Shown: positions 1 to 44,852 of the stretch, piece by piece | How positions within the stretch are numbered: the first letter of the stretch is position 1 | How the letters are laid out: the number at the start of each line of letters is the position of its first letter | From: a phage | Sequence record: PZ239914.1 | Strand: one strand, 5' to 3' | Length of the DNA stretch: 44,852 nucleotides | The notes under the pieces: model-generated | What the model saw: the letters and a program-made list of their open reading frames with translations, nothing else | What the model was told of the DNA's origin: nothing | The model's database searches: none | Position numbers and translations under genes: made by a program

Positions 1-98
1 GTGTGCCGCCAGCGCACTCCAGGGCACTACGGCAACCGCATAAGCAACCTTTACCTGGTAGACGTTGCACGCGACCCGAACTTTTATGCGTAAATTGG

Positions 99-127
99 TT
101 GCATAATCATATTGGTTGCATTATATT
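99..127 (+). promoter_or_regulatory. candidate sigma70-type promoter (TTGCAT-17-TATATT) with two TTGGTTGCA motifs
   Basis: -35 TTGCAT at 99-104, 17-nt spacer, -10 TATATT at 122-127; ATTGGTTGCA copies at 94-103 and 111-120; precedes the ORF at 175. Confidence 0.45.
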
Positions 128-174
128 GAGGGTGTCCGGTTTGGACGCCCTTTTTAATACCTGGAGACGACACA

Positions 175-417
175 ATGAGATCATTATTTTTCGACTACGA
201 CGGCGACCTTCGATTTTGGGTGATACTCCTCCTCATGTTTTCCGTTTGTATTTGCGTACCTACCGCGGCTATTTACTACACGGAACGCTACGAATGCAAG
301 ACCGTATATGCCGAGCAAACGGGACGTAATACCCAATGGCGATACGGAGTCTGCTGGGTGGAGATGGACGGCAAATTTATTCCACGCAAAGAGATTCGCA
401 CTACGGAGATTAAATAA
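175..417 (+). CDS. hypothetical small membrane protein (80 aa)
   Basis: ATG ORF with GGAGA about 8 nt upstream; hydrophobic segment WVILLLMFSVCICVPTAAIYY. Confidence 0.5.
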   Translation: MRSLFFDYDGDLRFWVILLLMFSVCICVPTAAIYYTERYECKTVYAEQTGRNTQWRYGVCWVEMDGKFIPRKEIRTTEIK

Positions 418-876
418 ATGAAAATTTTACAAGAAGAGAAAAATTACTGGGCCGCGCAATGCCTCGAAGCCCGCGAACAGGTCGAACGTGTTAGCGCGCT
501 GGCAGACACCTACCTTGCGAGCTATGAAGGCGAGGAGAAGGCGCGCAAGGAATTAGAGGAGCGCTTCGATCTGCTGTATGAGTTGATGGGTATTATGCAG
601 CGCACCGGATACACCACCACCGTCGCGCTAAACCGCATCACTGCCGAAGGTCTGCGCGAGCATTGCAAACGTGCCGAGGAGTACGTGCGCCCCAAAGGTC
701 GCCAGTCTAAGATCGACCGGAAAGACCTGGTGCTTATGGCGTGGCGCGCAAACGGTAGCTACTACTCCGATTGCCGACCGCTTAGCGTCGAGGGCGCAAA
801 GCGCCTGCAACGCGTTCTAAACAGTGGTAAGAAAATTGCCCTGTACGCGATAGATCAAGATCATGCAGAAGAGTGA
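418..876 (+). CDS. hypothetical protein (152 aa)
   Basis: ATG immediately after the upstream stop with GGAG upstream; charged coiled-coil-like N-terminus; no recognised motif. Confidence 0.55.
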   Translation: MKILQEEKNYWAAQCLEAREQVERVSALADTYLASYEGEEKARKELEERFDLLYELMGIMQRTGYTTTVALNRITAEGLREHCKRAEEYVRPKGRQSKIDRKDLVLMAWRANGSYYSDCRPLSVEGAKRLQRVLNSGKKIALYAIDQDHAEE

Positions 877-1348
877 GCAGAAAGATAGCTGGCGCACACC
901 GCCAGCTTTATTTAAACCGCTGCGCCGTAAGTTCCGATTCCGTTACGATATGGCGGCAAGCGACGCCAATCATCTGCTACCGCGTTACTTCACGGCAGAG
1001 CACAGCGCGCTTGATGTGGACTGGGCAGAGTTGAAAGGGTGGAAATGGTGCAATCCGCCGTATTCCGATCCGCTGCCGTGGGTGGAATGCGCAGCGCACG
1101 GACGACGGACTGTCATGCTGCTGAATCAGGACACGTCGACGAAGTGGGCGAAGTTGGCCCGGAAGACTGCAAACCAGATAATTCTTCTGGACTGGCGGAT
1201 TAGATTCATTCACGCCGTCACCGGCGAAGTCGGTCCGAGCAATAACAAGTGCCAGCAATTGATAATCTTTGACGAAGCGCCGCCAACCGGCAGCGCAAAA
1301 ATTGAAATAATGAGCGAAGGAGAACTCCTTGAATATCTTAATCGTTGA
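863..1348 (+). CDS. DNA N6-adenine methyltransferase (phage Dam family)
   Basis: WRTPPALF, FRYDMAASD and the catalytic NPPY motif (WCNPPYSD) in the order typical of phage Dam-family MTases. Confidence 0.8.
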   Translation: MQKSEQKDSWRTPPALFKPLRRKFRFRYDMAASDANHLLPRYFTAEHSALDVDWAELKGWKWCNPPYSDPLPWVECAAHGRRTVMLLNQDTSTKWAKLARKTANQIILLDWRIRFIHAVTGEVGPSNNKCQQLIIFDEAPPTGSAKIEIMSEGELLEYLNR

Positions 1349-1373
1349 CCGCGACCCCGCGGTCGTAGACCAA

Positions 1374-1553
1374 ATGCAAAGAGACTACTGTATTGATCCG
1401 CGACGCAATCGTGTAGTGCGCGCGTCTCGCCCTGAATACATCCTGGGCCTTGACCTCACCGGTTGGCTTGTCATGACTCAGCGTTGCCATTTCGTGTGCA
1501 ACTCCTTTACTGCGCGAAGCGCCCGTTACACCCTTATTGAGAGTTTAAAATGA
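1374..1553 (+). CDS. hypothetical small protein (59 aa), doubtful
   Basis: ORF track 1329..1553 starts at TTG; first ATG at 1374; weak RBS; fills a 200-bp gap between the Dam and HAD genes. Confidence 0.25.
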   Translation: MQRDYCIDPRRNRVVRASRPEYILGLDLTGWLVMTQRCHFVCNSFTARSARYTLIESLK

Positions 1554-2020
1554 AATTACTGATTTGCGATTTGGATGGCGTTATTAACGGCTCAAGTGAT
1601 GCGCGCGCCGACCTGGTGCCGGGTATAAAAACCAAATCCACCTTTTGGGCAAAGTGGCACAAAGCGCACGTACGCGAAGACCTGAACATGGATATGCTGC
1701 CGCTGCTGCGTATGTATGAAGAGCAAGGCTTCAAGATTGCGTATCTGACAAACCGGCAGCGCGAATGTTGGGAAACCACCGCCGAGCAACTGGAAGTATT
1801 CCCGAACGGCCGGTTGTTCATGCGCCATATGCAGGACGACACCCCGCCGCCCGAGTTTAAGGCGTGCGCCGTGTTCAAAATGGTCTGCTATGCGGACGTG
1901 TCCGAACTGGTCATCATTGAAGACTGTCCGAAGAACATAGCGGCAATTCGTCGGGCGTGTAGCGATTTGGTCCCGAAAATTTACGCAATAAATGTTGCGA
2001 AATTTACTTGCAACCAATAG
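1550..2020 (+). CDS. HAD-superfamily hydrolase/phosphatase-like protein
   Basis: N-terminal LICDLDGVI matches HAD motif I (DxDG); GAGAG RBS upstream. Confidence 0.55.
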   Translation: MKLLICDLDGVINGSSDARADLVPGIKTKSTFWAKWHKAHVREDLNMDMLPLLRMYEEQGFKIAYLTNRQRECWETTAEQLEVFPNGRLFMRHMQDDTPPPEFKACAVFKMVCYADVSELVIIEDCPKNIAAIRRACSDLVPKIYAINVAKFTCNQ

Positions 2021-2037
2021 GTTGGTTGCACTATAGT
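2008..2037 (+). promoter_or_regulatory. candidate sigma70-type promoter (TTGCAA-18-TATAGT) overlapping an inverted TTGCAACCAA/TTGGTTGCA pair
   Basis: -35 TTGCAA 2008-2013, -10 TATAGT 2032-2037; inverted 9-mers at 2008-2017 and 2022-2030. Confidence 0.4.
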
Positions 2038-2082
2038 TAACGCGTCGGGGCAATACGGCCCCACGCTAAAAAGGACCACATA

Positions 2083-2637
2083 ATGAAAGCATACGAATAC
2101 TGCAAAAACGCCGCCACCACTATGGAACAGCGCGGGAAAGAAAACGGCTATGACAACGCGAAAGAAGAACGCAGCGCTAAACAAATCGCTGCCGTGTTTA
2201 ACGCGCTTACCGGTCGCGACCTTACCGAGCAGGAAGCCTGGACCTTCCTGATCTGCCTGAAGCTGGTACGCCAGCACCGCAAGCACCAGGAAGACAATAT
2301 TGTTGACCTGGTAGCATATGCCGCACTGCTGGGCGAGTCTCACATGACCGTGCATGACGAGATTCAGATCGATACAACGGCAGAACAGTTTGAAAGTCTC
2401 AAAGGCCTGTCCGTGCGTCTCGACGGTGAGATTAATGCGTATAACAGCGCAATTCGCGTTGCGGAGGACACGATAGCCTCGTTCGGCAAGACTGTTAAGG
2501 CCCGCGATTTTGGGTGTGTAGCCCAGGACGTCCAGCCTATGGTCGTGCTCACCGGTGAAGACGGATCGAAAATCTGCATGACGCAGGAAGATTTCCGCAA
2601 CATGGAAAAAACACTGGTGACTGGCGCACTTAAATAA
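2083..2637 (+). CDS. hypothetical protein (184 aa)
   Basis: ATG with AAAGGA RBS; preceded by a GC hairpin and AGGACCACA leader; no recognised catalytic motif. Confidence 0.6.
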   Translation: MKAYEYCKNAATTMEQRGKENGYDNAKEERSAKQIAAVFNALTGRDLTEQEAWTFLICLKLVRQHRKHQEDNIVDLVAYAALLGESHMTVHDEIQIDTTAEQFESLKGLSVRLDGEINAYNSAIRVAEDTIASFGKTVKARDFGCVAQDVQPMVVLTGEDGSKICMTQEDFRNMEKTLVTGALK

Positions 2638-2679
2638 TTCTAATCGCGGGCTTCGGCCCGCATCAATGAGGACCACACG

Positions 2680-3249
2680 ATGTACGGCGAATATGAAATA
2701 TCTGGTAAACAATTCCACCTGGCGGCAATGATAGCAAGCATCGAGTTTGACCAGTGGCGCTTAAAGTCCGACGCGTGCAAGCAAAGCCGTCTTGTTGGTG
2801 TGCTGGGCGAGATGTTTGCAGGCATGTATCTCGAAGGGCAAGCAGGAGGGCGCAGTTGTATACCGCAAGGCTTGCTTATGCGTACGGGCCTGTTTAGCGC
2901 CAATACCATTGACCGCGGCGATATCATCATGGTCGGCAAGCGCAAGGTAAAGTCCGGCCCCGACTTCCGCGAGCATGTGATCGATGCCGTATGGACCTAC
3001 GAAGTTAAGGCCACCAGCGGCATCCGTCGCGGACTGGTAGAGGCGCGTTGCGCTCGCGAGTATCTTGCCCGTCGAGTTGCAGGTGTTATCCTGGTAAGCG
3101 TAGCGTTCGGGCAGCATAACGCGCACGGCGTGATTGAGGATATCGCAGAGCCATACGTGATTGTTAATGACTGGCCCTTAGTGGAAGTGGATGGAAAGGA
3201 GTATTACGAAAGCCCGCTGGTGCGTCGCAAGATAGAAAACGGGGCATAA
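2680..3249 (+). CDS. hypothetical protein (189 aa)
   Basis: ATG with GAGGA RBS; preceded by the GCGGGC-UUCG-GCCCGC hairpin and AGGACCACA leader. Confidence 0.6.
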   Translation: MYGEYEISGKQFHLAAMIASIEFDQWRLKSDACKQSRLVGVLGEMFAGMYLEGQAGGRSCIPQGLLMRTGLFSANTIDRGDIIMVGKRKVKSGPDFREHVIDAVWTYEVKATSGIRRGLVEARCAREYLARRVAGVILVSVAFGQHNAHGVIEDIAEPYVIVNDWPLVEVDGKEYYESPLVRRKIENGA

Positions 3250-3266
3250 AGCCCCGTTGTTTTTAC
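3238..3266. terminator. bidirectional intrinsic terminator at the convergent junction
   Basis: AACGGGGC-ataaa-GCCCCGTT stem-loop followed by a T-run on plus; lies between the plus gene ending at 3249 and the minus tail fiber ending at 3284. Confidence 0.6.
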
Positions 3267-3283
3267 TACTCAGGAAGTATTCC

Positions 3284-4900
3284 CTACTCCCCGGACTCAG
3301 GCATCTCAACTCGCATATCAATCCATCGCCCCGCCGGTATATCTACGGGGTCCATATCCGCCACGCCTTCCACGATGTTTCTTGCAAATTCCGGAACTCC
3401 TGTGTGTTCCCGGTGGAACGTTTTAACAATTATGTCCCCGGTATCCAGAACCTTAAAGTCCACCCACAACAACGGCAACCCGTTGTTGTTACTCGGAATT
3501 GTAAAACCACCATCAACCCCTCCCCAGGCCGGATCCGAGTTAAACCCTAACACTCCGGATACCTTATACACGCCCGTATCGATCCGCTCGCTCTTCACAC
3601 CTTCTGCCTCCTTGTTAAGCTCCGCGGTTCCGTCGCCACGCAACTTAACGATAGGAGACGCGGGCTTAAGGTTGCCGTTAGTGTCAATGGTGGTGTTGGC
3701 GACTGAGTAGAATTTTCCCGCAGGGCCGACAAGGGTGCCGTTGTTGTACATTACCCATATCCTTCCATATGTCGCATGGTCGACAGCCCCGAATACGAAC
3801 CCGGATGTATCGGGGTTTAAATCCGGACTTGCGAGCGCCCCCCATGAAAAATCAATGGTCCAGTTTGTTGTGGAGGCGCTAACCTGGCTATGTTTCGCCA
3901 CGGAGTCCGGGGCCAATGACACTACCGACTTATACCCGAAATCCGCCACGCCCACGTTAGTTCCGGCGGATAATCGTGTAGTGTATTTATTTTGGGTGCT
4001 CCCAACCTCGACTAGGTCGCCGGCCCCGACTCCAACGTTACGCGTTGCCGCTGAGCCAAGCCCCATATTCGTACGGGCTGCGGCCTTGTTGGCAACGTCT
4101 GCCAGGTTCTGCGACGTCTTCATGAATTGCGCAGGGTTGATCGAGTTTTTGAATCCTTCGGCTTCGTCGCGGTATCCCAACGCGGCATCACGGGCGGTTT
4201 GCGCGTCTGTCTTCGCCGCGTTGGATTCGTCGCGAATAACGCCGGTATCCGTCTTAATCTGGTTGGTCTGGTCCTTGATGGCCTGCGTATCAGATTTAAG
4301 CTGATCGGTTTGCGTCTTGATTGTATTGGTGGCGTCGTGGATCGCCTGCGTATCAGCCTTAATCTGGTTGGTGGCGTCGCGAATACCAGCCGTCTCGGTC
4401 TTGAAGCCTTCTGCCTCATTGCGAAATCCTTGCGCAGCTGCTTCCGATGCGGCGGCTTGCTGTTGCAGGTTGCGCATCTCAACAGGGTCGATCTGCTTCA
4501 TTAGCTGCGACAGATAGCCCCATGACATGCCCTGCATAACCAGCCCGTTAGGTAACGTCACTGTGACTTCTTCAGCGTCGCCGAAGATTGCACGCCAGTT
4601 GTTTTCATCCGCGATCATCAAGCGTAATGCCTTCTGTGCCTGGACGGTTACGCCCATCGTTGCCAGCGACATGGTATCGCGCTTAACGCCATCCCACGCG
4701 AGGCCGGTTGCCGTTGGGCCGTCGAACGGCAGAACCAGAGTAAGCGACGTGTCGCTTTCAATGGACGCGATTGCCACGGTGTAGGGGACTTGTCCTACAA
4801 CCAGCGTTAAGAAGTCGCCAGCGTTAAACGCGGTAAACGTCGTGCCAACCCCTACAACCGCCTTGCTGTTGTTCGTTACGGATAGAGTACCCGCTGCCAT
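3284..4900 (-). CDS. side tail fiber protein with coiled-coil repeat region
   Basis: 538 aa from the ATG at 4900 (GAGGA RBS); repeated D-x-T-N-x-I-K-x-D-T-Q-A-I units; Gly/Thr-rich C-terminal region; adjacent to the J homologue. Confidence 0.7.
   Translation of the reverse strand: MAAGTLSVTNNSKAVVGVGTTFTAFNAGDFLTLVVGQVPYTVAIASIESDTSLTLVLPFDGPTATGLAWDGVKRDTMSLATMGVTVQAQKALRLMIADENNWRAIFGDAEEVTVTLPNGLVMQGMSWGYLSQLMKQIDPVEMRNLQQQAAASEAAAQGFRNEAEGFKTETAGIRDATNQIKADTQAIHDATNTIKTQTDQLKSDTQAIKDQTNQIKTDTGVIRDESNAAKTDAQTARDAALGYRDEAEGFKNSINPAQFMKTSQNLADVANKAAARTNMGLGSAATRNVGVGAGDLVEVGSTQNKYTTRLSAGTNVGVADFGYKSVVSLAPDSVAKHSQVSASTTNWTIDFSWGALASPDLNPDTSGFVFGAVDHATYGRIWVMYNNGTLVGPAGKFYSVANTTIDTNGNLKPASPIVKLRGDGTAELNKEAEGVKSERIDTGVYKVSGVLGFNSDPAWGGVDGGFTIPSNNNGLPLLWVDFKVLDTGDIIVKTFHREHTGVPEFARNIVEGVADMDPVDIPAGRWIDMRVEMPESGE
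4150..4400 (-). repeat. in-frame degenerate tandem repeats inside the tail fiber gene
   Basis: Repeated ctgcgtatcag...ttaa..ctg.t.ggt DNA units encoding IRDATNQIKADTQAIHDATNTIKTQTDQLKSDTQAIKDQTNQIKTDTGVI; approximate boundaries. Confidence 0.5.
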
Positions 4901-4921
4901 AGCTAAATCCTCATAAATTGG

Positions 4922-4950
4922 TTGCATTCTTGATCGAGCGGTGTAATACT
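4922..4950 (+). promoter_or_regulatory. candidate sigma70-type promoter (TTGCAT-17-extended -10 TGtAATACT) for the lipoprotein gene
   Basis: ATTGGTTGCA at 4917-4926 overlaps the -35; an 80-bp divergent region separates the tail fiber start (4900) from the lipoprotein start (4981). Confidence 0.4.
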
Positions 4951-4980
4951 GAAACTCGACCAAATATAGGAGATGATACC

Positions 4981-5202
4981 ATGAAAACTTTAATTATGAT
5001 TTGTGCGGTTCTGTTGGCTGGTTGTGCTGTAGAACGCAACAACGGCGATTGCATTACGGTTGCCTACGGTAGCTGCATGTTGCGCTACGTCGACGGGAAG
5101 AAAGTGCCAGCCGGAGATGTGGATATGCGCTTCACTGGTCTGTCTGCCGATAGTGACGGCAACTTCTCGGGTACGGTATCAGTTAAATCGCGGGAGTGGT
5201 AA
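4981..5202 (+). CDS. small lipoprotein (73 aa), candidate superinfection-exclusion factor
   Basis: MKTLIMICAVLLAGC signal peptide with lipobox L-A-G-C; GGAGA RBS; own promoter; opposite strand to the flanking tail genes. Confidence 0.6.
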   Translation: MKTLIMICAVLLAGCAVERNNGDCITVAYGSCMLRYVDGKKVPAGDVDMRFTGLSADSDGNFSGTVSVKSREW

Positions 5203-5204
5203 TA

Positions 5205-6170
5205 ATGGGCGCTGGAGTACTTATCGACTACAACGACGGGCGACCGGTTATGGAGATAACCGCCGGGCTACGCGCGCCGTCATTCTGTACATCATTCTAT
5301 CAGCGCTGCCAGTCTGATAAGACGCTAACTATTAACACTCCGCTAACGCCGGGGTCGGATCTGGTCGTCGTGCTCACAAGTCCCGTTGAAGTGATGGAAG
5401 TCTTCGACCAGACACTGGTCTTGCCAGATCCGTTTTACATAACGTCAATACAGCGTAACGGGGATAGCGGAATAACCTTGCGCGGTGAGGACGCGTTTAA
5501 CGCATATAGCGGGCTTCCATCATGGGGCGGGGTGATTATGGAAGTGCTGCCGGTGGGGTCGCGCAATGCGGGCTTACTGGTGGCGAACTCGACTGACTTT
5601 ACCGCGATATCGAACGTATCCCGGCTTATGACCTGCCGATATGCGCAGCGCGTGTGGGTGAACGGAAGTATGCCATTACCGGTAAGCGGTGTCCCGTTCG
5701 CGCGCTGGGACGACGGAAACGTGTCTGTCGGCTTCGATGGCGGAAGTATTATCGTCCGTAATGCATCCTATGGCGGGATTGACGACGTAGGCGCGGCTGT
5801 TGAAATGGACTTGGTTATATTCAACAATACGCCGCCCACCCCTGGAAACGGCATCACCATGACAAACAACCAGGGGCAGGTCACGTTCTCTACCGTGAAT
5901 AAGCCGTTTGTTATCAATTCCGTTATTAATATCAGCACTGGTGGTAAGAATATCGGTAACAGCCTCGTACAGCTTTCATATACCGGCGCGCTTATTGAGA
6001 ACAACAGCGGATACAACCACGTGAGAATGAATGGGATACGCATGGCAGGCAACGTGGTTAGCGCGGCACGAAATCGCGTGATTGGTAACTACTCACGGCA
6101 GCAATTCCAGATGCCTAACCGCAACATAACCGTACCCACACCGTTACTCGTCATCCCTAACATGTATTAA
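5205..6170 (+). CDS. hypothetical protein (321 aa) co-transcribed with the lipoprotein
   Basis: ATG 3 nt after the lipoprotein stop; Gly/Asn/Thr-rich; no recognised motif. Confidence 0.5.
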   Translation: MGAGVLIDYNDGRPVMEITAGLRAPSFCTSFYQRCQSDKTLTINTPLTPGSDLVVVLTSPVEVMEVFDQTLVLPDPFYITSIQRNGDSGITLRGEDAFNAYSGLPSWGGVIMEVLPVGSRNAGLLVANSTDFTAISNVSRLMTCRYAQRVWVNGSMPLPVSGVPFARWDDGNVSVGFDGGSIIVRNASYGGIDDVGAAVEMDLVIFNNTPPTPGNGITMTNNQGQVTFSTVNKPFVINSVINISTGGKNIGNSLVQLSYTGALIENNSGYNHVRMNGIRMAGNVVSAARNRVIGNYSRQQFQMPNRNITVPTPLLVIPNMY

Positions 6171-6191
6171 AAAAGGGGCCATATGGCCCCT
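6168..6191 (-). terminator. intrinsic terminator after the J gene
   Basis: On the minus strand GGGGCC-atat-GGCCCC hairpin followed by U6. Confidence 0.6.
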
Positions 6192-6197
6192 TCGCAT

Positions 6198-9100
6198 TTA
6201 CCACGTCCCGACTTTCACCCTGCCCCCGCCAGGTAATGGCACGTTAACGCCCGTTGAGTCGATCGTAACGGACCCGCCGGAGAATCCGAAGTTACCCGTG
6301 GTCGCGAACAGGTTGCCGCGTACCGTTACGTTGTTGAACTCCGCCCCGCCATCCTTCGCGATACGCCAGCCGCTGCTACCCGGATTCCAGTTATTCGATT
6401 GCAGCGTGTCCGTGATCTGTGCGAAGTTGATTGACGCGTTCTTGATACGTGCCGTGTCGATGTACACCTGCCCGCCGTCGACGATAAACGCGGACGAAAG
6501 CGACCCATTCGACGGGTGCATGATGTAGAACTGGTCCGCCTTGAACGCGATGCGTGATTTAACCGCGCCACCTTCCGCCACGACCGAAAGCTGCATACCG
6601 GCATCGTAGTAAGTCCCGTTATACGTCACGCCAGCTTTAAGGCTATATGTAGCGCTACCGCCAACATGGTTAAACGAGGACGTCATCTTCTGCTCGATAG
6701 CTGCGGACTGCTGCCCGAACTGCGCCGCGACCTGGGTCTTATACTCCGCCAGTGCGCCCGCTACGTCTGCCGTTGCCGTTTGTACCTGCTGGATGGCAGC
6801 TTCCTGTTCCCCGAACTTAGCGGCAACAGTTTGTTGGTACTGGGCGAACGCTTGTTCGTGCGTGCTTTGCGCGGTCTGCAACATGTGGATTGACGCTTCC
6901 GCATCGTCAAGGCGCGTGCCGATCAACGTCTCAAGTTGCGCGACCGCCTTGTGGGCGTCCGTAGCCACGTTATACGCCACCGTGATTTCCGCATAAATCC
7001 CTTTATACTCGTCGCGGGCATTGAATAGCTGCTGGGCGTCGGTGAGCATAGACTCATAGATACCTTGCGGGATCGTGTCGATTGCTTCCTGGAAGTGTTT
7101 ACCATCCTCGGAAGTCAAGAACTCGTCGTCCAACCCCTTCATGTACTCGTCAACTTTGTCACTCACCTGGCCTTCAAACGGGGCGGACCAGTCCGACAGG
7201 TTGCCGATTTTATCTGCTACACGGGCGCGCAACTGCTGGTAGATCCCGAACTCCAGCGACGTTTGCGCATAGTCAGACCCCGGATATGGGACGTTGGTCA
7301 AGAACTTCCATTCCATTTCGCCCCGCTTGCGAACTTCAAGCTCGGTGTAAGAGATATCCGTCGCGGCGTTGTTGTGGTTCCACTTCCACAAAATTTGGTG
7401 GAGGCCCGAAATCGCGTTGGTGATGATAGGCGCGTTAAGCCCTCCGAGACGACCTTCCACCGGCGTGATGGCAGACGACACCCACGGGGATGAAATCTCG
7501 CCCATACCGATCGCGCGGACGCGGGCCTGGTAGTTACCAGAAAACACATTTGGGATGTGAGCGCCGTTCGAAGCCGTGCGGGGGATGTTTACCCAGTCGT
7601 TTCCCCACTGGATCGCCATATTCTGCAAGCTGGTACGTCGCCACTGGATTTCATAGACAACGGCATCCTTCACCGGCGGGAATACAATATCCACGTTGGT
7701 GATTAGCTGGCCTTGCGATGAAATCTGCGACGGGGTGATGGTCACGGACTCCGGCCCCTTCATTACTCCGTCAGGCACTTGCGTAAAGATGCCTGGGTCA
7801 AGGCGAGCGCCATTATCGACGGCATCATATTTGCTATCGTTGTACTCGATCCCGCGCACTGAAAAAGTGCTGGTAGAGTCGTCATATTCCAGGTCGGTGA
7901 TGCGGAACTTCTGCAACTGGATATCGTCACCATCAACGCAAAACGGCTGATCAGGAATCGGGTCTGCGTCCAGTGCGGTTTTTAGCGTAACCTTGTTGCC
8001 GTTGACGCTGGCGATCTCGCGAGTCTCCACATTACCGCTATCGGTGCGTACCAGGAATTTATCACCGGGGCGGAACGTGATTTCGCTGTCTGTGTTCAGC
8101 ACAGTCCGCGTGCCTGGATCTGACAACAGGCGACCGCCGCGGGTCTCGAAGCCGCCAGAAATGTTTGTATCGGCGATCGCGACTACGCTACCAGGAATAA
8201 AGAATAGTCCTTCCATGCCAACCTTAAAGCTAACTTGCTGGTCAAGCTGGTTGGAGATTAGCGCCCAGTGCCCGCGGCGTTGCGCTTCCGATTCACGAGT
8301 ACAGCCGATCGCCGTAATATCAAGGCGGTTGATTTTATGGCGGCGCACCAGTTCGACACGCTGGCCCGTTGCGATGGCGTCTTCGTAGTGGTTTTTCGGA
8401 TTGCCGTATGCTACCGCGAATGTGGAATAGCGAGTTTTCTGGCTGCCAGATGCGTAGTCGAATCGACCATCAATAACCGAGGCGTTGGTGATAGTGTGCG
8501 ATACCGCTGCGACCGGCTGGTCGCTTACGATATTCAACATCTGGTTGCCCCACCAGGTCATACCGGCAAAGATGGCGGCTAAGTCCTTAAGAACGGTCCA
8601 GGCGTCGGTCTGCGACTGGATGTACATATCATTCTTAAAGCGGATTTCTTGCCCGCCGTTGCCGTCACTGACCATTTGGTCGCAGCGCTGCGCAATCTGG
8701 TATAGCGCGTACCGATTCAGCATTTGCGGCTTGATCCTACGACCGAGGCCGAAGCGCTCAGTAATACAAATATCGTACCAGTGCCACGCAGGGTTATCCG
8801 TCCATGCGCGTTTGAACGTGCCATCCCAGTCGCCAGAATAGGTATGATTGATCGGGTCGTAGTTGTTCGGGACCAGCACTTTGCGGCCTTTGCACTTAAT
8901 GGATACGCGCGGGATGTTCTGGAACGCTTTGGCGTCGAACTCCACAAACAACAGCGCGGTTAGCGGGTAACGCAGACGGGCGTCGATAATCTCAGTGATT
9001 GATTGTACCCGGATATCATTAACCACTTTCGCCGATGTAGAATCTGCCGTTGTGCGGTGAACTTCCACGCGCCAGCCGGTGTTCACGTTCGGTGGTAATT

Positions 9101-9644
9101 CGATGCGGTGGTCGCGCTCATACAGTGACATTGTTTTACCAACGGCAGCGAAGTTGAACTCGCGCGGGTCGGCGTTATCGGTGTACACAACGATTTTATA
9201 GTCGATGCGTCCGCCCACCAGGTCTCCATTATCTTCGTTGGTGTACAAAGCTGGAATGCCGATTCGAATGCGCACGGCGTCAAGACTGGTGTCATTAATC
9301 TGGCGCACCCACGGCGTGCCGTTTTCCAGTTTTACGCCTACGGACTGCTCGCTTTCTACCGCTGAAAATCCGTGGATCACGTCCTGGTGCTGTGTGCCCG
9401 GTCGGAACTCCACACGCGCGCCGGGGAAGTTTTCCGACAAGTCGGCGTTCTGGATCGGCGTGCCGTCCAGGTATACCCGCTGCCGCAATTCGCTGGCGCT
9501 GGTAATACTTTCGAATTCCCCTTCACCCAGTGCAAGCAAGATGCGTATTTTAGCCAGGGAGTGCAGGCTGTCCGGCGTTTCCTGCGGGGTGTGCTGTTTT
9601 CCGCCGCCGCCTTTATGCCCTGTGACGTCGTAGATAATCGTCAT
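6198..9644 (-). CDS. tail tip / host specificity protein (lambda J-like)
   Basis: 1148 aa; Gly-rich N-terminus (HKGGGGKQHTPQE) and the YSGDWDGTFK block (as recalled from lambda J); position after an I-like gene. Confidence 0.9.
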   Translation of the reverse strand: MTIIYDVTGHKGGGGKQHTPQETPDSLHSLAKIRILLALGEGEFESITSASELRQRVYLDGTPIQNADLSENFPGARVEFRPGTQHQDVIHGFSAVESEQSVGVKLENGTPWVRQINDTSLDAVRIRIGIPALYTNEDNGDLVGGRIDYKIVVYTDNADPREFNFAAVGKTMSLYERDHRIELPPNVNTGWRVEVHRTTADSTSAKVVNDIRVQSITEIIDARLRYPLTALLFVEFDAKAFQNIPRVSIKCKGRKVLVPNNYDPINHTYSGDWDGTFKRAWTDNPAWHWYDICITERFGLGRRIKPQMLNRYALYQIAQRCDQMVSDGNGGQEIRFKNDMYIQSQTDAWTVLKDLAAIFAGMTWWGNQMLNIVSDQPVAAVSHTITNASVIDGRFDYASGSQKTRYSTFAVAYGNPKNHYEDAIATGQRVELVRRHKINRLDITAIGCTRESEAQRRGHWALISNQLDQQVSFKVGMEGLFFIPGSVVAIADTNISGGFETRGGRLLSDPGTRTVLNTDSEITFRPGDKFLVRTDSGNVETREIASVNGNKVTLKTALDADPIPDQPFCVDGDDIQLQKFRITDLEYDDSTSTFSVRGIEYNDSKYDAVDNGARLDPGIFTQVPDGVMKGPESVTITPSQISSQGQLITNVDIVFPPVKDAVVYEIQWRRTSLQNMAIQWGNDWVNIPRTASNGAHIPNVFSGNYQARVRAIGMGEISSPWVSSAITPVEGRLGGLNAPIITNAISGLHQILWKWNHNNAATDISYTELEVRKRGEMEWKFLTNVPYPGSDYAQTSLEFGIYQQLRARVADKIGNLSDWSAPFEGQVSDKVDEYMKGLDDEFLTSEDGKHFQEAIDTIPQGIYESMLTDAQQLFNARDEYKGIYAEITVAYNVATDAHKAVAQLETLIGTRLDDAEASIHMLQTAQSTHEQAFAQYQQTVAAKFGEQEAAIQQVQTATADVAGALAEYKTQVAAQFGQQSAAIEQKMTSSFNHVGGSATYSLKAGVTYNGTYYDAGMQLSVVAEGGAVKSRIAFKADQFYIMHPSNGSLSSAFIVDGGQVYIDTARIKNASINFAQITDTLQSNNWNPGSSGWRIAKDGGAEFNNVTVRGNLFATTGNFGFSGGSVTIDSTGVNVPLPGGGRVKVGTW

Positions 9645-10258
9645 TCGTTCAAATCCTCGGTTACGATTCCGGCTGAAATAATAGCGCCGCCGATCTCACG
9701 CTCGCCCCATAATACACCAAGTGCCGTACCTTGCGCGGTGGTGTTTACTGGTCCGCCGAACGCGTACGACGCCTTATTATCCACGTCCTGCCTTGTCTGC
9801 AATCCTTTCGGTTGCGGTGACAGCAATTGCATAGCACCGCCCAGCGCAAGCGACATACCAAACGAAAACGTCGCCATACCGATAGCGGCAGCGGTTGCCG
9901 CCGAAGCCCCGAAAGCGGCAGTCGCAAGCCCGCCGGTATAGAACGACGCCACCACGATTGCTACACCCGCCAGCAATTGGCCCAGTCCGCTTTTTGCACC
10001 AGTCATAACCGGCGCGATGGTCACTACGCGGTCGCCGTGGAACTCGCCCAACTCGTCGTAGCCGGTCATAGTGTGATTGCCCTTGCGCACTTTGAACATC
10101 ATGTTGTCCAGGTGGGCCGACATTAAAAAGTCCTGTAGGCCTGGTAACTTCACACACAGGCCGGTGATACCCTCGCCCGGCGTGAAGCAGTCCAGCTTAT
10201 GCACTTTGCCGAAACGACGTCCTAAGACGCCGTATAGTTTAAAGGTGGTCATTGCCAT
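9641..10258 (-). CDS. tail assembly protein (lambda I-like)
   Basis: 205 aa with Gly/Ala-rich hydrophobic C-terminus; synteny between the K-like and J-like genes. Confidence 0.75.
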   Translation of the reverse strand: MAMTTFKLYGVLGRRFGKVHKLDCFTPGEGITGLCVKLPGLQDFLMSAHLDNMMFKVRKGNHTMTGYDELGEFHGDRVVTIAPVMTGAKSGLGQLLAGVAIVVASFYTGGLATAAFGASAATAAAIGMATFSFGMSLALGGAMQLLSPQPKGLQTRQDVDNKASYAFGGPVNTTAQGTALGVLWGEREIGGAIISAGIVTEDLNE

Positions 10259-10989
10259 TCTGTGATATCCCCCGGTAGGTCTTTATGACGTACCCATTTA
10301 ACCACATTGTCCCGGAAAAATCCTGCCCGGAAGGGGATGACGCTCGACAGGCTGCCGTATATATGGTGTAGTAGCTGGTTGCCCGGAAGGTAGATTCCGG
10401 CGTGGTTAGGCACTGGCGCGCTAATCTGCATGATGACCATCGCCCCTGGCGTATTCTCCGCACACTCCCGGAAGCCCGCTCCATACCAATTGTCCATATA
10501 CAGGTTTTCGCCTGCCTCCCACCAATTGTACGGTACGCGGAAGTCTGGCAGGTTTACGCCCTGCTTTTTATGCCATGCCATGACGAGGCCGTAACAGTCC
10601 GTAACCCCGAGAACAAATCGGCGTCCTACCAGCGGCGGGTCTTCCGGGTCGATCTCGATAAAGTCGCCATACTCATTGGTAATTGTCCAGACGACGCCGC
10701 TGCCGTTGCATCCGTTAACGTCGCCCAATGACGGGGTTAGCTCGCGCTGACCTGGGTGCGAGTGGACTACGCGCACGACGTCGCCCATATCCTCGGCATC
10801 CATCCAGGCCATATCGCTAATTGTAAACGCGTCTTTGCGCGAGCGCACGCCGGTCGGGTCTTCGAATACGTTCAGGCACGGGACAAAAACTTGTTTGCGG
10901 CCCACCATGACAACCAGGCCGCAGGCTTCTTCCGGCAGACATGCCGCAACATGTGCGGCGATATCGCGTTTAACCTTCTTCGTTAGCAT
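10249..10989 (-). CDS. tail assembly protein with JAMM/MPN and NlpC/P60 motifs (lambda K-like)
   Basis: JAMM motif HSHPGQRELTPSLGD after E-x-x-CG; Cys/His pattern DCYGLV consistent with NlpC/P60. Confidence 0.85.
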   Translation of the reverse strand: MLTKKVKRDIAAHVAACLPEEACGLVVMVGRKQVFVPCLNVFEDPTGVRSRKDAFTISDMAWMDAEDMGDVVRVVHSHPGQRELTPSLGDVNGCNGSGVVWTITNEYGDFIEIDPEDPPLVGRRFVLGVTDCYGLVMAWHKKQGVNLPDFRVPYNWWEAGENLYMDNWYGAGFRECAENTPGAMVIMQISAPVPNHAGIYLPGNQLLHHIYGSLSSVIPFRAGFFRDNVVKWVRHKDLPGDITEWQ

Positions 10990-10991
10990 GA

Positions 10992-11780
10992 CTACCCCTT
11001 AATTAATTTGGACCCTGGAAAACCGCCGAAGTCCAGCACCGCCGCTTTTGGATCCGCAAGACCTTGTCCAAAACGAAGATAGCAGTCCGACAAGCATCCG
11101 CCGCATCGGTCCATATTCATCGAGATGACTTCGTTTCCGCGCTCGTCGTAGTATTTGATGCCCGGCTTCGCAAGGTTCCATGTGCAACCGTCCCCGCTGG
11201 CGTACTTCCCATTTAACGCCCATTCGCACATGTTCATGATCTGGCGGCGTGGAACTACTTGCCCCTCCATATCCGCGGGTGAGGATAATGCGAAGGTGAT
11301 TTGCTTGCCCGGATTGCGCCCGACCTGTGAGTCGATGTAATACTCCTGGACACGTTTTTGCGTCGGGTCCGGGTCCGATCCGTTATCCAGGAACTTAGCG
11401 AACGTGTCAATGATCTCAACCTTCGCGCCAAGTAGCTGGTCGTGATTCAGCGACAGCCTGGTGATTATGCCGCCAATATCAACGATGGTCAGCTGCGGTT
11501 CTGCTGCCGTTGATGTGGAGAAGTTGAGGCCGGACAAATCGAAGGGCCAAAATTCGAACTCCTGCCCGCCGAAGAAGATGGATTTAGGTTTTAGCTTGTC
11601 CTCGTCACCACCCGCCGCGGCAATATCCCCGGCAGTGTGCGGAATAAAGCAGTAGTGAAAATAGTGATGACCCGCGCCGATCGCGCCGTCGCCGGGTTCC
11701 ACGTCCTGCGCGTCAATGTGAATCAGGCGAACGCGGCCAGATGGGTCAAAGCGCGTCGCCTCACGATATAGTTTATTCAT
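10992..11780 (-). CDS. minor tail protein (lambda L-like) with C-terminal cysteine cluster
   Basis: 262 aa; C-terminal Cys cluster (C-x-n-C-x-n-CGGCLSDC) consistent with the Fe-S site described for lambda gpL; synteny. Confidence 0.75.
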   Translation of the reverse strand: MNKLYREATRFDPSGRVRLIHIDAQDVEPGDGAIGAGHHYFHYCFIPHTAGDIAAAGGDEDKLKPKSIFFGGQEFEFWPFDLSGLNFSTSTAAEPQLTIVDIGGIITRLSLNHDQLLGAKVEIIDTFAKFLDNGSDPDPTQKRVQEYYIDSQVGRNPGKQITFALSSPADMEGQVVPRRQIMNMCEWALNGKYASGDGCTWNLAKPGIKYYDERGNEVISMNMDRCGGCLSDCYLRFGQGLADPKAAVLDFGGFPGSKLIKG

Positions 11781-12376
11781 CTTACGAATCCAATAGCAGT
11801 CTTAAGGGTGGCGGATACCGTTGCCGTGTAGTGCCCGTTGTCCGTGTACGACAAGCTCGAACGCTCGACCACGAATAAACCTGTTTCGCCATCCGGCGCG
11901 GTGACGACAAACGGTTTGACGAAGTGCCCGCGAAGGAAGTTGTAAACCAGTTTAGGGTTGCACCACTTGTCAGTAGTCAGTCCGATGAATTGCACGGGGA
12001 ACTGTTTCGTTTCGGCGTTCGGGCCGTCCGCGATGTTCTGACCGTAACCGTTACCAAACTGCAATTCCTCGGACCGGAAAGCCAACTGCACGTCTCCGCC
12101 GCCTTGCAATTGCATGTGCCAGTAATAGGGCCATTCGTTTGATCGCGGGTCGTGCGCTTCGATTAGCTCATAAGCTGCACCGGATTTTGTCGGCCCGGCC
12201 CAGTTATCCGCCAGGGTGATGACGGTGTTAGAGTTGAATGCCGCAATTTTTCCGGTGTAGTCGTTGCCGTCGATGCGGGTAAATACGCGGACCTTCCCGA
12301 TCTCGCTCAAGAACGCGGTTCCCACGCCTGTGATGGTCTTACTTCCCTTAGTTAGTGTGATTGTACCTTGCGCCAT
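11777..12376 (-). CDS. minor tail protein (lambda M-like position)
   Basis: Start reassigned to the ATG at 12376 (MAQGTITLTK); position between the tape measure and L genes. Confidence 0.6.
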   Translation of the reverse strand: MAQGTITLTKGSKTITGVGTAFLSEIGKVRVFTRIDGNDYTGKIAAFNSNTVITLADNWAGPTKSGAAYELIEAHDPRSNEWPYYWHMQLQGGGDVQLAFRSEELQFGNGYGQNIADGPNAETKQFPVQFIGLTTDKWCNPKLVYNFLRGHFVKPFVVTAPDGETGLFVVERSSLSYTDNGHYTATVSATLKTAIGFVR

Positions 12377-12403
12377 AAAAAAGCCCCCACGTTGTAGTGA
12401 GGG
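12377..12403 (-). terminator. hairpin plus U6 immediately upstream of the M start codon (possible attenuator)
   Basis: Minus strand GCCCUCAC-uacaac-GUGGGGGC followed by UUUUUU then ATG; contains the only purine-rich candidate RBS. Confidence 0.35.
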
Positions 12404-12411
12404 CCATTTTA

Positions 12412-15054
12412 TCATCGTTTGTAAAGTACACCACCCGGTTTCGTCGCCTTCACGATCTCGGCCTTGACCGACTCGGTGATTTGCTTTCCGAACGCCTGCG
12501 CGGTGCGCGGGTCTGGACCGCTAACACTGGTATCCGTCTTACCGGTCCCCATGTTAACGTTGGTCGTTACAATCATCCCCCCGCCTACACCGGCAGCGGC
12601 AACGCCCAGTTTCCCGTCTGGCCCGCGCTTCAGTGGCATGATGGCTTCGGGTCCGGCCTCACCCATCAATCCTGCGCCCTTAGCGAACGCCTGGACGCCA
12701 TAACTGAAAAAGGTGGGCTGGCTTACCACTTGCCCCGAATAGGCCGCGAGGTTGCCCCCTGCGTACGCTCCGCCGTCCGCATTCTTAGTGAGGCCGGAAA
12801 AGATAGCGCCGAACAATCCGTTTTTGCCGCCGTCGCCACCGAAAGCGCTAACGATGGATTTGAACGCCTGCGAGGTAGCCAGCTTTATTAATTCGCTCAG
12901 AATGGACTTAACCATATCTTTTGCGTTCAGCTTGCCTGTCTCGAAAAACTCGTTCATCGTGTCCTGCATAGCGCCGAACGTGAATTTTGTGAGTGACGTC
13001 ATCTGCGTATAGCCGTTACCCATTTCATCAACGCTATCCTTAAGCCCGCGGCTGAAGCCATCCCATAGCGAGGCGTTAGCACCGGTCTGTGCTTCCTGCA
13101 CTTCGCGCAGCTTAGACACCGCCAGGTCAATATCGGTATCGCTAGCGCCCACCCGCTTAAGGCGGTCAATCAGCTGCAATTCTTCGCGCAGGTTAGCCGC
13201 TTCGCGAGTGGAAAGCGCATAGCCCGCAGCGGTGGCTTTTAGCTCGGCGTTCTGGTTCTTAACGAAGGCGTCGATCTGCGCGTGCGCCTTGACCTGCTTC
13301 TCTTTCGCGTCCAGCAATTTGGCTTCTTCGACGATCTGCTCGCGTACTTCCTTCACGCGTCCGAATTCGACCATCTGCTGCTTTTCTGCTGCCGTTAGTG
13401 CTCTTTCTTTGCTTGCTGCGATTAACTGCTCATTATCCGCGATCAGCTTGTTTAGGGCCGCCTGCGCGCGTTGCGTGCGGGTCTGCGTCGATGCGTTGGC
13501 TTCGATCTGCTTTCCAGACTCACGAAGCTGGGCTAATTCGCTTCGCGCGACTTCCAGCATTTTCAGCCCGGCATCGACTCGAACAGCGGCGGCCTTCTTC
13601 GGGGCGGGGTCTTTGTAACGCTCGTTTACCTGCTTCACCGCCTCGGCAAGCTCTTTCTCGTCAATCACGCCGCGCTTATTAAGCAAATTGAGGCGGGCGA
13701 TCTCGTCGGCTCGCCTCTTCGCGTTGGTTGCGTACTCCTTCTCGAACGCGGCGCGGTCGCGGGCGGTGCGGTTGGCCTCTTCGTTCGCCTTTGCTGCTTC
13801 GTCCGCGGCACTTGCGTTGTCTCGCTCGGCACGGTTACGCAGGGTGAGCGACGCCACTACTTTTTCCTGGGCTACCAGTTCGCTGTAAAGCATGTTAATA
13901 CGCGCTTTCTGCGCTTCGGTCATCACCCCACCGGCAGCGTTTACCGCTTTCATCTCGGCATAGTAAGCCGTGGTCAGTCGCTGCAATGATTCACGCGCTT
14001 TCATCTCTGACTCATTCGAGGACTGCGCGCGTCCAACATCCAGGATGGCATCCCACATAGATTTAGCTGCCGATGTAACGACGTTCATCGACCGCTCAAG
14101 CGTACCCATGTTGGACTTAATATCGTTGGTCATAGTGGTGAACGACGCCGCGGCGGTTTTGTTAGCCAATGCAACCGCGTCTGTCTCGCGACCCATATCC
14201 ACAAGCGACTGCACCTGCTGGATCTGCGCTTCGTTTACGACGTGATACTTATCCGCCAATGCTCGCAAGCCGCCTACCGGGTCGGTTGACAGCTTCGCCA
14301 CCGCCGCGACCACATCCTCGACCGGCTGGCTGGACACCTTCGCAAAGTCATTCACCACTTTCGCCAGCGTGCCGAAGTCCGCACCCGCTTTCACACCAGC
14401 CGCCGCCAGCGCCTGGATTGTGTCACGCGTCTTGCGGAACGACCCACCCATGCGCTCGGCGTTCTCGGATAGCACCAGGATCTGGTTTGCCGTCAGGCCG
14501 GAAATGTTACCGGAAAGTGCCAGCGTCTTGTTAAGCGCGGCGACCTGGTTCTCTGCGCGGGACGTAATTGCCACGCCCACGCCTAACGTTGCCGTTACGG
14601 CGGCAAGGCCGATCCCTACTGGGCCGAGGAAGCCAGCAACATAACGCAGCGTGTTACCCAGTCCGCCGAATGCCCCAGTTAGCTGCGGTAACTGCTGAAG
14701 CATGACGCGGTGGACCGGCATCCCCATCTCAAGCGTAACTGCGATATCCTGTAACTGGAATGCGGCGTTACGCGAGGCAAAGCCCAGGTTTTTGGTCGAC
14801 ATGCCTAACCGGTTTGCAAGTCGCTCCTGTTTCGTCATACCGTCGGCGGCGCGCTGCGATTCGTTCGCCAGCTTCTCCATTCCGCCCGCGGCGTCACTCG
14901 TCACCTTTTTGGATTTGCCGAGTGTGTCGTTTAATTTCTTAACCTTGTTTTCTGTGTTCTCGGATTTCTGTGCGAATGAATCAAGCACAGTATTCGCCGT
15001 TCTGATTTGTGCAACATCCGCCTTTAGCGTGATGCCTGCTGCTTGATCTGCCAT
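12412..15054 (-). CDS. tail tape measure protein
   Basis: 880 aa, Ala/Gln/Lys-rich helical; Gly-rich hydrophobic segments; position between G-T and M. Confidence 0.85.
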   Translation of the reverse strand: MADQAAGITLKADVAQIRTANTVLDSFAQKSENTENKVKKLNDTLGKSKKVTSDAAGGMEKLANESQRAADGMTKQERLANRLGMSTKNLGFASRNAAFQLQDIAVTLEMGMPVHRVMLQQLPQLTGAFGGLGNTLRYVAGFLGPVGIGLAAVTATLGVGVAITSRAENQVAALNKTLALSGNISGLTANQILVLSENAERMGGSFRKTRDTIQALAAAGVKAGADFGTLAKVVNDFAKVSSQPVEDVVAAVAKLSTDPVGGLRALADKYHVVNEAQIQQVQSLVDMGRETDAVALANKTAAASFTTMTNDIKSNMGTLERSMNVVTSAAKSMWDAILDVGRAQSSNESEMKARESLQRLTTAYYAEMKAVNAAGGVMTEAQKARINMLYSELVAQEKVVASLTLRNRAERDNASAADEAAKANEEANRTARDRAAFEKEYATNAKRRADEIARLNLLNKRGVIDEKELAEAVKQVNERYKDPAPKKAAAVRVDAGLKMLEVARSELAQLRESGKQIEANASTQTRTQRAQAALNKLIADNEQLIAASKERALTAAEKQQMVEFGRVKEVREQIVEEAKLLDAKEKQVKAHAQIDAFVKNQNAELKATAAGYALSTREAANLREELQLIDRLKRVGASDTDIDLAVSKLREVQEAQTGANASLWDGFSRGLKDSVDEMGNGYTQMTSLTKFTFGAMQDTMNEFFETGKLNAKDMVKSILSELIKLATSQAFKSIVSAFGGDGGKNGLFGAIFSGLTKNADGGAYAGGNLAAYSGQVVSQPTFFSYGVQAFAKGAGLMGEAGPEAIMPLKRGPDGKLGVAAAGVGGGMIVTTNVNMGTGKTDTSVSGPDPRTAQAFGKQITESVKAEIVKATKPGGVLYKR

Positions 15055-15117
15055 TATGCAGTCCCCTTTTTTATGCAGTTGCCGGTTGACATTGTATCAG
15101 CGAATTTAAAACAAACC

Positions 15118-15291
15118 TTATGCAGTCTCAGACGAGGGGGGCCGTTGACCCCCGTCTAGTCTGAAAGACTGGGCTTTGTCCCGCTTGTCCCGATCGGCTG
15201 AAAACCGCGGCAGCACTGGCGGGGACGTGGTGCTGTCCCGCTTTGTCCCGCTCCTTGTTTGTCCCGCTTTCTGTCCCGCTCAGTTTATGCA
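15118..15291. repeat. iteron-rich noncoding repeat element, copy A
   Basis: About 174 bp, roughly 85% identical to 32339-32512; starts TTATGCAGTCTCAGACGAGGGGGGCC with nested hairpins, then six direct TGTCCCGCT-type units, ends AGTTTATGCA. Confidence 0.8.
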
Positions 15292-15439
15292 CGAAATACG
15301 AATAGGTATGCACATTTGTGGGGTGGGACAAAACGGGACGTCCCGCTTGTCCCGCTTTTAGATTATGCAATGGTAGTGATTAGATATGCGGTTTTGCAGG
15401 GGCGGGACAAAACGGGACGCCCCGATCAGTCCCGCTTCA
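15292..15439. repeat. additional direct and inverted GTCCCGC/GGGAC iterons extending copy A
   Basis: GGGACAAAACGGGAC at 15325-15339 and 15405-15419 (inverted) plus direct GTCCCGC units at 15340, 15349 and 15430. Confidence 0.7.
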
Positions 15440-15763
15440 TTATGCTGGGTTCTGCTGCGCCATCTCATCAAGCGCGATTCGTTCCATTAGCTTGATATCT
15501 TTAAACGCTCGCTGCTCGTTTTCTACACCGTGCATCTTAAATAACCACTCCAGCACGCCGTAGTCGATGCCGTATGCGCCACCAAATCCTGTGCGCCATT
15601 GCGTGGAGCAATCTGTGAAGACTGCGACTACCTTCGCGTTGTCGGGCCATAGCGCAACAGGCGGACAAACATCTTCGGGGGCCGCGCCCCATAAACTTGC
15701 GGCTAAATCTTCGGAGGGTGGCGGCGGGCCATAAAAGCGTCGCGCCGCCTCAATTAGTTTTTT
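15440..15763 (-). CDS. tail assembly chaperone T-like extension, expressed by -1 frameshift as a G-T fusion
   Basis: 105 sense codons open in the -1 frame from the slip site to the TAA at 15440-15442; no ATG-initiated ORF of 60 aa or more; -1 frame closed by TGA just upstream. Confidence 0.65.
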   Translation of the reverse strand, partial: KKLIEAARRFYGPPPPSEDLAASLWGAAPEDVCPPVALWPDNAKVVAVFTDCSTQWRTGFGGAYGIDYGVLEWLFKMHGVENEQRAFKDIKLMERIALDEMAQQNPA

Positions 15764-16116
15764 TCACGCAACCCCATCAGTTCGAGATAGTACGACGTGT
15801 GGAACACACCGAACGCGCGTGGATAGTTGACCACCAGGCGGCGGACGTTCTCCGCGTTAAATTCGTCCGGCAGATTCCAGCCTTCTGCGACGTGCATGAT
15901 GGCCTCGACCATAACGTTAAAGCCGTCCGGGTCATTGTCGTCATATTCCGATAGCTTTCGTTCAGTTTCCTGCATGGTTTGCGAAAATTCGTCGATCGGG
16001 CGGTGGCGGACGGTAAACGTCATCTTGCCCGGCTCGTTCTCACCAGGGCGCGGAATCTCAATCGGCAGCTTAAAGGTTGGCTTAGGGTCAAGTGTGAAGA
16101 GTGGTGCTTTAGCCAT
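15754..16116 (-). CDS. tail assembly chaperone (lambda G-like)
   Basis: 120 aa from the ATG at 16116 (GGAGA RBS); between the major tail gene and the tape measure; ends in the slippery site. Confidence 0.7.
   Translation of the reverse strand: MAKAPLFTLDPKPTFKLPIEIPRPGENEPGKMTFTVRHRPIDEFSQTMQETERKLSEYDDNDPDGFNVMVEAIMHVAEGWNLPDEFNAENVRRLVVNYPRAFGVFHTSYYLELMGLREKN
15757..15763 (-). other. programmed -1 ribosomal frameshift heptamer A_AAA_AAC
   Basis: Minus-strand GAA AAA AAC TAA at the end of the G-like ORF; textbook X_XXY_YYZ site two codons before the stop. Confidence 0.65.
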
Positions 16117-16131
16117 TGTAGTATTCTCCAA

Positions 16132-16156
16132 TAAAAAAGGGGCCGTGCTGGCCCCA
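16132..16156 (-). terminator. intrinsic terminator/attenuator after the major tail protein gene
   Basis: Minus strand GGGGCC-agcac-GGCCCC followed by U6, directly upstream of the G RBS. Confidence 0.55.
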
Positions 16157-16185
16157 TATTATCACTCGCTATTTAAGCGACCAAA

Positions 16186-16911
16186 TCAAGACAACGCCTC
16201 GACCAGATCCTTACGGTAGATAACCATATCAGACTGCATGGTCAGAGTGGACTGCACCGTTTCCACGTTGTTTACTTCAGCGGAAGGAATCTTCTGGAAA
16301 GATACCTTTGCCGGGTAAATACGGATCTCACCTTTGCCGCTTGCTGCCGCTGGGTTAGTGAACTTAATCACAGTGGTTTTCTGTGTGTCGTCCAGGTCTT
16401 CCAGGATTGGGCGGATCGGGTCTTCTTCGTCGTGGGTGAAAGTGTAAGTCTGTACCAACGGGTTTTTCGTGGTGTTCAGACTGATTGCGGTGTTCACCTG
16501 CAACGGCTGGAAGGTAGTCGTCTGCTGGTCGCCACCAGACACGGCAACGTTAGTAATGAAAGGGAAGTCGATAAAGCTCGACACCTTCACCACTTCGCCC
16601 GGAGTGCCTACGCTGAAAGCGCCGGTCGGGTATTTTGTGACGTCTTCGGTGTCGAAGCGCGCCAGCGTAACGTCGTTGGTGTCCACTTTACCCACGATGA
16701 ATGCGCGGTTAAGCGCTCGGACCCACGGGGTTTTAGTGAACATAACCACGTCGCCAACAACCAGGCCATGCGAAGCCGCACAGGTAATTACGCAACCTTG
16801 CGTAAGGTCGGAGATCGACGCGGCGGCGTTGGTAGCTGCCGTAACAGCGATGCCGCTGCCCAGTACGGACCCAATCTGGACGCTGGACCCGTTAGGAAGT
16901 TGATAACCCAT
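16186..16911 (-). CDS. major tail protein (by position)
   Basis: 241 aa, CAGGAG RBS; upstream of G/G-T and followed by a terminator, as expected for a highly expressed tail tube gene. Confidence 0.6.
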   Translation of the reverse strand: MGYQLPNGSSVQIGSVLGSGIAVTAATNAAASISDLTQGCVITCAASHGLVVGDVVMFTKTPWVRALNRAFIVGKVDTNDVTLARFDTEDVTKYPTGAFSVGTPGEVVKVSSFIDFPFITNVAVSGGDQQTTTFQPLQVNTAISLNTTKNPLVQTYTFTHDEEDPIRPILEDLDDTQKTTVIKFTNPAAASGKGEIRIYPAKVSFQKIPSAEVNNVETVQSTLTMQSDMVIYRKDLVEALS

Positions 16912-16972
16912 AATGAACGCTCCTGTTTAGATATACGGTTTAATGATACAGCACGCGCAGAATTGCGCCAAA

Positions 16973-17395
16973 TCAGGCACAACAGGAATAGGGCACTGTA
17001 ACCACGATGCGGGCGCGGTCAACATCCTCAATCACTGAACTGGTGTATGGCGCGTCCTGAAGCTGGAATGCAGCTCCGGTAAGCCTTACGGCCTGCCACT
17101 TGTCTGACGTCGCAATGGCGTCCGCCAGTTCGCTCGCATACTGTGTGCCCGTGCCCGCAGGAAATACCACAGCAACCTGATAGACACCTGCATAGATCCG
17201 GCCCTTCTGCTGGAATCCCACAAACTGGGTCGGGGCCGGAAGCAGATATGGTTCCAGGTAAACACCGCTGCCGTTTGCGTGGTCGCCGCTCACGTTCTCC
17301 CAGTTAACCTTTATCGGGCGCTGGTTAGTGCTCAGGCTAACCGATAGCTCTTCGACAACGCTGTTAAGCGCCTTGCGGATTAGAGTATTGCTCAT
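16973..17395 (-). CDS. tail terminator-like protein (lambda U position)
   Basis: 140 aa; synteny only. Confidence 0.45.
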   Translation of the reverse strand: MSNTLIRKALNSVVEELSVSLSTNQRPIKVNWENVSGDHANGSGVYLEPYLLPAPTQFVGFQQKGRIYAGVYQVAVVFPAGTGTQYASELADAIATSDKWQAVRLTGAAFQLQDAPYTSSVIEDVDRARIVVTVPYSCCA

Positions 17396-17988
17396 TATTT
17401 CACCTTAGAATTGATTTCTGCCGCTACGACGCGAACAATCCCAGCGGGCGCTTGTTTACTCCAGCCATACTCCAGCCGCTGCGCGTACGGCACATTGTTC
17501 GTAAACCAGATCGACCCGTATTCACCGGAATCGTAATGCGCCAGCACTTCACGCCCTGCGGCTAGTGTTGCCGTTCCAGCCTTGTCCACTCGGTCAATAG
17601 CGCCGACAGCCGGGCGGTCGAACGTCACCTGCCAGTTCCCCCGGAAGCGCCCACCGGTGTAATTCTTCGCAGCCCAGCCACGCTGGCGGAACGTGACGTT
17701 GCCGTTTTTAGTTTTAAATGAGATGAGCACACTGGCGTGCTTCTTCTGCCCGCGCTTCAGTTTGCCGCCATTCTTGCGGCGCTGTGCGGCGTTCACCTTG
17801 TTCGCGTGCTGGCGGGCCATCGCATAAGCCTTGTTAATCTTCCACCGGCGAGGGTCGCCCACCGGGGAGACCTCGATCAGGCGTCCGAGTATTTGCATCC
17901 CGTACGCCCGCACCGCCTTGTCGTTGTTCTCCTTCGTCTTATCCACCCACGTAGCAATAGTGGCGGCGAATGAGTAGACTTCAGCCAC
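17395..17988 (-). CDS. tail completion protein (lambda Z position)
   Basis: 197 aa; synteny only. Confidence 0.45.
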   Translation of the reverse strand: MAEVYSFAATIATWVDKTKENNDKAVRAYGMQILGRLIEVSPVGDPRRWKINKAYAMARQHANKVNAAQRRKNGGKLKRGQKKHASVLISFKTKNGNVTFRQRGWAAKNYTGGRFRGNWQVTFDRPAVGAIDRVDKAGTATLAAGREVLAHYDSGEYGSIWFTNNVPYAQRLEYGWSKQAPAGIVRVVAAEINSKVK

Positions 17989-17989
17989 G

Positions 17990-18343
17990 TTAGCCCCTTA
18001 GCTGTAGTTGAAACAGCATGGTCGTGCCTGCCGGTTGCAGTGGGTTAGGATTGACGACCCGGTAGTCAGCACCGTTCAGGTTAACCAGGTCGCCCACCCG
18101 CAATTGCTCAACCGCCCGACATAAAAACTTCACATCACCGGCAACGATACGCGTTCCGTCGATCTCGCTCGGCTTGTACTCCTCGCGAAGACCGATGACG
18201 TCAAACGAGGTCGGCGGGACGACCACTTCTTCACCGTCTACGCGGTCAACAGACCCAGGACGCGTCACCGTAACGGTCATGCCAAATTTTTTAATCAGCG
18301 GATTCACTTTCCGCTTTAATCCTGCGTAATTAAAGCCCGCCAT
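17990..18343 (-). CDS. head-tail joining protein (lambda FII-like size and position)
   Basis: 117 aa; synteny. Confidence 0.45.
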   Translation of the reverse strand: MAGFNYAGLKRKVNPLIKKFGMTVTVTRPGSVDRVDGEEVVVPPTSFDVIGLREEYKPSEIDGTRIVAGDVKFLCRAVEQLRVGDLVNLNGADYRVVNPNPLQPAGTTMLFQLQLRG

Positions 18344-18446
18344 CTTCTTCGCGCTCCTGTGCCGGTGGTTCGGGTTCTGGCTCCGGTTGTTCTGGTTGCC
18401 GTTTAGTGTTGGCGGCGATAATCGCCGCGAGTAATGCAGGATTCAT
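18330..18446 (-). CDS. possible small Pro/Glu-rich protein (about 38 aa)
   Basis: ATG at 18446 with AGGGGG upstream; MNPALLAAIIAANTKRQPEQPEPEPEPPAQEREEDGGL; stop overlaps the next ATG; below the ORF-track size cutoff. Confidence 0.25.
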   Translation of the reverse strand: MNPALLAAIIAANTKRQPEQPEPEPEPPAQEREEDGGL

Positions 18447-18447
18447 A

Positions 18448-18948
18448 TTACCCCCTGAATACGTCGAAATTGCCTGCGGCGTTGCCGCCGGAATCAACCC
18501 AGTGCCCTAACAAGCCATCCCACCACGGGAACGATACCCCGCTACCAATCGACGCTGGGTCGTATTCCATCGTGATCGGGCCAACCGTTTCGCGGATAGT
18601 CTCTTTACCATCGCCGACCGGAGAAATATCGATCTCGTCCGCCACCAACAACGCCAGCCGGTAAACAGCTTGCTCAACGGCAACGGGGATTGATGCAAAG
18701 TCTACGATTTGCCCGACGGGCACTACCGCCACGACTTCGGTTAGCGTGTCGCGCACCGGCTTCCCGTCCGATGGGTAGTTGATGCGGGGCCATGCGTCTA
18801 TGCCTGTCTGGTCCGCCTGTTCGCCGATCCAGTTGATGCCGTTAAGGAAGTCATTAACGATGGTAAGGTGTCGCGTTGCATCGCCCAGCGTAATTTCTAC
18901 GCCTCGCGCGGCGGCATAATCGACAAAGGTTTGCGGGTCGCCATACAT
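18448..18948 (-). CDS. head-tail connector/adaptor protein (by position)
   Basis: 166 aa from the ATG at 18948 (AGGAG RBS); first gene after the capsid terminator. Confidence 0.45.
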   Translation of the reverse strand: MYGDPQTFVDYAAARGVEITLGDATRHLTIVNDFLNGINWIGEQADQTGIDAWPRINYPSDGKPVRDTLTEVVAVVPVGQIVDFASIPVAVEQAVYRLALLVADEIDISPVGDGKETIRETVGPITMEYDPASIGSGVSFPWWDGLLGHWVDSGGNAAGNFDVFRG

Positions 18949-18962
18949 TGTATTAACTCCTA

Positions 18963-18988
18963 TAAAAAAGGCGGGCATAAGCCCGCCC
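18963..18988 (-). terminator. intrinsic terminator/attenuator after the major capsid gene
   Basis: Minus strand GGCGGGC-uuau-GCCCGCC followed by U6. Confidence 0.6.
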
Positions 18989-19006
18989 ATTTGGGATGTG
19001 CGCCCT

Positions 19007-20107
19007 TTAAGACGCGGTGGTCGCAGTCAGCGTAACCAGTACGCCAGCGGTTTCCTTGATGTGACGGGTAGGCACTGCCTGTGCGGCCTGGGTCTTACGA
19101 CGGCCTTTAGTATCGCCATCACCCACAGCGCCAACGTCCTGCACGGTTGCCGGTGCGTTGTCTACCTGGCCCTGGTCCAGTTCCCAGTTAGCGGAAGTGG
19201 TGATATCGTCCAGCTTGAACGAGCGGACGCCTTCGATCGGGGTACGCGCGGACGCCTTCAGACGGTAGCCTTTAACAGCCACGTTGAAGTCGAACTCGCC
19301 CTGCCACCAGCGCTCGATGTTCTCGTTACCGCCTTTCTCCTGCGCCAGCATATCGAGGCCGTTGGTGGTAACTGCAACCGCGCCAGGGACCAGACCCAGC
19401 ATGTTACCCGCCCCCATAGCATCGGCAGCGGCATCGGAGATAATGAAGCGACGGCCCAGGCCATCACCCATTACCTGGAGATCGCCAATTGCGAATACCT
19501 GTTCAGCGGAAGGGAGTGCCTGGTACGCAATGAAGTTTGCCCAGGTAACGCCGTCCATAAACCACGACTTAATCAAAGACGCCTGATCGCCGAACTTAGA
19601 AGCCGCCAGCGGGAAGTCTGCCAGGGTCGGGAAGGTACGACCGCCAACGCCGTCAACGCGCGCCGGTTGGGTGTATTTTGCCGCTGCGTTGCTTTCGATC
19701 GCCGCTTTACTTGCGCCGATACCCGCTTTTAGGTAATGCAGCATAATCGCTTGCGTGGCCTGTGCCGCAATCTCAGCCGCAACGCTGTTAACGTTGGTTT
19801 CGATCTTAGCCATCATAGCCTTAGTGATTGCCACCGGACCCACTTTCGCGGACAGGTTAACCGAGTTGGTCAGCATACGCGCCAGCACTTTAGCGGTTGC
19901 CGGAGTACCAACAGGGGCATATGCGTTACGGTCGGTAACAAGGTTGGCGATCAAGCCTACGGACATTTTTTCTACAACATCCTTCAGCACTTCACCAGTA
20001 CCGAGAACAACAGCGCCATTGGCGGCGGCGTTGAAAACGTTCAGGTTGTCGGGGATCATTTGCGTAACCGCGGTAACGAGTTTACGCTGGAACACTGTTA
20101 AAGACAT
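19007..20107 (-). CDS. major capsid protein
   Basis: 366 aa directly downstream of the scaffold gene and followed by a strong terminator. Confidence 0.7.
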   Translation of the reverse strand: MSLTVFQRKLVTAVTQMIPDNLNVFNAAANGAVVLGTGEVLKDVVEKMSVGLIANLVTDRNAYAPVGTPATAKVLARMLTNSVNLSAKVGPVAITKAMMAKIETNVNSVAAEIAAQATQAIMLHYLKAGIGASKAAIESNAAAKYTQPARVDGVGGRTFPTLADFPLAASKFGDQASLIKSWFMDGVTWANFIAYQALPSAEQVFAIGDLQVMGDGLGRRFIISDAAADAMGAGNMLGLVPGAVAVTTNGLDMLAQEKGGNENIERWWQGEFDFNVAVKGYRLKASARTPIEGVRSFKLDDITTSANWELDQGQVDNAPATVQDVGAVGDGDTKGRRKTQAAQAVPTRHIKETAGVLVTLTATTAS

Positions 20108-20204
20108 ATCGAAATCCTTTGAGTTGTGAGCATTCGCCCAGTGACGTTAATGTTACCTTAGATTTACGCGCTCGCAAAATTGCCCGCTTTCGCGGGCAAT
20201 CCGC

Positions 20205-20909
20205 TTACTCGTCGTCGCCCATCTTAGCGATGATTTCACCTGCCTGTTTCGTAAGGTCAGTGATACCGAAGCTGTGGCCCATAGTGATTTTCGACTTCAC
20301 ATCTTCGACAACCTGCGTCGGTTTGCTAGGCGCGCCACCGGCAGGCGTACCAGCCAGGACGGATGCAAAATCGGCGTTATTACGGAACTCTTTTTCAAGC
20401 TCTTCCATAGTCAGCGCGGACGGTTTGCCATCCTGCAAGACACGCACTTTCAAGCTGCCGTCTTCGCCGTCTTCCAGCGTCAGGCGGTCCATTACGTGGC
20501 GTTGCATGATGCCCGCATTCTTACCGAACAGCTTCGACGCCAGGTCTTTGGCAGCGCTGCCGATGGTGAGATCGTGGATCTGCTTGCGGTAGGCTTCGAT
20601 TTTCCCCGATGTGTCTGCTTCGTGTTTCGCAAACTTATCTTTCCAGGACTTATCGATCGCTTCGAGGTCGCCATTCTTGCGCGCGGCGGCTTCCTCTTTC
20701 TCTTTCGCAAGGCGCTCGGCTTCGGCGCGGCGTTCAGCTTCTGCTTTCTTCTCGCTCACCAGCTTCGCGTTATTGTCTTTCAGACCCTTAATTTCCGCCT
20801 GTACTTCTTCTGCGGTCATGAACGTGGATTTATACCCATCACCATCGGCAACAAATAAAGCCTTCATGCCTTCTGACAACGCGTCATATTCTGCTTTAGT
20901 AAGTTTCAT
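20205..20909 (-). CDS. scaffolding protein
   Basis: 234 aa from the ATG at 20909 (GGGGGA RBS); highly charged helical repeats (KKAEAERRAEAERLAKEKEEAAARK); upstream of the capsid gene. Confidence 0.65.
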   Translation of the reverse strand: MKLTKAEYDALSEGMKALFVADGDGYKSTFMTAEEVQAEIKGLKDNNAKLVSEKKAEAERRAEAERLAKEKEEAAARKNGDLEAIDKSWKDKFAKHEADTSGKIEAYRKQIHDLTIGSAAKDLASKLFGKNAGIMQRHVMDRLTLEDGEDGSLKVRVLQDGKPSALTMEELEKEFRNNADFASVLAGTPAGGAPSKPTQVVEDVKSKITMGHSFGITDLTKQAGEIIAKMGDDE

Positions 20910-20998
20910 GCTATCCCCCTGGGATTGTGGCAAAGCGGGCCACCCGCTTGACTTCACGCCTTAATATTATCAGCGATAAAAATAATCGCAAAATTCGC

Positions 20999-21028
20999 TT
21001 GCATTGCGGATGTTGGTTGCAGTATATT
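20999..21028 (+). promoter_or_regulatory. candidate sigma70-type promoter (TTGCAT-18-TATATT) with two TTGGTTGCA motifs
   Basis: AT-rich upstream tract at 20961-20998; motifs at 21012-21020 and 21026-21034; drives the plus genes at 21064-22182. Confidence 0.45.
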
Positions 21029-21063
21029 GGTTGCACACCAACAGAGATATGAAGGAAAACAAA

Positions 21064-21378
21064 ATGACTAACATGACCGTAGCAACTCCAGTAGACGCCG
21101 CAATGGCCCGTTTCAATAAAGCTACCGTAGCGAATACCTTTACCTTTCACGCAATGCGTAACGCGGAAGCGCTGAATCTGTGCCAGAGCATGAATGCTTC
21201 TGAAGCGGCAAAAGCGGCGGTCAACTCCGCGACATTCGATAATCCGGCTTGCGGCCTGGTTCCGGCATCTTTCATAAACGCCCTGGTCGAAGCCTTTAAC
21301 GATTTCATGTGCGTCGATGCCGTTGAAGCTGTATGTGCCCGCTTAACTTCCACCGGTGGCAACATCAAATTCAATTAA
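21064..21378 (+). CDS. hypothetical protein (104 aa), embedded island gene 1
   Basis: ATG with GAAGGA RBS; Ala-rich; opposite strand to the surrounding structural genes. Confidence 0.55.
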   Translation: MTNMTVATPVDAAMARFNKATVANTFTFHAMRNAEALNLCQSMNASEAAKAAVNSATFDNPACGLVPASFINALVEAFNDFMCVDAVEAVCARLTSTGGNIKFN

Positions 21379-21417
21379 ACCAATCGGGGCGAAAGCCCCT
21401 AAAATGAGGACATAAAA

Positions 21418-22182
21418 ATGAGACTGACGAAAGACATTAAAAATCAGATTCTGGCTAACATCCTGCGCGACCATGAAATCGCTGTCGAAGCCAAATCCAT
21501 CATGATGGACTCTCGCGACCTTGCGTACGCCATTACGCTGGACTGTATGCCGGAAGGCATTCGCACGTTCGCAGCGCTCCGCGAGCATATCAAGGCAATC
21601 CGCGATGACCAGTCGCTGATGTACGGCGTCAGCGTCTACACCAACAAGGCGACGTATAGCTATAACACAGACCGCCCGAAAGGTATCGGCAGCGTTTACG
21701 ACGCCTCTTTCGAAATAAACGCAGGCGGCAATGTTCGCACCTTGTCATTGAGCGGCGATGGGCGACAAAACCGCGTACGTCGCGGATACTGGGACATCAA
21801 ATACATGAACAAGCTCGCGCCTGACCTCGGCGATATTGTACCCGGATACGAAGAAGAGATGCTCGCGTCAGTGTGTGAATTGGACGAGGACGGGAAAGCG
21901 CTGCCGATATATCTTCCGCGCGGTCGAGTAGACTACCCTGCGGACCATGATTTCTGTAAGCGCCTGGACCGTAACGACAAGGCCCGCCGCGAGTTGCGAG
22001 CTAAGTATGACGCGTTCAAACTAACCGTTACCGGCGTGCTGGATATGCACAATACCGATAAGAAGCTGATCAAGGCGTGGCCTGAAGTGGAACAGTTCAT
22101 TCCGCACCCTGACAAGCCGAAGTCCACGGCGGTGGCGCCGGACGTGAAGACGTTAAACGAGATTTGCGGTATTCCGCGCTAA
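21418..22182 (+). CDS. hypothetical protein (254 aa), embedded island gene 2
   Basis: ATG with GAGGA RBS; followed by a terminator hairpin; no recognised motif. Confidence 0.6.
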   Translation: MRLTKDIKNQILANILRDHEIAVEAKSIMMDSRDLAYAITLDCMPEGIRTFAALREHIKAIRDDQSLMYGVSVYTNKATYSYNTDRPKGIGSVYDASFEINAGGNVRTLSLSGDGRQNRVRRGYWDIKYMNKLAPDLGDIVPGYEEEMLASVCELDEDGKALPIYLPRGRVDYPADHDFCKRLDRNDKARRELRAKYDAFKLTVTGVLDMHNTDKKLIKAWPEVEQFIPHPDKPKSTAVAPDVKTLNEICGIPR

Positions 22183-22184
22183 CG

Positions 22185-22212
22185 AAAAGGGGGCCATTAC
22201 GGCCCCCGAATT
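22185..22212. terminator. bidirectional terminator between the island and the spanin genes
   Basis: GGGGGCC-attac-GGCCCCC hairpin flanked by A-rich and T-rich tracts. Confidence 0.55.
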
Positions 22213-22427
22213 ATTTGCTGCAACTCCAGGACCTGCGCCCTCAGCTTCGCCCCGCATTCCATATTTTTCACGTCAATCATCAAATCCTCGTCGGGGTCTG
22301 CGGACGGGTTATCGAACTTGCACGGCGGTCGCAGTGCCGACTCCGTTAGCGGCATCAACGGCACGTTGCTTGATCCGCACGCGCTCAGCATCAAAACTAC
22401 AATCAGGACGGTTAGGACGCGTAACAT
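22197..22427 (-). CDS. o-spanin (Rz1-like outer membrane lipoprotein)
   Basis: Signal peptide with lipobox L-S-A-C; Pro-rich mature part; overlaps the 3' end of the i-spanin ORF in another frame. Confidence 0.65.
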   Translation of the reverse strand: MLRVLTVLIVVLMLSACGSSNVPLMPLTESALRPPCKFDNPSADPDEDLMIDVKNMECGAKLRAQVLELQQIIRGP

Positions 22428-22638
22428 ATTTTACAACCTCTTTCGTGATAGTCCTGTATTCCACGTCGCGTGCCTGTTCGGCCTGCACAGACCCCTCGAC
22501 GACCTTAGTTTGCTGCCGTTGGGCTTTCGCTTGCGCTTCTTGCGCCGCTCTCGCCTCAACGCCTGCGCGGTAGGAATCACCCTGCCAGAATCCAACCGCC
22601 AGACCTATAACCAGTCCGATCGCCGCGTATTTAATCAC
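22309..22638 (-). CDS. i-spanin (Rz-like)
   Basis: Probable GTG start at 22638 with AGGGGG RBS; N-terminal TM helix KYAAIGLVIGLAVGFW then a charged helical periplasmic domain. Confidence 0.6.
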   Translation of the reverse strand: MIKYAAIGLVIGLAVGFWQGDSYRAGVEARAAQEAQAKAQRQQTKVVEGSVQAEQARDVEYRTITKEVVKYVTRPNRPDCSFDAERVRIKQRAVDAANGVGTATAVQVR

Positions 22639-23734
22639 GCCATAGCCCCCTGTTTTTAAGCTGCGCAATAGTCATTAGTTCGCCCGTATCGGTGAACATC
22701 TTCGGCACTTTCACGCCTCGCATAATCTGGTCTGCGCGCTGCACCCCATATAATTCCTCCAGAATATGGCGCGGCTGGCGCTGCACCCAGGAGAAGAAAT
22801 CAGTCTGCGCGTCGACCTGCTCACTCAGCAATCGGCCCGCGTCAGCCTTCAGTGCCGGACGCTTACCACTGGGCCAATCTTCCATACCTTTGACTTTCCA
22901 CGTCTCCGTCGAACGGCAGCAATAATGCAGCTTGCCCGGACCAGCGCCATATTGTGACCCCGCCACCACTTTTCCGCCGCGCTTCCCTTTTGTATCGGGA
23001 GTAACATCAACCGGATAAAACAGGCGATCGCGTAGCTGGCACATGGGAGAAGTATGCGTGTCCAATGTAGCCAACCATTGGCGACCTTCGAGAATATCGT
23101 CATTAGCTTTTACCATTAATTCGCGGGCGGTTGCCGCATAGTGGTTGACCGCGGACTTAACAACGCTTGAGATTGCTTGCGCACTACGACCGCCTAGCGC
23201 GCGCCTCACGTCCGCAATAATTTCCATAGTCGGCTTGCCCTGAATGAATCCAGCGCGCACCTGATTCCCGATCTGCGTCCGGGTCCACTCCGAAAGTGAA
23301 TCGGGCCACTGCATCATGGTGTTACCCTGGAACGGGTTTTTCATTGCAGTCGCTGCAATCTGCGCGCCGGTCACAACGCCCACTACTTCGACCGCGGGCA
23401 CGGCGACCGCGGGCTGGATCGCCGCCGTTAATGTGTCGGCGAGATAATCAGCCTCGGTGTCGGCGAACTCCTGGAGGCTTTCAGCCAGCACCTTAAACTC
23501 GGTGCGCAGTTCCGTTTTGACGGTCTTGTCGAGTTGCGTTAAAAGTGTGGTAAGTGCCTTGTTGCTCATGGACTTTTTACCATCAAGTAACTCGGTCAAC
23601 TTACCCAGTAAAGCGGGCCGGAACTTCTCCCACATAGCCAGCACCATTCGCGCCTGGTCATTGCTCAGGCGCTGGGTGAAGATGTGACGGCGAATCATTC
23701 GATCCGCCAAATATTGATTAATTGTCTTCGCCAT
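22631..23734 (-). CDS. head morphogenesis / minor capsid protein (Mu F, SPP1 gp7-like position)
   Basis: 367 aa directly downstream of the portal gene. Confidence 0.6.
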   Translation of the reverse strand: MAKTINQYLADRMIRRHIFTQRLSNDQARMVLAMWEKFRPALLGKLTELLDGKKSMSNKALTTLLTQLDKTVKTELRTEFKVLAESLQEFADTEADYLADTLTAAIQPAVAVPAVEVVGVVTGAQIAATAMKNPFQGNTMMQWPDSLSEWTRTQIGNQVRAGFIQGKPTMEIIADVRRALGGRSAQAISSVVKSAVNHYAATARELMVKANDDILEGRQWLATLDTHTSPMCQLRDRLFYPVDVTPDTKGKRGGKVVAGSQYGAGPGKLHYCCRSTETWKVKGMEDWPSGKRPALKADAGRLLSEQVDAQTDFFSWVQRQPRHILEELYGVQRADQIMRGVKVPKMFTDTGELMTIAQLKNRGLWRD

Positions 23735-25238
23735 TGTCCGCTACCTTGTCCGGGTCTTCTTCGGTAGATTCTACCGCATCAGGGGACATTTGAGGCAATG
23801 GATTCTGATTTCGCAATTCGTCTTCCACCTGCTCGACGGTTTGCGAGTCGTCGATGACGCCCTGCGCCATCATCCACTTGATGAAGTCAGCCAGGCGGAC
23901 CGTGCCGGTCTGCACCCCCGACATCATCGCGGTCATAAGCTGCGCATCAACCGTGATTTCGGTGTAGAACTTGTTCAGCGTTACGCGCTGGTCGGCGGTG
24001 TCGCCCGTGAATAGCTGGACGATTTGCAGCGCACGGTTGAAAGCCTTCTCAACGTTACCGGCAATAAGCGACAGAATACTGTTATCAGTCTGCGCATCGT
24101 AGGCCGCCTCGGTTGCCGTCTTAGGTGCGGTCCCCTTCTCGACCAGGGCCGCGCCCAGTTTAGCCATTTGCAATTCGCGACGCTCACACAGTGCAACCGA
24201 CAAGTTGCGCTCCTCCGCCTGGATCAGTTTGGCGTCCATGTTCTGGCCCAGGATAACGCCCTTAGTCGCTCCGAGCGCGATGCCGCCTTTCAGGTTTTTG
24301 TCCGCCCATGATTGAGTCAAGCCAGTTGCCACCAGGGTAGGTTGGCCCACGATGTGCGCAATCTCGGCGACGTCCGCTTCGGCGTTGTAGTGCTTAATGT
24401 TGATGGATGCGATATCAGCCAGCGGGGCGGCGTCAGGCGTCGCGTTGTTATCCACCGCCCCACACCAGCAAAACGGAAGTTGAGTCAGTGCATTACCGGA
24501 GGCATCCACCAGCGGAACAAGGTCGGTGCGGGTGAATCCACGCGGCAAGTCCATTTGCACCTCGGACGTGTCGGCGTTGTAGTACCAGCGGCGGGCGTGT
24601 GCTGCACCGTTAATCATGCGAAGCTCGGTCCAGATTGTTACTTCGTGGTTTGCGAAGTCGTCCGGGTCTTCGGTGCTGATTTCATCCGTCTCCTTCAGCA
24701 CAATTAGCGTATCGACGCCGTGGGTCTGCCGCCAGTTGATGATCTGTTCTGCCGTATACAGGCGGATAAGCGGGCGGTGTGACGCCATCTCGGCGGCTGT
24801 CTGCGGAACTACGTTACCCAGTTCATCAAAATGCGCCTGGCGATCGTAGTCCACCATAAAGCCCGCACGGCCTGATTGCAGCACTTCCGACATAGCACCG
24901 CGAAGGAGTTGCGGCAGCGGCATGCCGCTGCCGTCTACGTCGTCAATCAGGTCAGCCATCGCCCCGGAAAGGTCAAGGCTTACCGGTTTAGCAAAGGCAA
25001 CGCCTAACAGTGCGTTAAGTGTGCGGGCGGTGGCGTTCAGGAATACAGCGCGTTGCTTGTACGCCTTATACCGCGCCCGTGCTTTCGGGTCAGTATTGTC
25101 GCCACTGGCAGGATGCGGCAGGTACAAGGGGCCGCACGCCTTAACGGCGCGCTCCCCTGCTACACAGTCACGGATCATTTTCCACTCTGGCGCGATTCGC
25201 GCATAGAGTGGGTGCTGGTTGTCAACGTTAACGGTCAT
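23718..25238 (-). CDS. portal protein
   Basis: 506 aa directly downstream of the large terminase; acidic C-terminus. Confidence 0.8.
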   Translation of the reverse strand: MTVNVDNQHPLYARIAPEWKMIRDCVAGERAVKACGPLYLPHPASGDNTDPKARARYKAYKQRAVFLNATARTLNALLGVAFAKPVSLDLSGAMADLIDDVDGSGMPLPQLLRGAMSEVLQSGRAGFMVDYDRQAHFDELGNVVPQTAAEMASHRPLIRLYTAEQIINWRQTHGVDTLIVLKETDEISTEDPDDFANHEVTIWTELRMINGAAHARRWYYNADTSEVQMDLPRGFTRTDLVPLVDASGNALTQLPFCWCGAVDNNATPDAAPLADIASINIKHYNAEADVAEIAHIVGQPTLVATGLTQSWADKNLKGGIALGATKGVILGQNMDAKLIQAEERNLSVALCERRELQMAKLGAALVEKGTAPKTATEAAYDAQTDNSILSLIAGNVEKAFNRALQIVQLFTGDTADQRVTLNKFYTEITVDAQLMTAMMSGVQTGTVRLADFIKWMMAQGVIDDSQTVEQVEDELRNQNPLPQMSPDAVESTEEDPDKVADNGEDN

Positions 25239-25248
25239 GGTCGTTTCC

Positions 25249-26634
25249 TTAGTAGAAGTCTACAGTTGGAACAACGGCGATTGGGCGAATCACTGGGAAC
25301 AGGTGCGCAATTGGATAGCCCGCGGCATCGTTCATGTGGTCCACACCGGCGGTTTTATCCGGCTCGCCTTTCTTCAGGTCGTAAACCTGCTGTTCCAGAC
25401 ATTTCGCTAGTGTAGGGCATTTATCCAGGTTGACAAAATACTGGCGCACACCCTTCGAGTTGCACATCATCGTATTCATCGCGATCAATCGGTCTTTCAC
25501 AGGAGGGTTAACGCTGTCGTACTCCACCTCGAAGCCCGCGTCTTCCAGTTGCGCGATATCGGACGACGACGCGTTGACCGTCTTGCGGGATTTGCCACTG
25601 CTATCCGGGTAAACGACGACCCTACCGGCGGCACAATGTTCCGGGTAGCGCTCTTCGATCGCCTCAATCATAGCCGGGGTGTCAAACAGGTCCACAAATT
25701 CATCCACCGCGTGAATCTCGTCTCGGAACTCCTTGTTCTCGGTTACTCGCTGCCGTCTGACGTACACAACCGCCGCCATCTTCGTGACGTTAAAGTCCAT
25801 ACCGATAATCAGCGTGTCTTCCGGCTGCACTTCTTCGGTGCTGGCGTTCTCCTCACGGTTGAACATCTTGTATACTGCGCCCGACGTAAGGTTAACAAAC
25901 ATGCCGTTAAGGTACGCATCAATCAGGTTAGCCGGGTACTGGCTGCGCAGCGTGTCGATGAAGTCTGCCGGTAGGTGGTGGTTGTCGGTGGTCTTCGCCC
26001 GGATCAAACGTTTTTGGCTATCCTTCTCCACTTCGAAAATTTGGTACATCGCCCGGAAGCCTTCAGGCGTGGACACGATGACGAACTGGCGTACAAAGCC
26101 CGCACGCAGACGACCGAGCAATTTGTGATATGCCGCCATTGCGACGTCTTGTTTCGTGGTATCGAACTCGTCGGCGACAATCCACGCGGCGTTGACCCCG
26201 ATTAGGCGGGTATAGTTCTCCATTGATTCACAGATAACGCGGGTCCATTTGCCTTTCACAAGCACGTTATAGATCTTGTCCTGCTTATTGAACTTCCACC
26301 GGAAGCCCGCCTCGTCAAACGCCTTTTCCAATTCCGGATACATGATTTTAACCAGGAGTGGGATGGTCGGCTCGGTCACGATGCCGTCATGGCCCGGGTT
26401 CAGGGTTAAAAGCTGGATGACCTTACGCGCTGCGACCCACGACTTTCCACCACCGAAGCCGGAACACAGGCCGAGGATTTTAGTCTTTGTGTCGCGCAGT
26501 AGTTCGACCTGGTGCGGTAGGCAATCAGGCTGGTAAAGACGCACCGCCTGCGCAACGCGTGTCGGGCGTGGTGGTCGGTTGCGCTTTGCGATCGCGCGTT
26601 CCAGTGCGCGGTGTTCTGCCGCATAGTTACGCAT
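25249..26634 (-). CDS. terminase large subunit
   Basis: P-loop LGLCSGFGGGKSWVAARK, acidic Walker-B-like ADEFD, C-terminal nuclease-like region. Confidence 0.9.
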   Translation of the reverse strand: MRNYAAEHRALERAIAKRNRPPRPTRVAQAVRLYQPDCLPHQVELLRDTKTKILGLCSGFGGGKSWVAARKVIQLLTLNPGHDGIVTEPTIPLLVKIMYPELEKAFDEAGFRWKFNKQDKIYNVLVKGKWTRVICESMENYTRLIGVNAAWIVADEFDTTKQDVAMAAYHKLLGRLRAGFVRQFVIVSTPEGFRAMYQIFEVEKDSQKRLIRAKTTDNHHLPADFIDTLRSQYPANLIDAYLNGMFVNLTSGAVYKMFNREENASTEEVQPEDTLIIGMDFNVTKMAAVVYVRRQRVTENKEFRDEIHAVDEFVDLFDTPAMIEAIEERYPEHCAAGRVVVYPDSSGKSRKTVNASSSDIAQLEDAGFEVEYDSVNPPVKDRLIAMNTMMCNSKGVRQYFVNLDKCPTLAKCLEQQVYDLKKGEPDKTAGVDHMNDAAGYPIAHLFPVIRPIAVVPTVDFY

Positions 26635-27185
26635 TATTCGCCCTGGCCTTTGCCGGTAGGTTCCACAACGACGTCGCCGTTATCATCTTCGTCGTCATCC
26701 AGCGGCACATCGTCCCGGACGCCGTGGTTGGCTTTAAGCAGGAACGTAGCGAAGCCTGCCGCGATGGTCACGCCGCCAGCTTCCATCAGGAAAGTTTTCT
26801 GCAACTCCATAGCGTCCGCCATCGCCTCGGCGAACTCCTCATGCGCACGCGCCCAGCGATACAGGCAAGCTACGCCCACGCCGATTTCCGCGGCAAATCG
26901 ACCGAAGGTTGGCATTTTGTTGCGGGGGATTACTTGCGCAGCGCCTTTATCGGAGTAGTTTACCTGCCAGGCGTCGGCATCGGCAAAATAGCGGCGAAGC
27001 TGGTCGCAGTAAACGGATCGGTAGTCAGTAGGGCGTCCACATTTGCCGCCTTTACGGCGCTTTCCGTACTCGATTTCAGGTCCGAGATTGGTATGCTCGG
27101 TTTGCTCGCCTGGTTTACGGCGCGGGGTAACTGCCACTCGTCCGTCCAGTTTAGCGCGACGGCCCTTAACTTTGATTTCTGCCAT
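26634..27185 (-). CDS. terminase small subunit (alternative start at 27206)
   Basis: HTH-like PTFGRFAAEIGVGVACLYRWARA; acidic C-terminal tail; stop overlaps the TerL start. Confidence 0.6.
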   Translation of the reverse strand: MAEIKVKGRRAKLDGRVAVTPRRKPGEQTEHTNLGPEIEYGKRRKGGKCGRPTDYRSVYCDQLRRYFADADAWQVNYSDKGAAQVIPRNKMPTFGRFAAEIGVGVACLYRWARAHEEFAEAMADAMELQKTFLMEAGGVTIAAGFATFLLKANHGVRDDVPLDDDEDDNGDVVVEPTGKGQGE

Positions 27186-27248
27186 GATATAAGCCCTTTT
27201 GTGCATATGCGCCGACCATCGGCAACATAAGAGACGGCCCTGCCATCT

Positions 27249-27263
27249 AAGGGGATTATAACA
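27249..27263 (-). promoter_or_regulatory. candidate extended -10 promoter (TGtTATAAT) upstream of the terminase genes
   Basis: Minus strand TGTTATAAT immediately downstream of the terminator at 27268-27292. Confidence 0.35.
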
Positions 27264-27267
27264 GGCA

Positions 27268-27292
27268 CAAAAAAGCCCACCAAATCGGCGGG
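27268..27292 (-). terminator. intrinsic terminator upstream of the packaging genes
   Basis: Minus strand GCCCGCC-gauuu-GGUGGGC followed by U6. Confidence 0.5.
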
Positions 27293-27301
27293 CTAGGAGG
27301 G

Positions 27302-27514
27302 TTAAACGTGGCGACCGTAGTATCGGGTTAACATGCTTTCTACTTCGCTTATAGCGCCTTCTGTGTAGCGTATTTGCGATAGTATCTCGATCCGCTCGCT
27401 GATAGACATGCCTATTGCCGCTGCCGTTCGTTCGAATCGGCGCAAGCCTTCGAGTTGTTTGCGTAATTCCTTCAGGCGGTCCGCCTGCGTGCTCATGAAT
27501 ACTTGTCTAATCAT
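27302..27514 (-). CDS. hypothetical protein (70 aa)
   Basis: ORF-track ORF; stop overlaps the upstream gene. Confidence 0.4.
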   Translation of the reverse strand: MIRQVFMSTQADRLKELRKQLEGLRRFERTAAAIGMSISERIEILSQIRYTEGAISEVESMLTRYYGRHV

Positions 27515-28653
27515 CTCAGCATTTCCGGGCTAATGGTTAAGCGCGCTACTTCGCCGTAGTTGGCGCTATAGGTGATTACGTTGGCACTACGACCTGACAT
27601 CCAACCGCCTCGGCTGGCATATGCGTCTTTTGCGGCGAGCGTCCGGTGTTGTTCAACAATCATGTTGCGGGATTCTACAATCTTCTGGTGGTGCAAGTGG
27701 CCTACATGCGCGTAGCTATACTCGCTGGATCCGAACGCTTGTCTGAATTTTGAAATCATGACGGTTTCAATAGCGTCAAAACGTGCCTTATGCCCGTGGT
27801 GGAAGAATAGCGTGGTCTTGCCGTGTTGCACCATTTTGTATACGTCCGGGGACGTATCCACATCGACACGCGGCTCGTTCTCGTACAGGGTATTGAACAT
27901 TTCAGCCAGCCAAATCATGCCAGACTCGTCATGATTCCCCTGGACTATTAGCAGTTTGACTTTGTGGTGTTTTTGCAGCGCCAGTTCCACCACGTTGCGC
28001 ACCATGCGAATCATGTAGCGGACCAGTTTCTGGTAGCGGGTATCCGCGTCCAGTACGTGCCCGCTGGCAGGAGTGACGGCATCGAGGCTATCAAAGTGCG
28101 CCATATCACCGAGGATATTGATTACGGCAGTGCCTGCGTCTGGTGCGCGTGCGAAGGCTTCGACAAACCAGCGATAGAACAGGTCTTCGGCAATCGCCAT
28201 ATCCCAATCCTCGCCAGTCTCCTCACCCCATGCCAGCATGCCCAGGTGGAAGTCGGACACGGTGTACAGGTTGAGTAGGTCAAGTGCCTGGATCGGGACT
28301 GGTGGGGCGCTTACTGGTGCTGCCGGTTTGATTTCGCTGTTCATACCCTCGACAACGGCGCTCATTGCTTCAAGCTGGCGCTCCTTGTCCTGCTCAGTGA
28401 TAACCCACGACATGACCTCTTCGCCATTTCCGCGCACCAGGGCGGATACGCGTTTAACACCGAAGCCATCGGCAACGCGCTTACGAATTACGGCATCATT
28501 ACCGTGACCAATACCTTTCTTCGACAGGCGGGCTTTGCGCATGTAGACATTTCGAAGAGCAATTCCGTACTTCTTCGCAATATCTTTCGCGGTAGTGCCG
28601 GATTGCAACTCGGCGATCAATTGCTCGTCGGTGATTTTAGTTTGCGGGTGCAT
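27511..28653 (-). CDS. HTH domain fused to calcineurin-like metallophosphoesterase
   Basis: Phosphoesterase motifs in order: DFHLG, GDMAHFD, GNHDE, HHGH, GHLHH; N-terminal HTH-like TAKDIAKKYGIALRNVYMRKARL. Confidence 0.7.
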   Translation of the reverse strand: MHPQTKITDEQLIAELQSGTTAKDIAKKYGIALRNVYMRKARLSKKGIGHGNDAVIRKRVADGFGVKRVSALVRGNGEEVMSWVITEQDKERQLEAMSAVVEGMNSEIKPAAPVSAPPVPIQALDLLNLYTVSDFHLGMLAWGEETGEDWDMAIAEDLFYRWFVEAFARAPDAGTAVINILGDMAHFDSLDAVTPASGHVLDADTRYQKLVRYMIRMVRNVVELALQKHHKVKLLIVQGNHDESGMIWLAEMFNTLYENEPRVDVDTSPDVYKMVQHGKTTLFFHHGHKARFDAIETVMISKFRQAFGSSEYSYAHVGHLHHQKIVESRNMIVEQHRTLAAKDAYASRGGWMSGRSANVITYSANYGEVARLTISPEMLR

Positions 28654-28670
28654 ATTAATTCACTTCCAGA

Positions 28671-28796
28671 TTATGGGACCGAGGACAATATACCACGGTC
28701 CCTATTGCGGCGGGTTATAGCAATTCGCAAATAACCATACCGATAAATGCTGCGGTGGACCAGATTGCCAATACCCAAATATCATTACGTGCCATA
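28671..28796 (-). CDS. possible small membrane protein (41 aa)
   Basis: ATG at 28796 with GAGGAG 9 nt upstream; MARNDIWVLAIWSTAAFIGYGYL hydrophobic helix then a basic tail; below the ORF-track cutoff. Confidence 0.3.
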
Positions 28797-28859
28797 GTGT
28801 AATACTCCTCTCGTTGATTGGTCGCAGTATGGCGTCTATGTTGGTTGCAAGTCAAGCAA

Positions 28860-28896
28860 TAAAAAGCCCGGAATTAACCGGGCTTGTTGTTTTATT
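28860..28896. terminator. bidirectional terminator after the Ig-like gene
   Basis: AAGCCCGG-aattaa-CCGGGCTT flanked by A5 and a T-rich run. Confidence 0.55.
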
Positions 28897-29314
28897 CTTC
28901 GGCTCCCGTTACGGTGAAGATGGCGGAAGCCAGCACCCCGCTACCGTCGGAGGCCACCCAAAAAATGTGGGCGCTTCCCGCCTGTGCTGCTGTGATTTCG
29001 CCGGTAGTCTGGTCGATTGTCGCACAGTTCGGGTTCGACGACACCCACTTCCCTGCCTTGTTAGTTGCGTCGGATGGCTGTACCTCAACCGAAGCGGTGG
29101 CCTTCGCACCAACTGCGGCGGATTCCGGTGTGATTGTTACGGTGGCACTTGTCACCGGCTTACTTTCCGGCGCGGGCGGCGGGCTGGGCAACTTCGCGTC
29201 GAATACCCCCGCATGGCTTATCGTACCCGCTACAATAGCGCGTGCGCCTGGGTCTTCGGTTTTAGCCAGCGCGGCGAGCGCGTCCGCATTATGATCAAGA
29301 ATACTTTTCAACAT
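28892..29314 (-). CDS. bacterial Ig-like (Big_2-type) domain protein
   Basis: 140 aa from the ATG at 29314 (GAGGGGG RBS); Ig-like pattern GATIDQTTGEITAAQAGSAHIFWVASDGSGVLASAIFTVT. Confidence 0.55.
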   Translation of the reverse strand: MLKSILDHNADALAALAKTEDPGARAIVAGTISHAGVFDAKLPSPPPAPESKPVTSATVTITPESAAVGAKATASVEVQPSDATNKAGKWVSSNPNCATIDQTTGEITAAQAGSAHIFWVASDGSGVLASAIFTVTGAEE

Positions 29315-29330
29315 ATCGTGCCCCCTCGTA

Positions 29331-29822
29331 TTACGCCGCGTTACGCCCGATTCGCTCGGCAACGTCCCACTGCTTACCATCAAATAACGCCTGTCTGCCG
29401 ATTGCACGGCGCACCAGACCCTTAAGCACTTCCCCTCCTTGCTTGCGGAACAGCGGCAGCGTAGCCCGTACCTTCGCCCAGTCACCCAGGCGGATCGCAT
29501 CGTCAAAATCACCCGCGACGTCGTCCGGCATGATCGGACCTGGACCAGCATTGATAACCAGGTCCACCAGCGCGTCGAATTGCGCCTGATTGATGCTCGG
29601 GTGTGCGTACTTGTTCACCCAGTTTTCGGCATACGCCACATCGCGCTTGAGTAGCTCCAGCGCTTCCGCGCGGGTAATGCTTCGAGGCGGATTAGTTCCA
29701 GTATGACCATAGCCCCAGGTATACAGGCCGCGGGCCTGCTCTTTCTTGGTCGCGAAATACGGCACTGGGCTGAAAGCCTCCCATGCTGCCGTAAATCTTA
29801 GACCGTTGTCACTGAATCGCAT
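29331..29822 (-). CDS. endolysin (phage lysozyme, GH24, P22 gp19-like)
   Basis: N-terminal FSDNGLRFTAAWEAF...GLYTWGYGHTG matches the E...GxxTxGxGHTG lysozyme signature. Confidence 0.8.
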   Translation of the reverse strand: MRFSDNGLRFTAAWEAFSPVPYFATKKEQARGLYTWGYGHTGTNPPRSITRAEALELLKRDVAYAENWVNKYAHPSINQAQFDALVDLVINAGPGPIMPDDVAGDFDDAIRLGDWAKVRATLPLFRKQGGEVLKGLVRRAIGRQALFDGKQWDVAERIGRNAA

Positions 29823-30054
29823 GTTTTACCCCATTCAAAACAGCATTACGCAGTGTGCGCAATGCAAACAGCCATATTAACGCGGTCCAGGTGGTATCAG
29901 ATACGTCTCCGGTTTGCAACAATCCGATAAAACAGACCATTGCCGTTAACAGATACAGCACCCGACCGAAAAAGCCATCCCGGACTGACGGCGCATACAC
30001 GTTAAACAGGGACGAAGCCCCGATGATAACAAACAACAGGACGGAGATAATCAT
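29809..30054 (-). CDS. holin/antiholin-like membrane protein (81 aa)
   Basis: Two to three predicted TM segments; immediately upstream of the endolysin. Confidence 0.5.
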   Translation of the reverse strand: MIISVLLFVIIGASSLFNVYAPSVRDGFFGRVLYLLTAMVCFIGLLQTGDVSDTTWTALIWLFALRTLRNAVLNGVKHAIQ

Positions 30055-30341
30055 TTTGCACCCCCCGGAAGTCGGAACGACGCAATAGTCTCCCTGATCC
30101 GGTCGGCGATTGGCATCCAGAAGATCGCGGTTACGAAGCCTAAACCGGCGACAGTGCGCTCACCCGACAAACCAGCCCACTCAGCGATAGCCGGTGCGCC
30201 AAATATGGCACACAGGAAGCCAACTACAACATACAAAACGAAGTTTAGCGGCCCCTTCGTAGCCTCACCATGAATGCGTGCGCCTACGAAGCCACCCGCC
30301 AGACATGCCAGGGCGAATAGCCACTCGTTTAGCTTATCCAT
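30051..30341 (-). CDS. putative holin (96 aa)
   Basis: Three hydrophobic segments and a charged C-terminus; first gene of the lysis cassette. Confidence 0.5.
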   Translation of the reverse strand: MDKLNEWLFALACLAGGFVGARIHGEATKGPLNFVLYVVVGFLCAIFGAPAIAEWAGLSGERTVAGLGFVTAIFWMPIADRIRETIASFRLPGGAK

Positions 30342-30393
30342 AAAAAAGTCCCAGTAAGTTTTATCTCACTGGGACTATATCACGCTTGCATAT

Positions 30394-30720
30394 TTAATCG
30401 AAAATTGACCACTTGCCGACGCCTTTCCACTCCCACCCTTCAGATCGGACGGCCTCGAACATTCGCCCGCCGATCATATCGCGATACCATAGCCACCACA
30501 TACGCAACATGGTCGGGTGCTCCGTGATGCCACGGCGCTTGTATATCTGAAACGTCATGCGGGTAATGCTGGCGGCTTCCACCGCGGGCCAAATCAGGAA
30601 TACCCATACCAACAGCGCCAGCACCGTAAGCAGGCACAGTCCCCAGATCAAACCAAACCAATAAATCACATCGTGTAGCATCGAATTGCCCATTCCGGTT
30701 TGCCAATATGGCGCGCCCAT
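30394..30720 (-). CDS. hypothetical membrane protein (start uncertain)
   Basis: Trp-rich TM segments VIYWFGLIWGLCLLTVLALLVWVFLIW; weak RBS at all candidate starts. Confidence 0.4.
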   Translation of the reverse strand: MGAPYWQTGMGNSMLHDVIYWFGLIWGLCLLTVLALLVWVFLIWPAVEAASITRMTFQIYKRRGITEHPTMLRMWWLWYRDMIGGRMFEAVRSEGWEWKGVGKWSIFD

Positions 30721-30802
30721 GCTCGCGCCACGAAGTAATTGCGAAACACCCGACCGCCGATCTCAAAGCGGTTGTGCATCAGCATATCACGGATCGTCGC
30801 AC

Positions 30803-31363
30803 TCATTTCAGAATCACCGAGCGCGGGTCGATGGCGTTCATGCTGCCGTCTGGTTCGACACGGATAAACCCGACGCCGTAGCTCTTCGCGTCGTCGTTAG
30901 CCTGGCGAACAGCATACTGCTTGTCAATCAGGTCGCGCATGGCGGCATTCATGCGCGCGTTAACCTGACTGGCATCGTATTTGGTATATGGGTGCTCCGT
31001 ACGGGTAATATCTTTCGCCACGACGCCAGGGCGCTTGAACTGCTTAAGCAAATAGTTCCGACCTACGCGAGTGAAGTTAATTAAGCCTTCGGGCGGTACG
31101 ACGCGCTGTGTATTGCGGCTTTGCAGTATAACGCTGACAGTACTAACGCGCTGGGCTACGAACAGTTCGCCGTCGTTGCTATCACGCAGCACATCCCCGA
31201 CCCGCACGTCGTGATGCACAACCTGCAAATGTTTATGTAGGCCGGATTTCTTGTACCAGAATACGCGGTCGCTCGGCTCATGGTACATGCGCACATAGTT
31301 CGGCAGCACTTCGATCGGGGTAAGGAATCGCCCATTATGCTTATTGCGGAATATCATTTTCAT
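30803..31363 (-). CDS. hypothetical protein (186 aa)
   Basis: ORF-track ORF; start overlaps the stop of a 54-aa ORF (ATGA). Confidence 0.55.
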   Translation of the reverse strand: MKMIFRNKHNGRFLTPIEVLPNYVRMYHEPSDRVFWYKKSGLHKHLQVVHHDVRVGDVLRDSNDGELFVAQRVSTVSVILQSRNTQRVVPPEGLINFTRVGRNYLLKQFKRPGVVAKDITRTEHPYTKYDASQVNARMNAAMRDLIDKQYAVRQANDDAKSYGVGFIRVEPDGSMNAIDPRSVILK

Positions 31364-31524
31364 TCTGTCAATCTCCTGTAGTTACGAACTAATGTGAGGC
31401 GCGAGATAGTGCGGCGAGTACCACACTTAGGGTGTGAAATAGTCACGTTGCCGTTTGCTTCTTCTGTCACGAAGTAAGTCAGTCGCGTGGCCTTACTCCG
31501 CCAGCGTTCAGGTTGCTTGTTCAT
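31360..31524 (-). CDS. possible small protein (54 aa)
   Basis: ATG at 31524; MNKQPERWRSKATRLTYFVTEEANGNVTISHPKCGTRRTISRLTLVRNYRRLTE; below the ORF-track cutoff. Confidence 0.3.
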   Translation of the reverse strand: MNKQPERWRSKATRLTYFVTEEANGNVTISHPKCGTRRTISRLTLVRNYRRLTE

Positions 31525-31790
31525 TTTGCCAGTCTCCAGTGTTTGCCTACCCGCTCAATGGCGGGCTTTCGGCGTAATGTAATACGGATCCCCATTGGTT
31601 GCAAGGAAGTCCGCACCCTGAAATCGTGTTGTGCTGCGAACTGGTGCAAGTAGCGAGTCTGCGTCAACGGCTTCACGTCATCGCGATAGCACCAGAACAC
31701 TGATTCGCCCGCATTCGCATTCCTAGCCCATATTCGTATGCAATGCAGTGGAATATGCCACGAAAGCTGTTTCGCTCGTCTACGGCCCAT
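31521..31790 (-). CDS. hypothetical basic protein (89 aa)
   Basis: AAGGGG RBS; contains a TTGGTTGCA copy at 31594-31603. Confidence 0.35.
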   Translation of the reverse strand: MGRRRAKQLSWHIPLHCIRIWARNANAGESVFWCYRDDVKPLTQTRYLHQFAAQHDFRVRTSLQPMGIRITLRRKPAIERVGKHWRLAK

Positions 31791-31799
31791 TTTGGCCCC

Positions 31800-32126
31800 T
31801 TATTTCGCAAGCTGGGCGAATAGTTCGCGCTGGGCTTTAATCCGGGCGACGTTAGTCACTGCCGTCTCGCCGATCCCGAAGCGATACGCCAGGCGCTCAC
31901 GGGCAAATGCCAGCGCGTAGTCCTGGATAGCGTTCGCCAACGGCTGGATCTCTTCCATAGTGTCTAAGCGGTCCTCCAGCATACAGGCGATGGCCTGCTG
32001 CGTGACGCGAACAACGGACCACGCTGCCGATAGTCTTTCGATCGCTTCCGCTCCCTCACTGGCGAACTCCGCCGCTTCTTGCGCCGCCGCCATAGCCATT
32101 GCGTAATTCCAGATAATCGCTTTCAT
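31800..32126 (-). CDS. hypothetical protein (108 aa)
   Basis: GGAGG RBS; preceded by the candidate promoter at 32155-32183. Confidence 0.5.
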   Translation of the reverse strand: MKAIIWNYAMAMAAAQEAAEFASEGAEAIERLSAAWSVVRVTQQAIACMLEDRLDTMEEIQPLANAIQDYALAFARERLAYRFGIGETAVTNVARIKAQRELFAQLAK

Positions 32127-32154
32127 TGTTCAGTCCTCCGGTTGGTGTGCAACC

Positions 32155-32183
32155 AAAATATCAGGGTGCCAGGCTGAATGCAA
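32155..32183 (-). promoter_or_regulatory. candidate sigma70-type promoter (TTGCAT-17-TATTTT) with two TTGGTTGCA motifs
   Basis: Minus-strand motifs at 32148-32156 and 32179-32188. Confidence 0.4.
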
Positions 32184-32338
32184 CCAATATTAATCACGCG
32201 CATGAAAAAGTTGATCGCTATCTGCTGCAACTGCAAACTGCATTTTCTGCCCACCATTCAGCAACTCGCATTGGTTGCCTAGTTCATCCGCGACCGCACT
32301 TCGCATCATGCTGCCGTGTATTTTGCAATCCCCGGATT

Positions 32339-32512
32339 TTATGCAGTCTCAGACGAGGGGGGCCATTGACCCCCGTCTAGTCTGAAAGACTGGTAGTTGT
32401 CCCGCTTGTCCCGCTCCCCTCCAGGCCGCGTCCTCCGGGGCGGGACGGGGGTGCTGTCCCGTTTTGTCCCGCCTCTTGTTTGTCCCGCTTTTTGTCCCGC
32501 TTAGTTTATGCA
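32339..32512. repeat. iteron-rich noncoding repeat element, copy B
   Basis: Same 5' hairpin module and six TGTCCCGCT-type iterons as copy A, with a divergent central spacer; between the primase end and the 31800-32126 gene. Confidence 0.8.
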
Positions 32513-32586
32513 ATAAAACTGCATAACTATTCACTATATTCACACTACACGGCAACCAATACGACCAGATAAAAACACTCAAAATG

Positions 32587-32669
32587 GCAACCAATGCGCG
32601 CAAAATTTAATCTTTTAGCGATATGGGAATTCCCATATCGGCAACCAATACGCGCAAAATTTAATCTTT
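32587..32669. repeat. 30-bp direct repeats flanking a 20-bp perfect palindrome at the primase 3' end
   Basis: GGCAACCAAT(G/A)CGCGCAAAATTTAATCTTT at 32587-32616 and 32640-32669; palindrome GATATGGGAATTCCCATATC at 32620-32639; second repeat contains the primase stop codon. Confidence 0.7.
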
Positions 32670-34925
32670 CAGGTCGTCATCGGTCGCAGAAAGCGTGATG
32701 GGTATATTCGTTTTTATGACGATATTAGACGACCCATAGATGGCCCCGGTGTGCGGGTCTGTATAAAAACCTAACACTCCGCGCTCCACCATATCGTCAA
32801 TGGCCTTCGTCGATGTGCCACCTTTCGCTAGTCCAGCCTGGCGGACGATTGCCGATTTACTGAATCCGGTATGATCCGGGTTATCTTCCATCAGTTTTTC
32901 CAGTGCCGCATAAAGCACTTTCTCTTTTTCGTTGCGCGGGCCTGCGGCGTTCTCATCCTTAACTGCGGCTTTTCCAGCGGACTTCGCCTGCTCAATGGCG
33001 AACGGTGCCAGGGCGACCGGTACGAGGTAAAGAGTCTCGTCGCGTGGCGTGGATGCAATCGGCTTGACGTCCCAGCCGGCAACCACATCGCCGAAGTCCG
33101 GCCCGGTGCTGGTGGACTGGTGTGCCTCGAACGCTTCGGACTTGCGGAGATCCACCTTAACCTTGCACTTGAGTAGTACGAAGCCGCGCGGCGCTTGCTT
33201 GATGCCGTTACGCGCCTTTTCGTGATACAGGTTCAATTGGCCGGGCTGATTGTCGTCCGGTTGCTCCAGGAAGAACGCAGAATCAACAGCACCATGCAGC
33301 GCGCCGGACCCGCGGGGGGTTCTGCTGCCGTTTGCGCCCTTCGCCGGGTGATGGATGACGCCCGCGCTGCCGCCTGTATTTTCCGCAATGGCCTTCAGCG
33401 CTTTGACCACTTCGCCCATATCGCTGGCGTTGTTCTCGTCGAACGGTTTAGCATCGGCGGACCGCAACGCTACAGTCTGGTTGAGTGAGTCGAACGCCAC
33501 CAGGCCAACCGGTTCGCCGTTAGCGGTGCGGTTGATGAAGCTGATAACTTCACGCAATCCTGACTTGCTGGTGATATCCCAGCCGCGTGATTGCAGATCG
33601 ATAATGTGCAGCTTGTCCAGGTCGTGCTCGTATTTAATCTGCAATGCTTCCTTACGCTGGTTGGAGGCTTCGCCGCCTTCCGCGTCGAAATAGAAGTTAT
33701 GGCACTGGACGACCTTCGCACCGCCAAACGGGATACCGGCAGATACGGACGCCATCTGGCCCAGCACATAGAACGATTTACCGATGTTCGACTCACCGGC
33801 AAGATACCAGGTCGATTTGAAGTTGACCAGGCCTTCTATGATCGGGTCGTGCTTACTGAACAGTGCGACCGGTTCGTTGTCCAGGTCGGCATCGGTACAT
33901 ACGCCGTACTCGTCGCCATCTCCGACCGCATCGACGATATGCTCATAGCACGATTCCACCTCCTCGTCGTCCAGTCCAGGGAGGATGGCGGCGATTTGCT
34001 TACGTGACATGTTGTGCGGTTCGACGTTCAGGTGGTCCGGGATCCCTATAAGACGTAGCGCCAGGTGCTGGTGTCTGTTCAGTTCCGAGCAACACTCGTT
34101 GCCGGTGTGCATACACTTGAAACGGATCTCGCCATCCTTAACCATGATAGCCGTCGACCCTTCGCCGCTGTGCAGGTGTTCGTTAGGGCACGGCACTTCA
34201 TAGCCCCGACCGGACGACAGTGGCTCGAATCCTGCCTGGAAGCACCAATCCAGAATGCCGTCAGCCACACCATCATCGCCCTGGGTTAGTTCGCGGCGTA
34301 CTTCCTCTTTTTCCATTCCCAGCTTATCAGCCAGGCGAAGCAGACGACGGACACGGGCGCGCTTTCCGTAATGGCATTTAATAACAGACTGCTGGTGTGG
34401 CAGGTACATTAGGCGGTTAGTGTCTTTCGTGCAATCGTCGAAGTCCACATCTGACAGGCCCAGTTGGTGTAATAGTGCATACTGGACGCGGCCCAGGTCT
34501 TCAGCCGGTACAGGCTTGTCAGTGAGCACCAGGAAACGAGCGCAACGCGTGCCGCCTTTCAGCGGGTGGCGGTCGCCGGTAGTGGTGTGAAATACATGTT
34601 CCAGTCCCGCGTCGATGAAAGCCTTACGGCAGCGGCGCAGGGTGCGGGTGTCGGTGCGGTCAATATCGAAGAACAGGATCGAGCGGTCCACAGCACTGGT
34701 CTTGCGGCGTAAGCCGTCACTGGTATACGCCACGATGCCATCGGCCTTACGCTTGCGTCGCGCATACTCGGCTTTATCTTCCGTTTTGTTGATATGCACC
34801 GAGGAGATTTCTTTCGCATCATTGATAAATTCGAAAAACTCTTCGGTAGTCATCTGGAAGTTTTCCGCCCGGGCTTTTTCGCCTTTTTTAGCGGGTCGTG
34901 TTACAGCGAATTTAATTAAGCTCAT
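32661..34925 (-). CDS. DNA primase / P-loop helicase fusion protein
   Basis: 754 aa; Walker A GESNIGKS; Cys/His-rich zinc-binding-like segment CPNEHLHSGEGSTAIMVKDGEIRFKCMHTGNECC. Confidence 0.75.
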   Translation of the reverse strand: MSLIKFAVTRPAKKGEKARAENFQMTTEEFFEFINDAKEISSVHINKTEDKAEYARRKRKADGIVAYTSDGLRRKTSAVDRSILFFDIDRTDTRTLRRCRKAFIDAGLEHVFHTTTGDRHPLKGGTRCARFLVLTDKPVPAEDLGRVQYALLHQLGLSDVDFDDCTKDTNRLMYLPHQQSVIKCHYGKRARVRRLLRLADKLGMEKEEVRRELTQGDDGVADGILDWCFQAGFEPLSSGRGYEVPCPNEHLHSGEGSTAIMVKDGEIRFKCMHTGNECCSELNRHQHLALRLIGIPDHLNVEPHNMSRKQIAAILPGLDDEEVESCYEHIVDAVGDGDEYGVCTDADLDNEPVALFSKHDPIIEGLVNFKSTWYLAGESNIGKSFYVLGQMASVSAGIPFGGAKVVQCHNFYFDAEGGEASNQRKEALQIKYEHDLDKLHIIDLQSRGWDITSKSGLREVISFINRTANGEPVGLVAFDSLNQTVALRSADAKPFDENNASDMGEVVKALKAIAENTGGSAGVIHHPAKGANGSRTPRGSGALHGAVDSAFFLEQPDDNQPGQLNLYHEKARNGIKQAPRGFVLLKCKVKVDLRKSEAFEAHQSTSTGPDFGDVVAGWDVKPIASTPRDETLYLVPVALAPFAIEQAKSAGKAAVKDENAAGPRNEKEKVLYAALEKLMEDNPDHTGFSKSAIVRQAGLAKGGTSTKAIDDMVERGVLGFYTDPHTGAIYGSSNIVIKTNIPITLSATDDDLKD

Positions 34926-34935
34926 TGCCGTGGCC

Positions 34936-35265
34936 TTACTTAGAAGTTTTATTATTGCGTACCCAGGAGCGCACTGTGCTCTGATTAATTCCGGTCAACT
35001 CGGCGATCATTGCCCAGGACTTTCCCTCATTGCGCAAACGGATAACCTGCTTTTTGTATTCTTCCATTTCTTCATTGTGTTTTTGCAGCTTGCTCGCTGC
35101 CGTACCGTTGAGCAATTCCAGCCTGGCGCGTAATTCTTTTTCGGCACTGCGCAGACGTTCGATTTCAAATAACACCGCCCCCACGGCATCTGTATAAGCC
35201 CATGACCGGCTTGTCTCACTGCAAACAGTCTTCGTTAACATTTCGATTGCGTCGTTTACATTCAT
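34936..35265 (-). CDS. HTH DNA-binding protein (109 aa)
   Basis: C-terminal HTH-like KSWAMIAELTGINQSTVRSWV; coiled-coil N-terminus; GAGGG RBS; first gene of the leftward arm. Confidence 0.55.
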   Translation of the reverse strand: MNVNDAIEMLTKTVCSETSRSWAYTDAVGAVLFEIERLRSAEKELRARLELLNGTAASKLQKHNEEMEEYKKQVIRLRNEGKSWAMIAELTGINQSTVRSWVRNNKTSK

Positions 35266-35296
35266 TGCTCTGCCCTCAGTTGGTTAATGACCAACG

Positions 35297-35325
35297 AAAC
35301 TACACCCAAAACTGCACGGTGTCAA
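35297..35325 (-). promoter_or_regulatory. candidate leftward promoter (TTGACA-17-TAGTTT)
   Basis: Minus-strand perfect -35 TTGACA with a weak -10; about 25 nt upstream of the HTH gene RBS. Confidence 0.3.
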
Positions 35326-35441
35326 ATCCTTTGGATATTGAAACGGGCGCGCACGCGTGTAATAATAATTCCCGTCTCATTGTCTCTTATTGGTTAGCGC
35401 CGTCGCATTTTGCCTCGGCGCTTTTTTTTTAAAATTAGTTG

Positions 35442-35471
35442 TTGACACCCATCCTGCAACCAATCTATCAT
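35442..35471 (+). promoter_or_regulatory. candidate strong rightward promoter (TTGACA-18-TATCAT) with upstream T/A tract
   Basis: Perfect -35 TTGACA at 35442-35447, -10 TATCAT at 35466-35471, T9A4 tract at 35422-35434; TGCAACCAAT motif in the spacer. Confidence 0.5.
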
Positions 35472-35667
35472 TCACTCCGTCGACAGGATGCAGGACGCAA
35501 ACTGGAGAGGGGCAACGCAGGGGCCGGATCGAAGTGTCAGGATTCCCAACCGTGATTATATAACCCGGTCCACTACCCGAACGGGAGAACGCGCAACCGG
35601 GCAATATGTTAAGGCCACCGACGAAGTTAACTGCCGACACCTAAACTTAACCAATCGGAGATATACC

Positions 35668-36183
35668 ATGTTTGAGCAAATCGTAAACCTGATCACTCGC
35701 GGCGTAGTAGCACTGGAAACCATCGCTAAACATTATGAAACCGTTGGCGCTGCCGTTGGTAAGCAGGAAGACAAGAAGCCGTCTAAGGCCAAAAAAGAAG
35801 TTGTCGAAGATGACGACAATGACGCCGAAGACGAAAAACCGGCTAAATCTAAAAAAGCCCCGGCGAAAGGCAAGGCCAAAAAAGAAGTCGTAGAAGATGA
35901 CGACGATGATGCCGAAGACGAAAAACCGGCTAAATCTAAAAAAGCCCCGGCGAAAGGCAAAGGTAAGAAAGATGCCGATCCGCTGGCGGAGATGCGCGAC
36001 GAAATCAAACAATATGCCGCTATTATTGCCGGTGGCGATGACGACGACGCGAACGACGAATTCGACGACCTGCTGGAATCGTTCGAGATCAAATCAATCG
36101 CCAAGCTGGAAGATGACGACGTCGAAGACTTCCACACAGAGTTGAAAGAGATCGTCGAAACCTATTTCGAACTGGAAGATTAA
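35668..36183 (+). CDS. highly acidic tandem-repeat protein (171 aa), candidate DNA mimic
   Basis: ATG with GGAGA RBS; two 29-aa repeats KKEVVEDDD(N/D)DAEDEKPAKSKKAPAKGK; Asp/Glu-rich C-terminus; first gene after the strong promoter. Confidence 0.6.
   Translation: MFEQIVNLITRGVVALETIAKHYETVGAAVGKQEDKKPSKAKKEVVEDDDNDAEDEKPAKSKKAPAKGKAKKEVVEDDDDDAEDEKPAKSKKAPAKGKGKKDADPLAEMRDEIKQYAAIIAGGDDDDANDEFDDLLESFEIKSIAKLEDDDVEDFHTELKEIVETYFELED
35791..35964 (+). repeat. 2 x 87-bp in-frame tandem direct repeat
   Basis: 35791-35877 and 35878-35964 are near-identical. Confidence 0.8.
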
Positions 36184-36191
36184 TGTATTCC

Positions 36192-36218
36192 GGCCCGCTA
36201 ATCTGCGGGCCTCTTTTT
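36192..36218 (+). terminator. intrinsic terminator after the acidic protein gene
   Basis: GGCCCGC-taatct-GCGGGCC followed by a T-run. Confidence 0.55.
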
Positions 36219-36231
36219 AGAGGACGAGACA

Positions 36232-36483
36232 ATGGCACGCTTCACGCTAATCGAGGCGGTGGACTCCCGCGACCAACGCCCGTATTATTGGCTATTCGAA
36301 CGCATCGGCAATTTTCAGTCACGCGTTGCCGTAATAGACAAACGCCGCAACACCCCCGCGCAAATTAAGCGCACCACCTTTACTAATCCCGACTTTTATA
36401 TTTGGGCGGATTCCAATCTGGAATATGTTCGCTTCGCAGTTGCATCCGAAGCAAGAACAATCGACCGCTGGGAGACAAAATAA
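36232..36483 (+). CDS. hypothetical protein (83 aa)
   Basis: ATG with GGACGAGACA upstream; no recognised motif. Confidence 0.5.
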   Translation: MARFTLIEAVDSRDQRPYYWLFERIGNFQSRVAVIDKRRNTPAQIKRTTFTNPDFYIWADSNLEYVRFAVASEARTIDRWETK

Positions 36484-36671
36484 TGACTGTATTCTTTGTT
36501 TTATTTCGTTGCCGTATCACAGGCGACGAGCTTCCAGAAATAATTAGGCATGAGAACTGGCTTTGCTGTTGGGGGAAAGCCTGCGACCTGGCTTTTACAA
36601 TGAACGAAGACGCGAAGCGGGCCAATGTTGAACACGATTATTACATTGCTCAATTTTCAAGGGTGGAATAA
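36483..36671 (+). CDS. hypothetical Cys-containing small protein (62 aa)
   Basis: ATG overlapping the upstream stop (TAATG); GGGAG RBS. Confidence 0.4.
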   Translation: MTVFFVLFRCRITGDELPEIIRHENWLCCWGKACDLAFTMNEDAKRANVEHDYYIAQFSRVE

Positions 36672-38101
36672 TGGCGATTAAACCGAAGCGCAAAACACAA
36701 TCCGGTAGTAATACGGAACATTCATTACTCGGGCCATCCGGTGCTAAAAAATGGATGGGTTGCCCCGCCGCCCTGGTGGTAGAACAGGGCATCCCGAACG
36801 AATCCGGGCAAGCGGCGATTAACGGTACGAGTATGCACACCGTATCTGAAGTCGTGCTCAACCGCATCATTGCCGGTGAGAAGCTGATAACCGCGAAGAC
36901 GTACAAAGGGTGCTACGTCGAGAACGAAGGTAAGGGACCGGTAAAGGCACACCCAAAAGCGCCGAAAGGCGGCGTACTGGTCAACGACGATATGGTGAAA
37001 CAGTGCGACGCATACATCGACCACTGGCGACCGCTCCTCGAAGTGGCGGAGTTTGTTCAGCTTGAGATGCGCGCCGATCTCACCCGCGTCCTACACTCGG
37101 GCTTCGAGATCGACGGCAACCGGATTAAGACGTTCGGTACTGCAGATATGGTCATGGTCATGAAGAAGACCGACGGCACGTACATGCTGATTGTTGGCGA
37201 CCTGAAGACGGGGCGGCACAAGGTCGAGGCGAAAGAAAACAAACAGCTTATGTTGTATGCGCTGGGCCTGCTGCGCAAGCTGAAAACCATGTACGACATT
37301 ACAACCGTGCGCCTGGTTATCTTCCAACCGTATTGCGGCGGGGCGTCGGAGTGGGATATTTCGGTAGAAGCCCTGGAGATATTCGCGAAGTTTGCGTCCA
37401 AGCGTGCTATCGCCTCCCTGGAAGCGTACGCCCGCGGCAAAAAGGGACTCACCCGTGCCGACTTCCGACCGAGCGTTGATGCGTGTCAGTGGTGCAGATT
37501 TGCGGATCAGTGTAGCGCCCGCGCTAAGGCTGCAATCGACACGATGACCCCACCAACGGCAACAGACGAAGACCTGGGCGACGACGTGAGTATTGCGACA
37601 GAGGAAGAATGCGCCAATCACGACCGCAATATGGCCCGCGAAGCCCGCAAAGCGGCACGACGTGCGAAGCGTGGTAAAAAAGAAGCGGCCCCCGGCGCTA
37701 TGACCGCCGCGGAACTGCGCAAGGCTTATGAGGGTCTAGACGCAATGCGCCAGCACATCAAGGCTATCGAGTACGCGGTATTCAAGGCGGTTATGGCGGG
37801 CGATGGCGAATCGCTGGGCCTCAAGATGGTTGCCGGAAAGGAAGGAATCCGCAAGTGGGCGGACGAAAGCGAAGTGATTGAAATCTTCACGAAGGCCCGG
37901 ATCAAGCGCGATGTGATGTACAAAGAAACATTGCTCAGTCCTACGGATGCCGAGAAGGTACTGAAGGACGAGAAGCCGAAAGTATGGGCGAAGCTGTGTG
38001 ATAAAATCACGCGCGCACCGGCTAAACCGGTATTAGCACCAATCGACGACCCACGCCCTGCGTGGTCTGAAGCTACTGACGAGGACTTAAGCAATGAATA
38101 A
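36671..38101 (+). CDS. PD-(D/E)XK nuclease with Cas4-like cysteine cluster (DUF2800-like exonuclease)
   Basis: GTADMVMV...IVGDLKTG nuclease motif; CQWCRFADQCS Cys cluster; charged C-terminal extension; adjacent to an SSB-like gene. Confidence 0.7.
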   Translation: MAIKPKRKTQSGSNTEHSLLGPSGAKKWMGCPAALVVEQGIPNESGQAAINGTSMHTVSEVVLNRIIAGEKLITAKTYKGCYVENEGKGPVKAHPKAPKGGVLVNDDMVKQCDAYIDHWRPLLEVAEFVQLEMRADLTRVLHSGFEIDGNRIKTFGTADMVMVMKKTDGTYMLIVGDLKTGRHKVEAKENKQLMLYALGLLRKLKTMYDITTVRLVIFQPYCGGASEWDISVEALEIFAKFASKRAIASLEAYARGKKGLTRADFRPSVDACQWCRFADQCSARAKAAIDTMTPPTATDEDLGDDVSIATEEECANHDRNMAREARKAARRAKRGKKEAAPGAMTAAELRKAYEGLDAMRQHIKAIEYAVFKAVMAGDGESLGLKMVAGKEGIRKWADESEVIEIFTKARIKRDVMYKETLLSPTDAEKVLKDEKPKVWAKLCDKITRAPAKPVLAPIDDPRPAWSEATDEDLSNE

Positions 38102-38336
38102 AGTATTTGCAATCTTATTGATGTTTGTTATCGGCGCGCTGGGCTTTATCCTGAATTGTGTGCAAGGCGTGTTAATGGTGGCCTGGATGATTCGCCATCC
38201 AACCCGCTGGCTGGATGACGGCTATAGTGAAGCTGCCGTCGGTTGGTTGGAGAAGAACATCGACCGCCCGCCGTTAAGCTGGATCGAGAACGCTACCAAC
38301 TACGTGACCAGAAATCTTTTTAACGAAAATGCTTGA
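38094..38336 (+). CDS. hypothetical membrane protein (80 aa)
   Basis: Hydrophobic N-terminus AILLMFVIGALGFILNCVQGVLMVAWMI. Confidence 0.45.
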   Translation: MNKVFAILLMFVIGALGFILNCVQGVLMVAWMIRHPTRWLDDGYSEAAVGWLEKNIDRPPLSWIENATNYVTRNLFNENA

Positions 38337-38426
38337 CCGCTCAGGCGCAACCAAGTAAATTGGCAACCAAGCCGAACGGGGTGGCTTCCAATAACCCCGA
38401 TACATGTGAAAATGAGGAATTGGAAA

Positions 38427-39212
38427 ATGGCTAAAGTCAACCTGAAAAATGTGCGCGTATGCTTCCTGAAAATCTGGGAACGTGATACCCCTAAACAGGA
38501 TGGGCAAAAACCGGCATACCGTGCCGTGATTCTTCTTGATAAAGAAGATCCGCAGGTGGACAAAGTGGAAGCGGCAGCGCGCGCAGTGCTTACCGATAAG
38601 CTGAAATCCGAGAAGAATGCCGATAAGTGGATGGACCGCCACTACGCCCAGGATTCGAAGGAATGCGCAGTCCGCGACGGCGACGAGCGCGACGAAGTGA
38701 CCGAAGAATTCGAAGGCATGTTGTATATCAACGCCAAATCGTTCAAACAGCCTATCATTCAAACGTCACTCGGCGAGAAGCAGACTGAACAAGGTCTGAC
38801 CGTAGAAGGTGACGAGATCGAAGGCCAGGAGATCTACTCAGGTTGTTATTGCAACGTGTCCCTTGATATTTGGGCGTGGAACAACACCAACGGCAAGGGA
38901 CTCGGTGCTGGCTTGCTGGGTTTACGCTTCCGTGATGACGGTGAAGCCTTCGGCGGTGGCGGGTCTTCTTGCTCCGATGAAGACCTGGACAACGACGACG
39001 AAGACGAAGCACCGCGCAAGGCTAAGAAGTCAAAACGTCGTGATGACGATGATGAAGATGACAAGCCGCGCAAGTCCGAGAAATCCAAGCGCCGCGATGA
39101 CGACGACGATGAGGAAGATGAAAAACCTCGCAAACGCCGCAAGTCCCGCGATGACGAAGATGAGGACGAAGACGACGAAGACGAAGCACCACGTAAACGT
39201 CGCCGCCGTTAA
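38427..39212 (+). CDS. phage ssDNA-binding protein-like (DUF2815-like) with alternating acidic/basic C-terminal repeats
   Basis: Start at the ATG with GAGGA RBS; family call from recalled N-terminal similarity and position next to the nuclease; C-terminal DDDEDEAPRKAKKSKRR-type repeats. Confidence 0.55.
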   Translation: MAKVNLKNVRVCFLKIWERDTPKQDGQKPAYRAVILLDKEDPQVDKVEAAARAVLTDKLKSEKNADKWMDRHYAQDSKECAVRDGDERDEVTEEFEGMLYINAKSFKQPIIQTSLGEKQTEQGLTVEGDEIEGQEIYSGCYCNVSLDIWAWNNTNGKGLGAGLLGLRFRDDGEAFGGGGSSCSDEDLDNDDEDEAPRKAKKSKRRDDDDEDDKPRKSEKSKRRDDDDDEEDEKPRKRRKSRDDEDEDEDDEDEAPRKRRRR

Positions 39213-39230
39213 GGGCAAAGCCCACTATTC

Positions 39231-39255
39231 AAGCCCGCTTAATGCGGGCTTTTTA
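39231..39255 (+). terminator. intrinsic terminator after the SSB-like gene
   Basis: AAGCCCGC-ttaat-GCGGGCTT followed by a T-run. Confidence 0.55.
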
Positions 39256-39270
39256 ATAGGACAACGAAAA

Positions 39271-39441
39271 ATGCGTATTAAAGCCAGCGAAGTAAAAGTC
39301 GGAATGCAAGTATGGTCCAAGCTACTGGGTGAATATTTTACCGTTGCAGAGATTCGCAACAATGGCGAAGAGATTGCCCTGTCTGACGGCATCTTCTCCA
39401 TGATCGGCAGCGCTGACGCCGTAGTGAGGATAAAGCAATGA
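39271..39441 (+). CDS. hypothetical small protein (56 aa)
   Basis: ATG with AGGA upstream; stop overlaps the polymerase start (ATGA). Confidence 0.4.
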   Translation: MRIKASEVKVGMQVWSKLLGEYFTVAEIRNNGEEIALSDGIFSMIGSADAVVRIKQ

Positions 39442-41729
39442 AAGACTTCGAACGCCTGTTTCTCGACACAGAGACATTTAGCGATGTGGACCTGAAGAAA
39501 GTAGGCGCTTACGCCTACGCGGAGCACCCATCGACCGAGATTATGATTTGCACCTACGCCATCGACGAGGGCCGCGTGCAGACATGGGATTGCACCGAGT
39601 CCCCCACAATGCCGCGTGAACTGCGCAAGGCGCTCCGCCGGGTATCCCGCCAGAAAGCAAAAATCGTGATGGCTAACGGCCTCCTGTTTGACCGCCTGGT
39701 TATTCGCGAGAAGTGGGGTATTGACCTGCCGGTAAGCCAGATCGAAGACACCATGATTATGGCCTTTCGCCACGCGCTGCCCGGAAGCCTCGATATGCAG
39801 TGCCTGGTGCTGGGCGTTGACGCGGAGCACGCGAAGGATAAGACTGGCAAGGCGCTGATCAAACGGTTCTGTAAGCCTACCCCTAAGACCTACAAAATCC
39901 GCCGCTACACTCGCGAGACTCACCCAGAAGAGTGGGCCAAATTTCTGCGCTATGCCGCGCTGGATATTATCGCGATGCGTGAAGTCTACTGGCGCATACC
40001 GGACTGGGGTAATACCCCGAAAGAAGATGAAATCCTGCTCATCGACCAGTTGATTAACGACCGCGGCTTCTACGTAGACGTTGACCTGGCGAACGCCGCG
40101 ATCCGGGCGGTGCAGGCGCATAAGGAAGAACTGAAAGAAGAAGCCTGGGAGCGATTTGGCGGTAAGCTGACCGGCAATGACTTCCTGCCAATCCTGCGTG
40201 ATATCGCCCCGGCGTTCACGATCCACAACGCGCAGAAATCCACGCTTAACGACCTTCTTGAAGACCCTGACTTCCCCGACGAAGGCAAAGCGCTTATCGA
40301 AATGCGCCTCGGAGCGTCATCAACGGCATCGTCTAAGTACAATCCGCTCGTTAACGGCCTATCCGCCGATGGACGCCGCCGTGGGTGTATTCAGTATGGT
40401 GGCGCAAAGCGCACGCTGCGCTGGGCCGGTAAAGGCTTCCAGCCGCAAAACCTGGCACGTGGCGAGTACAGCGACGACCACGAAGGGAAGATTAAACGCC
40501 GCGAGGGTGAAAGCGACGTCTCGTTTTGGGTCCGGTCGCACATGCTCACCAACGGCATCAACTCCCTGTTACGCGGGACCGCACACTGGGCGTACGATAT
40601 ATCGAAGCTGACCGCCTCGACCGTTCGCGGGTGCATTATTCCGGCGAAGGGCAAGAAGTTTGTCGTAGCGGACTACGCCAACGTGGAAGGGCGTGGACTT
40701 GCCTGGATCGCTGGCGAGAAAACAGCGTTAATGGTCTTTAAGGCCGGTCGCGATATCTATTGCGAGACTGCCGGTAAGATGTTCGGCCTGGACCCGGACT
40801 ACATTAAAGCCAACCGCAAGGACTTACGCCAGATCGGTAAGGCGTGCGAATTGGGACTGGGCTATGGTGGCGGCGTGGCAGCGTTCTTGCAGTTCGCTAA
40901 AAACCTGGGCCTCGACCTTTACACTATGGCGGACGTGATGAAAGGCACGTTCCCGGATCACATTTGGGCGGCGGCGAAACGTGGTTATGAGTACGCCCGC
41001 ATTAACGAAGCGAAGCGCCCGCCGAAGCTTGGTAAGAAAGACGAGCGCCCAACCTACATACTGCCTAAAAACGTTTGGCTGACGTGCGACGCGATCAAAC
41101 GCATGTGGCGTGAGGCTCACCCGAAGACGGTCGCCTTTTGGGCCGAGCTTGAGGACGCGGTGTTGTGTGCAATCCGCAATCCGGGCAAAGCATACTGGGC
41201 TGGCGCTAACGTTCGCCCGGACGGCAGGAAAGCGCTTAAGATTGTGCGCACGAAGGCGAAGCACGACCCAACCTTCGACGAGGAGCGCGACGACCCGAAC
41301 GCCGCGGGGTGGTGGTTGAAAATTGAGTTGCCGTCGGGGCGCATCATGAGCTACCCCGGCATCGCGTTGTCTGTCACGACCGAGATCGACGAAGACACCG
41401 GCAAGAAGCGCACCAGCACCCGCATTAAATATCAGGGCGAGAATCAGACGACGCGCCAGTGGGGCTTCCAGTATACCTACGGCGGCAAACTGACGGAGAA
41501 CATCGTACAGGCGTTGTGCCGCGATATTCTCGCATGGTCCATGCCTGGCGTTGAGGCCGCGGGGTATGAAATCGTCCTGTCGGTGCACGATGAATTGATC
41601 ACCGAAGTGCCGGATACTGACGACTACACGACCGAGGAGCTATGCGCGCTGATGTGCGACCTGCCTGTTTGGGCGAAAGGGTTCCCACTCGCCGCAGAAG
41701 GCGACATTATGTACAGGTACAGGAAGTAA
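39438..41729 (+). CDS. family A DNA polymerase with N-terminal 3'-5' exonuclease domain
   Basis: Exo I-like LFLDTETFS; motif A-like VADYANVEGRG; motif B-like RQIGKACELGLGYGGG; motif C-like SVHDEL. Confidence 0.9.
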   Translation: MKDFERLFLDTETFSDVDLKKVGAYAYAEHPSTEIMICTYAIDEGRVQTWDCTESPTMPRELRKALRRVSRQKAKIVMANGLLFDRLVIREKWGIDLPVSQIEDTMIMAFRHALPGSLDMQCLVLGVDAEHAKDKTGKALIKRFCKPTPKTYKIRRYTRETHPEEWAKFLRYAALDIIAMREVYWRIPDWGNTPKEDEILLIDQLINDRGFYVDVDLANAAIRAVQAHKEELKEEAWERFGGKLTGNDFLPILRDIAPAFTIHNAQKSTLNDLLEDPDFPDEGKALIEMRLGASSTASSKYNPLVNGLSADGRRRGCIQYGGAKRTLRWAGKGFQPQNLARGEYSDDHEGKIKRREGESDVSFWVRSHMLTNGINSLLRGTAHWAYDISKLTASTVRGCIIPAKGKKFVVADYANVEGRGLAWIAGEKTALMVFKAGRDIYCETAGKMFGLDPDYIKANRKDLRQIGKACELGLGYGGGVAAFLQFAKNLGLDLYTMADVMKGTFPDHIWAAAKRGYEYARINEAKRPPKLGKKDERPTYILPKNVWLTCDAIKRMWREAHPKTVAFWAELEDAVLCAIRNPGKAYWAGANVRPDGRKALKIVRTKAKHDPTFDEERDDPNAAGWWLKIELPSGRIMSYPGIALSVTTEIDEDTGKKRTSTRIKYQGENQTTRQWGFQYTYGGKLTENIVQALCRDILAWSMPGVEAAGYEIVLSVHDELITEVPDTDDYTTEELCALMCDLPVWAKGFPLAAEGDIMYRYRK

Positions 41730-41733
41730 GATT

Positions 41734-42012
41734 ATGACACCAGAAGGCAAGGTGCAGCGTCACCTGATGAAACGGGTGAAAGAGGTCGGCGGATTCTGCC
41801 GAAAACTGGCATGGGAGGGGCGCGCGGGTGCGCCCGACCTGATTATTATCATCAACGGCAAAATAGTGTTCGTCGAAGTGAAGCGCCACGGAGGAAAACC
41901 GAAGCCGCACCAGGTACGTGAACATGAGCGAATGGTCCGCCGCGGTGCTGACGTTCGCGTCATCGACAACATAGCCGACTGCGATTTATTGGTTGCTGAA
42001 TTGGTCGCGTAG
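41734..42012 (+). CDS. VRR-NUC domain nuclease
   Basis: 92 aa; GAPDLIIIINGKIVFVEVKRHGGKPKPHQ pattern typical of VRR-NUC. Confidence 0.75.
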   Translation: MTPEGKVQRHLMKRVKEVGGFCRKLAWEGRAGAPDLIIIINGKIVFVEVKRHGGKPKPHQVREHERMVRRGADVRVIDNIADCDLLVAELVA

Positions 42013-42052
42013 CGGTATAGTGTGCAGGTTGGCACTATCGAGGATTTTAGAA

Positions 42053-42226
42053 ATGATTGAAGAAAAACGTTGTAGTAATTGCGGCTGCGTCAAGCCGCTG
42101 TCCCAGTTCCACAAATACACCGGTAAGACTGCGCGAAGTCCAGACGGTCATCGGGCCGAGTGCAAGTCGTGCCGCAATAAGAAAGAGCGCGAACGGCAGC
42201 GCCGCTATCGCGCAGAACAAGAATAA
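42053..42226 (+). CDS. zinc-ribbon protein (57 aa)
   Basis: CSNCGC...CKSC Cys pairs with a basic C-terminus; GAGGA RBS. Confidence 0.5.
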   Translation: MIEEKRCSNCGCVKPLSQFHKYTGKTARSPDGHRAECKSCRNKKERERQRRYRAEQE

Positions 42227-42233
42227 TCAATAC

Positions 42234-42256
42234 GGCGGGCCTGTCCCGCCATTTTT
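42234..42256 (+). terminator. intrinsic terminator
   Basis: GGCGGG-cctgt-CCCGCC followed by ATTTTT. Confidence 0.5.
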
Positions 42257-42264
42257 AGCGAGAC

Positions 42265-42489
42265 ATGACGATGAAAGAACATTACCGACTCACCAAGCTG
42301 GGAGAATGCAAACCAGGCGATCGCGTATGGTTTATCGCGGGCATGAACTACCCGCTGCCGTTGACGGTGTGCTGGCAGAAGTTTAATAGCTTCCGGGCTA
42401 CCGGTGTCCACATCGGACACGCCACCAACTACGACGCCACAAAGAGGAACTGGGATAGTGAAACCGAAGTCTGGAAAAAGGCGGAATAA
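42265..42489 (+). CDS. hypothetical protein (74 aa)
   Basis: ORF-track ORF; alternative ATG at 42271. Confidence 0.45.
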   Translation: MTMKEHYRLTKLGECKPGDRVWFIAGMNYPLPLTVCWQKFNSFRATGVHIGHATNYDATKRNWDSETEVWKKAE

Positions 42490-42493
42490 AGAA

Positions 42494-43918
42494 ATGGCAC
42501 GATTCCGACGCCGCGAATATCAGAAGTTGATTACCGCGTTCATCCTCAAGCATAAGCGATGTAATATCTGGGCGACAATGGGTTCCGGTAAAACCGGCGC
42601 GACAATGTGGGCGCTGAATAAAATGTTCCAGACGGGCATCCTATCCCACCAGGCGGACCGCGTACTGGTGCTGGCCCCGCTGCGCGTTGCATCCGGCACC
42701 TGGCCCCCGGAGCAAGAAAAATGGCGGTTCTCCTCCTTGCTGGTAGTAGACGGCACCGGGCCAGAGAAAGACCGCATAGCCGCGCTGGAGAGCGACGCTA
42801 ACGTGGTTTGTGTTAACTATGATGTGGTTGAGTGGCTGGTTGACTATTACGGCGATGCGTGGCCATTTACGGTCGTTGTTGCCGATGAATCCACTAAGCT
42901 GAAAGGCTACCGAAGCAAGCAAGGCAGTAAGCGCGCACGCGCACTGGCCGCGATTGCACATAAACACGTCAAGCGCTGGATTAACCTGACCGGCACACCC
43001 GCGCCAAATGGCTTGAAAGACTTATGGGGTCAGACGTGGTTTGTCGACGGCGGCGAACGCCTCGGCAGTAGCTATAAGGCATTTACCGATCGCTGGTTCA
43101 TTAGCAAGCCTGTTAAGCCTGGCAGCTTCTCTATGCAGCACGCCCCGCTAAAGAACTCCGAGAAAGAGATACAACAACGTCTGTCTGACGTGTCCCTAAC
43201 CGTTGACGCGGCTGAATACTTCGGATGTGACAAGCCAATCTATACGCCGGTTGTTGTGGACCTGCCGAAGAAAGCCCGCAAGATTTACGACCAGTTTGAA
43301 AGTGAGCTATTTGCCGAACTGGAAAGCGGAACAGTGGAGGCGGCGAACGCCGCGGCGAAGACAATTAAGTGCCTTCAGCTAGCTTCCGGCGCTGTGTATA
43401 AGGTAGACGAAGACGGGGAACGGACAGACGAGTGGGTGAAGATTCACGACGCTAAGCTGGACGCGCTGGAAAGTATCGTGGAGGAGTTGAACGGTGCACC
43501 GTTGCTCGTTGCGTACCAATACAAACATGACCTGGCTCGTCTTAAGAAGAAATTTCCACACGGCGTTGCGTTGGGTAAAGGTAAGCAGGGCAATAAGGAT
43601 ATAGAAGCGTGGAACAGAGGCGAGATCCCCATCATGTTTGCACACCCGGCATCGGCAGGCCACGGCCTTAACTTGCAGGACGGAGGACATCACCTGGCAA
43701 TCTTCTCCGATACCTGGAACTTTGAGCACTTTTCGCAGATCGTTGAACGTATCGGGCCGGTTCGCCAGATGCAAGCAGGACACCCCCGTCCGGTATTCGT
43801 CTACATTATCCAGGCGCGCGGGACTTTGGACGAATTGGTTGCCGAGCGCCGCGACAGTAAGCGAGATATCCAGGACGACTTGATGGAATACATGAAAGCT
43901 AAAAAGGCGCGCAAATGA
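42494..43918 (+). CDS. SNF2-family helicase/ATPase
   Basis: Walker A GSGKTG; DExx box VVADEST; C-terminal helicase-like region; start reassigned to the ATG at 42494. Confidence 0.85.
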   Translation: MARFRRREYQKLITAFILKHKRCNIWATMGSGKTGATMWALNKMFQTGILSHQADRVLVLAPLRVASGTWPPEQEKWRFSSLLVVDGTGPEKDRIAALESDANVVCVNYDVVEWLVDYYGDAWPFTVVVADESTKLKGYRSKQGSKRARALAAIAHKHVKRWINLTGTPAPNGLKDLWGQTWFVDGGERLGSSYKAFTDRWFISKPVKPGSFSMQHAPLKNSEKEIQQRLSDVSLTVDAAEYFGCDKPIYTPVVVDLPKKARKIYDQFESELFAELESGTVEAANAAAKTIKCLQLASGAVYKVDEDGERTDEWVKIHDAKLDALESIVEELNGAPLLVAYQYKHDLARLKKKFPHGVALGKGKQGNKDIEAWNRGEIPIMFAHPASAGHGLNLQDGGHHLAIFSDTWNFEHFSQIVERIGPVRQMQAGHPRPVFVYIIQARGTLDELVAERRDSKRDIQDDLMEYMKAKKARK

Positions 43919-44625
43919 CTATTGCTAAAATGACAATCTGGTCACTGTTTGACGGCAGCGGCTTGATGATTGAGCGTGCTGCCGAGATGGGGCATAAGTG
44001 TTACTGCTTCAACTACTCCGAAGCCGATCATGGGTCTTACCTTGACTACCGTATTTATGGTCGCGGAATCCGTTATCGCAATGAGTTTATCGATCTGGAC
44101 TTTGTGGACCGCGCGATGAATGGAGATTTCGGTACGCCAGATATCATCTATGCGTTCCCGCCGTGTACGGATCTGGCGGTGAGCGGTGCGCCAGCTTTCC
44201 CGCGCAAGCGTGCAAAAGACCCAGCCTTTCAGCTTAAGGCGGTGCGCACCGCGAAGATCGCCGCTTACCTGGGTGACTTCTTCGAAGTGCCATATATGAT
44301 TGAGAATCCGCGCAGTGTGCTTTCCACCCAGTGGCGCAAGCCGGATCACTCGTTCGACCCGTGGGAGTATGGGGGCTATCTGCCGGTGGATGACGTACAC
44401 CCGCTCTTCCCGGAATACATCAACGCCCGCGATTCATATCCGAAGCTGACCTGCTTATGGACCGGCAACGGCTTCCGTATGCCAGAGAAGAGACCTGTTT
44501 TCGTTGAAAAAGGGTACTCGAAGCAGTATAGTCGCCTCGGAGGCAAATCAGCCCGCACAAAATTAATCCGGTCGCTCACTCCGCGCGGCTTCGCGATAGC
44601 GGTTAACGAGGAAAATTTAAGATGA
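43915..44625 (+). CDS. putative DNA methyltransferase with C5-cytosine-MTase-like motif order
   Basis: LFDGSGL (motif I-like), FPPCTDLAVSG (PC motif IV-like), MIENPRSV (motif VI-like); motifs are divergent. Confidence 0.45.
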   Translation: MTIAKMTIWSLFDGSGLMIERAAEMGHKCYCFNYSEADHGSYLDYRIYGRGIRYRNEFIDLDFVDRAMNGDFGTPDIIYAFPPCTDLAVSGAPAFPRKRAKDPAFQLKAVRTAKIAAYLGDFFEVPYMIENPRSVLSTQWRKPDHSFDPWEYGGYLPVDDVHPLFPEYINARDSYPKLTCLWTGNGFRMPEKRPVFVEKGYSKQYSRLGGKSARTKLIRSLTPRGFAIAVNEENLR

Positions 44626-44852
44626 ATACGACATTCGAAGCCATCGACTTTTCGGTCGCAATGACTAACCAGCTATTCACCTACGACAGCAAAACCGGAG
44701 TCATCCGTCTGAAGTCCACTGGCCGCAAGATTGGCAACATCAACACTGCCGATGGCGGAACACGTATCGAATGCAACGGCAAGACGCTATCGGGCGCACG
44801 CGTGGCGTGGATTATTGCGACGGGCAATACAATCCCTCCGGGATTCGCCGTT
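44622..44852 (+). CDS. HNH endonuclease-like protein, 5' partial (runs off the window)
   Basis: N-terminal pattern LFTYDSKTGVIRLKSTGRKIGNI...GARVAWIIATG typical of phage HNH homing endonucleases; GAGGA RBS. Confidence 0.5.
   Translation, partial: MNTTFEAIDFSVAMTNQLFTYDSKTGVIRLKSTGRKIGNINTADGGTRIECNGKTLSGARVAWIIATGNTIPPGFAV

Follow-up and report, generated by a model that had tools for sequence, protein, structure and literature searches.

The C1 repressor of phage P1, a temperate phage in which C1 maintains lysogeny, acts through dispersed asymmetric operators of 17 bp. The 'stoperators' bound by gp71 of mycobacteriophage L5, which is also temperate, lie in a single orientation relative to transcription and block elongation. 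KorA of plasmid RK2 (the KorA/KorB regulon) is a dimeric HTH repressor of ~100 aa with an N-terminal HTH; its operators are palindromes whose position does not vary. Phi29 p4 and lambda CI/Cro use few sites, in one or two control regions, at divergent promoters.

The DNA analysed here (the window; 44,852 nucleotides, PZ239914.1) is the complete genome of a virulent E. coli phage of the genus Dhillonvirus (HK578-like). No integrase or CI-type gene was found in Dhillonviruses, in contrast to temperate P1. The 10-base word ATTGGTTGCA is present within nearly every promoter of this genome. We consider it somewhat more likely than not that the copies of (A)ATTGGTTGC(A) serve as asymmetric operators, dispersed over the genome, for a single phage regulator that is probably a repressor; the likely binder is a 109-aa protein with a coiled coil and an HTH. 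As with P1 C1, one asymmetric word lies over many promoters, single or paired, in either relative orientation and overlapping promoter cores; however, Dhillonviruses are virulent, the operator is ~10 bp rather than 17 bp and of different sequence, and no similarity to C1 was detected for the 109-aa protein, with its C-terminal HTH. The motif shares with L5 stoperators a short asymmetric site, about 20-30 repeats and a location almost exclusively in short intergenic regions, but the Dhillonvirus copies occur in both orientations and in register with -35/-10 hexamers. The likeness to RK2 KorA would be that of a small HTH repressor with operators over the -10 of many promoters including its own, giving replicon-wide negative feedback, although the Dhillonvirus sites are asymmetric and variably placed and no homology was detected. 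The regulator appears to be undescribed, though it would belong to an ordinary type of phage control circuit.

A sequence-only reading of this genome had pointed to an over-represented word clustered in intergenic regions, and had proposed a count against shuffled sequence; both observations are borne out. Twelve exact copies of TTGGTTGCA are found on both strands, compared with 0.42 +/- 0.73 expected from 100 dinucleotide shuffles (maximum 3), and the core TTGGTTGC occurs 21 times, compared with 1.85 +/- 1.45 (maximum 6). Copies with two or fewer mismatches to the 10-mer number 46, with 41 expected by chance, indicating that the signal resides in the exact and near-exact copies. The total is ~24 sites over ~11 promoters, and about 20 of the 23-24 sites are intergenic, in a genome whose non-coding share is ~7%. 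Shuffling synonymous codons within the genes hardly changes the count (17 of 21 copies survive), since the copies lie outside coding sequence. (Two further coding copies, at 13724 and 43835, are probably due to chance.) Most sites are asymmetric and have no second half-site; three are TTGGT-N5-ACCAA palindromes. The positions given earlier were right to within 1 nt, but several were off by 1: the correct starts are 21013 and 21027 (not 21012 and 21026), the palindromes lie at 21027-41 and 32142-56, and the minus-strand copies lie at 2009-2018, 32586-32595 and 35455-35464. The earlier list had missed a copy at 41989 (+) and two instances of the variant TTGGTCGC (28818 and 42001), each with an exact partner. 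The sites are listed here with their promoters, which are predicted as matches to the sigma-70 consensus.

94-103, + strand: ATTGGTTGCA over the -35 hexamer TTGCAT (99-104) of P1; conserved in 8 genomes
99-127: P1, TTGCAT-17-TATATT, upstream of + strand genes 175-3249
111-120, + strand: copy in the P1 spacer, 1 nt upstream of the -10 TATATT (122-127)
2009-2018, - strand: reverse copy supplying the -35 hexamer TTGCAA (2008-2013) of P2
2008-2037: P2, TTGCAA-18-TATAGT
2021-2030, + strand: copy in the P2 spacer, adjoining the -10 TATAGT (2032-2037)
4917-4926, + strand: copy over the -35 hexamer TTGCAT (4922-4927) of P3; P3, as read from the sequence, has a 17-nt spacer and an extended -10 TGtAATACT (4942-4950), upstream of the cor-like lipoprotein gene 4981-5202
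20964-20991, - strand: inferred late promoter of the structural operon, TTGCGA-16-TAATAT, read from the sequence
20999-21028: P4, TTGCAT-18-TATATT
21012-21021, + strand: copy in the P4 spacer, 1 nt upstream of the -10 hexamer
21026-21041, + strand: copy across the start site and the final two bases of the P4 -10 hexamer, extending to the palindrome TTGGTTGCACACCAA (21027-21041)
28817-28826, + strand: variant copy ATTGGTCGCA, in the minus-strand reading directly after the P5 -10 CATACT; exact motif in 4 of 7 other aligned genomes
28840-28849, + strand: copy directly downstream of the P5 -35 hexamer TTGACT
28855 to 28826, - strand: P5, TTGACT-18-CATACT, past a terminator; the phosphoesterase, terminase and portal genes lie downstream
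31594-31603, + strand: copy within the 89-aa gene 31521-31790
31604 to 31576, - strand: possible internal promoter TTGCAA-17-TACATT, its -35 TTGCAA supplied by copy 31594-31603
32142-32157, - strand: copy overlapping the P6 -10 TATTTT (32160 to 32155) and start site; palindrome TTGGTTGCACACCAA
32179-32188, - strand: copy over the P6 -35 TTGCAT (32183 to 32178); P6, on the minus strand with a 17-nt spacer, is upstream of gene 31800-32126 and the lysis genes
32270-32279, + strand: ATTGGTTGCC, left flank of iteron block B, pointing at the iterons; no promoter hexamers recognised
32551-32560, - strand: ATTGGTTGCC, flanking iteron block B on the right, with a conserved TATAGT 12 nt downstream; found in 8 of 8 genomes
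32586-32649, - strand: two ATTGGTTGCC copies (32586-32595, 32640-32649), one per copy of a 54-bp tandem unit, with the palindrome GATATGGGAATTCCCATATC between them
34936-35265, - strand: gene of the 109-aa candidate binder, first in the leftward early operon, before the helicase-primase gene
35280-35294: palindrome TTGGTTAATGACCAA, 2 nt downstream of the -10 of the HTH-gene promoter
35325 to 35297, - strand: HTH-gene promoter, TTGACA (35325 to 35320), 17-nt spacer, TAGTTT (35302 to 35297)
35442-35471: P7, TTGACA-18-TATCAT, rightward replication operon
35455-35464, - strand: copy in the P7 spacer, 1 nt upstream of the -10 hexamer
38333-38361: P8, TTGACC-17-TAAATT, upstream of the ssDNA-binding protein gene
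38346-38355, - strand: CTTGGTTGCG in the P8 spacer, abutting the -10 hexamer
38362-38371, - strand: CTTGGTTGCC directly downstream of the P8 -10 hexamer
41988-42009, + strand: ATTGGTTGCT over the P9 -35 TTGCTG (41993-41998) and ATTGGTCGCG in the P9 spacer
41993-42021: P9, TTGCTG-17-TATAGT

A sigma-70-like promoter is overlapped by 16 of 23 sites, whereas 3.2 would be expected at random genome positions and 7.8 +/- 2.3 at random intergenic positions. The motif-bearing predicted promoters serve the early replication operon (including its internal promoters) and the cor/membrane-protein, Nmad5, lysis and terminase/portal genes. Copies had been said to sit just upstream of -10-like hexamers, and five indeed have a TAnnnT hexamer 0-1 nt downstream (0.63 expected); nTATAnT comes after three copies (112, 2022 and 21013). 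Placement varies: some copies cover the -35 hexamer, some abut the -10 hexamer from within the spacer, and others cover the -10 and start site; two copies per promoter are typical, and both orientations relative to transcription occur. The promoter-associated copies fall within ~-40 to +12, the footprint of RNA polymerase. The motif is thus not a fixed promoter element, and its variable position and orientation within sigma-70-type promoters agree with the earlier suggestion of an operator rather than a pure promoter element. Orientation is also independent of the neighbouring gene, as had been proposed: the copy beside the P2 -10 is inverted (TGCAACCAAcTATATT) in slur05 and McMelon and retains its position. 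At the sites within 32586-32649 promoter hexamers are unrecognised, making these copies orphan sites; the 54-bp unit is present 2, 1 or 0 times per genome, and the orphan copies beside iteron block B vary in number among genomes.

Across the genus, the core (A)ATTGGTTGC is retained at the same promoters, with 19-22 copies per genome in McMelon, HK578 and slur05. The metagenomic relatives L008 and L010, with only ~72% DNA identity to the window, have 13 copies per 20 kb at the same promoters. In both, two tandem copies fill the P7 spacer, the two-copy arrangement of P9 is identical, and GCAACCAAT lies 9 nt past the -10 hexamer of the HTH-gene promoter. The iterons of L008 differ and its motif is the same, indicating that the motif is independent of the iterons.

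The regulator is most likely phage-encoded, and the 109-aa protein is the likeliest candidate for its identity. Of two HTH candidates named earlier, the product of 34936-35265 does have an HTH (Pfam matches HTH_23, Sigma70_r4_2 and HTH_28), but 27511-28653 is rejected, being a calcineurin-like metallophosphoesterase annotated as a DNA repair exonuclease. Among ~30 proteins scanned against Pfam, only the 109-aa protein has a regulator-type HTH. Its N-terminus is hypervariable; a long helix spans residues 21-79, and the C-terminal HTH, at residues ~66-107, consists of three helices. An AlphaFold2 model (pLDDT 88) places the HTH after a long helix. All motif-keeping lineages share an unchanging stretch of 65 C-terminal residues, recognition helix included; lineages with a changed recognition helix were not encountered, and the co-conservation of HTH and motif is a correlation. 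The protein's own promoter has a site in the window, L008 and L010, although none was found at that promoter in HK578. Counting against this binder, the N-terminal half of the HK578 protein is very different, yet the motif is unchanged elsewhere in that genome. The C-terminal 40 residues locally match the HTHs of serine recombinases, LuxR/GerE, sigma-70 region 4 and IS-transposase N-termini; Foldseek superimposes the HTH with an rmsd of ~1 A over 34-46 residues; the fold as a whole is unmatched, the best E-value being 0.65. Recombinase, transposase, receiver and sigma domains are all absent from the protein. The names it bears in public annotation ('transposase', 'resolvase', 'nuclease inhibitor gamma') are unsupported. 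The phage also encodes many small proteins with no recognisable domain, any of which could be the true binder instead.

The T4 MotA box, the lambda CII TTGC repeats and the phi29 p4 sites are models for activator-bound promoter elements, and a phage activator or polymerase-modifying factor might similarly bind the motif and switch on middle or late promoters. We consider this unlikely. It would fit the weak -35 hexamers that the motif itself forms at many promoters (TTGCAT, TTGCAA, TTGCTG), the presence of the motif at lysis and packaging promoters, and the conserved site 32551, which has a good -10 hexamer and no -35 hexamer. In addition, the P4 copies lie ~60 and 74 bp upstream of the presumed start of the divergent late promoter and could act on it from ~-60 and -74, which would be a class-I-activator distance. 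However, the distance from motif to -10 is not fixed and orientations are mixed; known activators do not act from the spacer, the start site or ~+4 to +12, where copies are found; and MotA-box, CII-type TTGC-N6-TTGC and sigma-54 patterns coincide with no motif copy. The strongest, near-consensus promoters bear the motif too, P7 (11 of 12 matches) with its spacer copy being the extreme case. A further reading has very little probability, namely that each copy and its 5' flank (TAnnTT-GGTTGCA) together form the -10 hexamer and discriminator of a promoter firing in the motif direction. Y-A-n-n precedes TTGG in 8 of 21 sites, creating a TAnnTT whose final TT is the motif's opening pair of bases, so that some copies themselves resemble -10 hexamers; P4 and P6 are in fact arranged in this way. 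Most such copies, though, lack a -35 hexamer at a distance of 16-18 nt, as reading the sequence at sites 95, 112 and 35456 shows, several would fire away from or against genes (28841, 35456), and equivalent places are occupied by reverse-oriented copies.

Two other explanations, both improbable, would make promoter control incidental or assign it to the host. The copies could be primarily sites of replication origin or DNA organisation, bound by an initiator or accessory protein encoded beside the helicase-primase gene, with promoter overlap secondary. In every lineage 4-5 copies flank iteron block B, which comes immediately after the helicase-primase gene, and that gene is transcribed together with the HTH gene; but most copies are distant from iteron blocks and keep register with -35/-10 hexamers, none lies at block A, and EP23 lacks the 54-bp units that bear two copies. 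Slightly more doubtful still is binding by a host E. coli protein that the phage uses or tolerates, such as a FadR/GntR-type factor (boxes like TTGGT-Nx-ACCAA) or CytR (GTTGCATT). The three palindromic sites, the occurrence of GTTGCATT within three motif copies and the 5' part AATTGGT, which we take to resemble PdhR/UxuR-type half-sites, would speak for such a factor. The prevalence of asymmetric sites speaks against it, as does the palindrome spacing of 5 nt, not 3. Among relatives the base after GC is A, C or G, which breaks the CytR word. Phages reported from Sodalis and Shigella hosts retain the motif, and the P6 operator region has no similar sequence in 5,426 E. coli genomes.

The reading we favour is that of operators for a phage regulator, mostly paired and embedded in the core of almost all sigma-70-type phage promoters. 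Since the copies lie inside the RNA polymerase region, an occupied site should exclude polymerase, and occupancy would give genome-wide repression, either a shut-off or a throttle. A dimer of the 109-aa protein would set two HTH domains on two copies of variable spacing and orientation, and would also control its own promoter. The inferred late structural promoter (20964-20991), which scored below the threshold of the promoter scan, would escape repression, its core being free of copies. An early protein that represses lysis and terminase/portal promoters would be awkward in a lytic programme. In the literature searched, no binding or transcription data were found for any Dhillonvirus. With ~24 sites at ~11 promoters the arrangement differs from the few control regions of phi29 p4 and lambda CI/Cro, and activation in Dhillonvirus would be purely conjectural; as in those phages, however, sites in a divergent region could repress one promoter and spare or activate the other, and such control is possible at P4 versus the late promoter and in the region 35266-35487.

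When two 12-kb pieces of the window are compared with database sequences by megablast, ~160-180 phage records match at 80-95% identity, nearly all of them phages of Escherichia, Shigella or Sodalis that belong to the genus Dhillonvirus (HK578-like siphoviruses). The window is a whole genome of ~44.9 kb, in the orientation opposite to that of phage McMelon, with the following layout:

35.5-44.6 kb, and on across the window junction to 3.2 kb, plus strand: replication, recombination and DNA-modification genes
35.3 to 22.3 kb, minus strand: 109-aa HTH protein, helicase-primase, small proteins, lysis proteins, metallophosphoesterase, terminase, portal and head morphogenesis protein
20.9 to 6.2 kb, minus strand: head and tail genes
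21.0-22.2 kb and 4.98-6.17 kb, plus strand: small gene islands

One plus-strand island, whose content differs among genomes, holds the gene for an Nmad5 protein ('nucleotide modification associated domain 5'; 21418-22182, plus strand; Pfam E = 9e-55), which is driven by the motif-bearing promoter P4; some genomes have a RusA-like gene instead. At the head of the rightward early operon, a gene at 35668-36183 (plus strand) encodes a 171-aa protein in which basic (KPAKSKKAPAKGKAKK) and strongly acidic (EDDDNDAEDE) repeats alternate; it matched no known family, and it could be histone-H1-like or a DNA mimic.

The sequence-only reading had found a short word, clustered between genes, to be strongly over-represented, and this over-representation is real. 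Within the 10-base motif, also written ATTGGTTGC, the word TTGGTTGCA is present in 12 copies versus 0.42 expected and the shorter core TTGGTTGC in 21 versus 1.85; none of the shuffled sequences came near these counts, and the positions originally assigned to the copies are correct to within 1 nt. Alignment of all copies gives the consensus Y-R-t-A-TTGGTTGC-(A>C>G) with an asymmetric core, and because nothing further 3' is conserved in the alignment and weight matrix, the motif has no second half-site. A variant, TTGGTCGC, lies at 28818 and at 42001, each time beside an exact copy. About 20 of the 23-24 sites are non-coding, though non-coding DNA makes up only ~7% of the genome; two intragenic copies, at 13724 and 43835, look like chance occurrences. 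(A conserved TTGGTCGC variant, perhaps a weak member of the motif family, is also seen at 16132-16185, minus strand, between the major tail protein and tail chaperone genes; an extended -10-like TGaTAATAT comes after it, with a GC-rich hairpin and a six-T run immediately behind.)

The copies were placed by reading each site, by consensus scans and by a promoter scan of our own. Almost every copy lies inside a σ70-type promoter predicted from the consensus. These promoters (P1 to P9) and the motif copies within them are:

99-127, plus strand: P1, TTGCAT-17-TATATT; one copy over the -35, another inside the spacer, 1 nt upstream of the -10
2008-2037, plus strand: P2, TTGCAA-18-TATAGT; -35 supplied by a reverse copy, second copy abutting the -10
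4922-4950, plus strand: P3, TTGCAT-17-TGtAATACT; single copy, over the -35
20999-21028, plus strand: P4, TTGCAT-18-TATATT; one copy abutting the -10, another overlapping the -10/start and extended to TTGGTTGCACACCAA
28855 to 28826, minus strand: P5, TTGACT-18-CATACT; reverse copies immediately after the -35 and immediately after the -10
32183 to 32155, minus strand: P6, TTGCAT-17-TATTTT; one copy over the -35, another over the -10/start, with the very palindrome found at P4
35442-35471, plus strand: P7, TTGACA-18-TATCAT; reverse copy inside the spacer, 1 nt upstream of the -10
38333-38361, plus strand: P8, TTGACC-17-TAAATT; -10 abutted on both sides by reverse copies
41993-42021, plus strand: P9, TTGCTG-17-TATAGT; one copy covering the -35, a variant one within the spacer
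31604 to 31576, minus strand: possible internal promoter, coinciding with the copy at 31595, which lies within a small gene

By consensus matches (11/12), P7 is the best promoter in the genome. Overlap with a promoter-like sequence is seen at 16 of 23 sites, compared with 3.2 for random genome positions and 7.8 +/- 2.3 for random intergenic ones, and a TAnnnT hexamer lies 0-1 nt downstream of five copies (0.63 expected; P ~5e-4). Copies cover the -35, occupy the spacer, cover the -10/start or lie at ~+4 to +12, and they occur in both orientations: forward at P1, P4, P6 and P9, reverse at P5, P7 and P8, and one of each at P2. The P2 copy beside the -10 reads TTGGTTGCAcTATAGT in six of the eight aligned genomes and TGCAACCAAcTATATT in slur05 and McMelon, that is, inverted in the same place. 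A 5' RNA hairpin formed by the TTGGTTGCACACCAA palindrome is rejected, because the inferred start site lies within the palindrome. On the strand opposite P5, a promoter-like TTGATT-17-TATGTT (28814-28842, plus strand) would run into a bidirectional terminator at 28864-28885; it may be a by-product of two motif copies.

The arrangement is shared by relatives. McMelon, HK578 and slur05 contain 19-22 copies of the core, which is among the top k-mers in each, and across the eight genomes the motif copies and flanking hexamers are kept, with variable spacer bases in between. Two metagenomic relatives, L008 and L010, were found by way of divergent homologues of the HTH protein. Where their DNA can be aligned with that of the window, identity is only ~72%, yet they have 13 copies of TTGGTTGC in 20 kb, at syntenic promoters. 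At their equivalent of P7 the spacer is filled by two tandem reverse copies, TTGACG-CAACCAACGCAACCAATC-TAGTAT. Their promoter for the HTH gene carries GCAACCAAT 9 nt after the -10; that of the window has TTGACA-17-TAGTTT followed by the palindrome TTGGTCATTAACCAA. In IMG/VR, two motif copies within 25 nt occur at at least 120 loci, nearly all of them single, apparently chance matches in unrelated contigs; among the matches listed, only Dhillonvirus contigs have several such loci each.

Two HTH proteins had been proposed as binders. One, the 109-aa product of 34936-35265, stands: among ~30 proteins searched against Pfam, DNA-binding-type matches are seen only in this protein and the terminase small subunit, and its residues 65-106 match HTH_23, Sigma70_r4_2 and HTH_28. 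The other, the 380-aa product of 27511-28653, is instead a calcineurin-like metallophosphoesterase. The AlphaFold2 model of the 109-aa protein (pLDDT 88) combines a short helix, a helix of 59 residues and, at the C-terminus, a three-helix HTH; for the model, Foldseek gives local HTH matches only (resolvase, DeoR, LuxR/GerE, sigma-4, IstA) and no global match. Homologue and related-locus searches find its relatives in Dhillonvirus-like contigs only, all with the same recognition helix (INxSTVRSW); this helix is part of an invariant C-terminal region of ~65 residues, while the N-terminal ~40 are hypervariable, and in HK578 the N-terminal part is replaced by a longer, unrelated N-terminal half. 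Its gene opens the leftward early operon, within the divergent control region. Position, domain content and parallel conservation make the 109-aa protein the best candidate binder. Its public names (transposase, resolvase, 'DNA recombination nuclease inhibitor gamma') are not supported; a transposase or resolvase would need a catalytic DDE or serine-recombinase domain, and here there are HTH matches only, in a model that is a helix bundle plus HTH.

The suggestion that the motif is not a pure promoter element holds: it has no constant place with respect to the hexamers, occurs in either orientation, and so behaves like a binding site. A -35 hexamer needs 16-18 nt to the -10, a TGn lies directly upstream of the -10, and both have a single orientation; the motif keeps no fixed distance and no single orientation, and so is neither a -35 nor an extended -10 element. 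The T4 MotA box, (a/t)(a/t)TGCTT(t/c)A, is centred at -30 and replaces the -35; the window's two MotA-box-like words lie away from the motif sites, and the position of the motif is variable. Promoters activated by lambda CII or P22 C1 have a direct repeat, TTGC-N6-TTG(C/T), that straddles the -35, and none of the four matches in the window is at a motif site. The σ54 pattern (TGGCAC-N5-TTGC(A/T), GG and GC 10 nt apart) has no strict match in the window, and its loose matches are away from the motif sites. Host operators of the FadR/GntR type (PdhR, UxuR/ExuR) share a palindromic box, TTGGT-N(2-3)-ACCAA; the window has only three palindromes, all with N5, and the other ~20 sites are asymmetric. 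The CytR pattern does not explain the motif sites either, and E. coli genomes contain nothing similar to the P6 operator region.

Closest in logic are the dispersed asymmetric operators of phage P1 C1, followed by the RK2 KorA regulon and the L5 stoperators. As with C1, the same asymmetric word overlaps many promoter cores genome-wide; as for homology of the regulator to C1, searches of Pfam, PHROGs and PDB by sequence and fold give generic HTH matches only. L5-type stoperators have one orientation relative to transcription and lie between co-directional genes, whereas the window motif occurs in both orientations, a violation evident from the forward copies at P1, P4, P6 and P9, the reverse copies at P5, P7 and P8, and the spacer copy at P2 that flips. 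Given that no homology was found, that the orientation rule is violated and that the phage is virulent, the motif is placed outside all three systems. Conceptually it would be one more case of an established design, the dispersed operator regulon, with no new principle.

Taken together, these observations tilt the balance slightly toward the motif being the operator of a phage regulator that acts mainly as a repressor, with roughly half of that confidence resting on the 109-aa protein as the binder. Steric repression is the simplest reading, because all promoter copies lie within ~-40 to +12, inside the polymerase footprint, near-consensus promoters included. Each 10-bp copy would be read by one HTH of the bound protein, and a coiled-coil dimer could bridge two copies at spacings of 9-31 bp in either orientation. 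A weak point of the repressor reading is that the lysis and packaging promoters likewise carry the motif. For the late structural genes, one promoter was read from the sequence:

20991 to 20964, minus strand: inferred late structural promoter, TTGCGA-16-TAATAT

Its core has no motif copy, so control may pass from early and middle units governed by the motif to a late unit free of it. Relative to the presumed start site of this late promoter, the copies at P4 are ~60 and 74 bp upstream, and activation from them is conceivable but speculative. A fuller scheme, in which a virulent genus runs almost its whole transcription programme through one asymmetric operator and a lineage-restricted dual-switch regulator, seems improbable; early, middle and lysis promoters would be repressed from within their cores, and the motif-free late promoter would be activated from -60/-74. 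Under this scheme, because operator and DNA-binding domain are the same across the genus, the regulator could act in trans on co-infecting relatives, and the variability of its N-terminus might have arisen from an arms race against a host sensor or partner protein.

In the accessible parts of the Dhillonvirus literature (searched by genus, HK578, SO-1/EP23/SSL-2009a and the literal motif strings) nothing was found on the motif or on regulation, and in the GenBank record of HK578 the only promoters marked are three consensus ones in the divergent region. Few E. coli siphophages are isolated as often as Dhillonviruses, which feature in the BASEL collection and in anti-defence studies and are candidates for therapy. 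One conserved putative operator that flags ~11 promoters yields a promoter and operon map for the genus, singles out one candidate regulator gene that is currently mis-annotated, and offers engineering a handle for tunable promoters or trans-repression.

Four copies lack convincing hexamers, namely the one at 32270 and the three TTGGTTGCC copies that lie beyond the helicase-primase gene on its downstream side; they flank a repeat block. Two of the TTGGTTGCC copies belong to a 54-bp tandem unit, of which five genomes have two copies, SO-1 and HK578 one, and EP23 none; between these two TTGGTTGCC copies lies a perfect 20-bp palindrome, GATATGGGAATTCCCATATC, at 32620-32639. The flanked block (block B) is one of two related ~170-bp blocks, both beginning GACCCCCGTCTAGTCTGAAAGACTGG and each with 5-7 TGTCCCGC iterons (13 copies versus 2.4 expected):

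15150-15420: iteron block in the gap between the tail-chaperone and tape-measure genes
32370-32545: iteron block downstream of the helicase-primase gene

In the GenBank record of SO-1 these blocks bear the labels repeat 'region A' and 'region B'. In L008, the block B iteron is ACGGTGCC instead of TGTCCCGC with the motif unchanged, and the two repeat systems are therefore independent. Because their layout resembles the ori/crr pair of phage P4, the two blocks are probably a bipartite origin. Segment-wise identity of the helicase-primase shows no clear domain that co-varies with iteron type.

Another word, ACGGCARC (reverse complement GYTGCCGT), has 51 copies genome-wide, mostly intragenic, in all frames and both orientations, for example at 1071, 9142, 17266, 24926, 34626 and 42353. 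Synonymous-codon shuffling within every gene leaves 15.0 +/- 2.8 (maximum 23), CGCTGCCGT alone has 14 copies versus 0.68 expected, and ACGGCARC words top the k-mer lists of other Dhillonviruses; this excess suggests selection at the DNA level.

Rfam matched no family anywhere in the window, the segment at 35338-35437 (plus strand) included. This segment, between the divergent early promoters, is almost invariant across the eight genomes and has a promoter-like TTGAAA-17-AATAAT with TG, followed after ~35 nt by a strong hairpin and a nine-T run (-16.7 kcal/mol, z = -4.0). It could give rise to a transcript of ~60 nt that includes UUAUUGGUUAGC; alternatively, the hairpin and T-run could act as an insulator and UP element for P7.

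Follow-up and report, generated by a model that had tools for sequence, protein, structure and literature searches.

An adenine-N6 and a compact cytosine-C5 DNA methyltransferase gene in the replication module of a Dhillonvirus genome

We show that sequence record PZ239914.1, analysed here over its entire 44,852 nt (the window), is the complete, circularly permuted genome of a Dhillonvirus, an HK578-like coliphage, and that it carries two DNA methyltransferase genes of different classes, one adenine-N6 and one cytosine-C5, as the initial annotation had proposed (Table 1). In the two regions compared, the window shares ~94% identity with phages Sponge and Oekolampad (Bas18). The two methyltransferase genes, which lie towards opposite ends of the record, had been placed in different arms of the genome, but this separation is spurious and follows from the position of the window ends. 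Window positions 1-3236 and 41700-44852 map to abutting Oekolampad coordinates, 23790-26989 and 26990-30243, respectively. Therefore, ~1.09 kb separates the two genes, which share a strand, and both belong to one co-directional, rightward block of replication and DNA-metabolism genes. Within this block, the stop codon of a SNF2-family helicase gene overlaps the start of the C5-methyltransferase gene, as ATGA, and the stop codon of the latter overlaps by four bases, again as ATGA, the start of an HNH-like gene, which adjoins the second enzyme as first described and is split by the window boundary, the sequence start of PZ239914.1 having been placed inside it. Two small genes then precede dam; one of them matches phrog_10530, which carries the PHROGs label 'DNA ligase', and has no Pfam match. 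Oekolampad has the same gene order, namely helicase, C5-methyltransferase, HNH-like gene, two small genes, Dam and phosphatase.

Table 1. Genes and sequence motifs of the methyltransferase module, in module order across the window junction.
Feature	Position	Strand	Basis or remark
SNF2-family helicase	42404..43918	+	PF00176 E 1.1e-10; phrog_62 E 8e-158
Compact C5-cytosine DNA methyltransferase, 236 aa (231 aa from second ATG, 43930)	43915..44625	+	PHROG 757, motifs, homologues
Motif I FDGSG (AdoMet binding), aa 12-16	43948..43962	+	F12, G14, S15, G16 invariant in 34 homologues
Motif IV PPC, aa 82-84, predicted catalytic Cys84	44158..44166	+	C84 invariant, 74 representatives
Motif VI ENP (ENV equivalent), aa 130-132, Glu130	44302..44310	+	E130, P132 invariant; N131 at least 90% conserved
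C-terminal IRSLTPRG, resembles motif IX or X	44566..44589	+	Invariant in alignment A1, nearly so in A3
HNH-like ('homing endonuclease') gene, 107 aa, 5' part	44622..44852	+	ORF spans window junction
HNH-like gene, 3' part	1..93	+	ORF across junction; bas18_0035 homology
Two small genes, 80 aa and 152 aa, between HNH-like gene and dam	175..876	+	phrog_18961; phrog_10530
Dam-family N6-adenine DNA methyltransferase, 161 aa	863..1348	+	PF05869, phrog_111
NPPY catalytic motif (motif IV) of Dam, aa 64-67	1052..1063	+	Read from translation

The initial assignment of the adenine-N6 enzyme to the Dam family, made on its NPPY motif, is confirmed. The protein matches PF05869 with an E-value of 3.1e-36 (125 bits, where the gathering score is 28.1) over profile positions 5-146 of 169, and phrog_111 with an E-value of 3.8e-56. 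In the corresponding alignment (A2), P66 and Y67 of NPPY are invariant, with N64 and P65 conserved to at least 90%. The enzyme is 98% identical to the 'Dam-like N6-adenine methyltransferase' of GeorgBuechner, another Dhillonvirus, and 30-37% identical to the annotated phage Dam proteins of 933W, KarlJaspers and AAS23; with the dam product of the Stx phage 933W, at 37% identity, it shares PF05869, the NPPY motif and a small size. Compared with other PF05869 phage Dams, those of the Dhillonviruses form a narrow sequence subgroup, with 16 matches in a word-indexed search. The protein scores 87.8 bits against NCBIfam TIGR01712 (phage_N6A_met), below the equivalog cut-off of 97.05, and, judged by sequence, it is a family relative of TIGR01712 and no certified equivalog. 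Its AF2 model, built on a 12-sequence alignment, is poor (pLDDT 62, with residues 28-71 below 50), and a Foldseek comparison with the PDB gave no match at E <= 0.001. By analogy with related phage Dam enzymes, its target is most likely GATC.

The second protein had been assigned to the cytosine-C5 methyltransferases only tentatively, from divergent FxGxG, PPC and ENP motifs. All three motifs are present in that order, and the assignment is now firm, based on the fold, on conserved catalytic residues and on homology to tested phage enzymes. The ordered trio FDGSG/PPC/ENP arose in 3 of 200,000 shuffled versions of the protein, which argues that the motif order is no product of chance, and the FDGSG stretch aligns with motif I in both M.HaeIII and CmoX. 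Conservation was assessed in 34 close homologues, 57-82% identical (alignment A1), and in 74 representatives at 33-54% identity (alignment A3); in addition to the catalytic motifs, W140-R141, a candidate for the motif VIII arginine, is invariant in A1. Residues 2-234 match phrog_757 ('DNA methyltransferase') with an E-value of 1.2e-82. Clustering of the PHROG 757 family yields ~2,700 groups at 90% identity and, at 50%, 1,958 representatives, nearly all of 210-260 aa. The methyltransferase is found in ~1,530 phage records from many genera.

Classification of this enzyme by profile HMMs, which had been suggested as a check, succeeded for the family and failed for the individual sequence. In addition to the phrog_757 match, 19 of the 34 close homologues match PF00145 over motifs I-IV (best E-value 1.3e-6, 28.5 bits against a cut-off of 22), whereas the window sequence itself has no match in Pfam (even at E <= 1), NCBIfam or the sequences of the PDB. 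Many GenBank records label this enzyme 'hypothetical protein', as automated annotation would do because the protein escapes both Pfam and NCBIfam. The family profile, searched against the PDB, retrieved M.HaeIII alone (E 0.62), with motifs I and IV aligned. Fold searches with the window protein returned C5-methyltransferases, which settles in favour of the methyltransferase fold the doubt first expressed on this point. A tblastn search with another member of the family returned nothing further.

Several relatives of the compact enzyme were compared with it. The C5-methyltransferase of Oekolampad (bas18_0036) is 99% identical to it. The Dcm-like protein of KarlJaspers (Bas06, Drexlerviridae) is likewise 236 aa long, shows 53% full-length identity and has the same compact architecture and DNMT3-like fold, but this phage is of another family, and the helicase and HNH-like neighbours are absent beside its methyltransferase gene. 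Phage K42, whose genome is 95% identical to that of KarlJaspers, encodes a Dcm that raises 5mC on retron msDNA, as measured by LC-MS, while a C82A/E128A/K175A/K176A mutant does not (bioRxiv 10.1101/2023.08.16.553469). Residues C82, E128 and K175 correspond to C84, E130 and K177 of the window enzyme, and K176 to Leu178; C82 is one of four residues altered jointly in the inactive quadruple mutant. Pantoea phage vB_PagS_AAS23 also has a pair consisting of a Dam (gp34) and a compact C5-methyltransferase (gp52), the latter 52% identical to the window enzyme and likewise devoid of a conserved domain by BLASTP. Digestion with enzymes including MboI and EcoRII led to AAS23 virion DNA being reported as Dam- and Dcm-methylated, a result to which host Dam and Dcm may have contributed (PMC8004638). 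The two pairs differ in other respects: the AAS23 Dam is 246 aa long and 30% identical to the 161-aa Dam of the window, and its two genes are ~7.5 kb apart on opposite strands, compared with ~1.1 kb on one strand here.

We also identified clear differences between the compact enzyme and canonical C5-methyltransferases. The catalytic domains of DNMT3A and DNMT3B, M.HhaI and M.HaeIII span 270-330 aa or more, against 236 aa in the window, and, unlike canonical enzymes, the window protein has no normal-sized target-recognition domain and no recognisable motif X after RSLTPRG. Its identity to canonical PF00145 enzymes is 13-15%, below Pfam detection. E. coli Dcm (CCWGG, 472 aa) belongs to the same enzyme class but is twice its size, and orthology with Dcm was considered and rejected: an hhalign comparison of the family profile with E. 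coli Dcm gave a probability of 0.3% and an E-value of 0.18, over 25 columns around motif IV only. Therefore, 'Dcm-like' is a label and does not denote orthology. E. coli dcm has vsr beside it; the annotation of Oekolampad lists no such partner. Relatives of the phage enzyme reportedly act on a CCTGG site. The K42 authors took CCWGG specificity over from E. coli Dcm, with support from msDNA mutants only; their host was dcm+, and its Dcm left retron msDNA largely unmethylated (bioRxiv 10.1101/2023.08.16.553469). It is thus possible, if somewhat unlikely, that the compact 236-aa family is no Dcm mimic and recognises another or a shorter sequence, methylates the outer C of CCWGG, or prefers hairpin or single-stranded DNA, because it has neither a normal target-recognition domain nor a separate motif X and shows no orthology to Dcm, and because the K42 homologue methylated msDNA in a dcm+ host.

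Given the genes observed, their family and fold membership, the conservation of their catalytic residues and their arrangement in the genome, we consider it very probable that two orphan SAM-dependent methyltransferases methylate new phage DNA and thereby shield particular sites from restriction. Both enzymes, which have no cognate nuclease, would be expressed with the replication genes and act on newly made phage DNA. Dam would transfer a methyl group to adenine N6 via its NPPY site. In the C5 enzyme, Cys84 would attack C6 of a flipped-out cytosine and Glu130 of ENP would protonate N3, after which the methyl group would pass to C5; the target may be CCWGG, as reported for close homologues, in which it was not rigorously mapped. 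Such methylation would block enzymes of the MboI/DpnII type and the EcoRII type, which cleave these sites when unmethylated, and the protection would depend neither on the presence of host Dam and Dcm nor on the ability of the host enzymes to keep pace with phage replication. The genome has 159 GATC sites (observed/expected 0.78) and 159 CCWGG sites (observed/expected ~1.0), so that neither site is strongly avoided; these ratios are compatible with protection but not diagnostic of specificity. The broader proposal of the initial annotation, that the phage methylates its own DNA broadly, is not supported. The two enzymes appear to be ordinary site-specific orphan methyltransferases, 6-bp palindromes are strongly avoided in the genome (527 observed against 777 expected), and, in the BASEL study, Dhillonvirus phages proved comparatively sensitive to restriction-modification systems of types II and III (PMC8594841).

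An unlikely alternative is that both methyltransferases are active but serve mainly some role other than anti-restriction. They might keep newly replicated phage DNA fully methylated as a safeguard against nicking by MutHLS or processing of the Vsr type; other conceivable roles are the timing of replication or packaging and a change in the expression of host genes. Such roles would fit the position of both genes inside the replication module, where the C5-methyltransferase is coupled by overlap to the helicase gene, as well as the fact that the usual K-12 hosts already possess Dam and Dcm (dcm-vsr in MG1655). However, orphan phage methyltransferases of such specificities are classically protective, which counts against this alternative. 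The restriction sensitivity of Dhillonviruses is in its favour, as is the finding of the BASEL study that the methyltransferase genes of Drexlerviridae show no simple link to restriction resistance, but the panel used there (Fig 2B) may have missed protection at GATC or CCWGG sites (PMC8594841). Another reading makes the C5-methyltransferase and the HNH-like gene a functional pair, either a restriction-modification-like or modification-dependent nuclease unit, the latter being a function first suggested for the second enzyme, or a mobile homing cassette. The four-base overlap of the two genes would agree with this, as would the match of the neighbour to phrog_99 'HNH endonuclease' (E 3.7e-16); the neighbour shares 95% identity with Oekolampad bas18_0035 and is annotated 'putative homing endonuclease'. 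We nevertheless regard a functional pair as very improbable, since the HNH-like protein has only 107 aa and a non-significant match to Pfam HNH_3 (E 0.11), no HNH gene lies next to the homologous methyltransferases of KarlJaspers and AAS23, and the methyltransferase occurs across its many phage genera independently of the HNH-like gene.

As regards chemistry, the view that the second open reading frame encodes no methyltransferase and carries its motifs by chance would accord with the lack of Pfam, NCBIfam and PDB sequence matches to the window protein itself. It is effectively refuted by the rarity of the motif trio in shuffled sequences, the invariance of the catalytic residues, the outcome of the fold searches, the PF00145 matches of close homologues and the demonstrated activity of K42 Dcm. 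It is also highly unlikely that the enzyme has a C5-methyltransferase fold but transfers another group, for example carboxymethyl from Cx-SAM in the manner of CmoX, yielding a handle for hypermodification instead of 5mC. Cx-SAM is made in E. coli via CmoA, and the window protein combines PPC with an invariant Arg224 in its C-terminal motif, resembling the combination in CmoX of SPPC with an Arg that replaces HhaI Asn304. However, the window motif is FPPC, and PPC is common in ordinary C5-methyltransferases, such as M.HaeIII with GPPCQ. The alignment to SpCmoX is limited to motifs I-IV (E 2.6e-4), Arg224 is no more than a candidate counterpart of the CmoX Arg, and no cmoA or amide-ligase gene is present, as judged from the annotation of Oekolampad. 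In addition, LC-MS showed 5mC to be the product of the K42 enzyme, which is 53% identical to the window protein.

Our analysis places this pair among known phage gene sets. A Dam together with a C5-methyltransferase is shared by every sequenced relative and found in ~150-160 Dhillonvirus records, and Oekolampad has the same pair, annotated as 'Dam-like N6-adenine methyltransferase' (bas18_0032) and 'Dcm-like C5 cytosine methyltransferase' (bas18_0036). There is no difference of substance between the window and Oekolampad, and the window is another isolate of the same genus. The pair is already known as an annotated core feature of Dhillonvirus and of many Drexlerviridae, and has been partly tested in the literature; as a discovery it is real but ordinary, and matters little. 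A search of the nanopore and 5mC literature found no Dhillonvirus methylome. A knock-out library of phage DruSM1 was considered as relevant, Dru_SM5 being a Dhillonvirus, and was set aside when DruSM1 proved to be a 60-kb Seuratvirus. The site specificity of the C5-methyltransferase is of wider interest, as it bears on ~1,500 sequenced phages.

Carrying the C5-methyltransferase may also come at a cost, as its family is documented as a trigger sensed by retron Ec86 (Eco1). The Dcm of K42/KarlJaspers is the trigger of this retron, and Dcm is encoded by 34 of 35 Ec86-sensitive phages, including 'Siphoviridae' (bioRxiv 10.1101/2023.08.16.553469). Papers on retron Eco2 and on E. coli HS contained nothing on these methyltransferase genes. 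Because the family triggers Ec86/Eco1, carriage of the C5-methyltransferase would be expected to affect host range on retron-bearing E. coli.

The phage encodes two DNA methyltransferases, and the best-supported reading is that they are orphan, site-specific enzymes guarding particular sites. Both would be co-expressed with the replication genes and would methylate progeny DNA, with protection expected at GATC and probably at CCWGG or a related site. The pair is real, its enzyme classes are right, and it is already known: genomes of the BASEL phage collection annotate it as a 'Dam-like N6-adenine methyltransferase' and a 'Dcm-like C5 cytosine methyltransferase', equivalent names are used in many further records from Dhillonvirus and Drexlerviridae, and descriptive papers on the genus Dhillonvirus also list it.

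The initial annotation gave both open reading frames as we find them and described the second product as C5-methyltransferase-like from its FxGxG, PPC and ENP motifs, proposing HMM classification as a check; we place these motifs at aa 12-16 (FDGSG), 82-84 (PPC) and 130-132 (ENP). Even at permissive thresholds the 236-aa protein's own sequence found no match in Pfam or NCBIfam, and a PDB sequence search with it also gave none; its sole direct library match was PHROG 757 ('DNA methyltransferase', E 1.2e-82). Because the curated libraries are blind to this sequence, we put its C5-methyltransferase identity to four independent tests. Its family is large and tight: a word-indexed search gave 2,677 clusters at 90% identity, and an exhaustive HMMER search 1,958 representatives at 50% identity. 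Nearly all members have 210-260 aa, so that short length is a family trait rather than a truncation. Across 34 homologues that are 57-82% identical, F12, G14, S15, G16, P82, P83, C84, E130, N131, P132, W140 and R141 are invariant, as is a C-terminal LGGK..TK.IRSLTPR motif, and C84, E130 and P132 stay invariant across 74 representatives at 33-54% identity. PF00145 is matched by 19 of the 34 close homologues (best E 1.3e-6, with 28.5 bits where the cut-off is 22, motifs I-IV), and the best PDB sequence for the family profile was M.HaeIII, with motifs I and IV in exact register but a non-significant E of 0.62. Finally, for a confident AlphaFold2 model built from the alignment (pLDDT 90.3, pTM 0.89), all 50 PDB matches listed by Foldseek were DNMT3-family catalytic domains (E down to 7e-7). 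Family, conservation, PF00145 link and fold together exclude a non-methyltransferase reading of this gene; the enzyme class is well supported, its site specificity is not. The gene has two in-frame ATGs, M1 (43915, in the ATGA overlap) and M6 (43930); since most homologues have 231 aa and begin 1-4 residues ahead of IWSLFDGSG, the true start may be 43930 instead of 43915.

Two published phage enzymes are members of this family. Phage K42, a strain of the Drexlerviridae phage KarlJaspers (95% identical to Bas06), carries a 711-bp 'Dcm' without which it escapes retron Ec86; Dcm expression increased 5mC on retron msDNA by LC-MS, and a C82A/E128A/K175A/K176A mutant was inactive (bioRxiv 10.1101/2023.08.16.553469). 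The KarlJaspers protein bas06_0055 (236 aa) is 53% identical to ours over its full length (E 4e-85), and KarlJaspers/K42 Dcm residues C82, E128 and K175 align with C84, E130 and K177. The CCWGG specificity in the K42 work was borrowed from E. coli Dcm, with mutation of CCTGG in the msDNA stem as its only support, and the assays used dcm+ MG1655, where empty-vector msDNA had little 5mC though its stem has CCTGG (bioRxiv 10.1101/2023.08.16.553469). This low 5mC level could mean either that host Dcm misses the substrate or that the phage enzyme differs from Dcm in specificity. Pantoea phage AAS23 likewise encodes both kinds of enzyme, the Dam gp34 and the cytosine methyltransferase gp52, the latter lacking a conserved domain in BLASTP and matching cytosine methyltransferases in HHpred; the phage's virion DNA was reported as Dam- and Dcm-methylated from digestion with restriction enzymes including MboI and EcoRII, a host Dam/Dcm contribution not being excluded (PMC8004638). 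The C5-methyltransferase is 52% identical to gp52, and our Dam 30% identical to gp34. Orthology to E. coli Dcm was considered and rejected (family profile hhalign E 0.18, motif IV alone aligned).

Assignment of the first enzyme to the Dam family, with its NPPY motif, was confirmed. The 161-aa protein matches Pfam PF05869 'Dam' (E 3.1e-36; 125 bits, gathering score 28.1) and PHROG 111 (E 3.8e-56); on NCBIfam TIGR01712 its 87.8 bits fall short of the equivalog cut-off, 97.05. Its nearest relatives occur only in Dhillonvirus-like contigs (16 matches in a word-indexed search, all with PF05869), and more distant homologues are found in ~1,700 phage records by tblastn, the Stx-phage 933W dam being 37% identical. 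From this family annotation we infer GATC as the target. Structure prediction was poor (pLDDT 62, below 50 in the NPPY-containing region, from a shallow alignment), and no significant fold match was found for that model, on which no conclusion rests. Where dam overlaps the gene before it, immediately after the dam ORF begins, a GC-rich inverted repeat of 8 bp flanked by T-rich tails on each strand resembles a terminator, by consensus match only.

Megablast with the two window ends finds about 160 GenBank phage records at 88-94% identity, almost all of them from dhillonviruses (HK578-like siphoviruses) of Escherichia or Shigella, with Sponge, Zumzum, KS_S9 and the BASEL phages Oekolampad (Bas18) and PaulFeyerabend at the top. 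On the Oekolampad minus strand, window 1-3236 maps to 23790-26989 and window 41700-44852 to 26990-30243; these coordinates adjoin, so the window ends abut. This, together with an ORF that starts at 44622, crosses the end and stops at position 93, identifies the window as a complete genome, circularly permuted, with an arbitrary start inside the gene for a 107-aa HNH-like protein. The methyltransferase genes, initially placed in separate arms, share a strand and lie ~1.09 kb from each other, in the order SNF2 helicase, C5-methyltransferase, HNH-like gene, 80-aa gene, 152-aa gene, Dam, 74-aa gene, HAD phosphatase, the same as in Oekolampad. The helicase stop overlaps the C5-methyltransferase start (ATGA), and the C5-methyltransferase stop overlaps the HNH start.

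Coordinates of the methyltransferase genes and associated features
Feature	Position	Strand	Remarks
C5-methyltransferase	43915-44625	+	236 aa
HNH-like gene	44622-44852 joined to 1-93	+	107 aa
152-aa ORF	418-876	+	directly upstream of dam, 14-nt overlap; phrog_10530 (PHROGs 'DNA ligase'), E 3.6e-93
Dam	863-1348	+	161 aa
Inverted repeat	887-907		terminator-like
NPPY motif of Dam	aa 64-67, nt 1052-1063	+	kept in Dam relatives
HAD-type phosphatase	1550-2020	+	downstream of dam, same block; phrog_415, labelled 'polynucleotide kinase'
DUF6378 protein	2083-2637	+	downstream of dam, same block; related phrog_474 and phrog_1167, PHROGs label 'phosphofructokinase'
Terminator-like hairpin, bidirectional	3238-3258		brackets plus block; consensus match only
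Minus-strand block	3284-35265	-	genes for virion structure, packaging and lysis, plus more helicase and hypothetical genes
Sigma-70-like site, strong	35442-35471		brackets plus block; 11/12 positions; consensus match only
Plus-strand block	35488 to 44852, 1 to 3249	+	replication and DNA metabolism; simple gene map
77-aa ORF	41993-42226	+	between VRR-NUC gene and helicase

The 'DNA ligase' label of the 152-aa ORF is probably a propagated misannotation, given that no Pfam domain was found in this protein and that it is much too short for a ligase. The HNH endonuclease-like neighbour of the initial annotation stands as a junction-spanning gene, its product 95% identical to Oekolampad bas18_0035 over the full length and matching phrog_99 ('HNH endonuclease') at E 3.7e-16, whereas Pfam HNH_3 reached only E 0.11; the gene also carries the label 'homing endonuclease'. 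Visual inspection suggests that the first His expected in HNH_3 is substituted ('VVCRQRTPGHYGNRISNL'), so the protein may be catalytically degenerate.

Several other readings of the second enzyme can be weighed against these data. That its motifs arose by chance is effectively refuted and hardly credible, the ordered FDGSG/PPC/ENP trio arising in only 3 of 200,000 composition-preserving shuffles. It is very improbable that methyltransferase and HNH protein form a functional cassette: the adjacency is Dhillonvirus-specific and not conserved, no HNH gene lying beside the homologues of KarlJaspers and AAS23, and it gives no basis for a coupled function or for the modification-dependent one initially offered as an alternative. 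Carboxymethyl transfer, as by the DNA cytosine C5-carboxymethyltransferase CmoX, is equally far-fetched, since the K42 homologue yields 5mC, the phage has no cmoA going by the annotation of its close relative Oekolampad, its motif is FPPC rather than SPPC, and alignment to SpCmoX is limited to motifs I-IV.

A role of both methyltransferases mainly in replication, repair or regulation, instead of anti-restriction, is unlikely, though a more serious contender. Protection of particular sites, which we prefer, falls short of the 'broad' self-methylation first suggested, both because the BASEL study found Dhillonvirus phages relatively susceptible to restriction-modification systems of types II and III (PMC8594841) and because the genome bears a signature of an alternative strategy, site avoidance. 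Against a maximal-order Markov expectation of 777, we counted 527 6-bp palindromes genome-wide (mean z -1.68, against 0.02 for non-palindromes; Mann-Whitney p 1e-11), and several are nearly absent (observed/expected: AAGCTT 1/15, GGCGCC 1/19, GGGCCC 0/13, GCCGGC 2/20, CTGCAG 1/11). GATC and CCWGG are both kept, at 159 sites each (observed/expected 0.78 and ~1). In the related Drexlerviridae, the BASEL study found that resistance to restriction did not simply track with methyltransferase genes (PMC8594841). A cost of this family is known, in that the cytosine methyltransferase activates retron Ec86/Eco1 (bioRxiv 10.1101/2023.08.16.553469).

The compact C5-methyltransferase family is widespread, with members in ~1,530 phage records. 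Separately, the 77-aa ORF matches phrog_5558 ('Lar-like restriction alleviation protein', E 4.8e-18) as well as endonuclease VII and HNH PHROGs, with no match in Pfam; if this protein is truly Lar-like, the module would hold a second means of countering restriction, independent of methylation.

Follow-up and report, generated by a model that had tools for sequence, protein, structure and literature searches.

The region of this phage that runs from the lateral tail fibre gene to the J-like tail tip gene is, in our view with little room for doubt, the LptD-type host-recognition cassette of a Dhillonvirus, an arrangement downstream of gpJ that has been named the 'bona fide RBP locus' (Maffei et al., 2021). 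At its centre lie two adjacent genes, one encoding a small lipoprotein that by homology would block the receptor against further phages, and the other a 321 aa protein predicted to be the terminal receptor-binding protein (RBP). The lipoprotein/RBP cassette is already known from near-identical proteins, through genetics (2006, 2021) and structures (2025). The window, by which we mean the whole stretch of 44,852 nucleotides analysed (sequence record PZ239914.1), is the DNA of a Dhillonvirus coliphage with about 92% nucleotide identity to Oekolampad (Bas18).

Organization of the locus

The features of the locus, in window coordinates, are as follows.

3284-4900, minus strand: lateral tail fibre gene, 538 aa from ATG 4900, matching PHROG tail fibre families and Pfam Phage_tail_C_2
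4901-4980, no strand assigned: divergent intergenic region of 80 bp between the lateral fibre and lipoprotein genes, with a weak candidate sigma70 promoter (plus strand) and a ribosome-binding site (RBS)
4981-5202, plus strand: putative superinfection-exclusion lipoprotein gene, ATG 4981 to TAA 5202, 73 aa
5205-6170, plus strand: gene of the predicted 321 aa RBP, ATG 5205 to TAA 6170
6173-6192, no strand assigned: GC-rich hairpin AAGGGGCC-ATAT-GGCCCCTT separating the RBP gene from the convergent J gene
6198-9644, minus strand: J-like tail tip gene, 1148 aa, matching Pfam FNIII-A_GpJ, Phage-tail_3 and Phage_Tail_Tip and PHROG 31

Both central genes are on the plus strand and the lateral fibre and J genes on the minus strand, so that the pair is transcribed away from the fibre gene and towards J. 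For the lateral fibre ORF the start was taken at ATG 4900, the listed TTG start at 4963 representing an upstream extension. The RBS of the lipoprotein gene is AGGAG (4968-4972), 8 nt 5' of ATG 4981, and the RBP gene starts 2 nt past the lipoprotein stop codon and is preceded by GGGAG. Pfam and PHROG matches are strong for both products, and comparison with six relatives gave dN/dS values of 0.08-0.14 for the 321 aa gene and 0.02-0.10 for the lipoprotein gene; both genes are thus real coding sequences under purifying selection.

The initial annotation had described a 73 aa lipoprotein (lipobox LLAGC) and a 321 aa gene on the strand opposite to the fibre and J genes, and the ORFs are exactly as it gave them. 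It had also placed the pair between a receptor-binding tail fibre and J; the position is right, but the fibre is not the terminal receptor binder. Primary contact with glycans falls to the lateral fibre, and terminal receptor binding to the 321 aa protein.

The 321 aa protein

The product of the second gene (34.5 kDa) matches Pfam DUF6453 with 394 bits (E 5e-118), and over residues 1-321 it matches chain C of PDB entries 9RPT, 9RPW and 9RQI (E 4e-181), the cryo-EM structures of the Oekolampad protein RBP_Oeko on LptDE. The two proteins align without gaps at 84.4% identity (271/321), and identity to Rtp44 of phage Rtp is 33.6%. Gln299, the single LptD-contact residue compared, is retained; PMC12685063 describes a hydrogen bond between Gln299 of RBP_Oeko and Ser350 of LptD. 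The identity of the 321 aa protein can be regarded as settled because a structure of an 84%-identical protein has already been solved: judged by its sequence, it is the terminal RBP of the central tail fibre, a structural virion protein situated on the J tip, of the Oekolampad type and specific for LptD, with LptD binding and docking on J both predicted by homology.

These matches bear directly on the role that the 321 aa protein had been given at first, as a partner without recognisable motif that might be a co-factor or a moron, a description that must now be abandoned. The fuller form of that proposal, in which the lipoprotein is a Cor/Llp-like blocker of a TonB-dependent receptor such as FhuA and the 321 aa protein a non-virion cofactor or moron, draws on the category of its family in PHROG 1265 ('moron ... 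membrane protein') and on the position of a small lipoprotein beside tail genes. It is contradicted by the 84% identity to an RBP solved on LptDE, and the protein has neither a transmembrane or hydrophobic segment (maximum 19-residue hydropathy 1.26) nor a signal peptide. We therefore reject the label 'membrane protein', which this ORF would receive from PHROG 1265 and RefSeq, as an annotation artefact attached to a match of a solved soluble RBP. With the lipoprotein evidence set out below, we consider the blocker-and-moron proposal extremely improbable.

Homologues of exactly the same length as the 321 aa protein occur in three lineages, Dhillonvirus, Queuovirinae (SP8, VogelGryff) and Drexlerviridae (Chapo). 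The VogelGryff homologue is 61% identical, and VogelGryff is experimentally lptD-dependent; the more distant Rtp44/AugustePiccard type (about 33% identical) depends on LptD as well (PMC8594841). Among the phages of the collection the RBP has no close twin, its best match being 93% identical. Relative to RBP_Oeko the protein differs at 50 of 321 positions, with clusters at residues 237-248 and 284-289, and the first of these patches is hypervariable across the RBP family; its discrimination among LptD variants may thus not be quite the same.

Such clustering could be taken as the mark of an allele with shifted specificity, whose RBP recognises another outer-membrane protein or particular LptD variants and whose lipoprotein blocks that same target. 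Substitutions in the C-terminal tip of J co-occur with those in the RBP, and swaps of RBP loci are known to change the receptor (PMC8594841). Against this, the lipoprotein is 96% identical to its Oekolampad counterpart, a dN/dS of about 0.1 gives no hint of strong diversifying selection at the scale of the whole gene, and all BASEL Dhillonviruses carrying this allele are assigned to LptD, among them all the new Dhillonvirus isolates with the Oekolampad-type allele in the second BASEL paper (PMC11990801). Since even the distant homologues (VogelGryff and the Rtp44 type) keep LptD, a shift of receptor is very unlikely, and we retain LptD as the predicted target.

The lipoprotein

The first gene of the pair encodes a precursor of 73 aa whose N-terminus, MKTLIMICAVLLAGC... 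(MKTLIMICAVLLAGCAVERNN...), has a basic start, a hydrophobic core and the lipobox L-A-G-C. A signal peptide II can be read from the sequence, with cleavage between MKTLIMICAVLLAG and C15-A16; the lipobox is thus LLAG followed by C15, and position +2 is Ala, with no Asp at +2. The mature form of 59 aa (6.3 kDa) is predicted to carry its lipid on Cys15 and to reside in the outer membrane.

The lipoprotein scores 76.1 bits in Pfam PF24052 (Phage_lipoprotein, 'Phage lipoprotein family') against a cut-off of 27 (E 2e-21), and Rtp45 and SE_Oeko also score in this family; a further match is to PHROG 4281. With Oekolampad gp26 (bas18_0026, SE_Oeko) the lipoprotein shares 95.9% identity, and with Rtp45 (PDB 9RPS chain D, E 1.2e-8) it shares 41%. 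Its Cys24 and Cys32 align with the disulfide-bonded pair Cys30-Cys38 of Rtp45, with identical 7-residue spacing, and its gene stands immediately upstream of the DUF6453 RBP gene, downstream of and convergent with gpJ.

In the structure of the Rtp45-LptDE-LptM complex, Rtp45, a protein of about 6 kDa, sits on the periplasmic face, flanked by LptE and LptM, and sends up a hairpin that rises in the lumen and shifts EL4, one of the extracellular loops, by as much as 20 Å, so that RBP binding is prevented (PMC12685063). The same paper, citing Wietzorrek 2006, states that Rtp45 binds periplasmic LptDE and that its expression abolishes adsorption. Expression of SE_Oeko did not succeed (Dunbar et al.), and AlphaFold models of the lipoprotein and its complexes are described as unreliable (PMC12685063). 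The exclusion role of the Oekolampad-type lipoprotein rests on its 41% identity to Rtp45 together with synteny, and by homology we regard the product of this gene as a putative receptor-blocking superinfection-exclusion factor of the Rtp45 family.

The original proposal of a Cor/Llp-like receptor-blocking lipoprotein therefore survives in part: an exclusion factor is what the homology to Rtp45 and SE_Oeko and the PF24052 match indicate, but membership of the Cor or Llp families is rejected. A profile comparison gave for Cor a weak match to PHROG phrog_1119 (E 0.0025) confined to residues 1-30, that is, to the signal peptide, and no Cor family appeared among the Pfam, NCBIfam and PADLOC matches. 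For Llp there was no annotated family among the Pfam, PHROG, NCBIfam and PADLOC matches, and the PDB search returned Rtp45 and no Llp chain. An anti-phage defence system was likewise discarded as a candidate, there being no PADLOC matches.

The likeness to the T5 proteins pb5 (oad) and Llp and to Cor of T1 and phi80 is one of outline: a dedicated terminal RBP on the tail tip of a siphophage goes together with a small lipoprotein of the outer membrane, which acts from the periplasmic side to inactivate the receptor that the phage itself uses. The locus differs from them in having no sequence membership in those families and in its target, which is LptDE here and the TonB-dependent transporter FhuA there. 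The mode of exclusion differs as well, Rtp45 acting by steric displacement of EL4 through the lumen as opposed to the long-range allostery of the T5/Cor type (PMC12685063).

The annotation of the Chapo homologue as 'u-spanin' raises a further alternative, in which this small, outer-membrane lipoprotein would be a lysis protein, either an o-spanin or a u-spanin. A u-spanin needs a C-terminal transmembrane domain, and the mature 59 aa protein has no such domain or hydrophobic C-terminus. The homologue Rtp45 has moreover been seen bound to LptDE (PMC12685063), and a spanin role is rejected because a separate, overlapping Rz/Rz1-type pair is present elsewhere in the window (22197-22668, minus strand). 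We find a lysis function hardly credible and keep to superinfection exclusion as the predicted role.

Transcription of the pair

The lipoprotein gene had initially been credited with its own sigma70-like promoter, and this claim was not confirmed. A sigma70 consensus scan upstream of 4981 found no site above background, and the candidate picked by eye on the plus strand (TTGCAT at 4922-4927, a 17 nt spacer and TGtAATACT at 4942-4950) is a poor consensus match, at 3/6 and 4/6 positions. It is nevertheless conserved in Oekolampad and in HK578, though the lipoprotein/RBP allele of HK578 is a different one. The 2 nt gap between the two genes and the lack of a terminator between them suggest that they are co-transcribed.

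Downstream of the pair, the hairpin at 6173-6192 was passed over by a simple terminator scan but was detected by folding, with dG values of -16.3 kcal/mol on the plus strand (z -3.5) and -19.1 kcal/mol on the minus strand (z -4.0). It is followed by a U6 tail on the J (minus-strand) transcript and by a weaker tail on the plus-strand transcript, and the annotation of phage Chapo has a bidirectional terminator at the equivalent position. This hairpin is likely to be a bidirectional intrinsic terminator.

The T5 llp gene is an early gene. Unlike in T5, the exclusion factor here is apparently on one transcript with a structural late protein, so that the lipoprotein may come into play late and shield progeny from debris, instead of serving, like T5 Llp, in early exclusion. 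A broader proposal, that the RBP allele might respond differently to variants of the LptD loops and so overcome lptD mutations known to confer resistance, and that, separately, the lipoprotein is late-acting, is one that we hold to be rather unlikely.

Relatives and probable modular exchange

Across the locus and the first 25 kb the window shows DNA identity of 90-92% to Dhillonvirus phages, including Oekolampad/Bas18, TH11, AV129, Bas83-85, JL1 and EK99P-1, and its 44.85 kb come close to a complete genome of this genus. The gene order with the lipoprotein preceding the RBP, convergent with J, is found in many small siphophages, among them Oekolampad, Rtp (rtp45-rtp44-rtp43), HK578, AV129, WF5505, bov11C2, PEC14, slur06 and Chapo. 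Oekolampad shares with this phage the genus, the order of lateral fibre (minus strand), lipoprotein (plus), RBP (plus) and J (minus), and the lengths of 73 and 321 aa, and differs in its lipobox (LLSGC there, LLAGC here), in the C-terminal half of the lateral fibre and at the 50 substituted RBP positions. Phage Rtp (Drexlerviridae) has the same PF24052 and DUF6453 families, the same order convergent with J, the lipobox, the Cys pair and LptD as the target, but at identities of 41% (lipoprotein) and 34% (RBP) its genes make up a second allele class, which is present also in the type Dhillonvirus HK578.

The HK578 allele is 77-82% identical to Rtp44/45, and yet the intergenic region upstream of it is almost identical to that of the window. 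J is 96% identical to its Oekolampad counterpart, with about one-third of the substitutions falling in the last ~70 residues. The lateral fibre aligns with that of Oekolampad over its N-terminal 281 aa alone (80% identity), and its C-terminal half, within 3284-4060 and ending in a Phage_tail_C_2 tip, is different. The Rtp-type allele in HK578, the J C-terminal substitutions and the N-terminal-only match of the fibre fit modular exchange, in which the lipoprotein/RBP unit would have passed as a whole from one small siphophage to another by horizontal transfer; the J C-terminus and the C-terminal half of the lateral fibre have the look of places where recombination has joined host-range modules. 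The C-terminal stretch of J (6198-6410, residues ~1080-1148) adjoins the divergent RBP gene.

VogelGryff (Seuratvirus, MZ501110.1, 17230-19392) has a homologue of the 321 aa RBP and no annotated lipoprotein gene in the 124 bp gap upstream of it, so an exclusion gene in Queuovirinae would be either absent or located elsewhere. Both families are carried by phiEco32-like podoviruses (Kuravirus/Gordonclarkvirinae; EcoN5, phiEco32, MN05, O18-011, Bas89 and others). The EcoN5 genome (NC_070986.1) encodes a DUF6453 protein (89 bits) at 16525-17544, directly after the tail fibre genes, that is 26% identical to the RBP of the window and matches PDB 9RPT_C with E 8e-11. Its PF24052 lipoprotein (119 bits), with lipobox and Cys pair conserved, is encoded about 48 kb away at 65198-65497, among small early genes. 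These matches predict that phiEco32-like podophages use LptD as terminal receptor and that an early lipoprotein blocks it; no link of Kuravirus to LptD was found in the literature searched.

Proposed mechanism

By analogy with the solved complexes, the RBP on the tip of J would plug deep into the lumen of LptDE, the LPS translocon, from the extracellular side and contact the LptD loops EL3-5 and EL11, leading to irreversible adsorption and DNA injection. The lipoprotein would leave the cytoplasm through Sec, receive its lipid at Cys15 and end up in the inner leaflet of the outer membrane, where it would bind LptDE from the periplasmic side, push its hairpin up the lumen and displace EL4. With EL4 displaced, the RBPs of incoming or released phages could not bind, and blocked LptDE would thus provide superinfection exclusion and also prevent the loss of progeny to cell debris. 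For the window phage this exclusion mechanism is proposed by homology to Rtp45.

Other features of the window

A non-coding element of about 190 nt occurs twice in direct orientation with 82% identity, at 15118-15313 and 32339-32534, with extra motifs at 15320-15424. In each copy a long hairpin rich in GC (GACGAGGGGGGCC..GACCCCCGTC) precedes 6-7 direct repeats of TGTCCCGC, and 13 of the 16 TGTCCCGY sites in the window fall inside the two element places (3.5 sites expected window-wide; none of 100 shuffles reached 16). One element lies upstream of where the tape-measure gene ends, the other upstream of a 754 aa ORF at 32661-34925; a regulator-binding or iteron array is a candidate identity for them.

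The Rz/Rz1-type spanin pair on the minus strand comprises an i-spanin at 22309-22668 and an overlapping o-spanin lipoprotein at 22197-22427 (MLRVLTVLIVVLMLSAC...), with PHROG Rz-like spanin matches of E 1e-26 and 3e-36. It adjoins head-morphogenesis genes and lies outside any obvious lysis cassette. At 35785-35960 an in-frame tandem duplication (87 nt x 2, 95% identical) lies inside the ORF at 35488-36183 and encodes a lysine- and acidic-rich repeat, and similar acidic repeats coding for DEDxDDED are found at 38976-39196. Scans of the window for tRNA genes and Rfam families found none.

Significance

Genes homologous to those described here carry the public labels 'hypothetical protein', 'membrane protein', 'lipoprotein' and 'u-spanin', and the proper labels are 'LptD-specific receptor-binding protein' and 'LptD-blocking superinfection-exclusion lipoprotein'. 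The locus is one more natural variant of a module aimed at an essential, conserved outer-membrane machine, and beyond correct annotation it adds little. Its identification predicts LptD as the terminal receptor of this phage, and is useful for host-range prediction and the design of phage cocktails.

Follow-up and report, generated by a model that had tools for sequence, protein, structure and literature searches.

The satellite phage P4 has two clusters of short iterons, present in both orientations and lying kilobases apart: the origin (ori) and crr, which is required in cis. The P4 alpha protein joins primase, helicase and winged-helix origin-binding domains in one polypeptide (PMC2777425), and the protein ORF904 of the archaeal plasmid pRN1 is likewise built of prim-pol, SF3 helicase and winged-helix domains in that order (PMC2777425; PMC4234260). 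The pRN1 origin is located just 3' of the gene of its own replication protein and contains a stem-loop that is essential and movable and whose structure, but not its sequence, is conserved; its authors noted similar arrangements in bacteriophages (PMC4234260). In the IncQ plasmid RSF1010, the iterons of oriV adjoin hairpin-forming single-strand initiation signals on both strands, ssiA and ssiB, each with a hexamer 5' of its hairpin (PMC8567376), and the three functions of iteron recognition, unwinding and priming are distributed among the separate proteins RepC, RepA and RepB'. Here, we describe a non-coding region in the tail operon of a coliphage that shares features with these systems and that is probably a second copy of the phage replication-origin module, with a repeat array that would be read by the winged helix of the phage primase-helicase.

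The DNA analysed (the window) is the whole of sequence record PZ239914.1, 44,852 nt, an essentially complete genome of a Dhillonvirus, i.e., an HK578/SO-1-like coliphage. A 6-kb stretch around the region of interest is 94–96% identical to the phages Oekolampad, SECphi18, jat and SO-1, and the region itself has matches in 159 phage records. The GenBank record of Sodalis phage SO-1 (GQ502199), a genome 94% identical to this one, marks as repeat_region the same two loci that are dealt with here, namely “region A,” which separates gp16 from the tape measure gene, and “region B,” which follows the helicase/primase gene. It notes direct, inverted and palindromic repeats in each region and a similarity of each to the other; we keep these names. 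The repeats are thus already annotated, and the reading proposed here is that of an iteron origin served by a fused primase-helicase-winged-helix initiator. In the literature searched, we found no description of the origin or initiation mechanism of Dhillonviruses or of origins or repeats in SO-1 or the HK578 group, no replication, binding or priming experiment on any Dhillonvirus, and no analysis of the iteron binder, the covariation or the wider conservation of SO-1 regions A and B.

The original prediction, made from the letters alone, had pointed to a gap of about 385 bp without a convincing ORF between the tail chaperone T and the tape measure protein (TMP) gene. Both parts of it hold. 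The gap is real, since T ends at 15440 and TMP starts at 15054, and it is non-coding, because the 16 distinct Dhillonvirus copies of region A that were aligned are separated by 1-nt indels (at 15066/67, 15143, 15199 and 15226) as well as by indels of 10–13 nt, which leave no reading frame conserved among them. The features discussed below are collected in Table 1.

Table 1. Coordinates of genes and sequence features in and around regions A and B (positions in the 44,852-nt window).
Feature	Position	Strand	Remarks
Tape measure protein (TMP)	12412-15054, start at 15054	minus	Pfam TMP_2 and Tape_meas_lam_C
Region A, entire non-coding element between T and TMP	15055..15439	none	385 bp
Three ACTGCATAA words	starts 15054, 15071, 15118 (15054..15124)	minus	TMP-proximal edge
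Extended -10-like TGATACAAT	15091..15099	minus	about 37 nt upstream of TMP start; invariant in 16 Dhillonvirus sequences
Hairpin module (quasi-palindrome)	15123..15171		CAGTCT; AGAC-GA-GGGGGG, 7-nt loop, CCCCC-GTCT; mini-hairpin AGTCT-GAA-AGACT
Core iteron array	15178..15279	plus	direct GTCCCGC at 15178, 15235, 15245, 15261, 15273; GTCCCGA at 15187
Inverted degenerate iteron unit GCGGGGAC	15219-15226		within core iteron array
AT-rich patch	15283..15314		63-67% AT; holds TTATGCACG and GTATGCACA, each 8/9 to DnaA box
Further TTATGCA words in region A	15285 and 15363		
Head-to-head iteron quartet 1	15323..15355		GTGGGAC, ACGGGAC facing GTCCCGC, GTCCCGC; inverted repeat
Head-to-head iteron quartet 2	15402..15435		GCGGGAC, ACGGGAC facing (GCCCCGA), GTCCCGC
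Chaperone T extension	stop at 15440	minus	DUF1799
Chaperone G	15754-16131	minus	Phage_TAC_4
Tail tube protein	16186-16911	minus	
Region B core	32339..32534		hairpin module 32344-32392; iterons 32399-32500
Region B AT-rich palindrome TTATGCA-N7-TGCATAA and TATTCAC boxes	32506-32545		
Primase-helicase, 754 aa	32661..34925	minus	AAA_25 core (Pfam), PHROG 3228
Predicted winged-helix domain, residues 666-754	32664..32930	minus	AF2 model
Dhillonvirus 109-aa HTH	34936-35265		no counterpart in St162-like phages

The gap is dominated by a heptameric repeat. Exact GTCCCGC occurs eight times in direct orientation (the five copies of the core array, plus 15340, 15349 and 15429) and once inverted (15402), and two inverted GGGACAAAACGGGAC units are found at 15325-15339 and 15404-15418, so that the eight or more direct and two inverted units that had been counted beforehand are all present. 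Allowing up to one mismatch, region A holds 13 heptamer sites in its 385 bp, where about one would be expected, and region B holds seven; in both regions the clustering is far above chance. The exact heptamer occurs 22 times in the whole window, 15 of them in region A or B, and the remaining seven compare with about 5.5 expected by chance. Within the core array of region A the spacings are 9 and then 10, 16 and 12 bp, and the order and spacing of the units are the same in region B, whereas the two head-to-head quartets of region A lie beyond what region B shares. The repeated words noticed earlier, ACTGCATAA and TTATGCA, were also recovered: all five copies of the 9-mer in the window are in region A or B, against about 0.3 expected. 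The word CGGCAGCA, present near both regions, was set aside as common genome-wide (16 copies).

The relationship between the two regions is close. Positions 15118-15313 match 32339-32534 over 196 nt at 82% identity, 17,221 bp apart, in agreement with the second copy of a 174-bp core announced 17 kb away; in each copy, a TTATGCA word marks either end of this core. The core of region B ends (32534) 127 nt past the stop codon of the primase-helicase gene, a position conserved in at least five lineages; region A, 17 kb from that gene, is tied to it only through its identity to B. When relatives of the primase-helicase were gathered from annotated phages and IMG/VR and the DNA downstream of each gene was read, the layout of region B recurred right after the gene at about 44% protein identity, in the Salmonella phage St162 and in the IMG/VR sequences L051, L073, L054, L057 and L071. 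This layout begins with a box, GTGAATAGTTATGCA, conserved across all lineages and usually present twice, followed by three or four direct iterons, then by one or two inverted and two further direct iterons, and ends with a 5-bp mini-hairpin, a bulged GC-rich hairpin, TTATTCATT or TGCATAA, and the promoter of the next gene. The iteron itself changes with the lineage, being GCGGGACA in Dhillonvirus, GGGGGAGA in St162, L051 and L073, CGGACAA in L054 and L057, and CCGACA in L071. In St162 all four copies of GGGGGAGA are at the single locus after the primase-helicase gene; the position of region B is therefore the ancestral one, and the St162-like group lacks a second copy. The module is not universal in this protein family, because in Kagunavirus, whose helicase is about 34% identical, and at six other loci at about 44% identity, the gene is followed by a terminator and a convergent gene, without iterons.

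The protein encoded beside region B has an architecture suited to an initiator. The AlphaFold (AF2) model of its N-terminal 345 residues (pLDDT 86) shows an AEP primase fold, whose best Foldseek matches are the PrimPol of cyanophage S-2L (1e-5) and, second, the catalytic domain of RSF1010 RepB' in complex with its initiator DNA (ssiA; 3H25, 7e-4). The helicase core is of the AAA_25, RSF1010 RepA type, as judged from profile matches and from the depositor's HHpred note on a relative. Compared with the PDB by sequence, the primase-helicase has only marginal matches, with RepA at E = 0.5, and its terminal domains were therefore assigned by fold prediction. The C-terminal domain is modelled with the topology helix-helix-helix-strand-strand (core pLDDT 77–88), and its top PDB matches are all winged-helix proteins, among them MarR-family regulators, the ORC2 winged helix and ScpB, at weak E values of 6e-3 to 0.3; the winged-helix domain of P4 alpha was not among the top 50 fold matches. 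With an AEP N-terminus, a RepA-like core and a winged-helix C-terminus, one polypeptide would thus combine the functions of RepB', RepA and RepC.

Which part of this protein would read the iterons is suggested by the St162-like group of Salmonella phages. Searching with the C-terminal domain by itself gave only two homologous fragments, and the comparison was therefore made with full-length homologues. In every pair of phages of this group the first ~665 residues of the primase-helicase are 0.89–0.97 identical, while the last ~90 residues are 0.97–1.00 identical in pairs with the same iteron and 0.42–0.58 identical in pairs with different iterons. In fact, nucleotide identity among these phages falls only over the codons of the C-terminal domain and the adjoining iteron block. 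The correspondence between domain and iteron is not one-to-one, because in a lineage of 68% identity (L048) the iteron is unchanged with a C-terminal domain only 58% identical. On the basis of covariation and predicted fold, the C-terminal winged-helix domain is the likely iteron binder. Two neighbouring candidates were discarded: the upstream Cro-like HTH protein is 94–98% identical in all St162-like phages and does not covary with the iteron, and a small ORF that may lie between this gene and the helicase is either missing or unrelated from phage to phage, St162 having such an ORF and L073 none with the same iteron in both. The Dhillonvirus 109-aa HTH protein is probably not the binder either, because the St162-like phages keep the iteron module without it, and the same judgement (probably not) applies to TerS.

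The last point bears on whether region A might be a packaging (pac) or partition-type site for TerS or a ParB-like protein, for which short arrays of direct and inverted repeats are typical; the linear GenBank record of the Edwardsiella phage eiAU also happens to start inside the counterpart of region A. We regard this as scarcely credible, given that the iteron covaries with the C-terminus of the primase-helicase, that terS (26634-27206) lies 11 kb from region A, that the Dhillonvirus records are permuted at many different points, and that family-library scans of 14 ORFs revealed no partition gene. The original prediction had offered a choice between a protein-binding array (for packaging, replication, partition or regulation), a small mobile element and a structured RNA, and it is partly supported: the evidence favours the first, as an iteron array tied to replication, and the other two lost ground, as set out below.

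The 5' module with nested hairpins, also announced beforehand, is well supported, as the segment 15123-15171 gives fold z-scores between –2.7 and –3.3 whichever strand is taken; folded as DNA, it scores –2.7 and –2.9. Among the 16 Dhillonvirus genomes the stems are 95% invariant and the 7-nt loop 14% invariant, and mean column conservation is 0.996 in the hairpin stems and 0.93 in the iterons, compared with 0.90–0.92 in the flanking coding sequence. A CAGTCT hexamer is found 5' of the hairpin on both strands, just as a hexamer precedes the hairpins of ssiA and ssiB in RSF1010. Bulged hairpins of the same structure and different sequence are present in St162, L054, L071 and eiAU; the mini-hairpin is AGTCT/AGACT, TCATC/GATGA or CTCCT/AGGAG depending on the lineage, and the hairpins of the various lineages fold at z-scores of –2.3 to –4.6.

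These features could also belong to an RNA. In such a reading the hairpin module would act in the polycistronic mRNA as a processing site, stabiliser or attenuator, setting the ratio of G/T to tape measure protein and the 3' end of the helicase message, with the iterons merely incidental. In its favour, base changes in the conserved stems compensate each other from lineage to lineage while the loop varies freely, the module points the same way with respect to transcription at both loci, and L054 has a T-G pair that only the sense strand would tolerate. CAGTCT can moreover pair with either of two AGACT copies, which recalls the logic of an attenuator. However, the quasi-palindrome folds equally well on both strands, as expected of a DNA element, and neither the 13 iterons, nor the palindromic quartets, nor the covariation with a DNA-binding domain is explained. 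Moreover, a search of the whole window on both strands against Rfam 15 at gathering scores gave no match, which goes against the structured-RNA element of the earlier menu in so far as known families are concerned. The hairpin also has no U-tract, the sequence that follows it being GAGACTGCATAAGG, and it differs in appearance from the canonical terminators of related phages; an intrinsic terminator was rejected, since none was found on the minus strand and the plus-strand matches are iteron palindromes at chance level. Taken together, we consider a role as RNA distinctly unlikely and continue with the hairpin as part of a proposed DNA origin module.

AT-rich DNA of the kind expected beside the iterons of an origin adjoins both arrays, in patches that are short, about 30–50 bp: AT content reaches 63–70% at 15090-15119, 15280-15319 and 15360-15389 in region A and 70–73% at 32500-32549 beside the iterons of region B, against 45% in the window. 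DnaA-box-like words are found in both regions, two of them adjacent in A and one in B. A cluster of DnaA boxes (TTATNCACA, up to one mismatch) was rejected as a feature, since the window has 32 sites where 34 would be expected. The turning point of the cumulative GC skew is at ~35–36 kb, in the divergent promoter region, rather than at A or B; the skew follows the direction of transcription and is uninformative about either of them.

Region A may carry a promoter of the TMP gene at TGATACAAT, the extended –10-like sequence, and this raises the question of whether the whole region is a platform for the control of transcription, the iterons serving as operators for the primase-helicase winged helix or for another regulator. 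Through the extended –10, region A would then time or insulate the expression of TMP and the distal tail genes with respect to G and T, and region B would act likewise on the genes after the helicase. Initiator proteins commonly autoregulate, which counts for this possibility, as do the invariance of TGATACAAT and its position upstream of the TMP start, the promoter-type GCAACCAAT motifs that flank region B, and the eiAU counterpart of region A, which follows a canonical terminator behind T and contains four promoter-type GCAACCAA motifs. On the other hand, GCAACCAAT is absent from region A in the window, sigma-70 promoter and terminator scans of regions A and B gave counts at chance level, the two-hexamer promoter scan did not pick up TGATACAAT and the hairpin lacks the U-tract of a terminator. 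Control of transcription also leaves unexplained why the module lies beside the primase-helicase gene in every lineage and why it contains a conserved primase-type hairpin. As an account of the region in its own right it is therefore unlikely, even though it is compatible with origin function, and the fixed position of region A could be accounted for just as well by a role in tape measure gene transcription as by one in replication.

The persistence of region A across phages argues that it is maintained. It is present between T and TMP in all of the Dhillonviruses examined (16 distinct genomes aligned), and a counterpart exists in eiAU, whose TMP is 45% identical to the one here. There, one region follows the helicase/primase gene and one directly precedes the tape measure gene. 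Common to both are a 52-nt block (88% identity), about eight iterons of the type CGCCC(C)G and a bulged hairpin (GAGGAGACGGGGGTG...CCACCCCTCGTCCTC) that resembles the one of Dhillonvirus. The eiAU record is linear and continuity across its ends was assumed for this paired comparison; iterons and the hairpin are, however, already contained in the 221 nt upstream of its TMP, for which the assumption is not needed. That regions A and B each follow the lineage's own iteron, in Dhillonvirus as in eiAU, indicates that both sites are maintained. Such a pattern would be expected if selection acted on binding by a single protein, and it argues against a decaying duplicate. The earlier description of the element as “inserted” is accordingly correct in one respect, in that St162-like phages lack region A, and misleading in another: the site is filled in all Dhillonviruses examined and in eiAU, so region A is an old, maintained feature rather than a recent insertion.

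The remaining explanation of region A would be that it is a small mobile element or a functionless duplicate of the origin, left behind when TTATGCA microhomology led to illegitimate recombination, and its appeal comes from the TTATGCA words that bound the 174-bp core on both sides in both copies and from the lack of the second copy in St162-like phages. We consider it very unlikely. The element occupies the same site in 16 of the 16 aligned Dhillonvirus genomes, with iterons and stems at least as conserved as the coding sequence at its flanks, and eiAU keeps a counterpart with an iteron specific to its own lineage. As for mobility, which the original prediction had considered, a MITE-like or other small mobile element was rejected: the ends are direct TTATGCA words without inverted termini, there are two fixed loci in all genomes, and no match to the region A element was found in 5,426 complete E. 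coli genomes and 72,556 plasmids. In IMG/VR the hairpin was found only in contigs of Dhillonvirus size (~42.5–45 kb), most of which have a second match ~17 kb away. In the contig 3300045988_050407, of the 68%-identity lineage, the hairpin pattern matched once, at its region B; a scan with a TMP peptide did not retrieve this contig, and a pattern of iteron pairs proved non-specific.

The best reading of these data, drawn from sequence comparison, is that region B is the primary, IncQ/P4-like iteron origin and region A a second origin or a crr-like site. From the observed anatomy, repeat enrichment, conservation, co-location with the primase-helicase gene across lineages and covariation of iteron and C-terminus, together with the computed folds, we infer iteron binding, unwinding, priming and origin activity along the following lines. 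The winged-helix domain would read the 7-bp iterons (GCGGGAC on the gene strand), spaced by about one helical turn, and the direct arrays and head-to-head quartets would concentrate and orient helicase subunits, favouring the assembly of hexamers that would open the adjoining AT-rich DNA. Once single-stranded, the GC-rich bulged quasi-palindrome could fold into a hairpin on either strand, with CAGTCT ahead of each, and this hairpin would signal priming or loading to the AEP primase domain, in the way that RepB' of RSF1010 is served by ssiA and ssiB. Region A would be either a second origin or an element that enhances initiation in cis, similar to crr of P4. A second copy is not required by a replicon of this type, since the St162-like phages manage with a single site.

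The proposed module is nevertheless distinct from each of its models. RSF1010 has 3.5 repeats of 20 bp, whereas the units here are of 7 bp, direct and inverted; its strand signals are two separate 40-nt repeats, while here they overlap in one quasi-palindrome without sequence similarity to ssiA or ssiB; and the three functions that it assigns to separate proteins are fused here in one protein of 754 aa, with two copies of the site per genome. The presence of one iteron in two distant clusters, with order and spacing preserved, recalls the ori/crr pattern of P4, but P4 uses the octamer TGTTCACC, its sites are 4.5 kb apart with neither inside a structural operon, and alpha pairs a DnaG/Toprim-type primase with an SF3 helicase in place of the AEP-type primase and RepA/RecA-type helicase found here. 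The pRN1 protein matches in domain order and its origin in location, but pRN1 has no identified iterons, its stem-loop is ~100 nt long and its helicase belongs to a different superfamily.

A broader proposal, which we put forward tentatively and regard as rather doubtful in its full extent, is that a self-contained replicon, with all three IncQ functions carried by a single protein, is common to Dhillonvirus, Eiauvirus and the St162-like Salmonella phages, that its specificity resides in an exchangeable cassette (C-terminal domain plus iterons) swapped between phages that are otherwise ~90–97% identical, and that in Dhillonvirus and Eiauvirus a second, co-evolving origin in the tail operon, just ahead of the tape measure gene, both fires replication and gates the late tail genes and so couples the two. 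Such a conserved copy of an origin inside a tail operon is unusual and, if functional, would bear on how replication and late transcription coexist in a small genome. The analysis connects primase-helicases of a kind common in phages with the replication logic of IncQ and P4, and proposes two origin-type sites and a reader domain for Dhillonviruses, which are standard test phages for bacterial defence systems (SECphi18; BASEL isolates such as Oekolampad), with the St162-like phages offering natural swaps of specificity. In phage engineering, regions A and B are candidates to be kept intact and a possible source of orthogonal replicon parts. The record of the phage “rolling” likewise carries a repeat_region at the region A locus.

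The word GCAACCAA(T), a motif unrelated to the iterons, is found in 21 copies in the window against about 1.4 expected; most of them lie in the spaces that separate the window's listed long ORFs, frequently in pairs. Its reverse complement, ATTGGTTGCA, includes the –35 element of sigma-70-like promoters, as in TTGCAT-N17-TAGATT upstream of the gene whose start is at 32126. Analogous motifs are present in other phages, namely ATGTTGGCTGC, adjoining TTGCAA-N17-TAATAT, in the St162-like phages, and GCAACCAAC as its counterpart in Edwardsiella phage eiAU. This word probably serves the phage as a promoter or operator element, and its reader could possibly be the 109-aa HTH protein. Copies of it flank region B, the second copy of the hairpin and iteron element, downstream of the primase-helicase gene; none occurs, in this window, in region A, the copy between the tail chaperone gene T and the tape measure gene.

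Positions of the features described
Feature	Position	Strand	Remark
GCAACCAA(T), copies	95, 112, 2010, 2022, 4918, 21013, 21027, 28841, 31595, 32149		
GCAACCAA(T), further copies	32180, 32271, 32552, 32587, 32641, 35456, 38347, 38363, 41989, 43835		
Palindrome TTATGCA-N7-TGCATAA	32506-32526		in region B
54-bp unit	32586-32639		in tandem duplication with 32640-32672
TGATACAAT, extended –10-like sequence	15091-15099	minus	37 nt before the start codon of the tape measure gene
Acidic tandem repeats	35785-35958; 38976-39196		within early genes
231-aa ORF	35488-36183		
T/tape measure junction in eiAU	L094 (KF772233) 42101-43000		

In region B, the palindrome was compared with the same site in L002-L030. 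Its N7 spacer reads ATAAAAC in some Dhillonviruses and GTTTTAT, the exact reverse complement, in others; the loop enclosed by the inverted arms is itself inverted, which is a hallmark of template switching at a hairpin or cruciform. The neighboring 54-bp unit, present in some relatives and missing from others, contains one GGCAACCAAT motif and the perfect palindrome GATATGGGAATTCCCATATC.

In the St162-like phages (St162 itself, as L031/L034, and L073, L054 and L071), the stretch that separates the primase-helicase gene from the conserved Cro-like HTH gene varies, being occupied by a small ORF unrelated from phage to phage (76, 80 or 53 aa) or by none, and a conserved terminator always lies 3′ of it. 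This arrangement looks like a variable slot of the moron type. In eiAU, the junction of T with the tape measure gene is a larger insertion hotspot, because a canonical terminator, AAAAAGCGGGGTAGCGACCCCGCTTTTTG, after the T gene, the 118-aa ORF P858_54 on the opposite strand and four promoter-type motifs precede, in this order, the iterons and the hairpin, beyond which the tape measure gene begins.

In the window itself, the sequence TGATACAAT ahead of the tape measure gene, which was not reported by the two-hexamer promoter scan, is unchanged in all 16 distinct Dhillonvirus sequences aligned. Of the acidic tandem repeats within early genes, one is an 87-nt duplication in perfect frame, with 95% identity, in the 231-aa ORF.

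What the first reader, a model, noticed from the sequence alone, without database searches (positions are those of the whole stretch)
15440..16116. Programmed -1 frameshift (A_AAA_AAC) producing a G-T-like tail chaperone fusion
The G-like ORF ends ...GAA AAA AAC TAA. The -1 frame is closed by TGA just upstream of the heptamer and then open for 105 codons to a TAA at 15440-15442, with no internal ATG-started ORF of 60 aa or more. This matches the conserved tail assembly chaperone frameshift described in dsDNA tailed phages.
Basis: partly seen in the sequence, partly recalled or inferred. Interest (0 to 1): 0.5.

Follow-up and report, generated by a model that had tools for sequence, protein, structure and literature searches.

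The report
Tail chaperone G/GT programmed frameshift
This coliphage makes a long form of its tail assembly chaperone by letting a few ribosomes slip back one base at A_AAA_AAC, a well-known phage trick that is real here but is not annotated in the nine related public genome records I opened.

Summary
The window is a Dhillonvirus-like coliphage with its tail genes on the minus strand. A 120-codon ORF (16116..15754, Pfam Phage_TAC_4, E=9e-24) lies between the major tail and tape-measure genes and ends GAA AAA AAC TAA. The -1 frame opens at a TGA that overlaps the A-run. It then runs 105 codons to the TAA at 15442..15440 and encodes a complete DUF1799 domain (E=3e-21). That frame has no ATG/GTG/TTG before codon 69, so the domain can only be made as a fusion.

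A slip-prone motif sits at the same aligned position in all 86 related loci: A_AAA_AAC plus stop in 64, G_GGA_AAC plus stop in 17, and A_AAG in 5. The -1 frame evolves as coding sequence in three clades. In 21 Dhillonvirus sequences, the least variable 13-codon window of G plus T starts at the heptamer (1/13 variable third positions against 66% overall). That window covers a 7-bp GC hairpin 7 nt downstream.

This is an ordinary member of the lambda G/GT class. The fusion product itself is inferred, not observed. Separately, the gap between T and the tape-measure gene holds an unexplained GCGGGAC repeat element that is duplicated near 32.4 kb.

The parts
16186..16911 (-). Major tail (tube) protein gene, upstream neighbour (context)
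   Evidence: ORF list. Annotated as major tail or tail tube protein in SECphi18, UDS3lw, Pandora71 and jat.
16139..16155 (-). Intrinsic-terminator-like hairpin GGGGCCAGCACGGCCCC followed by TTTTTT, between the major tail gene and G (context). It probably lowers transcription of G/GT relative to the tube protein.
   Evidence: Terminator scan. T1 has an annotated terminator at the equivalent place. The attenuation role is inferred.
16126..16129 (-). GGAG ribosome-binding site, 9 nt upstream of the G start codon
   Evidence: Read from the sequence.
15754..16116 (-). G: tail assembly chaperone ORF, 120 aa plus TAA
   Evidence: Translation. Pfam PF08748 Phage_TAC_4, E=8.7e-24, profile positions 1-124 of 124. 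PHROG 569, E=1e-40. Same 363-nt CDS in public Dhillonvirus records.
15757..15763 (-). Slippery heptamer A_AAA_AAC (0-frame codons AAA AAC), followed directly by the 0-frame stop TAA at 15756-15754
   Evidence: Sequence. Identical in 21/21 Dhillonvirus loci and kept in 64 of 86 related loci. It is replaced by G_GGA_AAC in 17 and by A_AAG in 5.
15764..15766 (-). TGA that closes the -1 frame immediately 5' of the heptamer. It confines entry into the T frame to this site.
15720..15749 (-). Candidate frameshift-stimulating stem-loop. Arms are GGCGGCG (15749-15743) and CGCCGCC (15726-15720), with a 16-nt loop. It starts 7 nt after the heptamer.
   Evidence: RNA folds. Same geometry in T1/TLS-like phages with two compensatory pairs; 97.6% of cells paired against 27-73% when the partner is slid. 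It lies inside the strongest synonymous-site suppression of the whole G+T region. The stimulatory role is inferred.
15440..15757 (-). T extension: 105 sense codons in the -1 frame (CTA 15757 to GCA 15443) plus TAA 15442-15440. It has no start codon of its own.
   Evidence: Translation. Pfam PF08809 DUF1799, E=2.6e-21, profile positions 1-80 of 80. PHROG 680, E=1e-30. Third-codon-position bias of substitutions.
15440..16116 (-). Predicted GT fusion CDS, join(16116..15757, 15757..15440), 225 aa, junction ...LMGLREKN|LIEAARRF...
   Evidence: Both Pfam domains are found on the conceptual fusion. PHROG 17368 (213-position profile) matches G at profile positions 1-107 and T at 147-212. The alignment of conceptual fusions from 5 lineages is ungapped across the junction.
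12412..15054 (-). Tape measure protein gene, downstream neighbour (context), 880 aa
   Evidence: ORF list. Annotated as tape measure protein in related records.

Best explanation
Proposed mechanism: this is a programmed -1 ribosomal frameshift of the lambda G/GT type.

- Most ribosomes translating the tail assembly chaperone gene (16116..15754, minus strand) stop at TAA and release the 120-aa G protein.
- A minority slip back one base on A_AAA_AAC (15763-15757). Peptidyl-tRNA(Lys) re-pairs from AAA to AAA, and tRNA(Asn) re-pairs from AAC to AAA.
- Those ribosomes then read CTA ATT GAG... in the -1 frame and make a 225-aa GT protein whose C-terminal 105 residues form a DUF1799 domain.
- A GC-rich 7-bp stem-loop that starts 7 nt downstream probably pauses the ribosome over the heptamer. 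The adjacent 0-frame stop may contribute.
- By analogy with lambda, G and GT bind the tape measure protein, and the T domain recruits the major tail protein. Neither protein ends up in the virion.

Shown here: the sequence anatomy, the domain content, the lack of any start codon, purifying selection on the -1 frame, conservation of a slip site, and RNA-level constraint at the site.

Inferred: that the fusion is actually made, its efficiency, the role of the hairpin, and the chaperone function.
For: - Anatomy: the 0 frame ends GAA AAA AAC TAA. The -1 frame is closed by TGA up to the heptamer and then open for 105 codons. The first ATG/GTG/TTG is at codon 69.
- Domains: G is Phage_TAC_4, full length, E=8.7e-24. 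The extension is DUF1799, full length (profile 1-80 on extension residues 25-101), E=2.6e-21. The domain therefore begins 44 codons before the first possible start codon.
- Gene order is major tail, G, T, tape measure.
- Selection on the -1 frame: variable columns at codon positions 1/2/3 are 18/8/65 (Dhillonvirus), 16/9/51 (enterobacterial clade at 43% identity) and 18/15/66 (Pseudomonas-like clade at 37% identity). The bias is already significant in the first 100 nt after the G stop.
- Slip site across 86 loci: 64 have A_AAA_AAC plus stop, 17 have G_GGA_AAC plus stop, and 5 have GCA AAG GTC plus stop, which carries the shift-prone A_AAG tetramer. The codon before the heptamer is always NNA, even for four-fold degenerate Ala and Val codons.
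- RNA-level constraint: in 21 Dhillonvirus sequences the least variable 13-codon window of all 224 codons starts at the heptamer. It has 1/13 variable third positions against 65.6% overall, binomial P=2.4e-5, about 0.005 after correction for about 212 windows.
- Hairpin with a 7-nt spacer, shared with T1/TLS-like phages, with compensatory changes.
- Literature: A_AAA_AAC is a proven low-efficiency -1 site in E. coli, used by IS1 (PMC4066793; PMC5009743). AAAAAAC next to the stop of a tail chaperone gene was proposed as a frameshift site in Acinetobacter phage Loki (PMC5313236).
Against: - There is no direct evidence for the fusion protein. No proteomics or reporter data were available.
- A_AAA_AAC is a weak shifter in E. 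coli, which prefers ZZN to be all purine or all pyrimidine (PMC4066793), so efficiency may be low. That would still fit the small amount of GT needed.
- The hairpin is missing in Rtp-like, AHS24-like and other relatives.
- The hairpin's five invariant pairs also encode conserved Ala and Pro-Pro residues.
- The compensatory evidence amounts to one or two evolutionary events.
- Folding energy of the wider 96-nt region is not exceptional, z=+0.30.
- The 385-nt gap between T and the tape measure gene is atypical for this module.
Confidence: 0.9

Rival explanations
1. Transcriptional slippage. RNA polymerase stutters on the A7 run (15764-15758) and adds one A to a fraction of transcripts. Standard translation of those mRNAs then yields a G-T fusion with junction ...REKK-LIEAAR...
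For: The site contains seven consecutive A residues. The A-run is conserved in 64 of 86 loci.
Against: - Seven A residues is below the length (about 9 or more) at which E. coli RNA polymerase slippage becomes substantial. This threshold is from my own knowledge of the transcriptional-slippage literature.
- Homologous sites in 17 loci are G_GGA_AAC and in 5 loci GCA AAG GTC. These have no usable homopolymer yet keep the same two-frame arrangement.
- A structured element with the 7-nt spacing typical of ribosomal frameshift stimulators lies downstream and is under synonymous constraint.
Confidence: 0.05
2. T is made as a separate protein, either by initiation at a non-canonical codon or by termination-reinitiation at the G stop (UAAUU, with AUU in the T frame). 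There is then no fusion.
For: - An AUU codon in the T frame overlaps the TAA stop.
- In other clades an ATG lies 6 to 16 codons after the G stop.
- Gene callers list DUF1799 proteins as separate ORFs of 38 to 150 aa, with no fusion-length protein among the 150 best of 1111 clusters.
Against: - Dhillonviruses have no ATG/GTG/TTG before codon 69, or codons 31 or 44 in a few strains.
- There is no Shine-Dalgarno sequence upstream of the AUU.
- The junction codon is not conserved as a start-like codon: AUU here, AUA, AGA and AAA in the other clades. The slip motif is conserved.
- Coding constraint in the T frame starts right at the junction.
- The called ORFs start at widely scattered positions of the domain (query positions 1-43). 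That pattern fits arbitrary start calls on an ORF that has no real start.
Confidence: 0.03
3. Chance or artefact. The -1 ORF is a non-functional remnant, or the frame break is a homopolymer sequencing error in what is really a single ORF.
For: Long -1 extensions after stop codons are common in this window. Homopolymer runs are error-prone in some sequencing chemistries.
Against: - The same break with an in-frame stop is present in all 86 related loci examined, and the region matches 159 Dhillonvirus records at 84-98% nucleotide identity.
- Both frames are under purifying selection.
- The extension has a full-length Pfam match, E=2.6e-21.
Confidence: 0.01

Closest known systems
Phage lambda gpG/gpGT tail assembly chaperones, made by a -1 frameshift at G_GGA_AAG (Levin et al. 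1993; Xu, Hendrix and Duda 2004, both as cited in PMC5313236; reviewed in PMC5009743)
   Same: - The pair lies between the major tail protein and tape measure genes.
- A short upstream ORF is followed by a -1 ORF with no start codon.
- An X_XXY_YYZ heptamer sits at the end of the upstream ORF.
- The expected result is a minor fusion product that shares the N-terminal chaperone core.
   Different: - There is no detectable sequence similarity to lambda G or T (hhalign probability below 1%). The domains here are Phage_TAC_4 and DUF1799.
- The heptamer is A_AAA_AAC and abuts the 0-frame stop.
- A candidate 3' stem-loop is present.
- T is separated from the tape measure gene by a 385-nt repeat-rich gap, whereas in lambda T overlaps H.
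T1-like phages (Drexlerviridae): T1 ST40/ST39, TLS-like 'TfmA/TfmS', 'tape measure chaperone' pairs
   Same: - The protein family is homologous, at 32-41% identity over the conceptual fusion.
- They have the same A_AAA_AAC plus TAA junction.
- The T1/TLS subclade has the same 7-nt spacer and 7-bp hairpin geometry.
- A terminator follows the major tail gene.
   Different: - In T1 the T ORF is followed almost directly by the tape measure gene.
- Rtp-like members lack the hairpin.
- AHS24-like members replace the heptamer with an A_AAG tetramer.
- None of the three records inspected (T1, SP-126, JLBYU26) annotates a joined CDS.
IS1 insA-insB' -1 frameshift at A_AAA_AAC in E. coli
   Same: It uses the identical heptamer in the same host. 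It is a proven low-efficiency site used to make a small amount of a fusion protein (PMC4066793).
   Different: IS1 is a transposable-element transposase, not a phage morphogenesis gene, and it has no established stimulator (PMC4066793). A conserved 3' hairpin is present here.
Acinetobacter phage Loki gp12/gp13
   Same: An AAAAAAC motif lies immediately next to the stop codon of the tail chaperone gene and was proposed to give a gp12-gp13 fusion (PMC5313236).
   Different: The host and phage lineage differ. That case is also only a sequence-based proposal. I did not test homology to the proteins here.

Membership tests
G/GT-type phage tail assembly chaperone pair expressed by programmed -1 frameshifting | The pair lies between the major tail (tube) protein gene and the tape measure protein gene. 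| tested here: met
   Gene order is MTP 16911..16186, G 16116..15754, T to 15440, TMP 15054..12412. A 385-nt gap between T and TMP is atypical.
G/GT-type phage tail assembly chaperone pair expressed by programmed -1 frameshifting | [quoted passage not shown] | tested here: met
   T is at -1. The first ATG/GTG/TTG is at codon 69 of 107, whereas the DUF1799 domain starts at extension residue 25.
G/GT-type phage tail assembly chaperone pair expressed by programmed -1 frameshifting | A slippery X_XXY_YYZ heptamer lies in the 0 frame within the overlap. | tested here: met
   A_AAA_AAC at 15763-15757. The overlap is only 10 nt, so this is the only possible entry point.
G/GT-type phage tail assembly chaperone pair expressed by programmed -1 frameshifting | The two-frame arrangement and the slip site are conserved among relatives, and both frames are under purifying selection. 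| tested here: met
   All 86 loci carry a slip-prone motif at the aligned site. Third-position bias is seen in three clades.
G/GT-type phage tail assembly chaperone pair expressed by programmed -1 frameshifting | The upstream protein belongs to a recognised tail assembly chaperone family. | tested here: met
   Pfam PF08748 Phage_TAC_4, 84.5 bits against a cut-off of 21.1.
G/GT-type phage tail assembly chaperone pair expressed by programmed -1 frameshifting | The upstream protein has the fold of solved tail assembly chaperone structures. | tested here: inconclusive
G/GT-type phage tail assembly chaperone pair expressed by programmed -1 frameshifting | A fusion protein is detected at a low fixed ratio to G, and it is required for tail assembly. 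| not testable with these tools
   This needs mass spectrometry, western blotting and genetics.
Lambda gpT (T-domain) sequence family | Sequence homology of the extension to lambda T. | tested here: not met
   hhalign of the 11-sequence fusion alignment against lambda T gave probability 0.6%. The extension is DUF1799 instead. This does not bear on the mechanism, because G/T families are known to be highly diverged.
Bacterial -1 frameshift signals with a 3' stem-loop stimulator (dnaX / IS3-family type) | A stable stem-loop begins about 5-9 nt 3' of the heptamer and is conserved at the RNA level. | tested here: met
   The spacer is 7 nt and the stem is 7 bp, all G-C. 97.6% of cells are paired, with two compensatory pairs, across Dhillonvirus and T1/TLS-like phages. 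Synonymous variation is 1/13 against 66% overall. Its stimulatory activity was not tested.
Bacterial -1 frameshift signals with a 3' stem-loop stimulator (dnaX / IS3-family type) | An upstream Shine-Dalgarno-like stimulator. | tested here: inconclusive
   A GGGG tract lies 9-12 nt upstream, but its third positions vary among Dhillonviruses (GGG/GGA/GGC). I did no formal test.
Programmed transcriptional slippage | A homopolymer run long enough (about 9 or more A/T) for productive RNA polymerase slippage, conserved as a run. | tested here: not met
   The run is only A7. 22 of 86 homologous sites have no long run.

The most novel reading that the evidence does not exclude
The signal may be more than a generic G/GT site. 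It could be a distinct composite frameshift cassette made of three parts: a deliberately weak XXXAAAC heptamer, a 0-frame stop codon directly abutting it, and a stem-loop 7 nt downstream. This cassette would be conserved across Dhillonviruses, T1-like phages and other Proteobacteria phages. The abutting stop, through slow termination with tRNA(Asn) in the P site, might be the main trigger, rather than classical tandem slippage. The cassette would also define DUF1799 as the T domain of the Phage_TAC_4 chaperone family.
Probability: 0.2. Interest if true: 0.4.

Novelty: new member of a known kind. Interest (0 to 1): 0.25.

Why it matters
There are three practical consequences.

1. Annotation. 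The nine Dhillonvirus and T1-like records whose annotation I opened have no joined CDS. The product names listed for about 60 more Dhillonvirus records suggest none either. The T domain instead appears as truncated 31-90-aa "hypothetical" or "DUF1799" ORFs, or not at all. These genomes therefore lack an essential morphogenesis protein in their protein sets. Dhillonviruses and T1-like phages are used as model and therapeutic coliphages, and tail assembly chaperones are now known to be sensed by bacterial Avs17 receptors (bioRxiv 10.64898/2026.01.04.697583). Correct isoform models matter for that work.

2. Domain function. The result gives the uncharacterised Pfam family DUF1799 a context-based role as the frameshift-dependent T domain of Phage_TAC_4 chaperones. 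The family has 1111 clusters at 50% identity.

3. Frameshift signals. [quoted passage not shown]

The mechanism itself is textbook, so this does not change current understanding.

Tried and rejected
- ORF length as a significance test. Long -1 extensions after stop codons are common in this window because neighbouring genes lie in that frame, so I dropped this argument.
- Homology to lambda G and T by profile comparison: none found.
- PDB sequence search with the fusion alignment: nothing relevant.
- The search for homologous proteins with the fusion returned only 3 proteins and no fusion-length hit. The exhaustive representative search with T gave 1111 clusters, but none of the best 150 exceeded 150 aa. 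I therefore found no natural in-frame G-T fusion to support the model.
- Whole-region folding statistics around the site were not exceptional (z=+0.30 for 96 nt). A 45-nt fold that I cut too short gave z=-1.16. The case for the hairpin rests on comparative data instead.
- Rfam scan of 14900-16300: only sub-threshold chance hits to miRNA and sRNA families.
- Ksap1, the Dhillonvirus protein sensed by KpAvs2, turned up in the literature search but lies elsewhere in the genome and is unrelated to this locus.
- The Xu et al. 2004 paper could not be read. I could not check whether T1-like phages were already in their survey.

Full report
**What the window is**

A 1.95-kb query around the finding matches 159 phage records at 80-99% identity, almost all of them Escherichia Dhillonvirus. 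The best match is SECphi18 at 96%. The tail genes are on the minus strand:
- major tail protein, 16911..16186
- a 120-codon ORF, 16116..15754
- the region in question, down to 15440
- a 385-nt non-coding gap
- an 880-aa tape measure gene, 15054..12412

**Checking the observation**

- The ORF starts at ATG 16116, with GGAG nine nt upstream, and ends GAA AAA AAC TAA (15765-15754).
- In the -1 frame a TGA (15766-15764) sits directly in front of AAA AAA. The frame is then open from CTA (15757) for 105 codons to TAA 15442-15440.
- The first GTG in that frame is at codon 69 and the first ATG at codon 76.

One caution applies. A long -1 extension after a stop codon is not unusual in this genome. The median is 37 codons and the 90th percentile is 223 for 109 ORFs, because adjacent genes often use that frame. 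ORF length is therefore not the evidence that counts.

**What the two reading frames encode**

The upstream ORF is a full-length Pfam Phage_TAC_4 domain (tail assembly chaperone), E=8.7e-24. The -1 extension is a full-length DUF1799 domain, E=2.6e-21, with profile positions 1-80 on extension residues 25-101.

The domain therefore begins 44 codons before the first possible start codon, so it cannot be made by independent initiation. PHROG 17368, a 213-position profile, matches G with its first half and T with its second half.

**Comparative test**

Two scans of viral contigs, plus annotated records, gave 86 loci in five lineages:
- Dhillonviruses (21 loci)
- a single metagenomic lineage with 59% identity in G
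- an enterobacterial clade distantly related to PHB10/phiES15 (12 loci)
- a Pseudomonas phiAH14a-like clade (17 loci)
- T1/TLS/Rtp-like Drexlerviridae (35 loci)

In every locus T is in the -1 frame relative to G.

The last codons of G are:

| Ending | Loci | Motif |
|---|---|---|
| NNA AAA AAC + stop | 64 | A_AAA_AAC |
| CTG/TTG GGA AAC + stop | 17 | G_GGA_AAC |
| GCA AAG GTC + stop | 5 | shift-prone A_AAG tetramer |

A Serratia phage, not among the 86, has A_AAA_AAC nine nt before its stop. The codon before the heptamer always ends in A, even when it is a four-fold degenerate Ala or Val codon, while the codon before that one varies freely.

An alignment of conceptual fusions from all lineages is ungapped across the junction, with R-x-K-N-L-x-x-A/V-A conserved.

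**Selection on the -1 frame**

Variable alignment columns fall at T-frame codon positions 1/2/3 as follows:
- 18/8/65 in Dhillonviruses
- 16/9/51 in the enterobacterial clade
- 18/15/66 in the Pseudomonas-like clade

The bias is already significant in the first 100 nt after the G stop, which is upstream of any start codon (P=1e-4, 2e-3 and 1e-4).

**RNA-level signal**

A 7-bp all-G-C stem (GGCGGCG 15749-15743 paired with CGCCGCC 15726-15720, 16-nt loop) begins 7 nt after the heptamer. Its comparative support is as follows.
- It is invariant in Dhillonviruses.
- The 59% lineage keeps it with one G-U pair.
- T1/TLS-like phages have the same geometry with GGCGGUU/AACCGCC. That makes two compensatory pairs. 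97.6% of cells are paired, against 27-73% when the partner is slid.

Independently, I examined third-codon positions across all 224 codons of G plus T in 21 Dhillonvirus sequences. The least variable 13-codon window starts exactly at the heptamer. It has 1 of 13 variable positions against 65.6% overall (binomial P=2.4e-5, about 0.005 after correction for the number of windows). Variability resumes just past the 3' arm. This is the usual signature of a functional RNA element laid over coding sequence.

Limits on this evidence:
- The arms also encode conserved Ala and Pro-Pro residues.
- The compensatory evidence reflects few independent events.
- Rtp-like and AHS24-like phages lack the hairpin.
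- Bulk folding energy is unremarkable.

I treat the hairpin's stimulatory role as probable, not shown.

**Mechanism**

The best explanation is classical -1 programmed ribosomal frameshifting. With tRNA(Lys) on AAA and tRNA(Asn) on AAC, both slip back one base to AAA AAA, and the next codon read is CTA. The product is a 225-aa GT protein with junction ...LREKN-LIEAARRF....

A_AAA_AAC is a proven but weak -1 site in E. coli. It is used by IS1 to make small amounts of transposase (PMC4066793, PMC5009743). That fits the small GT:G ratio expected from lambda. The 0-frame stop abutting the heptamer is conserved in all 86 loci, though not in the Serratia phage, and may add to the pause. I could not test this.

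A terminator-like hairpin between the major tail gene and G, also annotated in T1, probably lowers chaperone expression relative to the tube protein.

**Rivals**

- Transcriptional slippage on A7 (confidence 0.05). The run is short, and 22 of 86 homologous sites have no usable homopolymer.
- Independent or re-initiated T (0.03). There is no start codon or ribosome-binding site. The junction codon (AUU, AUA, AGA, AAA) is not conserved, whereas the slip motif is. The called DUF1799 ORFs in databases start at scattered positions of the domain and are 38-150 aa long, as expected for an ORF with no real start.
- Chance or sequencing artefact (0.01). Excluded.

**Comparison with known systems**

Functionally and architecturally this is the lambda G/GT arrangement (Levin 1993 and Xu 2004 as cited in PMC5313236; review PMC5009743).

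It is not a sequence relative of lambda G or T. It belongs to the Phage_TAC_4 plus DUF1799 family that it shares with T1.

A structural test of the chaperone fold was inconclusive. No solved relative exists by sequence.

**Novelty**

The kind is well known, and AAAAAAC next to a chaperone stop has been proposed before in another phage (PMC5313236).

The annotation picture is:
- None of the nine records I opened carries a joined CDS: SECphi18, UDS3lw, Pandora71, JLBYU37, jat, T1, SP-126, JLBYU26 and ZDD2.
- The product names listed for about 60 Dhillonvirus records also suggest no fusion.
- T appears as 31-90-aa fragments, as an opposite-strand ORF, or not at all.

I found no paper describing the site for Dhillonviruses, but I could not read Xu et al. 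2004. My verdict is a new member of a known kind, of low to moderate interest.

**Seen in passing**

The T-to-tape-measure gap is not empty spacer.
- It holds nine GCGGGAC copies, two copies of GTCCCGTTTTGTCCC, five TGCATAA motifs and a GC hairpin.
- About 175 nt of it (15291-15118) is duplicated at roughly 85-90% identity at 32512-32339, in another intergenic region.
- The array is present in all the Dhillonvirus loci that cover the whole gap (5-8 copies each).
- T1 has no equivalent gap: its T ORF ends about 40 nt before the tape measure gene.
- It has no Rfam match, and its function is unknown.

Noticed in passing
window 15055-15439 (minus-strand orientation), and window 32339-32526: The 385-nt gap between T and the tape measure gene carries 9 copies of GCGGGAC (8 direct, 1 inverted), two copies of the 15-mer GTCCCGTTTTGTCCC, 5 copies of TGCATAA (the last overlaps the tape-measure ATG) and a hairpin GGGGGTCAACGGCCCCCC. 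About 175 nt of it (15291-15118) is repeated at roughly 85-90% identity at 32512-32339, in a second intergenic region upstream of a 108-aa ORF. The whole window has 22 GCGGGAC copies against 8.7 +/- 2.9 expected, and 15 of them are in these two clusters. The array is present in all the Dhillonvirus loci that cover the whole gap (5-8 copies each). It is annotated only as 'repeat_region' in phage jat, and T1 has no such gap. It has no Rfam match, and its folding z-score is -1.4. It could be a regulator-binding array or a promoter/terminator module. Its function is unknown.
   Followed up: partly
window 16139-16155 (minus strand): An intrinsic-terminator-like hairpin (GGGGCCAGCACGGCCCC then TTTTTT) lies between the major tail protein gene and G. 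T1 has an annotated terminator at the same position. It probably sets a lower transcript level for the chaperone and tape-measure genes than for the tube protein.
   Followed up: partly
L083-L087 (AHS24-like T1 relatives), about position 1190-1200 of each locus: In this subclade the A_AAA_AAC heptamer is replaced by GCA AAG GTC TAA. Only the A_AAG tetramer remains as a possible slip site, and there is no downstream hairpin. The T frame stays open and conserved. This is a natural case of slip-site turnover.
   Followed up: partly
Public records: NC_073071.1 (SECphi18) 18963-19334; NC_073054.1 (JLBYU37) 22891-23007; NC_005833.1 (T1) 19339-19506: The T region is mis-annotated in reference genomes. 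SECphi18 has an opposite-strand 55-aa 'hypothetical protein' inside T, plus a 31-aa 'DUF1799' fragment. JLBYU37 has a 38-aa DUF1799 fragment. T1 has a 55-aa fragment labelled 'tail length tape measure protein'. None of the nine records opened carries a joined CDS.
   Followed up: yes
window 1981-2718 (minus) and 43915-44625 (plus): Two other ORFs end near an in-frame X_XXY_YYZ heptamer and have a long open -1 frame beyond it. One has AAATTTC 15 nt before the stop with 130 open codons. The other has AAATTTA 3 nt before the stop with 77 open codons. These are most likely ordinary overlapping neighbour genes or spurious ORFs. I did not examine them.
   Followed up: no
Protein family level (DUF1799, PF08809): An exhaustive search with the T extension found 1111 clusters at 50% identity. 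The best 150 are 38-150 aa long and start at scattered positions of the domain, and none is of fusion length. This suggests that database DUF1799 entries are generally N-terminally truncated calls of frameshift-dependent T domains.
   Followed up: partly

Follow-up and report, generated by a model that had tools for sequence, protein, structure and literature searches.

The two-gene island on the plus strand of this Dhillonvirus-type coliphage is an ordinary accessory unit, and Nmad5, the phage family of its main gene, is known and has already been studied in the same genus. Within the window (the whole stretch of 44,852 nucleotides that was analysed) an ORF scan recovers in this island a 104-aa ORF, which we refer to as orfA (21064–21378), and a 254-aa ORF of the Nmad5 family (21418–22182; Pfam PF18757); the flanking scaffold, o-spanin, i-spanin and head morphogenesis genes lie on the minus strand, so that the earlier description of a plus-strand island opposed to the surrounding late genes holds. 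Each ORF has its own Shine–Dalgarno sequence, AAGGA (21052–21056) for orfA and GAGGA (21406–21410) for Nmad5, in both cases 7 nt ahead of the ATG (21064 and 21418, respectively). Judged by their homologues and by the purifying selection acting on them (dN/dS 0.08–0.33 for the 254-aa gene and 0.06–0.20 for the 104-aa gene), both are real genes. The reading that we favour, and consider somewhat better supported than not, is that of a separately transcribed accessory unit consisting of a non-enzymatic, binding-type Nmad5 effector that acts on a host or defence component, together with orfA as an independent rider.

The proposed arrangement places the island at a boundary of late operons: upstream of it are the packaging, portal, head-morphogenesis and spanin genes, and downstream those for scaffold and capsid. 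Rightward transcription against the late genes would start from a host sigma-70-type promoter (TTGCAT, TATATT), a hairpin at 22189–22207 would stop the island transcript and, on the other strand, the upstream late operon, and a leftward promoter in the AT-rich tract would restart transcription of the scaffold and capsid genes. The hairpin is called as an intrinsic terminator on both strands (−17.1 kcal/mol each, z −2.9 and −2.5), which bears out the two-way terminator described earlier, and lies between the Nmad5 stop codon and the convergent o-spanin gene, overlapping the last o-spanin codons. Its plus-strand U-run is weak and inferior to that of the minus strand, and the hairpin is kept in phage Teewinot despite the loss of both island genes. 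A second hairpin, GGGGC-GAAA-GCCCC (21386–21399, plus strand; −11.4 kcal/mol, z −2.5), follows orfA, but has no U-run on the plus strand and is therefore not a terminator of the island transcript; similar GC-rich hairpins follow the orfA homologues of an Ackermannviridae phage and of Pantoea phage AAM37.

The candidate island promoter region (20999–21035, plus strand) contains the −35 element TTGCAT (20999–21004), an 18-nt spacer and the −10 element TATATT (21023–21028), an exact match at 20999–21028 to the pattern that had been reported, with a predicted transcription start near 21035. Two TGGTTGCA repeats (21014–21021 and 21028–21035) sit on either side of the −10, and in eight related phages the −35 and −10 are kept around a spacer of variable length. 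A generic promoter scan made no call here, because the −35 fits the consensus at only three of six positions, and as a bare pattern TTGCAT-18-TATATT lies within chance, with a match in 13 of 100 shuffles. Support comes from the conservation among related phages and from the genome itself: TGGTTGCA occurs in 12 copies against 1.6 expected, the island site resembles three to five other sites in the same genome, and the segment GGTTGCACACCAAC is common to it and to a site on the minus strand (32141–32154). The degenerate pattern TTGCAD-N16-18-TAWWWT is found four times against 0.31 expected, although the pattern was chosen post hoc, so that its enrichment cannot serve as independent evidence. One site of this promoter family (99–127) has a stop codon on one side and a terminator-like hairpin on the other, an unusual setting for a promoter. 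The window also encodes an HTH protein (34936–35265), which may be a regulator of this group of sites. From these sequence features we infer promoter activity for the island site and, more loosely, its timing; the literature yielded nothing usable on the timing of Dhillonvirus transcription.

The AT-rich tract upstream, which the earlier note had also pointed out, is present, but is less likely to be an UP element than to hold a divergent promoter for the scaffold gene. The candidate promoter of the scaffold/capsid operon (20964–20991, minus strand) consists of TTGCGA (20991–20986), a 16-nt spacer and TAATAT (20969–20964), and is overlapped by a palindrome, GCGAT-N7-ATCGC (20973–20989). This block is almost invariant among the eight Dhillonviruses compared, and in LM40P1 the palindrome reads GTGAT..ATCAC, a compensatory pair of changes relative to GCGAT..ATCGC. 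The generic promoter scan made no call at this site either; conservation and layout nevertheless suggest a leftward scaffold/capsid promoter at these positions. The start of the scaffold gene is most likely the ATG at 20909, as opposed to the GTG at 20957.

The position of the island, between head-morphogenesis and scaffold genes, is one of two points that speak for a structural role, in which both proteins would be head-assembly or virion components; the other is that lone Nmad5 genes also occur within structural modules of Vibrio phage P23 and of contigs L018 and L023. Against this, the island genes are oriented opposite to their neighbours and have signals of their own, neither protein carries a structural PHROG annotation, orfA is absent from more than half of Dhillonviruses, and Teewinot is an isolate without either gene. 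Deletion of nmad5 from phage SM_S22 gives viable phage (PMC11846954, Yamashita et al. 2025, Commun Biol), and most members of the family elsewhere are found in early or replication operons. These observations, with the natural deletions described below, agree with the non-virion role originally suggested, and the structural reading is very improbable, indeed close to refuted.

The earlier note had recognised no motif in either protein, which stands for the 104-aa protein, where there is no Pfam match, but not for the 254-aa protein, which matches the whole of the Nmad5 model (PF18757; E 8.6e-55, 186.4 bits against a cut-off of 27, model positions 1–206 of 206) and also phrog_1965 (E 6.8e-60). 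Two C-terminal motifs, T213-x-K215-K216-L217-x3-W221-P222-E223 and L246-N247-x3-G251-x-P253, together with an N-terminal R-L-x-K-x-I, are common to distant members of the family. In a 35-sequence alignment L217, W221, P222, L246 and N247 are invariant, and R2, I11, G104, T213, K216, E223, P229, G251 and P253 are at least 90% conserved. The AF2 model (pLDDT 82.6, pTM 0.76) showed no resemblance to solved structures, with no recognisable DNA-binding, nuclease-inhibitor or enzyme-like fold; compared with the copies of phages M6/SN1 and MW2, the Dhillonvirus copy contains an insertion of ~50 aa (residues ~116–165), modelled at low confidence. PADLOC gave no match for either island protein. The invariant residues, L, W, P and N, do not form a catalytic-looking set in the alignment, and a binding rather than an enzymatic mode of action seems indicated. 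We propose that Nmad5, a non-structural and dispensable protein, binds a host, defence or DNA-metabolism component without catalysing DNA modification, and that its functional surface would be the conserved C-terminal K-K-L-x3-W-P-E region. A new enzyme would still be compatible with the lack of a known fold.

The name of the family points elsewhere, since Pfam chose it because the family occurs alongside nucleotide-modification genes. A thymidine-hypermodification cassette listed for M6/SN1-type phages includes Nmad5 (PMC9476957), in Bordetella phage MW2 it adjoins a thymidylate-synthase-like gene, and a base-modification reading is adopted in the paper on the defence system Tmn (PMC11846954). 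On this view Nmad5 would take part in modifying DNA bases, the modification would shield or mark the phage DNA, and Tmn would sense DNA so modified. However, Pfam scans of 20 larger ORFs of the window found no hydroxymethylase, 5-hmdU kinase, aGPT-Pplase, radical-SAM or PLP enzyme and only a Dam methylase, which makes it doubtful that Nmad5 acts as an enzyme of DNA modification. Dhillonviruses, including the Nmad5-carrying Bas15, are reported to be sensitive to restriction-modification (PMC8594841, PMC11990801); the protein itself offers neither an enzyme-like fold nor conserved catalytic residues, and in most phages that carry it the gene belongs to a replication, recombination or nin-type early operon with no modification genes. 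Deletion of nmad5 leaves sensitivity to Tmn unchanged (PMC11846954), an observation not easily reconciled with a Tmn that senses a modification made by Nmad5. We regard the modification pathway as quite unlikely here: membership of the family stands, and the function implied by its name does not transfer.

Full-length Nmad5 is present in ~146 of ~159 Dhillonvirus records, and natural disruptions by deletion or frameshift affect Teewinot and several metagenomic contigs, a distribution that makes it a near-core accessory gene with occasional losses. A scan of IMG/VR gave 223 confirmed Nmad5 loci, while scans of bacterial genomes gave 0 and 1 loci with peptide patterns that were narrow and so carry little weight. 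Outside the genus the usual location of the gene is an early, replication or recombination operon, and across 15 IMG/VR clusters most copies are co-directional with their neighbours. A lone, opposite-strand Nmad5 was considered as a general rule for the family and rejected; it is a recurrent minority arrangement, seen inside the structural modules of P23, L018 and L023 mentioned above.

This context raises the possibility that Nmad5 is an accessory factor of replication or recombination (e.g. a modulator of host nucleases or an adaptor of the replication module), which its own promoter would switch on early and whose place in the head module would be incidental. Such a role overlaps with the binding-effector reading, of which it names a specific class of target. 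In Klebsiella phage VLCpiS11a and at loci L019, L020, L022 and L025 the gene adjoins those for exonuclease, single-strand annealing protein or SSB, DNA polymerase A, primase or RusA/NinB, in Stx2a phages it is followed by that for a P-loop ATPase, and the window has a similar replication module with a DUF2800 nuclease, an Enc34-type SSB and PolA. The toxicity of cloned nmad5 to E. coli (PMC11846954) fits interference with host DNA metabolism. Yet the case is drawn from gene neighbourhood; the protein is of near-neutral pI and has no recognisable fold of the DNA-binding or nuclease-inhibitor type, its gene is dispensable for plaque formation (PMC11846954), and the link to a membrane NTPase, Tmn, has no obvious tie to replication. 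We therefore consider this more specific role unlikely.

What the published work on SM_S22 adds to the favoured reading, that of a binding-type effector, is a single residue. Escape from Tmn arises from K216E (K296E in SM_S22 numbering), and it is only this mutant that escapes, the wild-type protein being no inhibitor of Tmn (PMC11846954). The expectation that the island encodes anti-defence cargo thus finds no support for the wild-type proteins; deletion of the gene leaves sensitivity to Tmn as it was (PMC11846954). K216 is encoded by codon 22063–22065, falls within the motif that the family conserves best, the same C-terminal region that we propose as the functional surface, and is the wild-type lysine in the window. 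The effect of K216E on Tmn could be indirect.

The 104-aa gene behaves as a separate element. The optional orfA cassette (21044–21402, plus strand; ~360 bp) comprises its own ribosome-binding site, the ORF and the GAAA-loop hairpin; it has been inserted after the shared promoter and ahead of the Nmad5 ribosome-binding site, and would ride on the same transcript. The distance from the scaffold ATG to the Nmad5 ATG is 148–149 nt in phages without it (SM_S22, PaulFeyerabend, LM40P1 and Teewinot) versus 508–513 nt in those with it; orfA is found in ~61 of ~159 Dhillonvirus records (~38%), with clean cassette boundaries. Small accessory genes come and go in this slot upstream of Nmad5. The encoded protein is an acidic, predicted all-helical orphan (phrog_24635, function uncharacterised), and profile searches found no match in PDB sequences, Pfam, NCBIfam or PADLOC. 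An exhaustive profile search of 1.84 billion representatives found only three real clusters and gained one true distant relative; a match to the repeat protein P0085 was spurious. The AF2 model was poor (pLDDT 50.6) and unfit for structure searching. A metal site formed by H29, C63, C83 and C91, which are invariant in close homologues, was considered and dismissed on the loss of C63 and C83 in distant ones.

An obligate pair of orfA and Nmad5, whether as a complex or as toxin and antidote, was likewise rejected, each gene being found without the other. The rejection follows from the existence of near-identical Nmad5 alleles with and without orfA, as in SM_A8 and SM_S22, respectively (dN 0.017), and no Nmad5 gene adjoins the orfA homologues of Ackermannviridae and of a Pantoea phage. 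From its distribution, orfA appears to be an optional, horizontally mobile gene for a small protein, independent of Nmad5.

A bolder form of the binding-effector reading is possible, and we put it forward tentatively, as falling short of probable. Nmad5 would be a widespread early effector with an unseen fold that binds a host or immune component through its K-K-L-x3-W-P-E and L-N-x3-G-x-P C-terminus, and the 104-aa gene a separate mobile anti-defence cassette shared among Dhillonvirus, Ackermannviridae and Pantoea phages. If true, this would account for the toxicity of the protein, for its repeated natural loss and for its being one charge change away from neutralising the membrane NTPase Tmn. 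Nmad5 is a common phage protein whose name implies a function unfit for most of its genomic contexts, and if it is a binding effector and not an enzyme, many annotations would call for revision and the mechanism of escape by K216E would be an altered contact of a phage protein with an immune sensor. Dhillonviruses are candidate therapeutic coliphages, and in them Nmad5 gives genetic access to Tmn, a defence that is poorly understood.

Several known systems invite comparison. Morons are autonomous units of promoter, gene and terminator located between late genes of lambdoid and other tailed phages; classical examples occur sporadically, many deviate in base composition and many benefit the lysogen. 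The island shares with them a promoter-like site, its own terminator, a place between late operons and a dispensable, non-virion gene content, and the orfA cassette shows presence/absence polymorphism and occurs in unrelated phages. The differences are that this phage is virulent and that Nmad5 is near-universal in the genus, with a GC content at the genome mean (Nmad5 0.544, orfA 0.508, window mean 0.547). The moron-like architecture noted earlier thus stands as far as it means a distinct unit, on the opposite strand, where two operons meet, and does not extend to a sporadic whole unit of unusual composition; similarly, variation in presence among related phages is evident for orfA and weak for Nmad5.

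The Nmad5 copies of the Pseudomonas phages M6/SN1 and of MW2 share with the window copy the domain family and both C-terminal motifs, but are shorter (~190–210 aa) and clustered with genes for hydroxymethylase, kinase and aGPT-Pplase. Much closer are those of SM_S22 and SM_A8, which occupy the same position beside the scaffold and capsid genes and to both of which the window protein is 86% identical; SM_A8 also carries the 104-aa upstream gene. The window copy is nevertheless another allele, as its divergence outpaces that of the structural genes on either side. Alignment with the SM_S22 protein starts at its residue 81, so that K296 there corresponds to K216 here, and the 80-aa N-terminal extension looks like an annotation artefact, since it precedes the start of the alignment and overlaps the scaffold gene. 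The extension was also considered as a fusion to orfA and rejected, SM_S22 having no orfA and the extension representing an upstream reading-frame artefact. Finally, anti-Tmn (ORF35 of SM_S22) concerns the same defence system in the same genus, and has an 85% identical homologue in the window at 418–876, but is a separate protein at a separate locus, unrelated to either island gene; the window thus combines a Tmn-sensitive K216 allele of Nmad5 with a homologue of anti-Tmn.

Matches to 156 phage records, at 80–99% nucleotide identity, were found for 20900–22250, nearly all of them Escherichia phages of the genus Dhillonvirus, with phage BMA1 as the top match (93%). The minus-strand genes flanking the island (20958–22212) encode the scaffold protein, the o- and i-spanins and a head-morphogenesis protein, followed by portal and terminase, and they belong to a minus-strand block spanning roughly 3.3–35.3 kb. 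Only two plus-strand gene units interrupt this block, the island and a DUF6453 / phrog_1265 'moron membrane protein' gene (5196–6170, in the unit 4919–6170), the latter of which has upstream a TGGTTGCAT-type promoter-like site of the same type as the island's. Both ORFs proposed for the island, the 104-aa orfA (21064–21378, +) and a 254-aa gene (21418–22182, +), are real plus-strand genes, each with a good Shine–Dalgarno sequence at 7 nt and, with dN/dS values of 0.06–0.33 among Dhillonviruses, under purifying selection. The proposed bidirectional terminator was also recovered, as a terminator-like hairpin at 22189–22207 called on both strands at -17.1 kcal/mol on each; its U-run is better on the minus strand, so that it probably ends the upstream late operon as well. 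On the other side, the most likely start codon of the scaffold gene is ATG 20909 (MKLTK...), the one annotated in relatives, rather than GTG 20957; a 7-bp hairpin lies in the 5' leader (20933–20949).

The 254-aa protein, in which the earlier note recognised no motif, is a full-length Nmad5 protein (nucleotide modification associated domain 5, Pfam PF18757; E 8.6e-55). The main gene of the island is not new, as Nmad5 has already been described in Dhillonvirus, where the same gene was studied in 2025 (PMC11846954). Phages escaping the Tmn defence carried Lys216Glu in SM_A8 or, at the equivalent position of SM_S22, Lys296Glu; reverting this change restored sensitivity and introducing it conferred escape, nmad5 deletion left the phage viable and Tmn-sensitive, and cloning of nmad5 was unsuccessful, apparently owing to toxicity (PMC11846954). 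The window protein and that of SM_S22 share 86% identity in an alignment beginning at SM_S22 residue 81, and therefore SM_S22 K296 corresponds to window K216 (codon 22063–22065), which is the wild-type lysine. SM_S22 Nmad5 is deposited as 334 aa (PP627283; 2006–3010, minus strand, of locus L012), with its first 80 codons overlapping the scaffold gene, and every other Nmad5 protein shows homology to it only from Met81 onwards; the extra 80 residues, the 'longer N-terminus' of the paper, appear to be an annotation artefact.

Within the genus, full-length Nmad5 occurs in ~146 records (84–96% identity) and the scaffold protein, at ≥90% identity, in ~159, whereas orfA at ≥90% identity is found in only ~61. 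The variable presence expected of a moron at this position applies clearly to orfA and only weakly to the near-universal Nmad5, which we regard as a near-core accessory gene of long residence, orfA being the truly sporadic part. Nmad5 has the GC content of the genome average and has diverged faster than the flanking structural proteins. Its natural disruptions are several and apparently independent of each other, comprising an internal deletion, truncations, a frameshift, an in-frame orfA::Nmad5 fusion and a promoter-into-gene deletion among Dhillonvirus genomes and metagenomic contigs (phage Teewinot, with an internal deletion at 2986–3098 of locus L003, and proteins P0041, P0042, P0052, P0059, P0062, P0069 and P0070). 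Records of Campylobacter phage A144 and Acinetobacter phage NJ01 (MG065648.1, OQ221563.1) also hold a Dhillonvirus Nmad5 at ~91–92% identity, the latter together with the scaffold gene; for both, a wrong host label or sample contamination may be the explanation.

The distance from scaffold ATG to Nmad5 ATG is 148–149 nt in phages without orfA and 508–513 nt in those with it. Alignment delimits a cassette of ~360 bp with clean edges (21044–21402, +), made up of ribosome-binding site, ORF and GAAA-loop hairpin and inserted between a shared putative promoter and the ribosome-binding site of Nmad5; near-identical Nmad5 alleles occur both with and without it. Its product is an acidic orphan, predicted to be all-helical, and when 1.84 billion representatives were searched exhaustively by profile, only three real clusters emerged. 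Ackermannviridae (Aglimvirinae) coliphages, a Salmonella phage and Pantoea phage AAM37 carry homologues of 58–65% identity. In the examples outside Dhillonvirus read in detail, a GC-rich hairpin again follows the gene and none has Nmad5 as a neighbour, which argues for orfA being a mobile small-gene cassette functionally independent of Nmad5. A second optional small-gene slot of this kind lies at 175–417 (+), where a ~240-bp stretch missing from SM_S22 carries an 80-aa ORF (one membrane helix predicted) shortly after a TGGTTGCA pair and a hairpin.

The proposed promoter, TTGCAT-18-TATATT, is present exactly at 20999–21028 (+), but it was not called by a generic sigma-70 scan, because its -35 agrees with consensus at only three of six positions, and taken alone the pattern does not exceed chance, being matched in 13 of 100 shuffles. 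The promoter reading is nevertheless favoured by conservation of the -35 and -10 blocks around a variable spacer in eight aligned Dhillonviruses (one at only 62% Nmad5 identity), and by the recurrence of an 8-mer, TGGTTGCA, two copies of which flank the island -10. With 1.6 copies expected, the window contains 12, a count reached in 0 of 100 shuffles, and these are frequently paired (96–120, 2009–2030, 4919–4926, 21014–21035, 28842–28849, 31596–31603, 32148–32186 and 35455–35462). Most copies fall within promoter-like sites of like design (TTGCA[T/A/G], 16–18 nt, TA-rich hexamer) upstream of same-strand genes, a family pattern picked only after the sites were seen; the site at 32155–32183 (-) shares the 14 nt after the -10 with the island, and one member has a stop codon on one side and a terminator-like hairpin on the other. 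TGGTTGCA may mark a promoter class specific to the phage, or be the binding site of a phage regulator. The AT-rich tract plausibly contains a leftward promoter as well (TTGCGA-16-TAATAT, -), and within the tract, between the two divergent candidates, lies a small palindrome, GCGAT-N7-ATCGC (20973–20989), whose compensatory double change to GTGAT-N7-ATCAC in the divergent phage LM40P1, seen in the eight-phage alignment, hints at a putative protein-binding operator.

The AlphaFold2 model of Nmad5, from a 35-sequence alignment, is confident (pLDDT 82.6, pTM 0.76) and comprises an N-terminal helical bundle, a four-stranded sheet, a low-confidence lineage-specific insertion, a long helix and conserved C-terminal helices. 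The protein is near neutral in charge. An enzymatic role, as the domain name might suggest, would be a less likely alternative; the residues invariant in the alignment (L, W, P, N and a few G, K, E and T) do not resemble an active site, and of the enzymes accompanying Nmad5 in hypermodifying phages none was found among the window's 20 larger ORFs scanned, only a Dam methylase. Sensitivity to restriction-modification has been reported for Dhillonviruses (PMC8594841, PMC11990801). Outside this genus most family members are found in early operons adjoining replication, recombination or nin-type genes, and a role as replication accessory is likewise a less likely reading; at least three further cases (Vibrio phage P23 and contigs L018 and L023) place it as a lone opposite-strand gene in a structural module. 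We favour Nmad5 as an early-type accessory protein that would act by binding rather than catalysis, and that the Dhillonvirus late region would retain on a separate transcription unit. In 46 Stx2a-converting phage records Nmad5 is unannotated and apparently split by an IS3-family insertion sequence, as in Stx2_716 (locus L006, 3322–5318; N-terminal piece 3322–3528, C-terminal piece 4860–5318).

The view of the island as moron-like takeover or anti-defence cargo is therefore partly supported: the architecture is a moron's and the genes are accessory, but Nmad5 is near-universal in Dhillonvirus and no anti-defence activity of the wild-type protein is known. Points worth following are the biochemistry of Nmad5 and its upstream slot for optional genes. 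Compared with hypermodification clusters, inside which the Nmad5 family is sometimes found, the window differs in having no partner enzymes among the ORFs scanned. The experimentally defined anti-Tmn protein of SM_S22 (ORF35) is encoded at a locus separate from the island, and its 152-aa, 85% identical homologue, whose family PHROGs labels, probably by misannotation, 'DNA ligase', lies in the window at 418–876 (+), directly upstream of the Dam methylase gene (863–1348).
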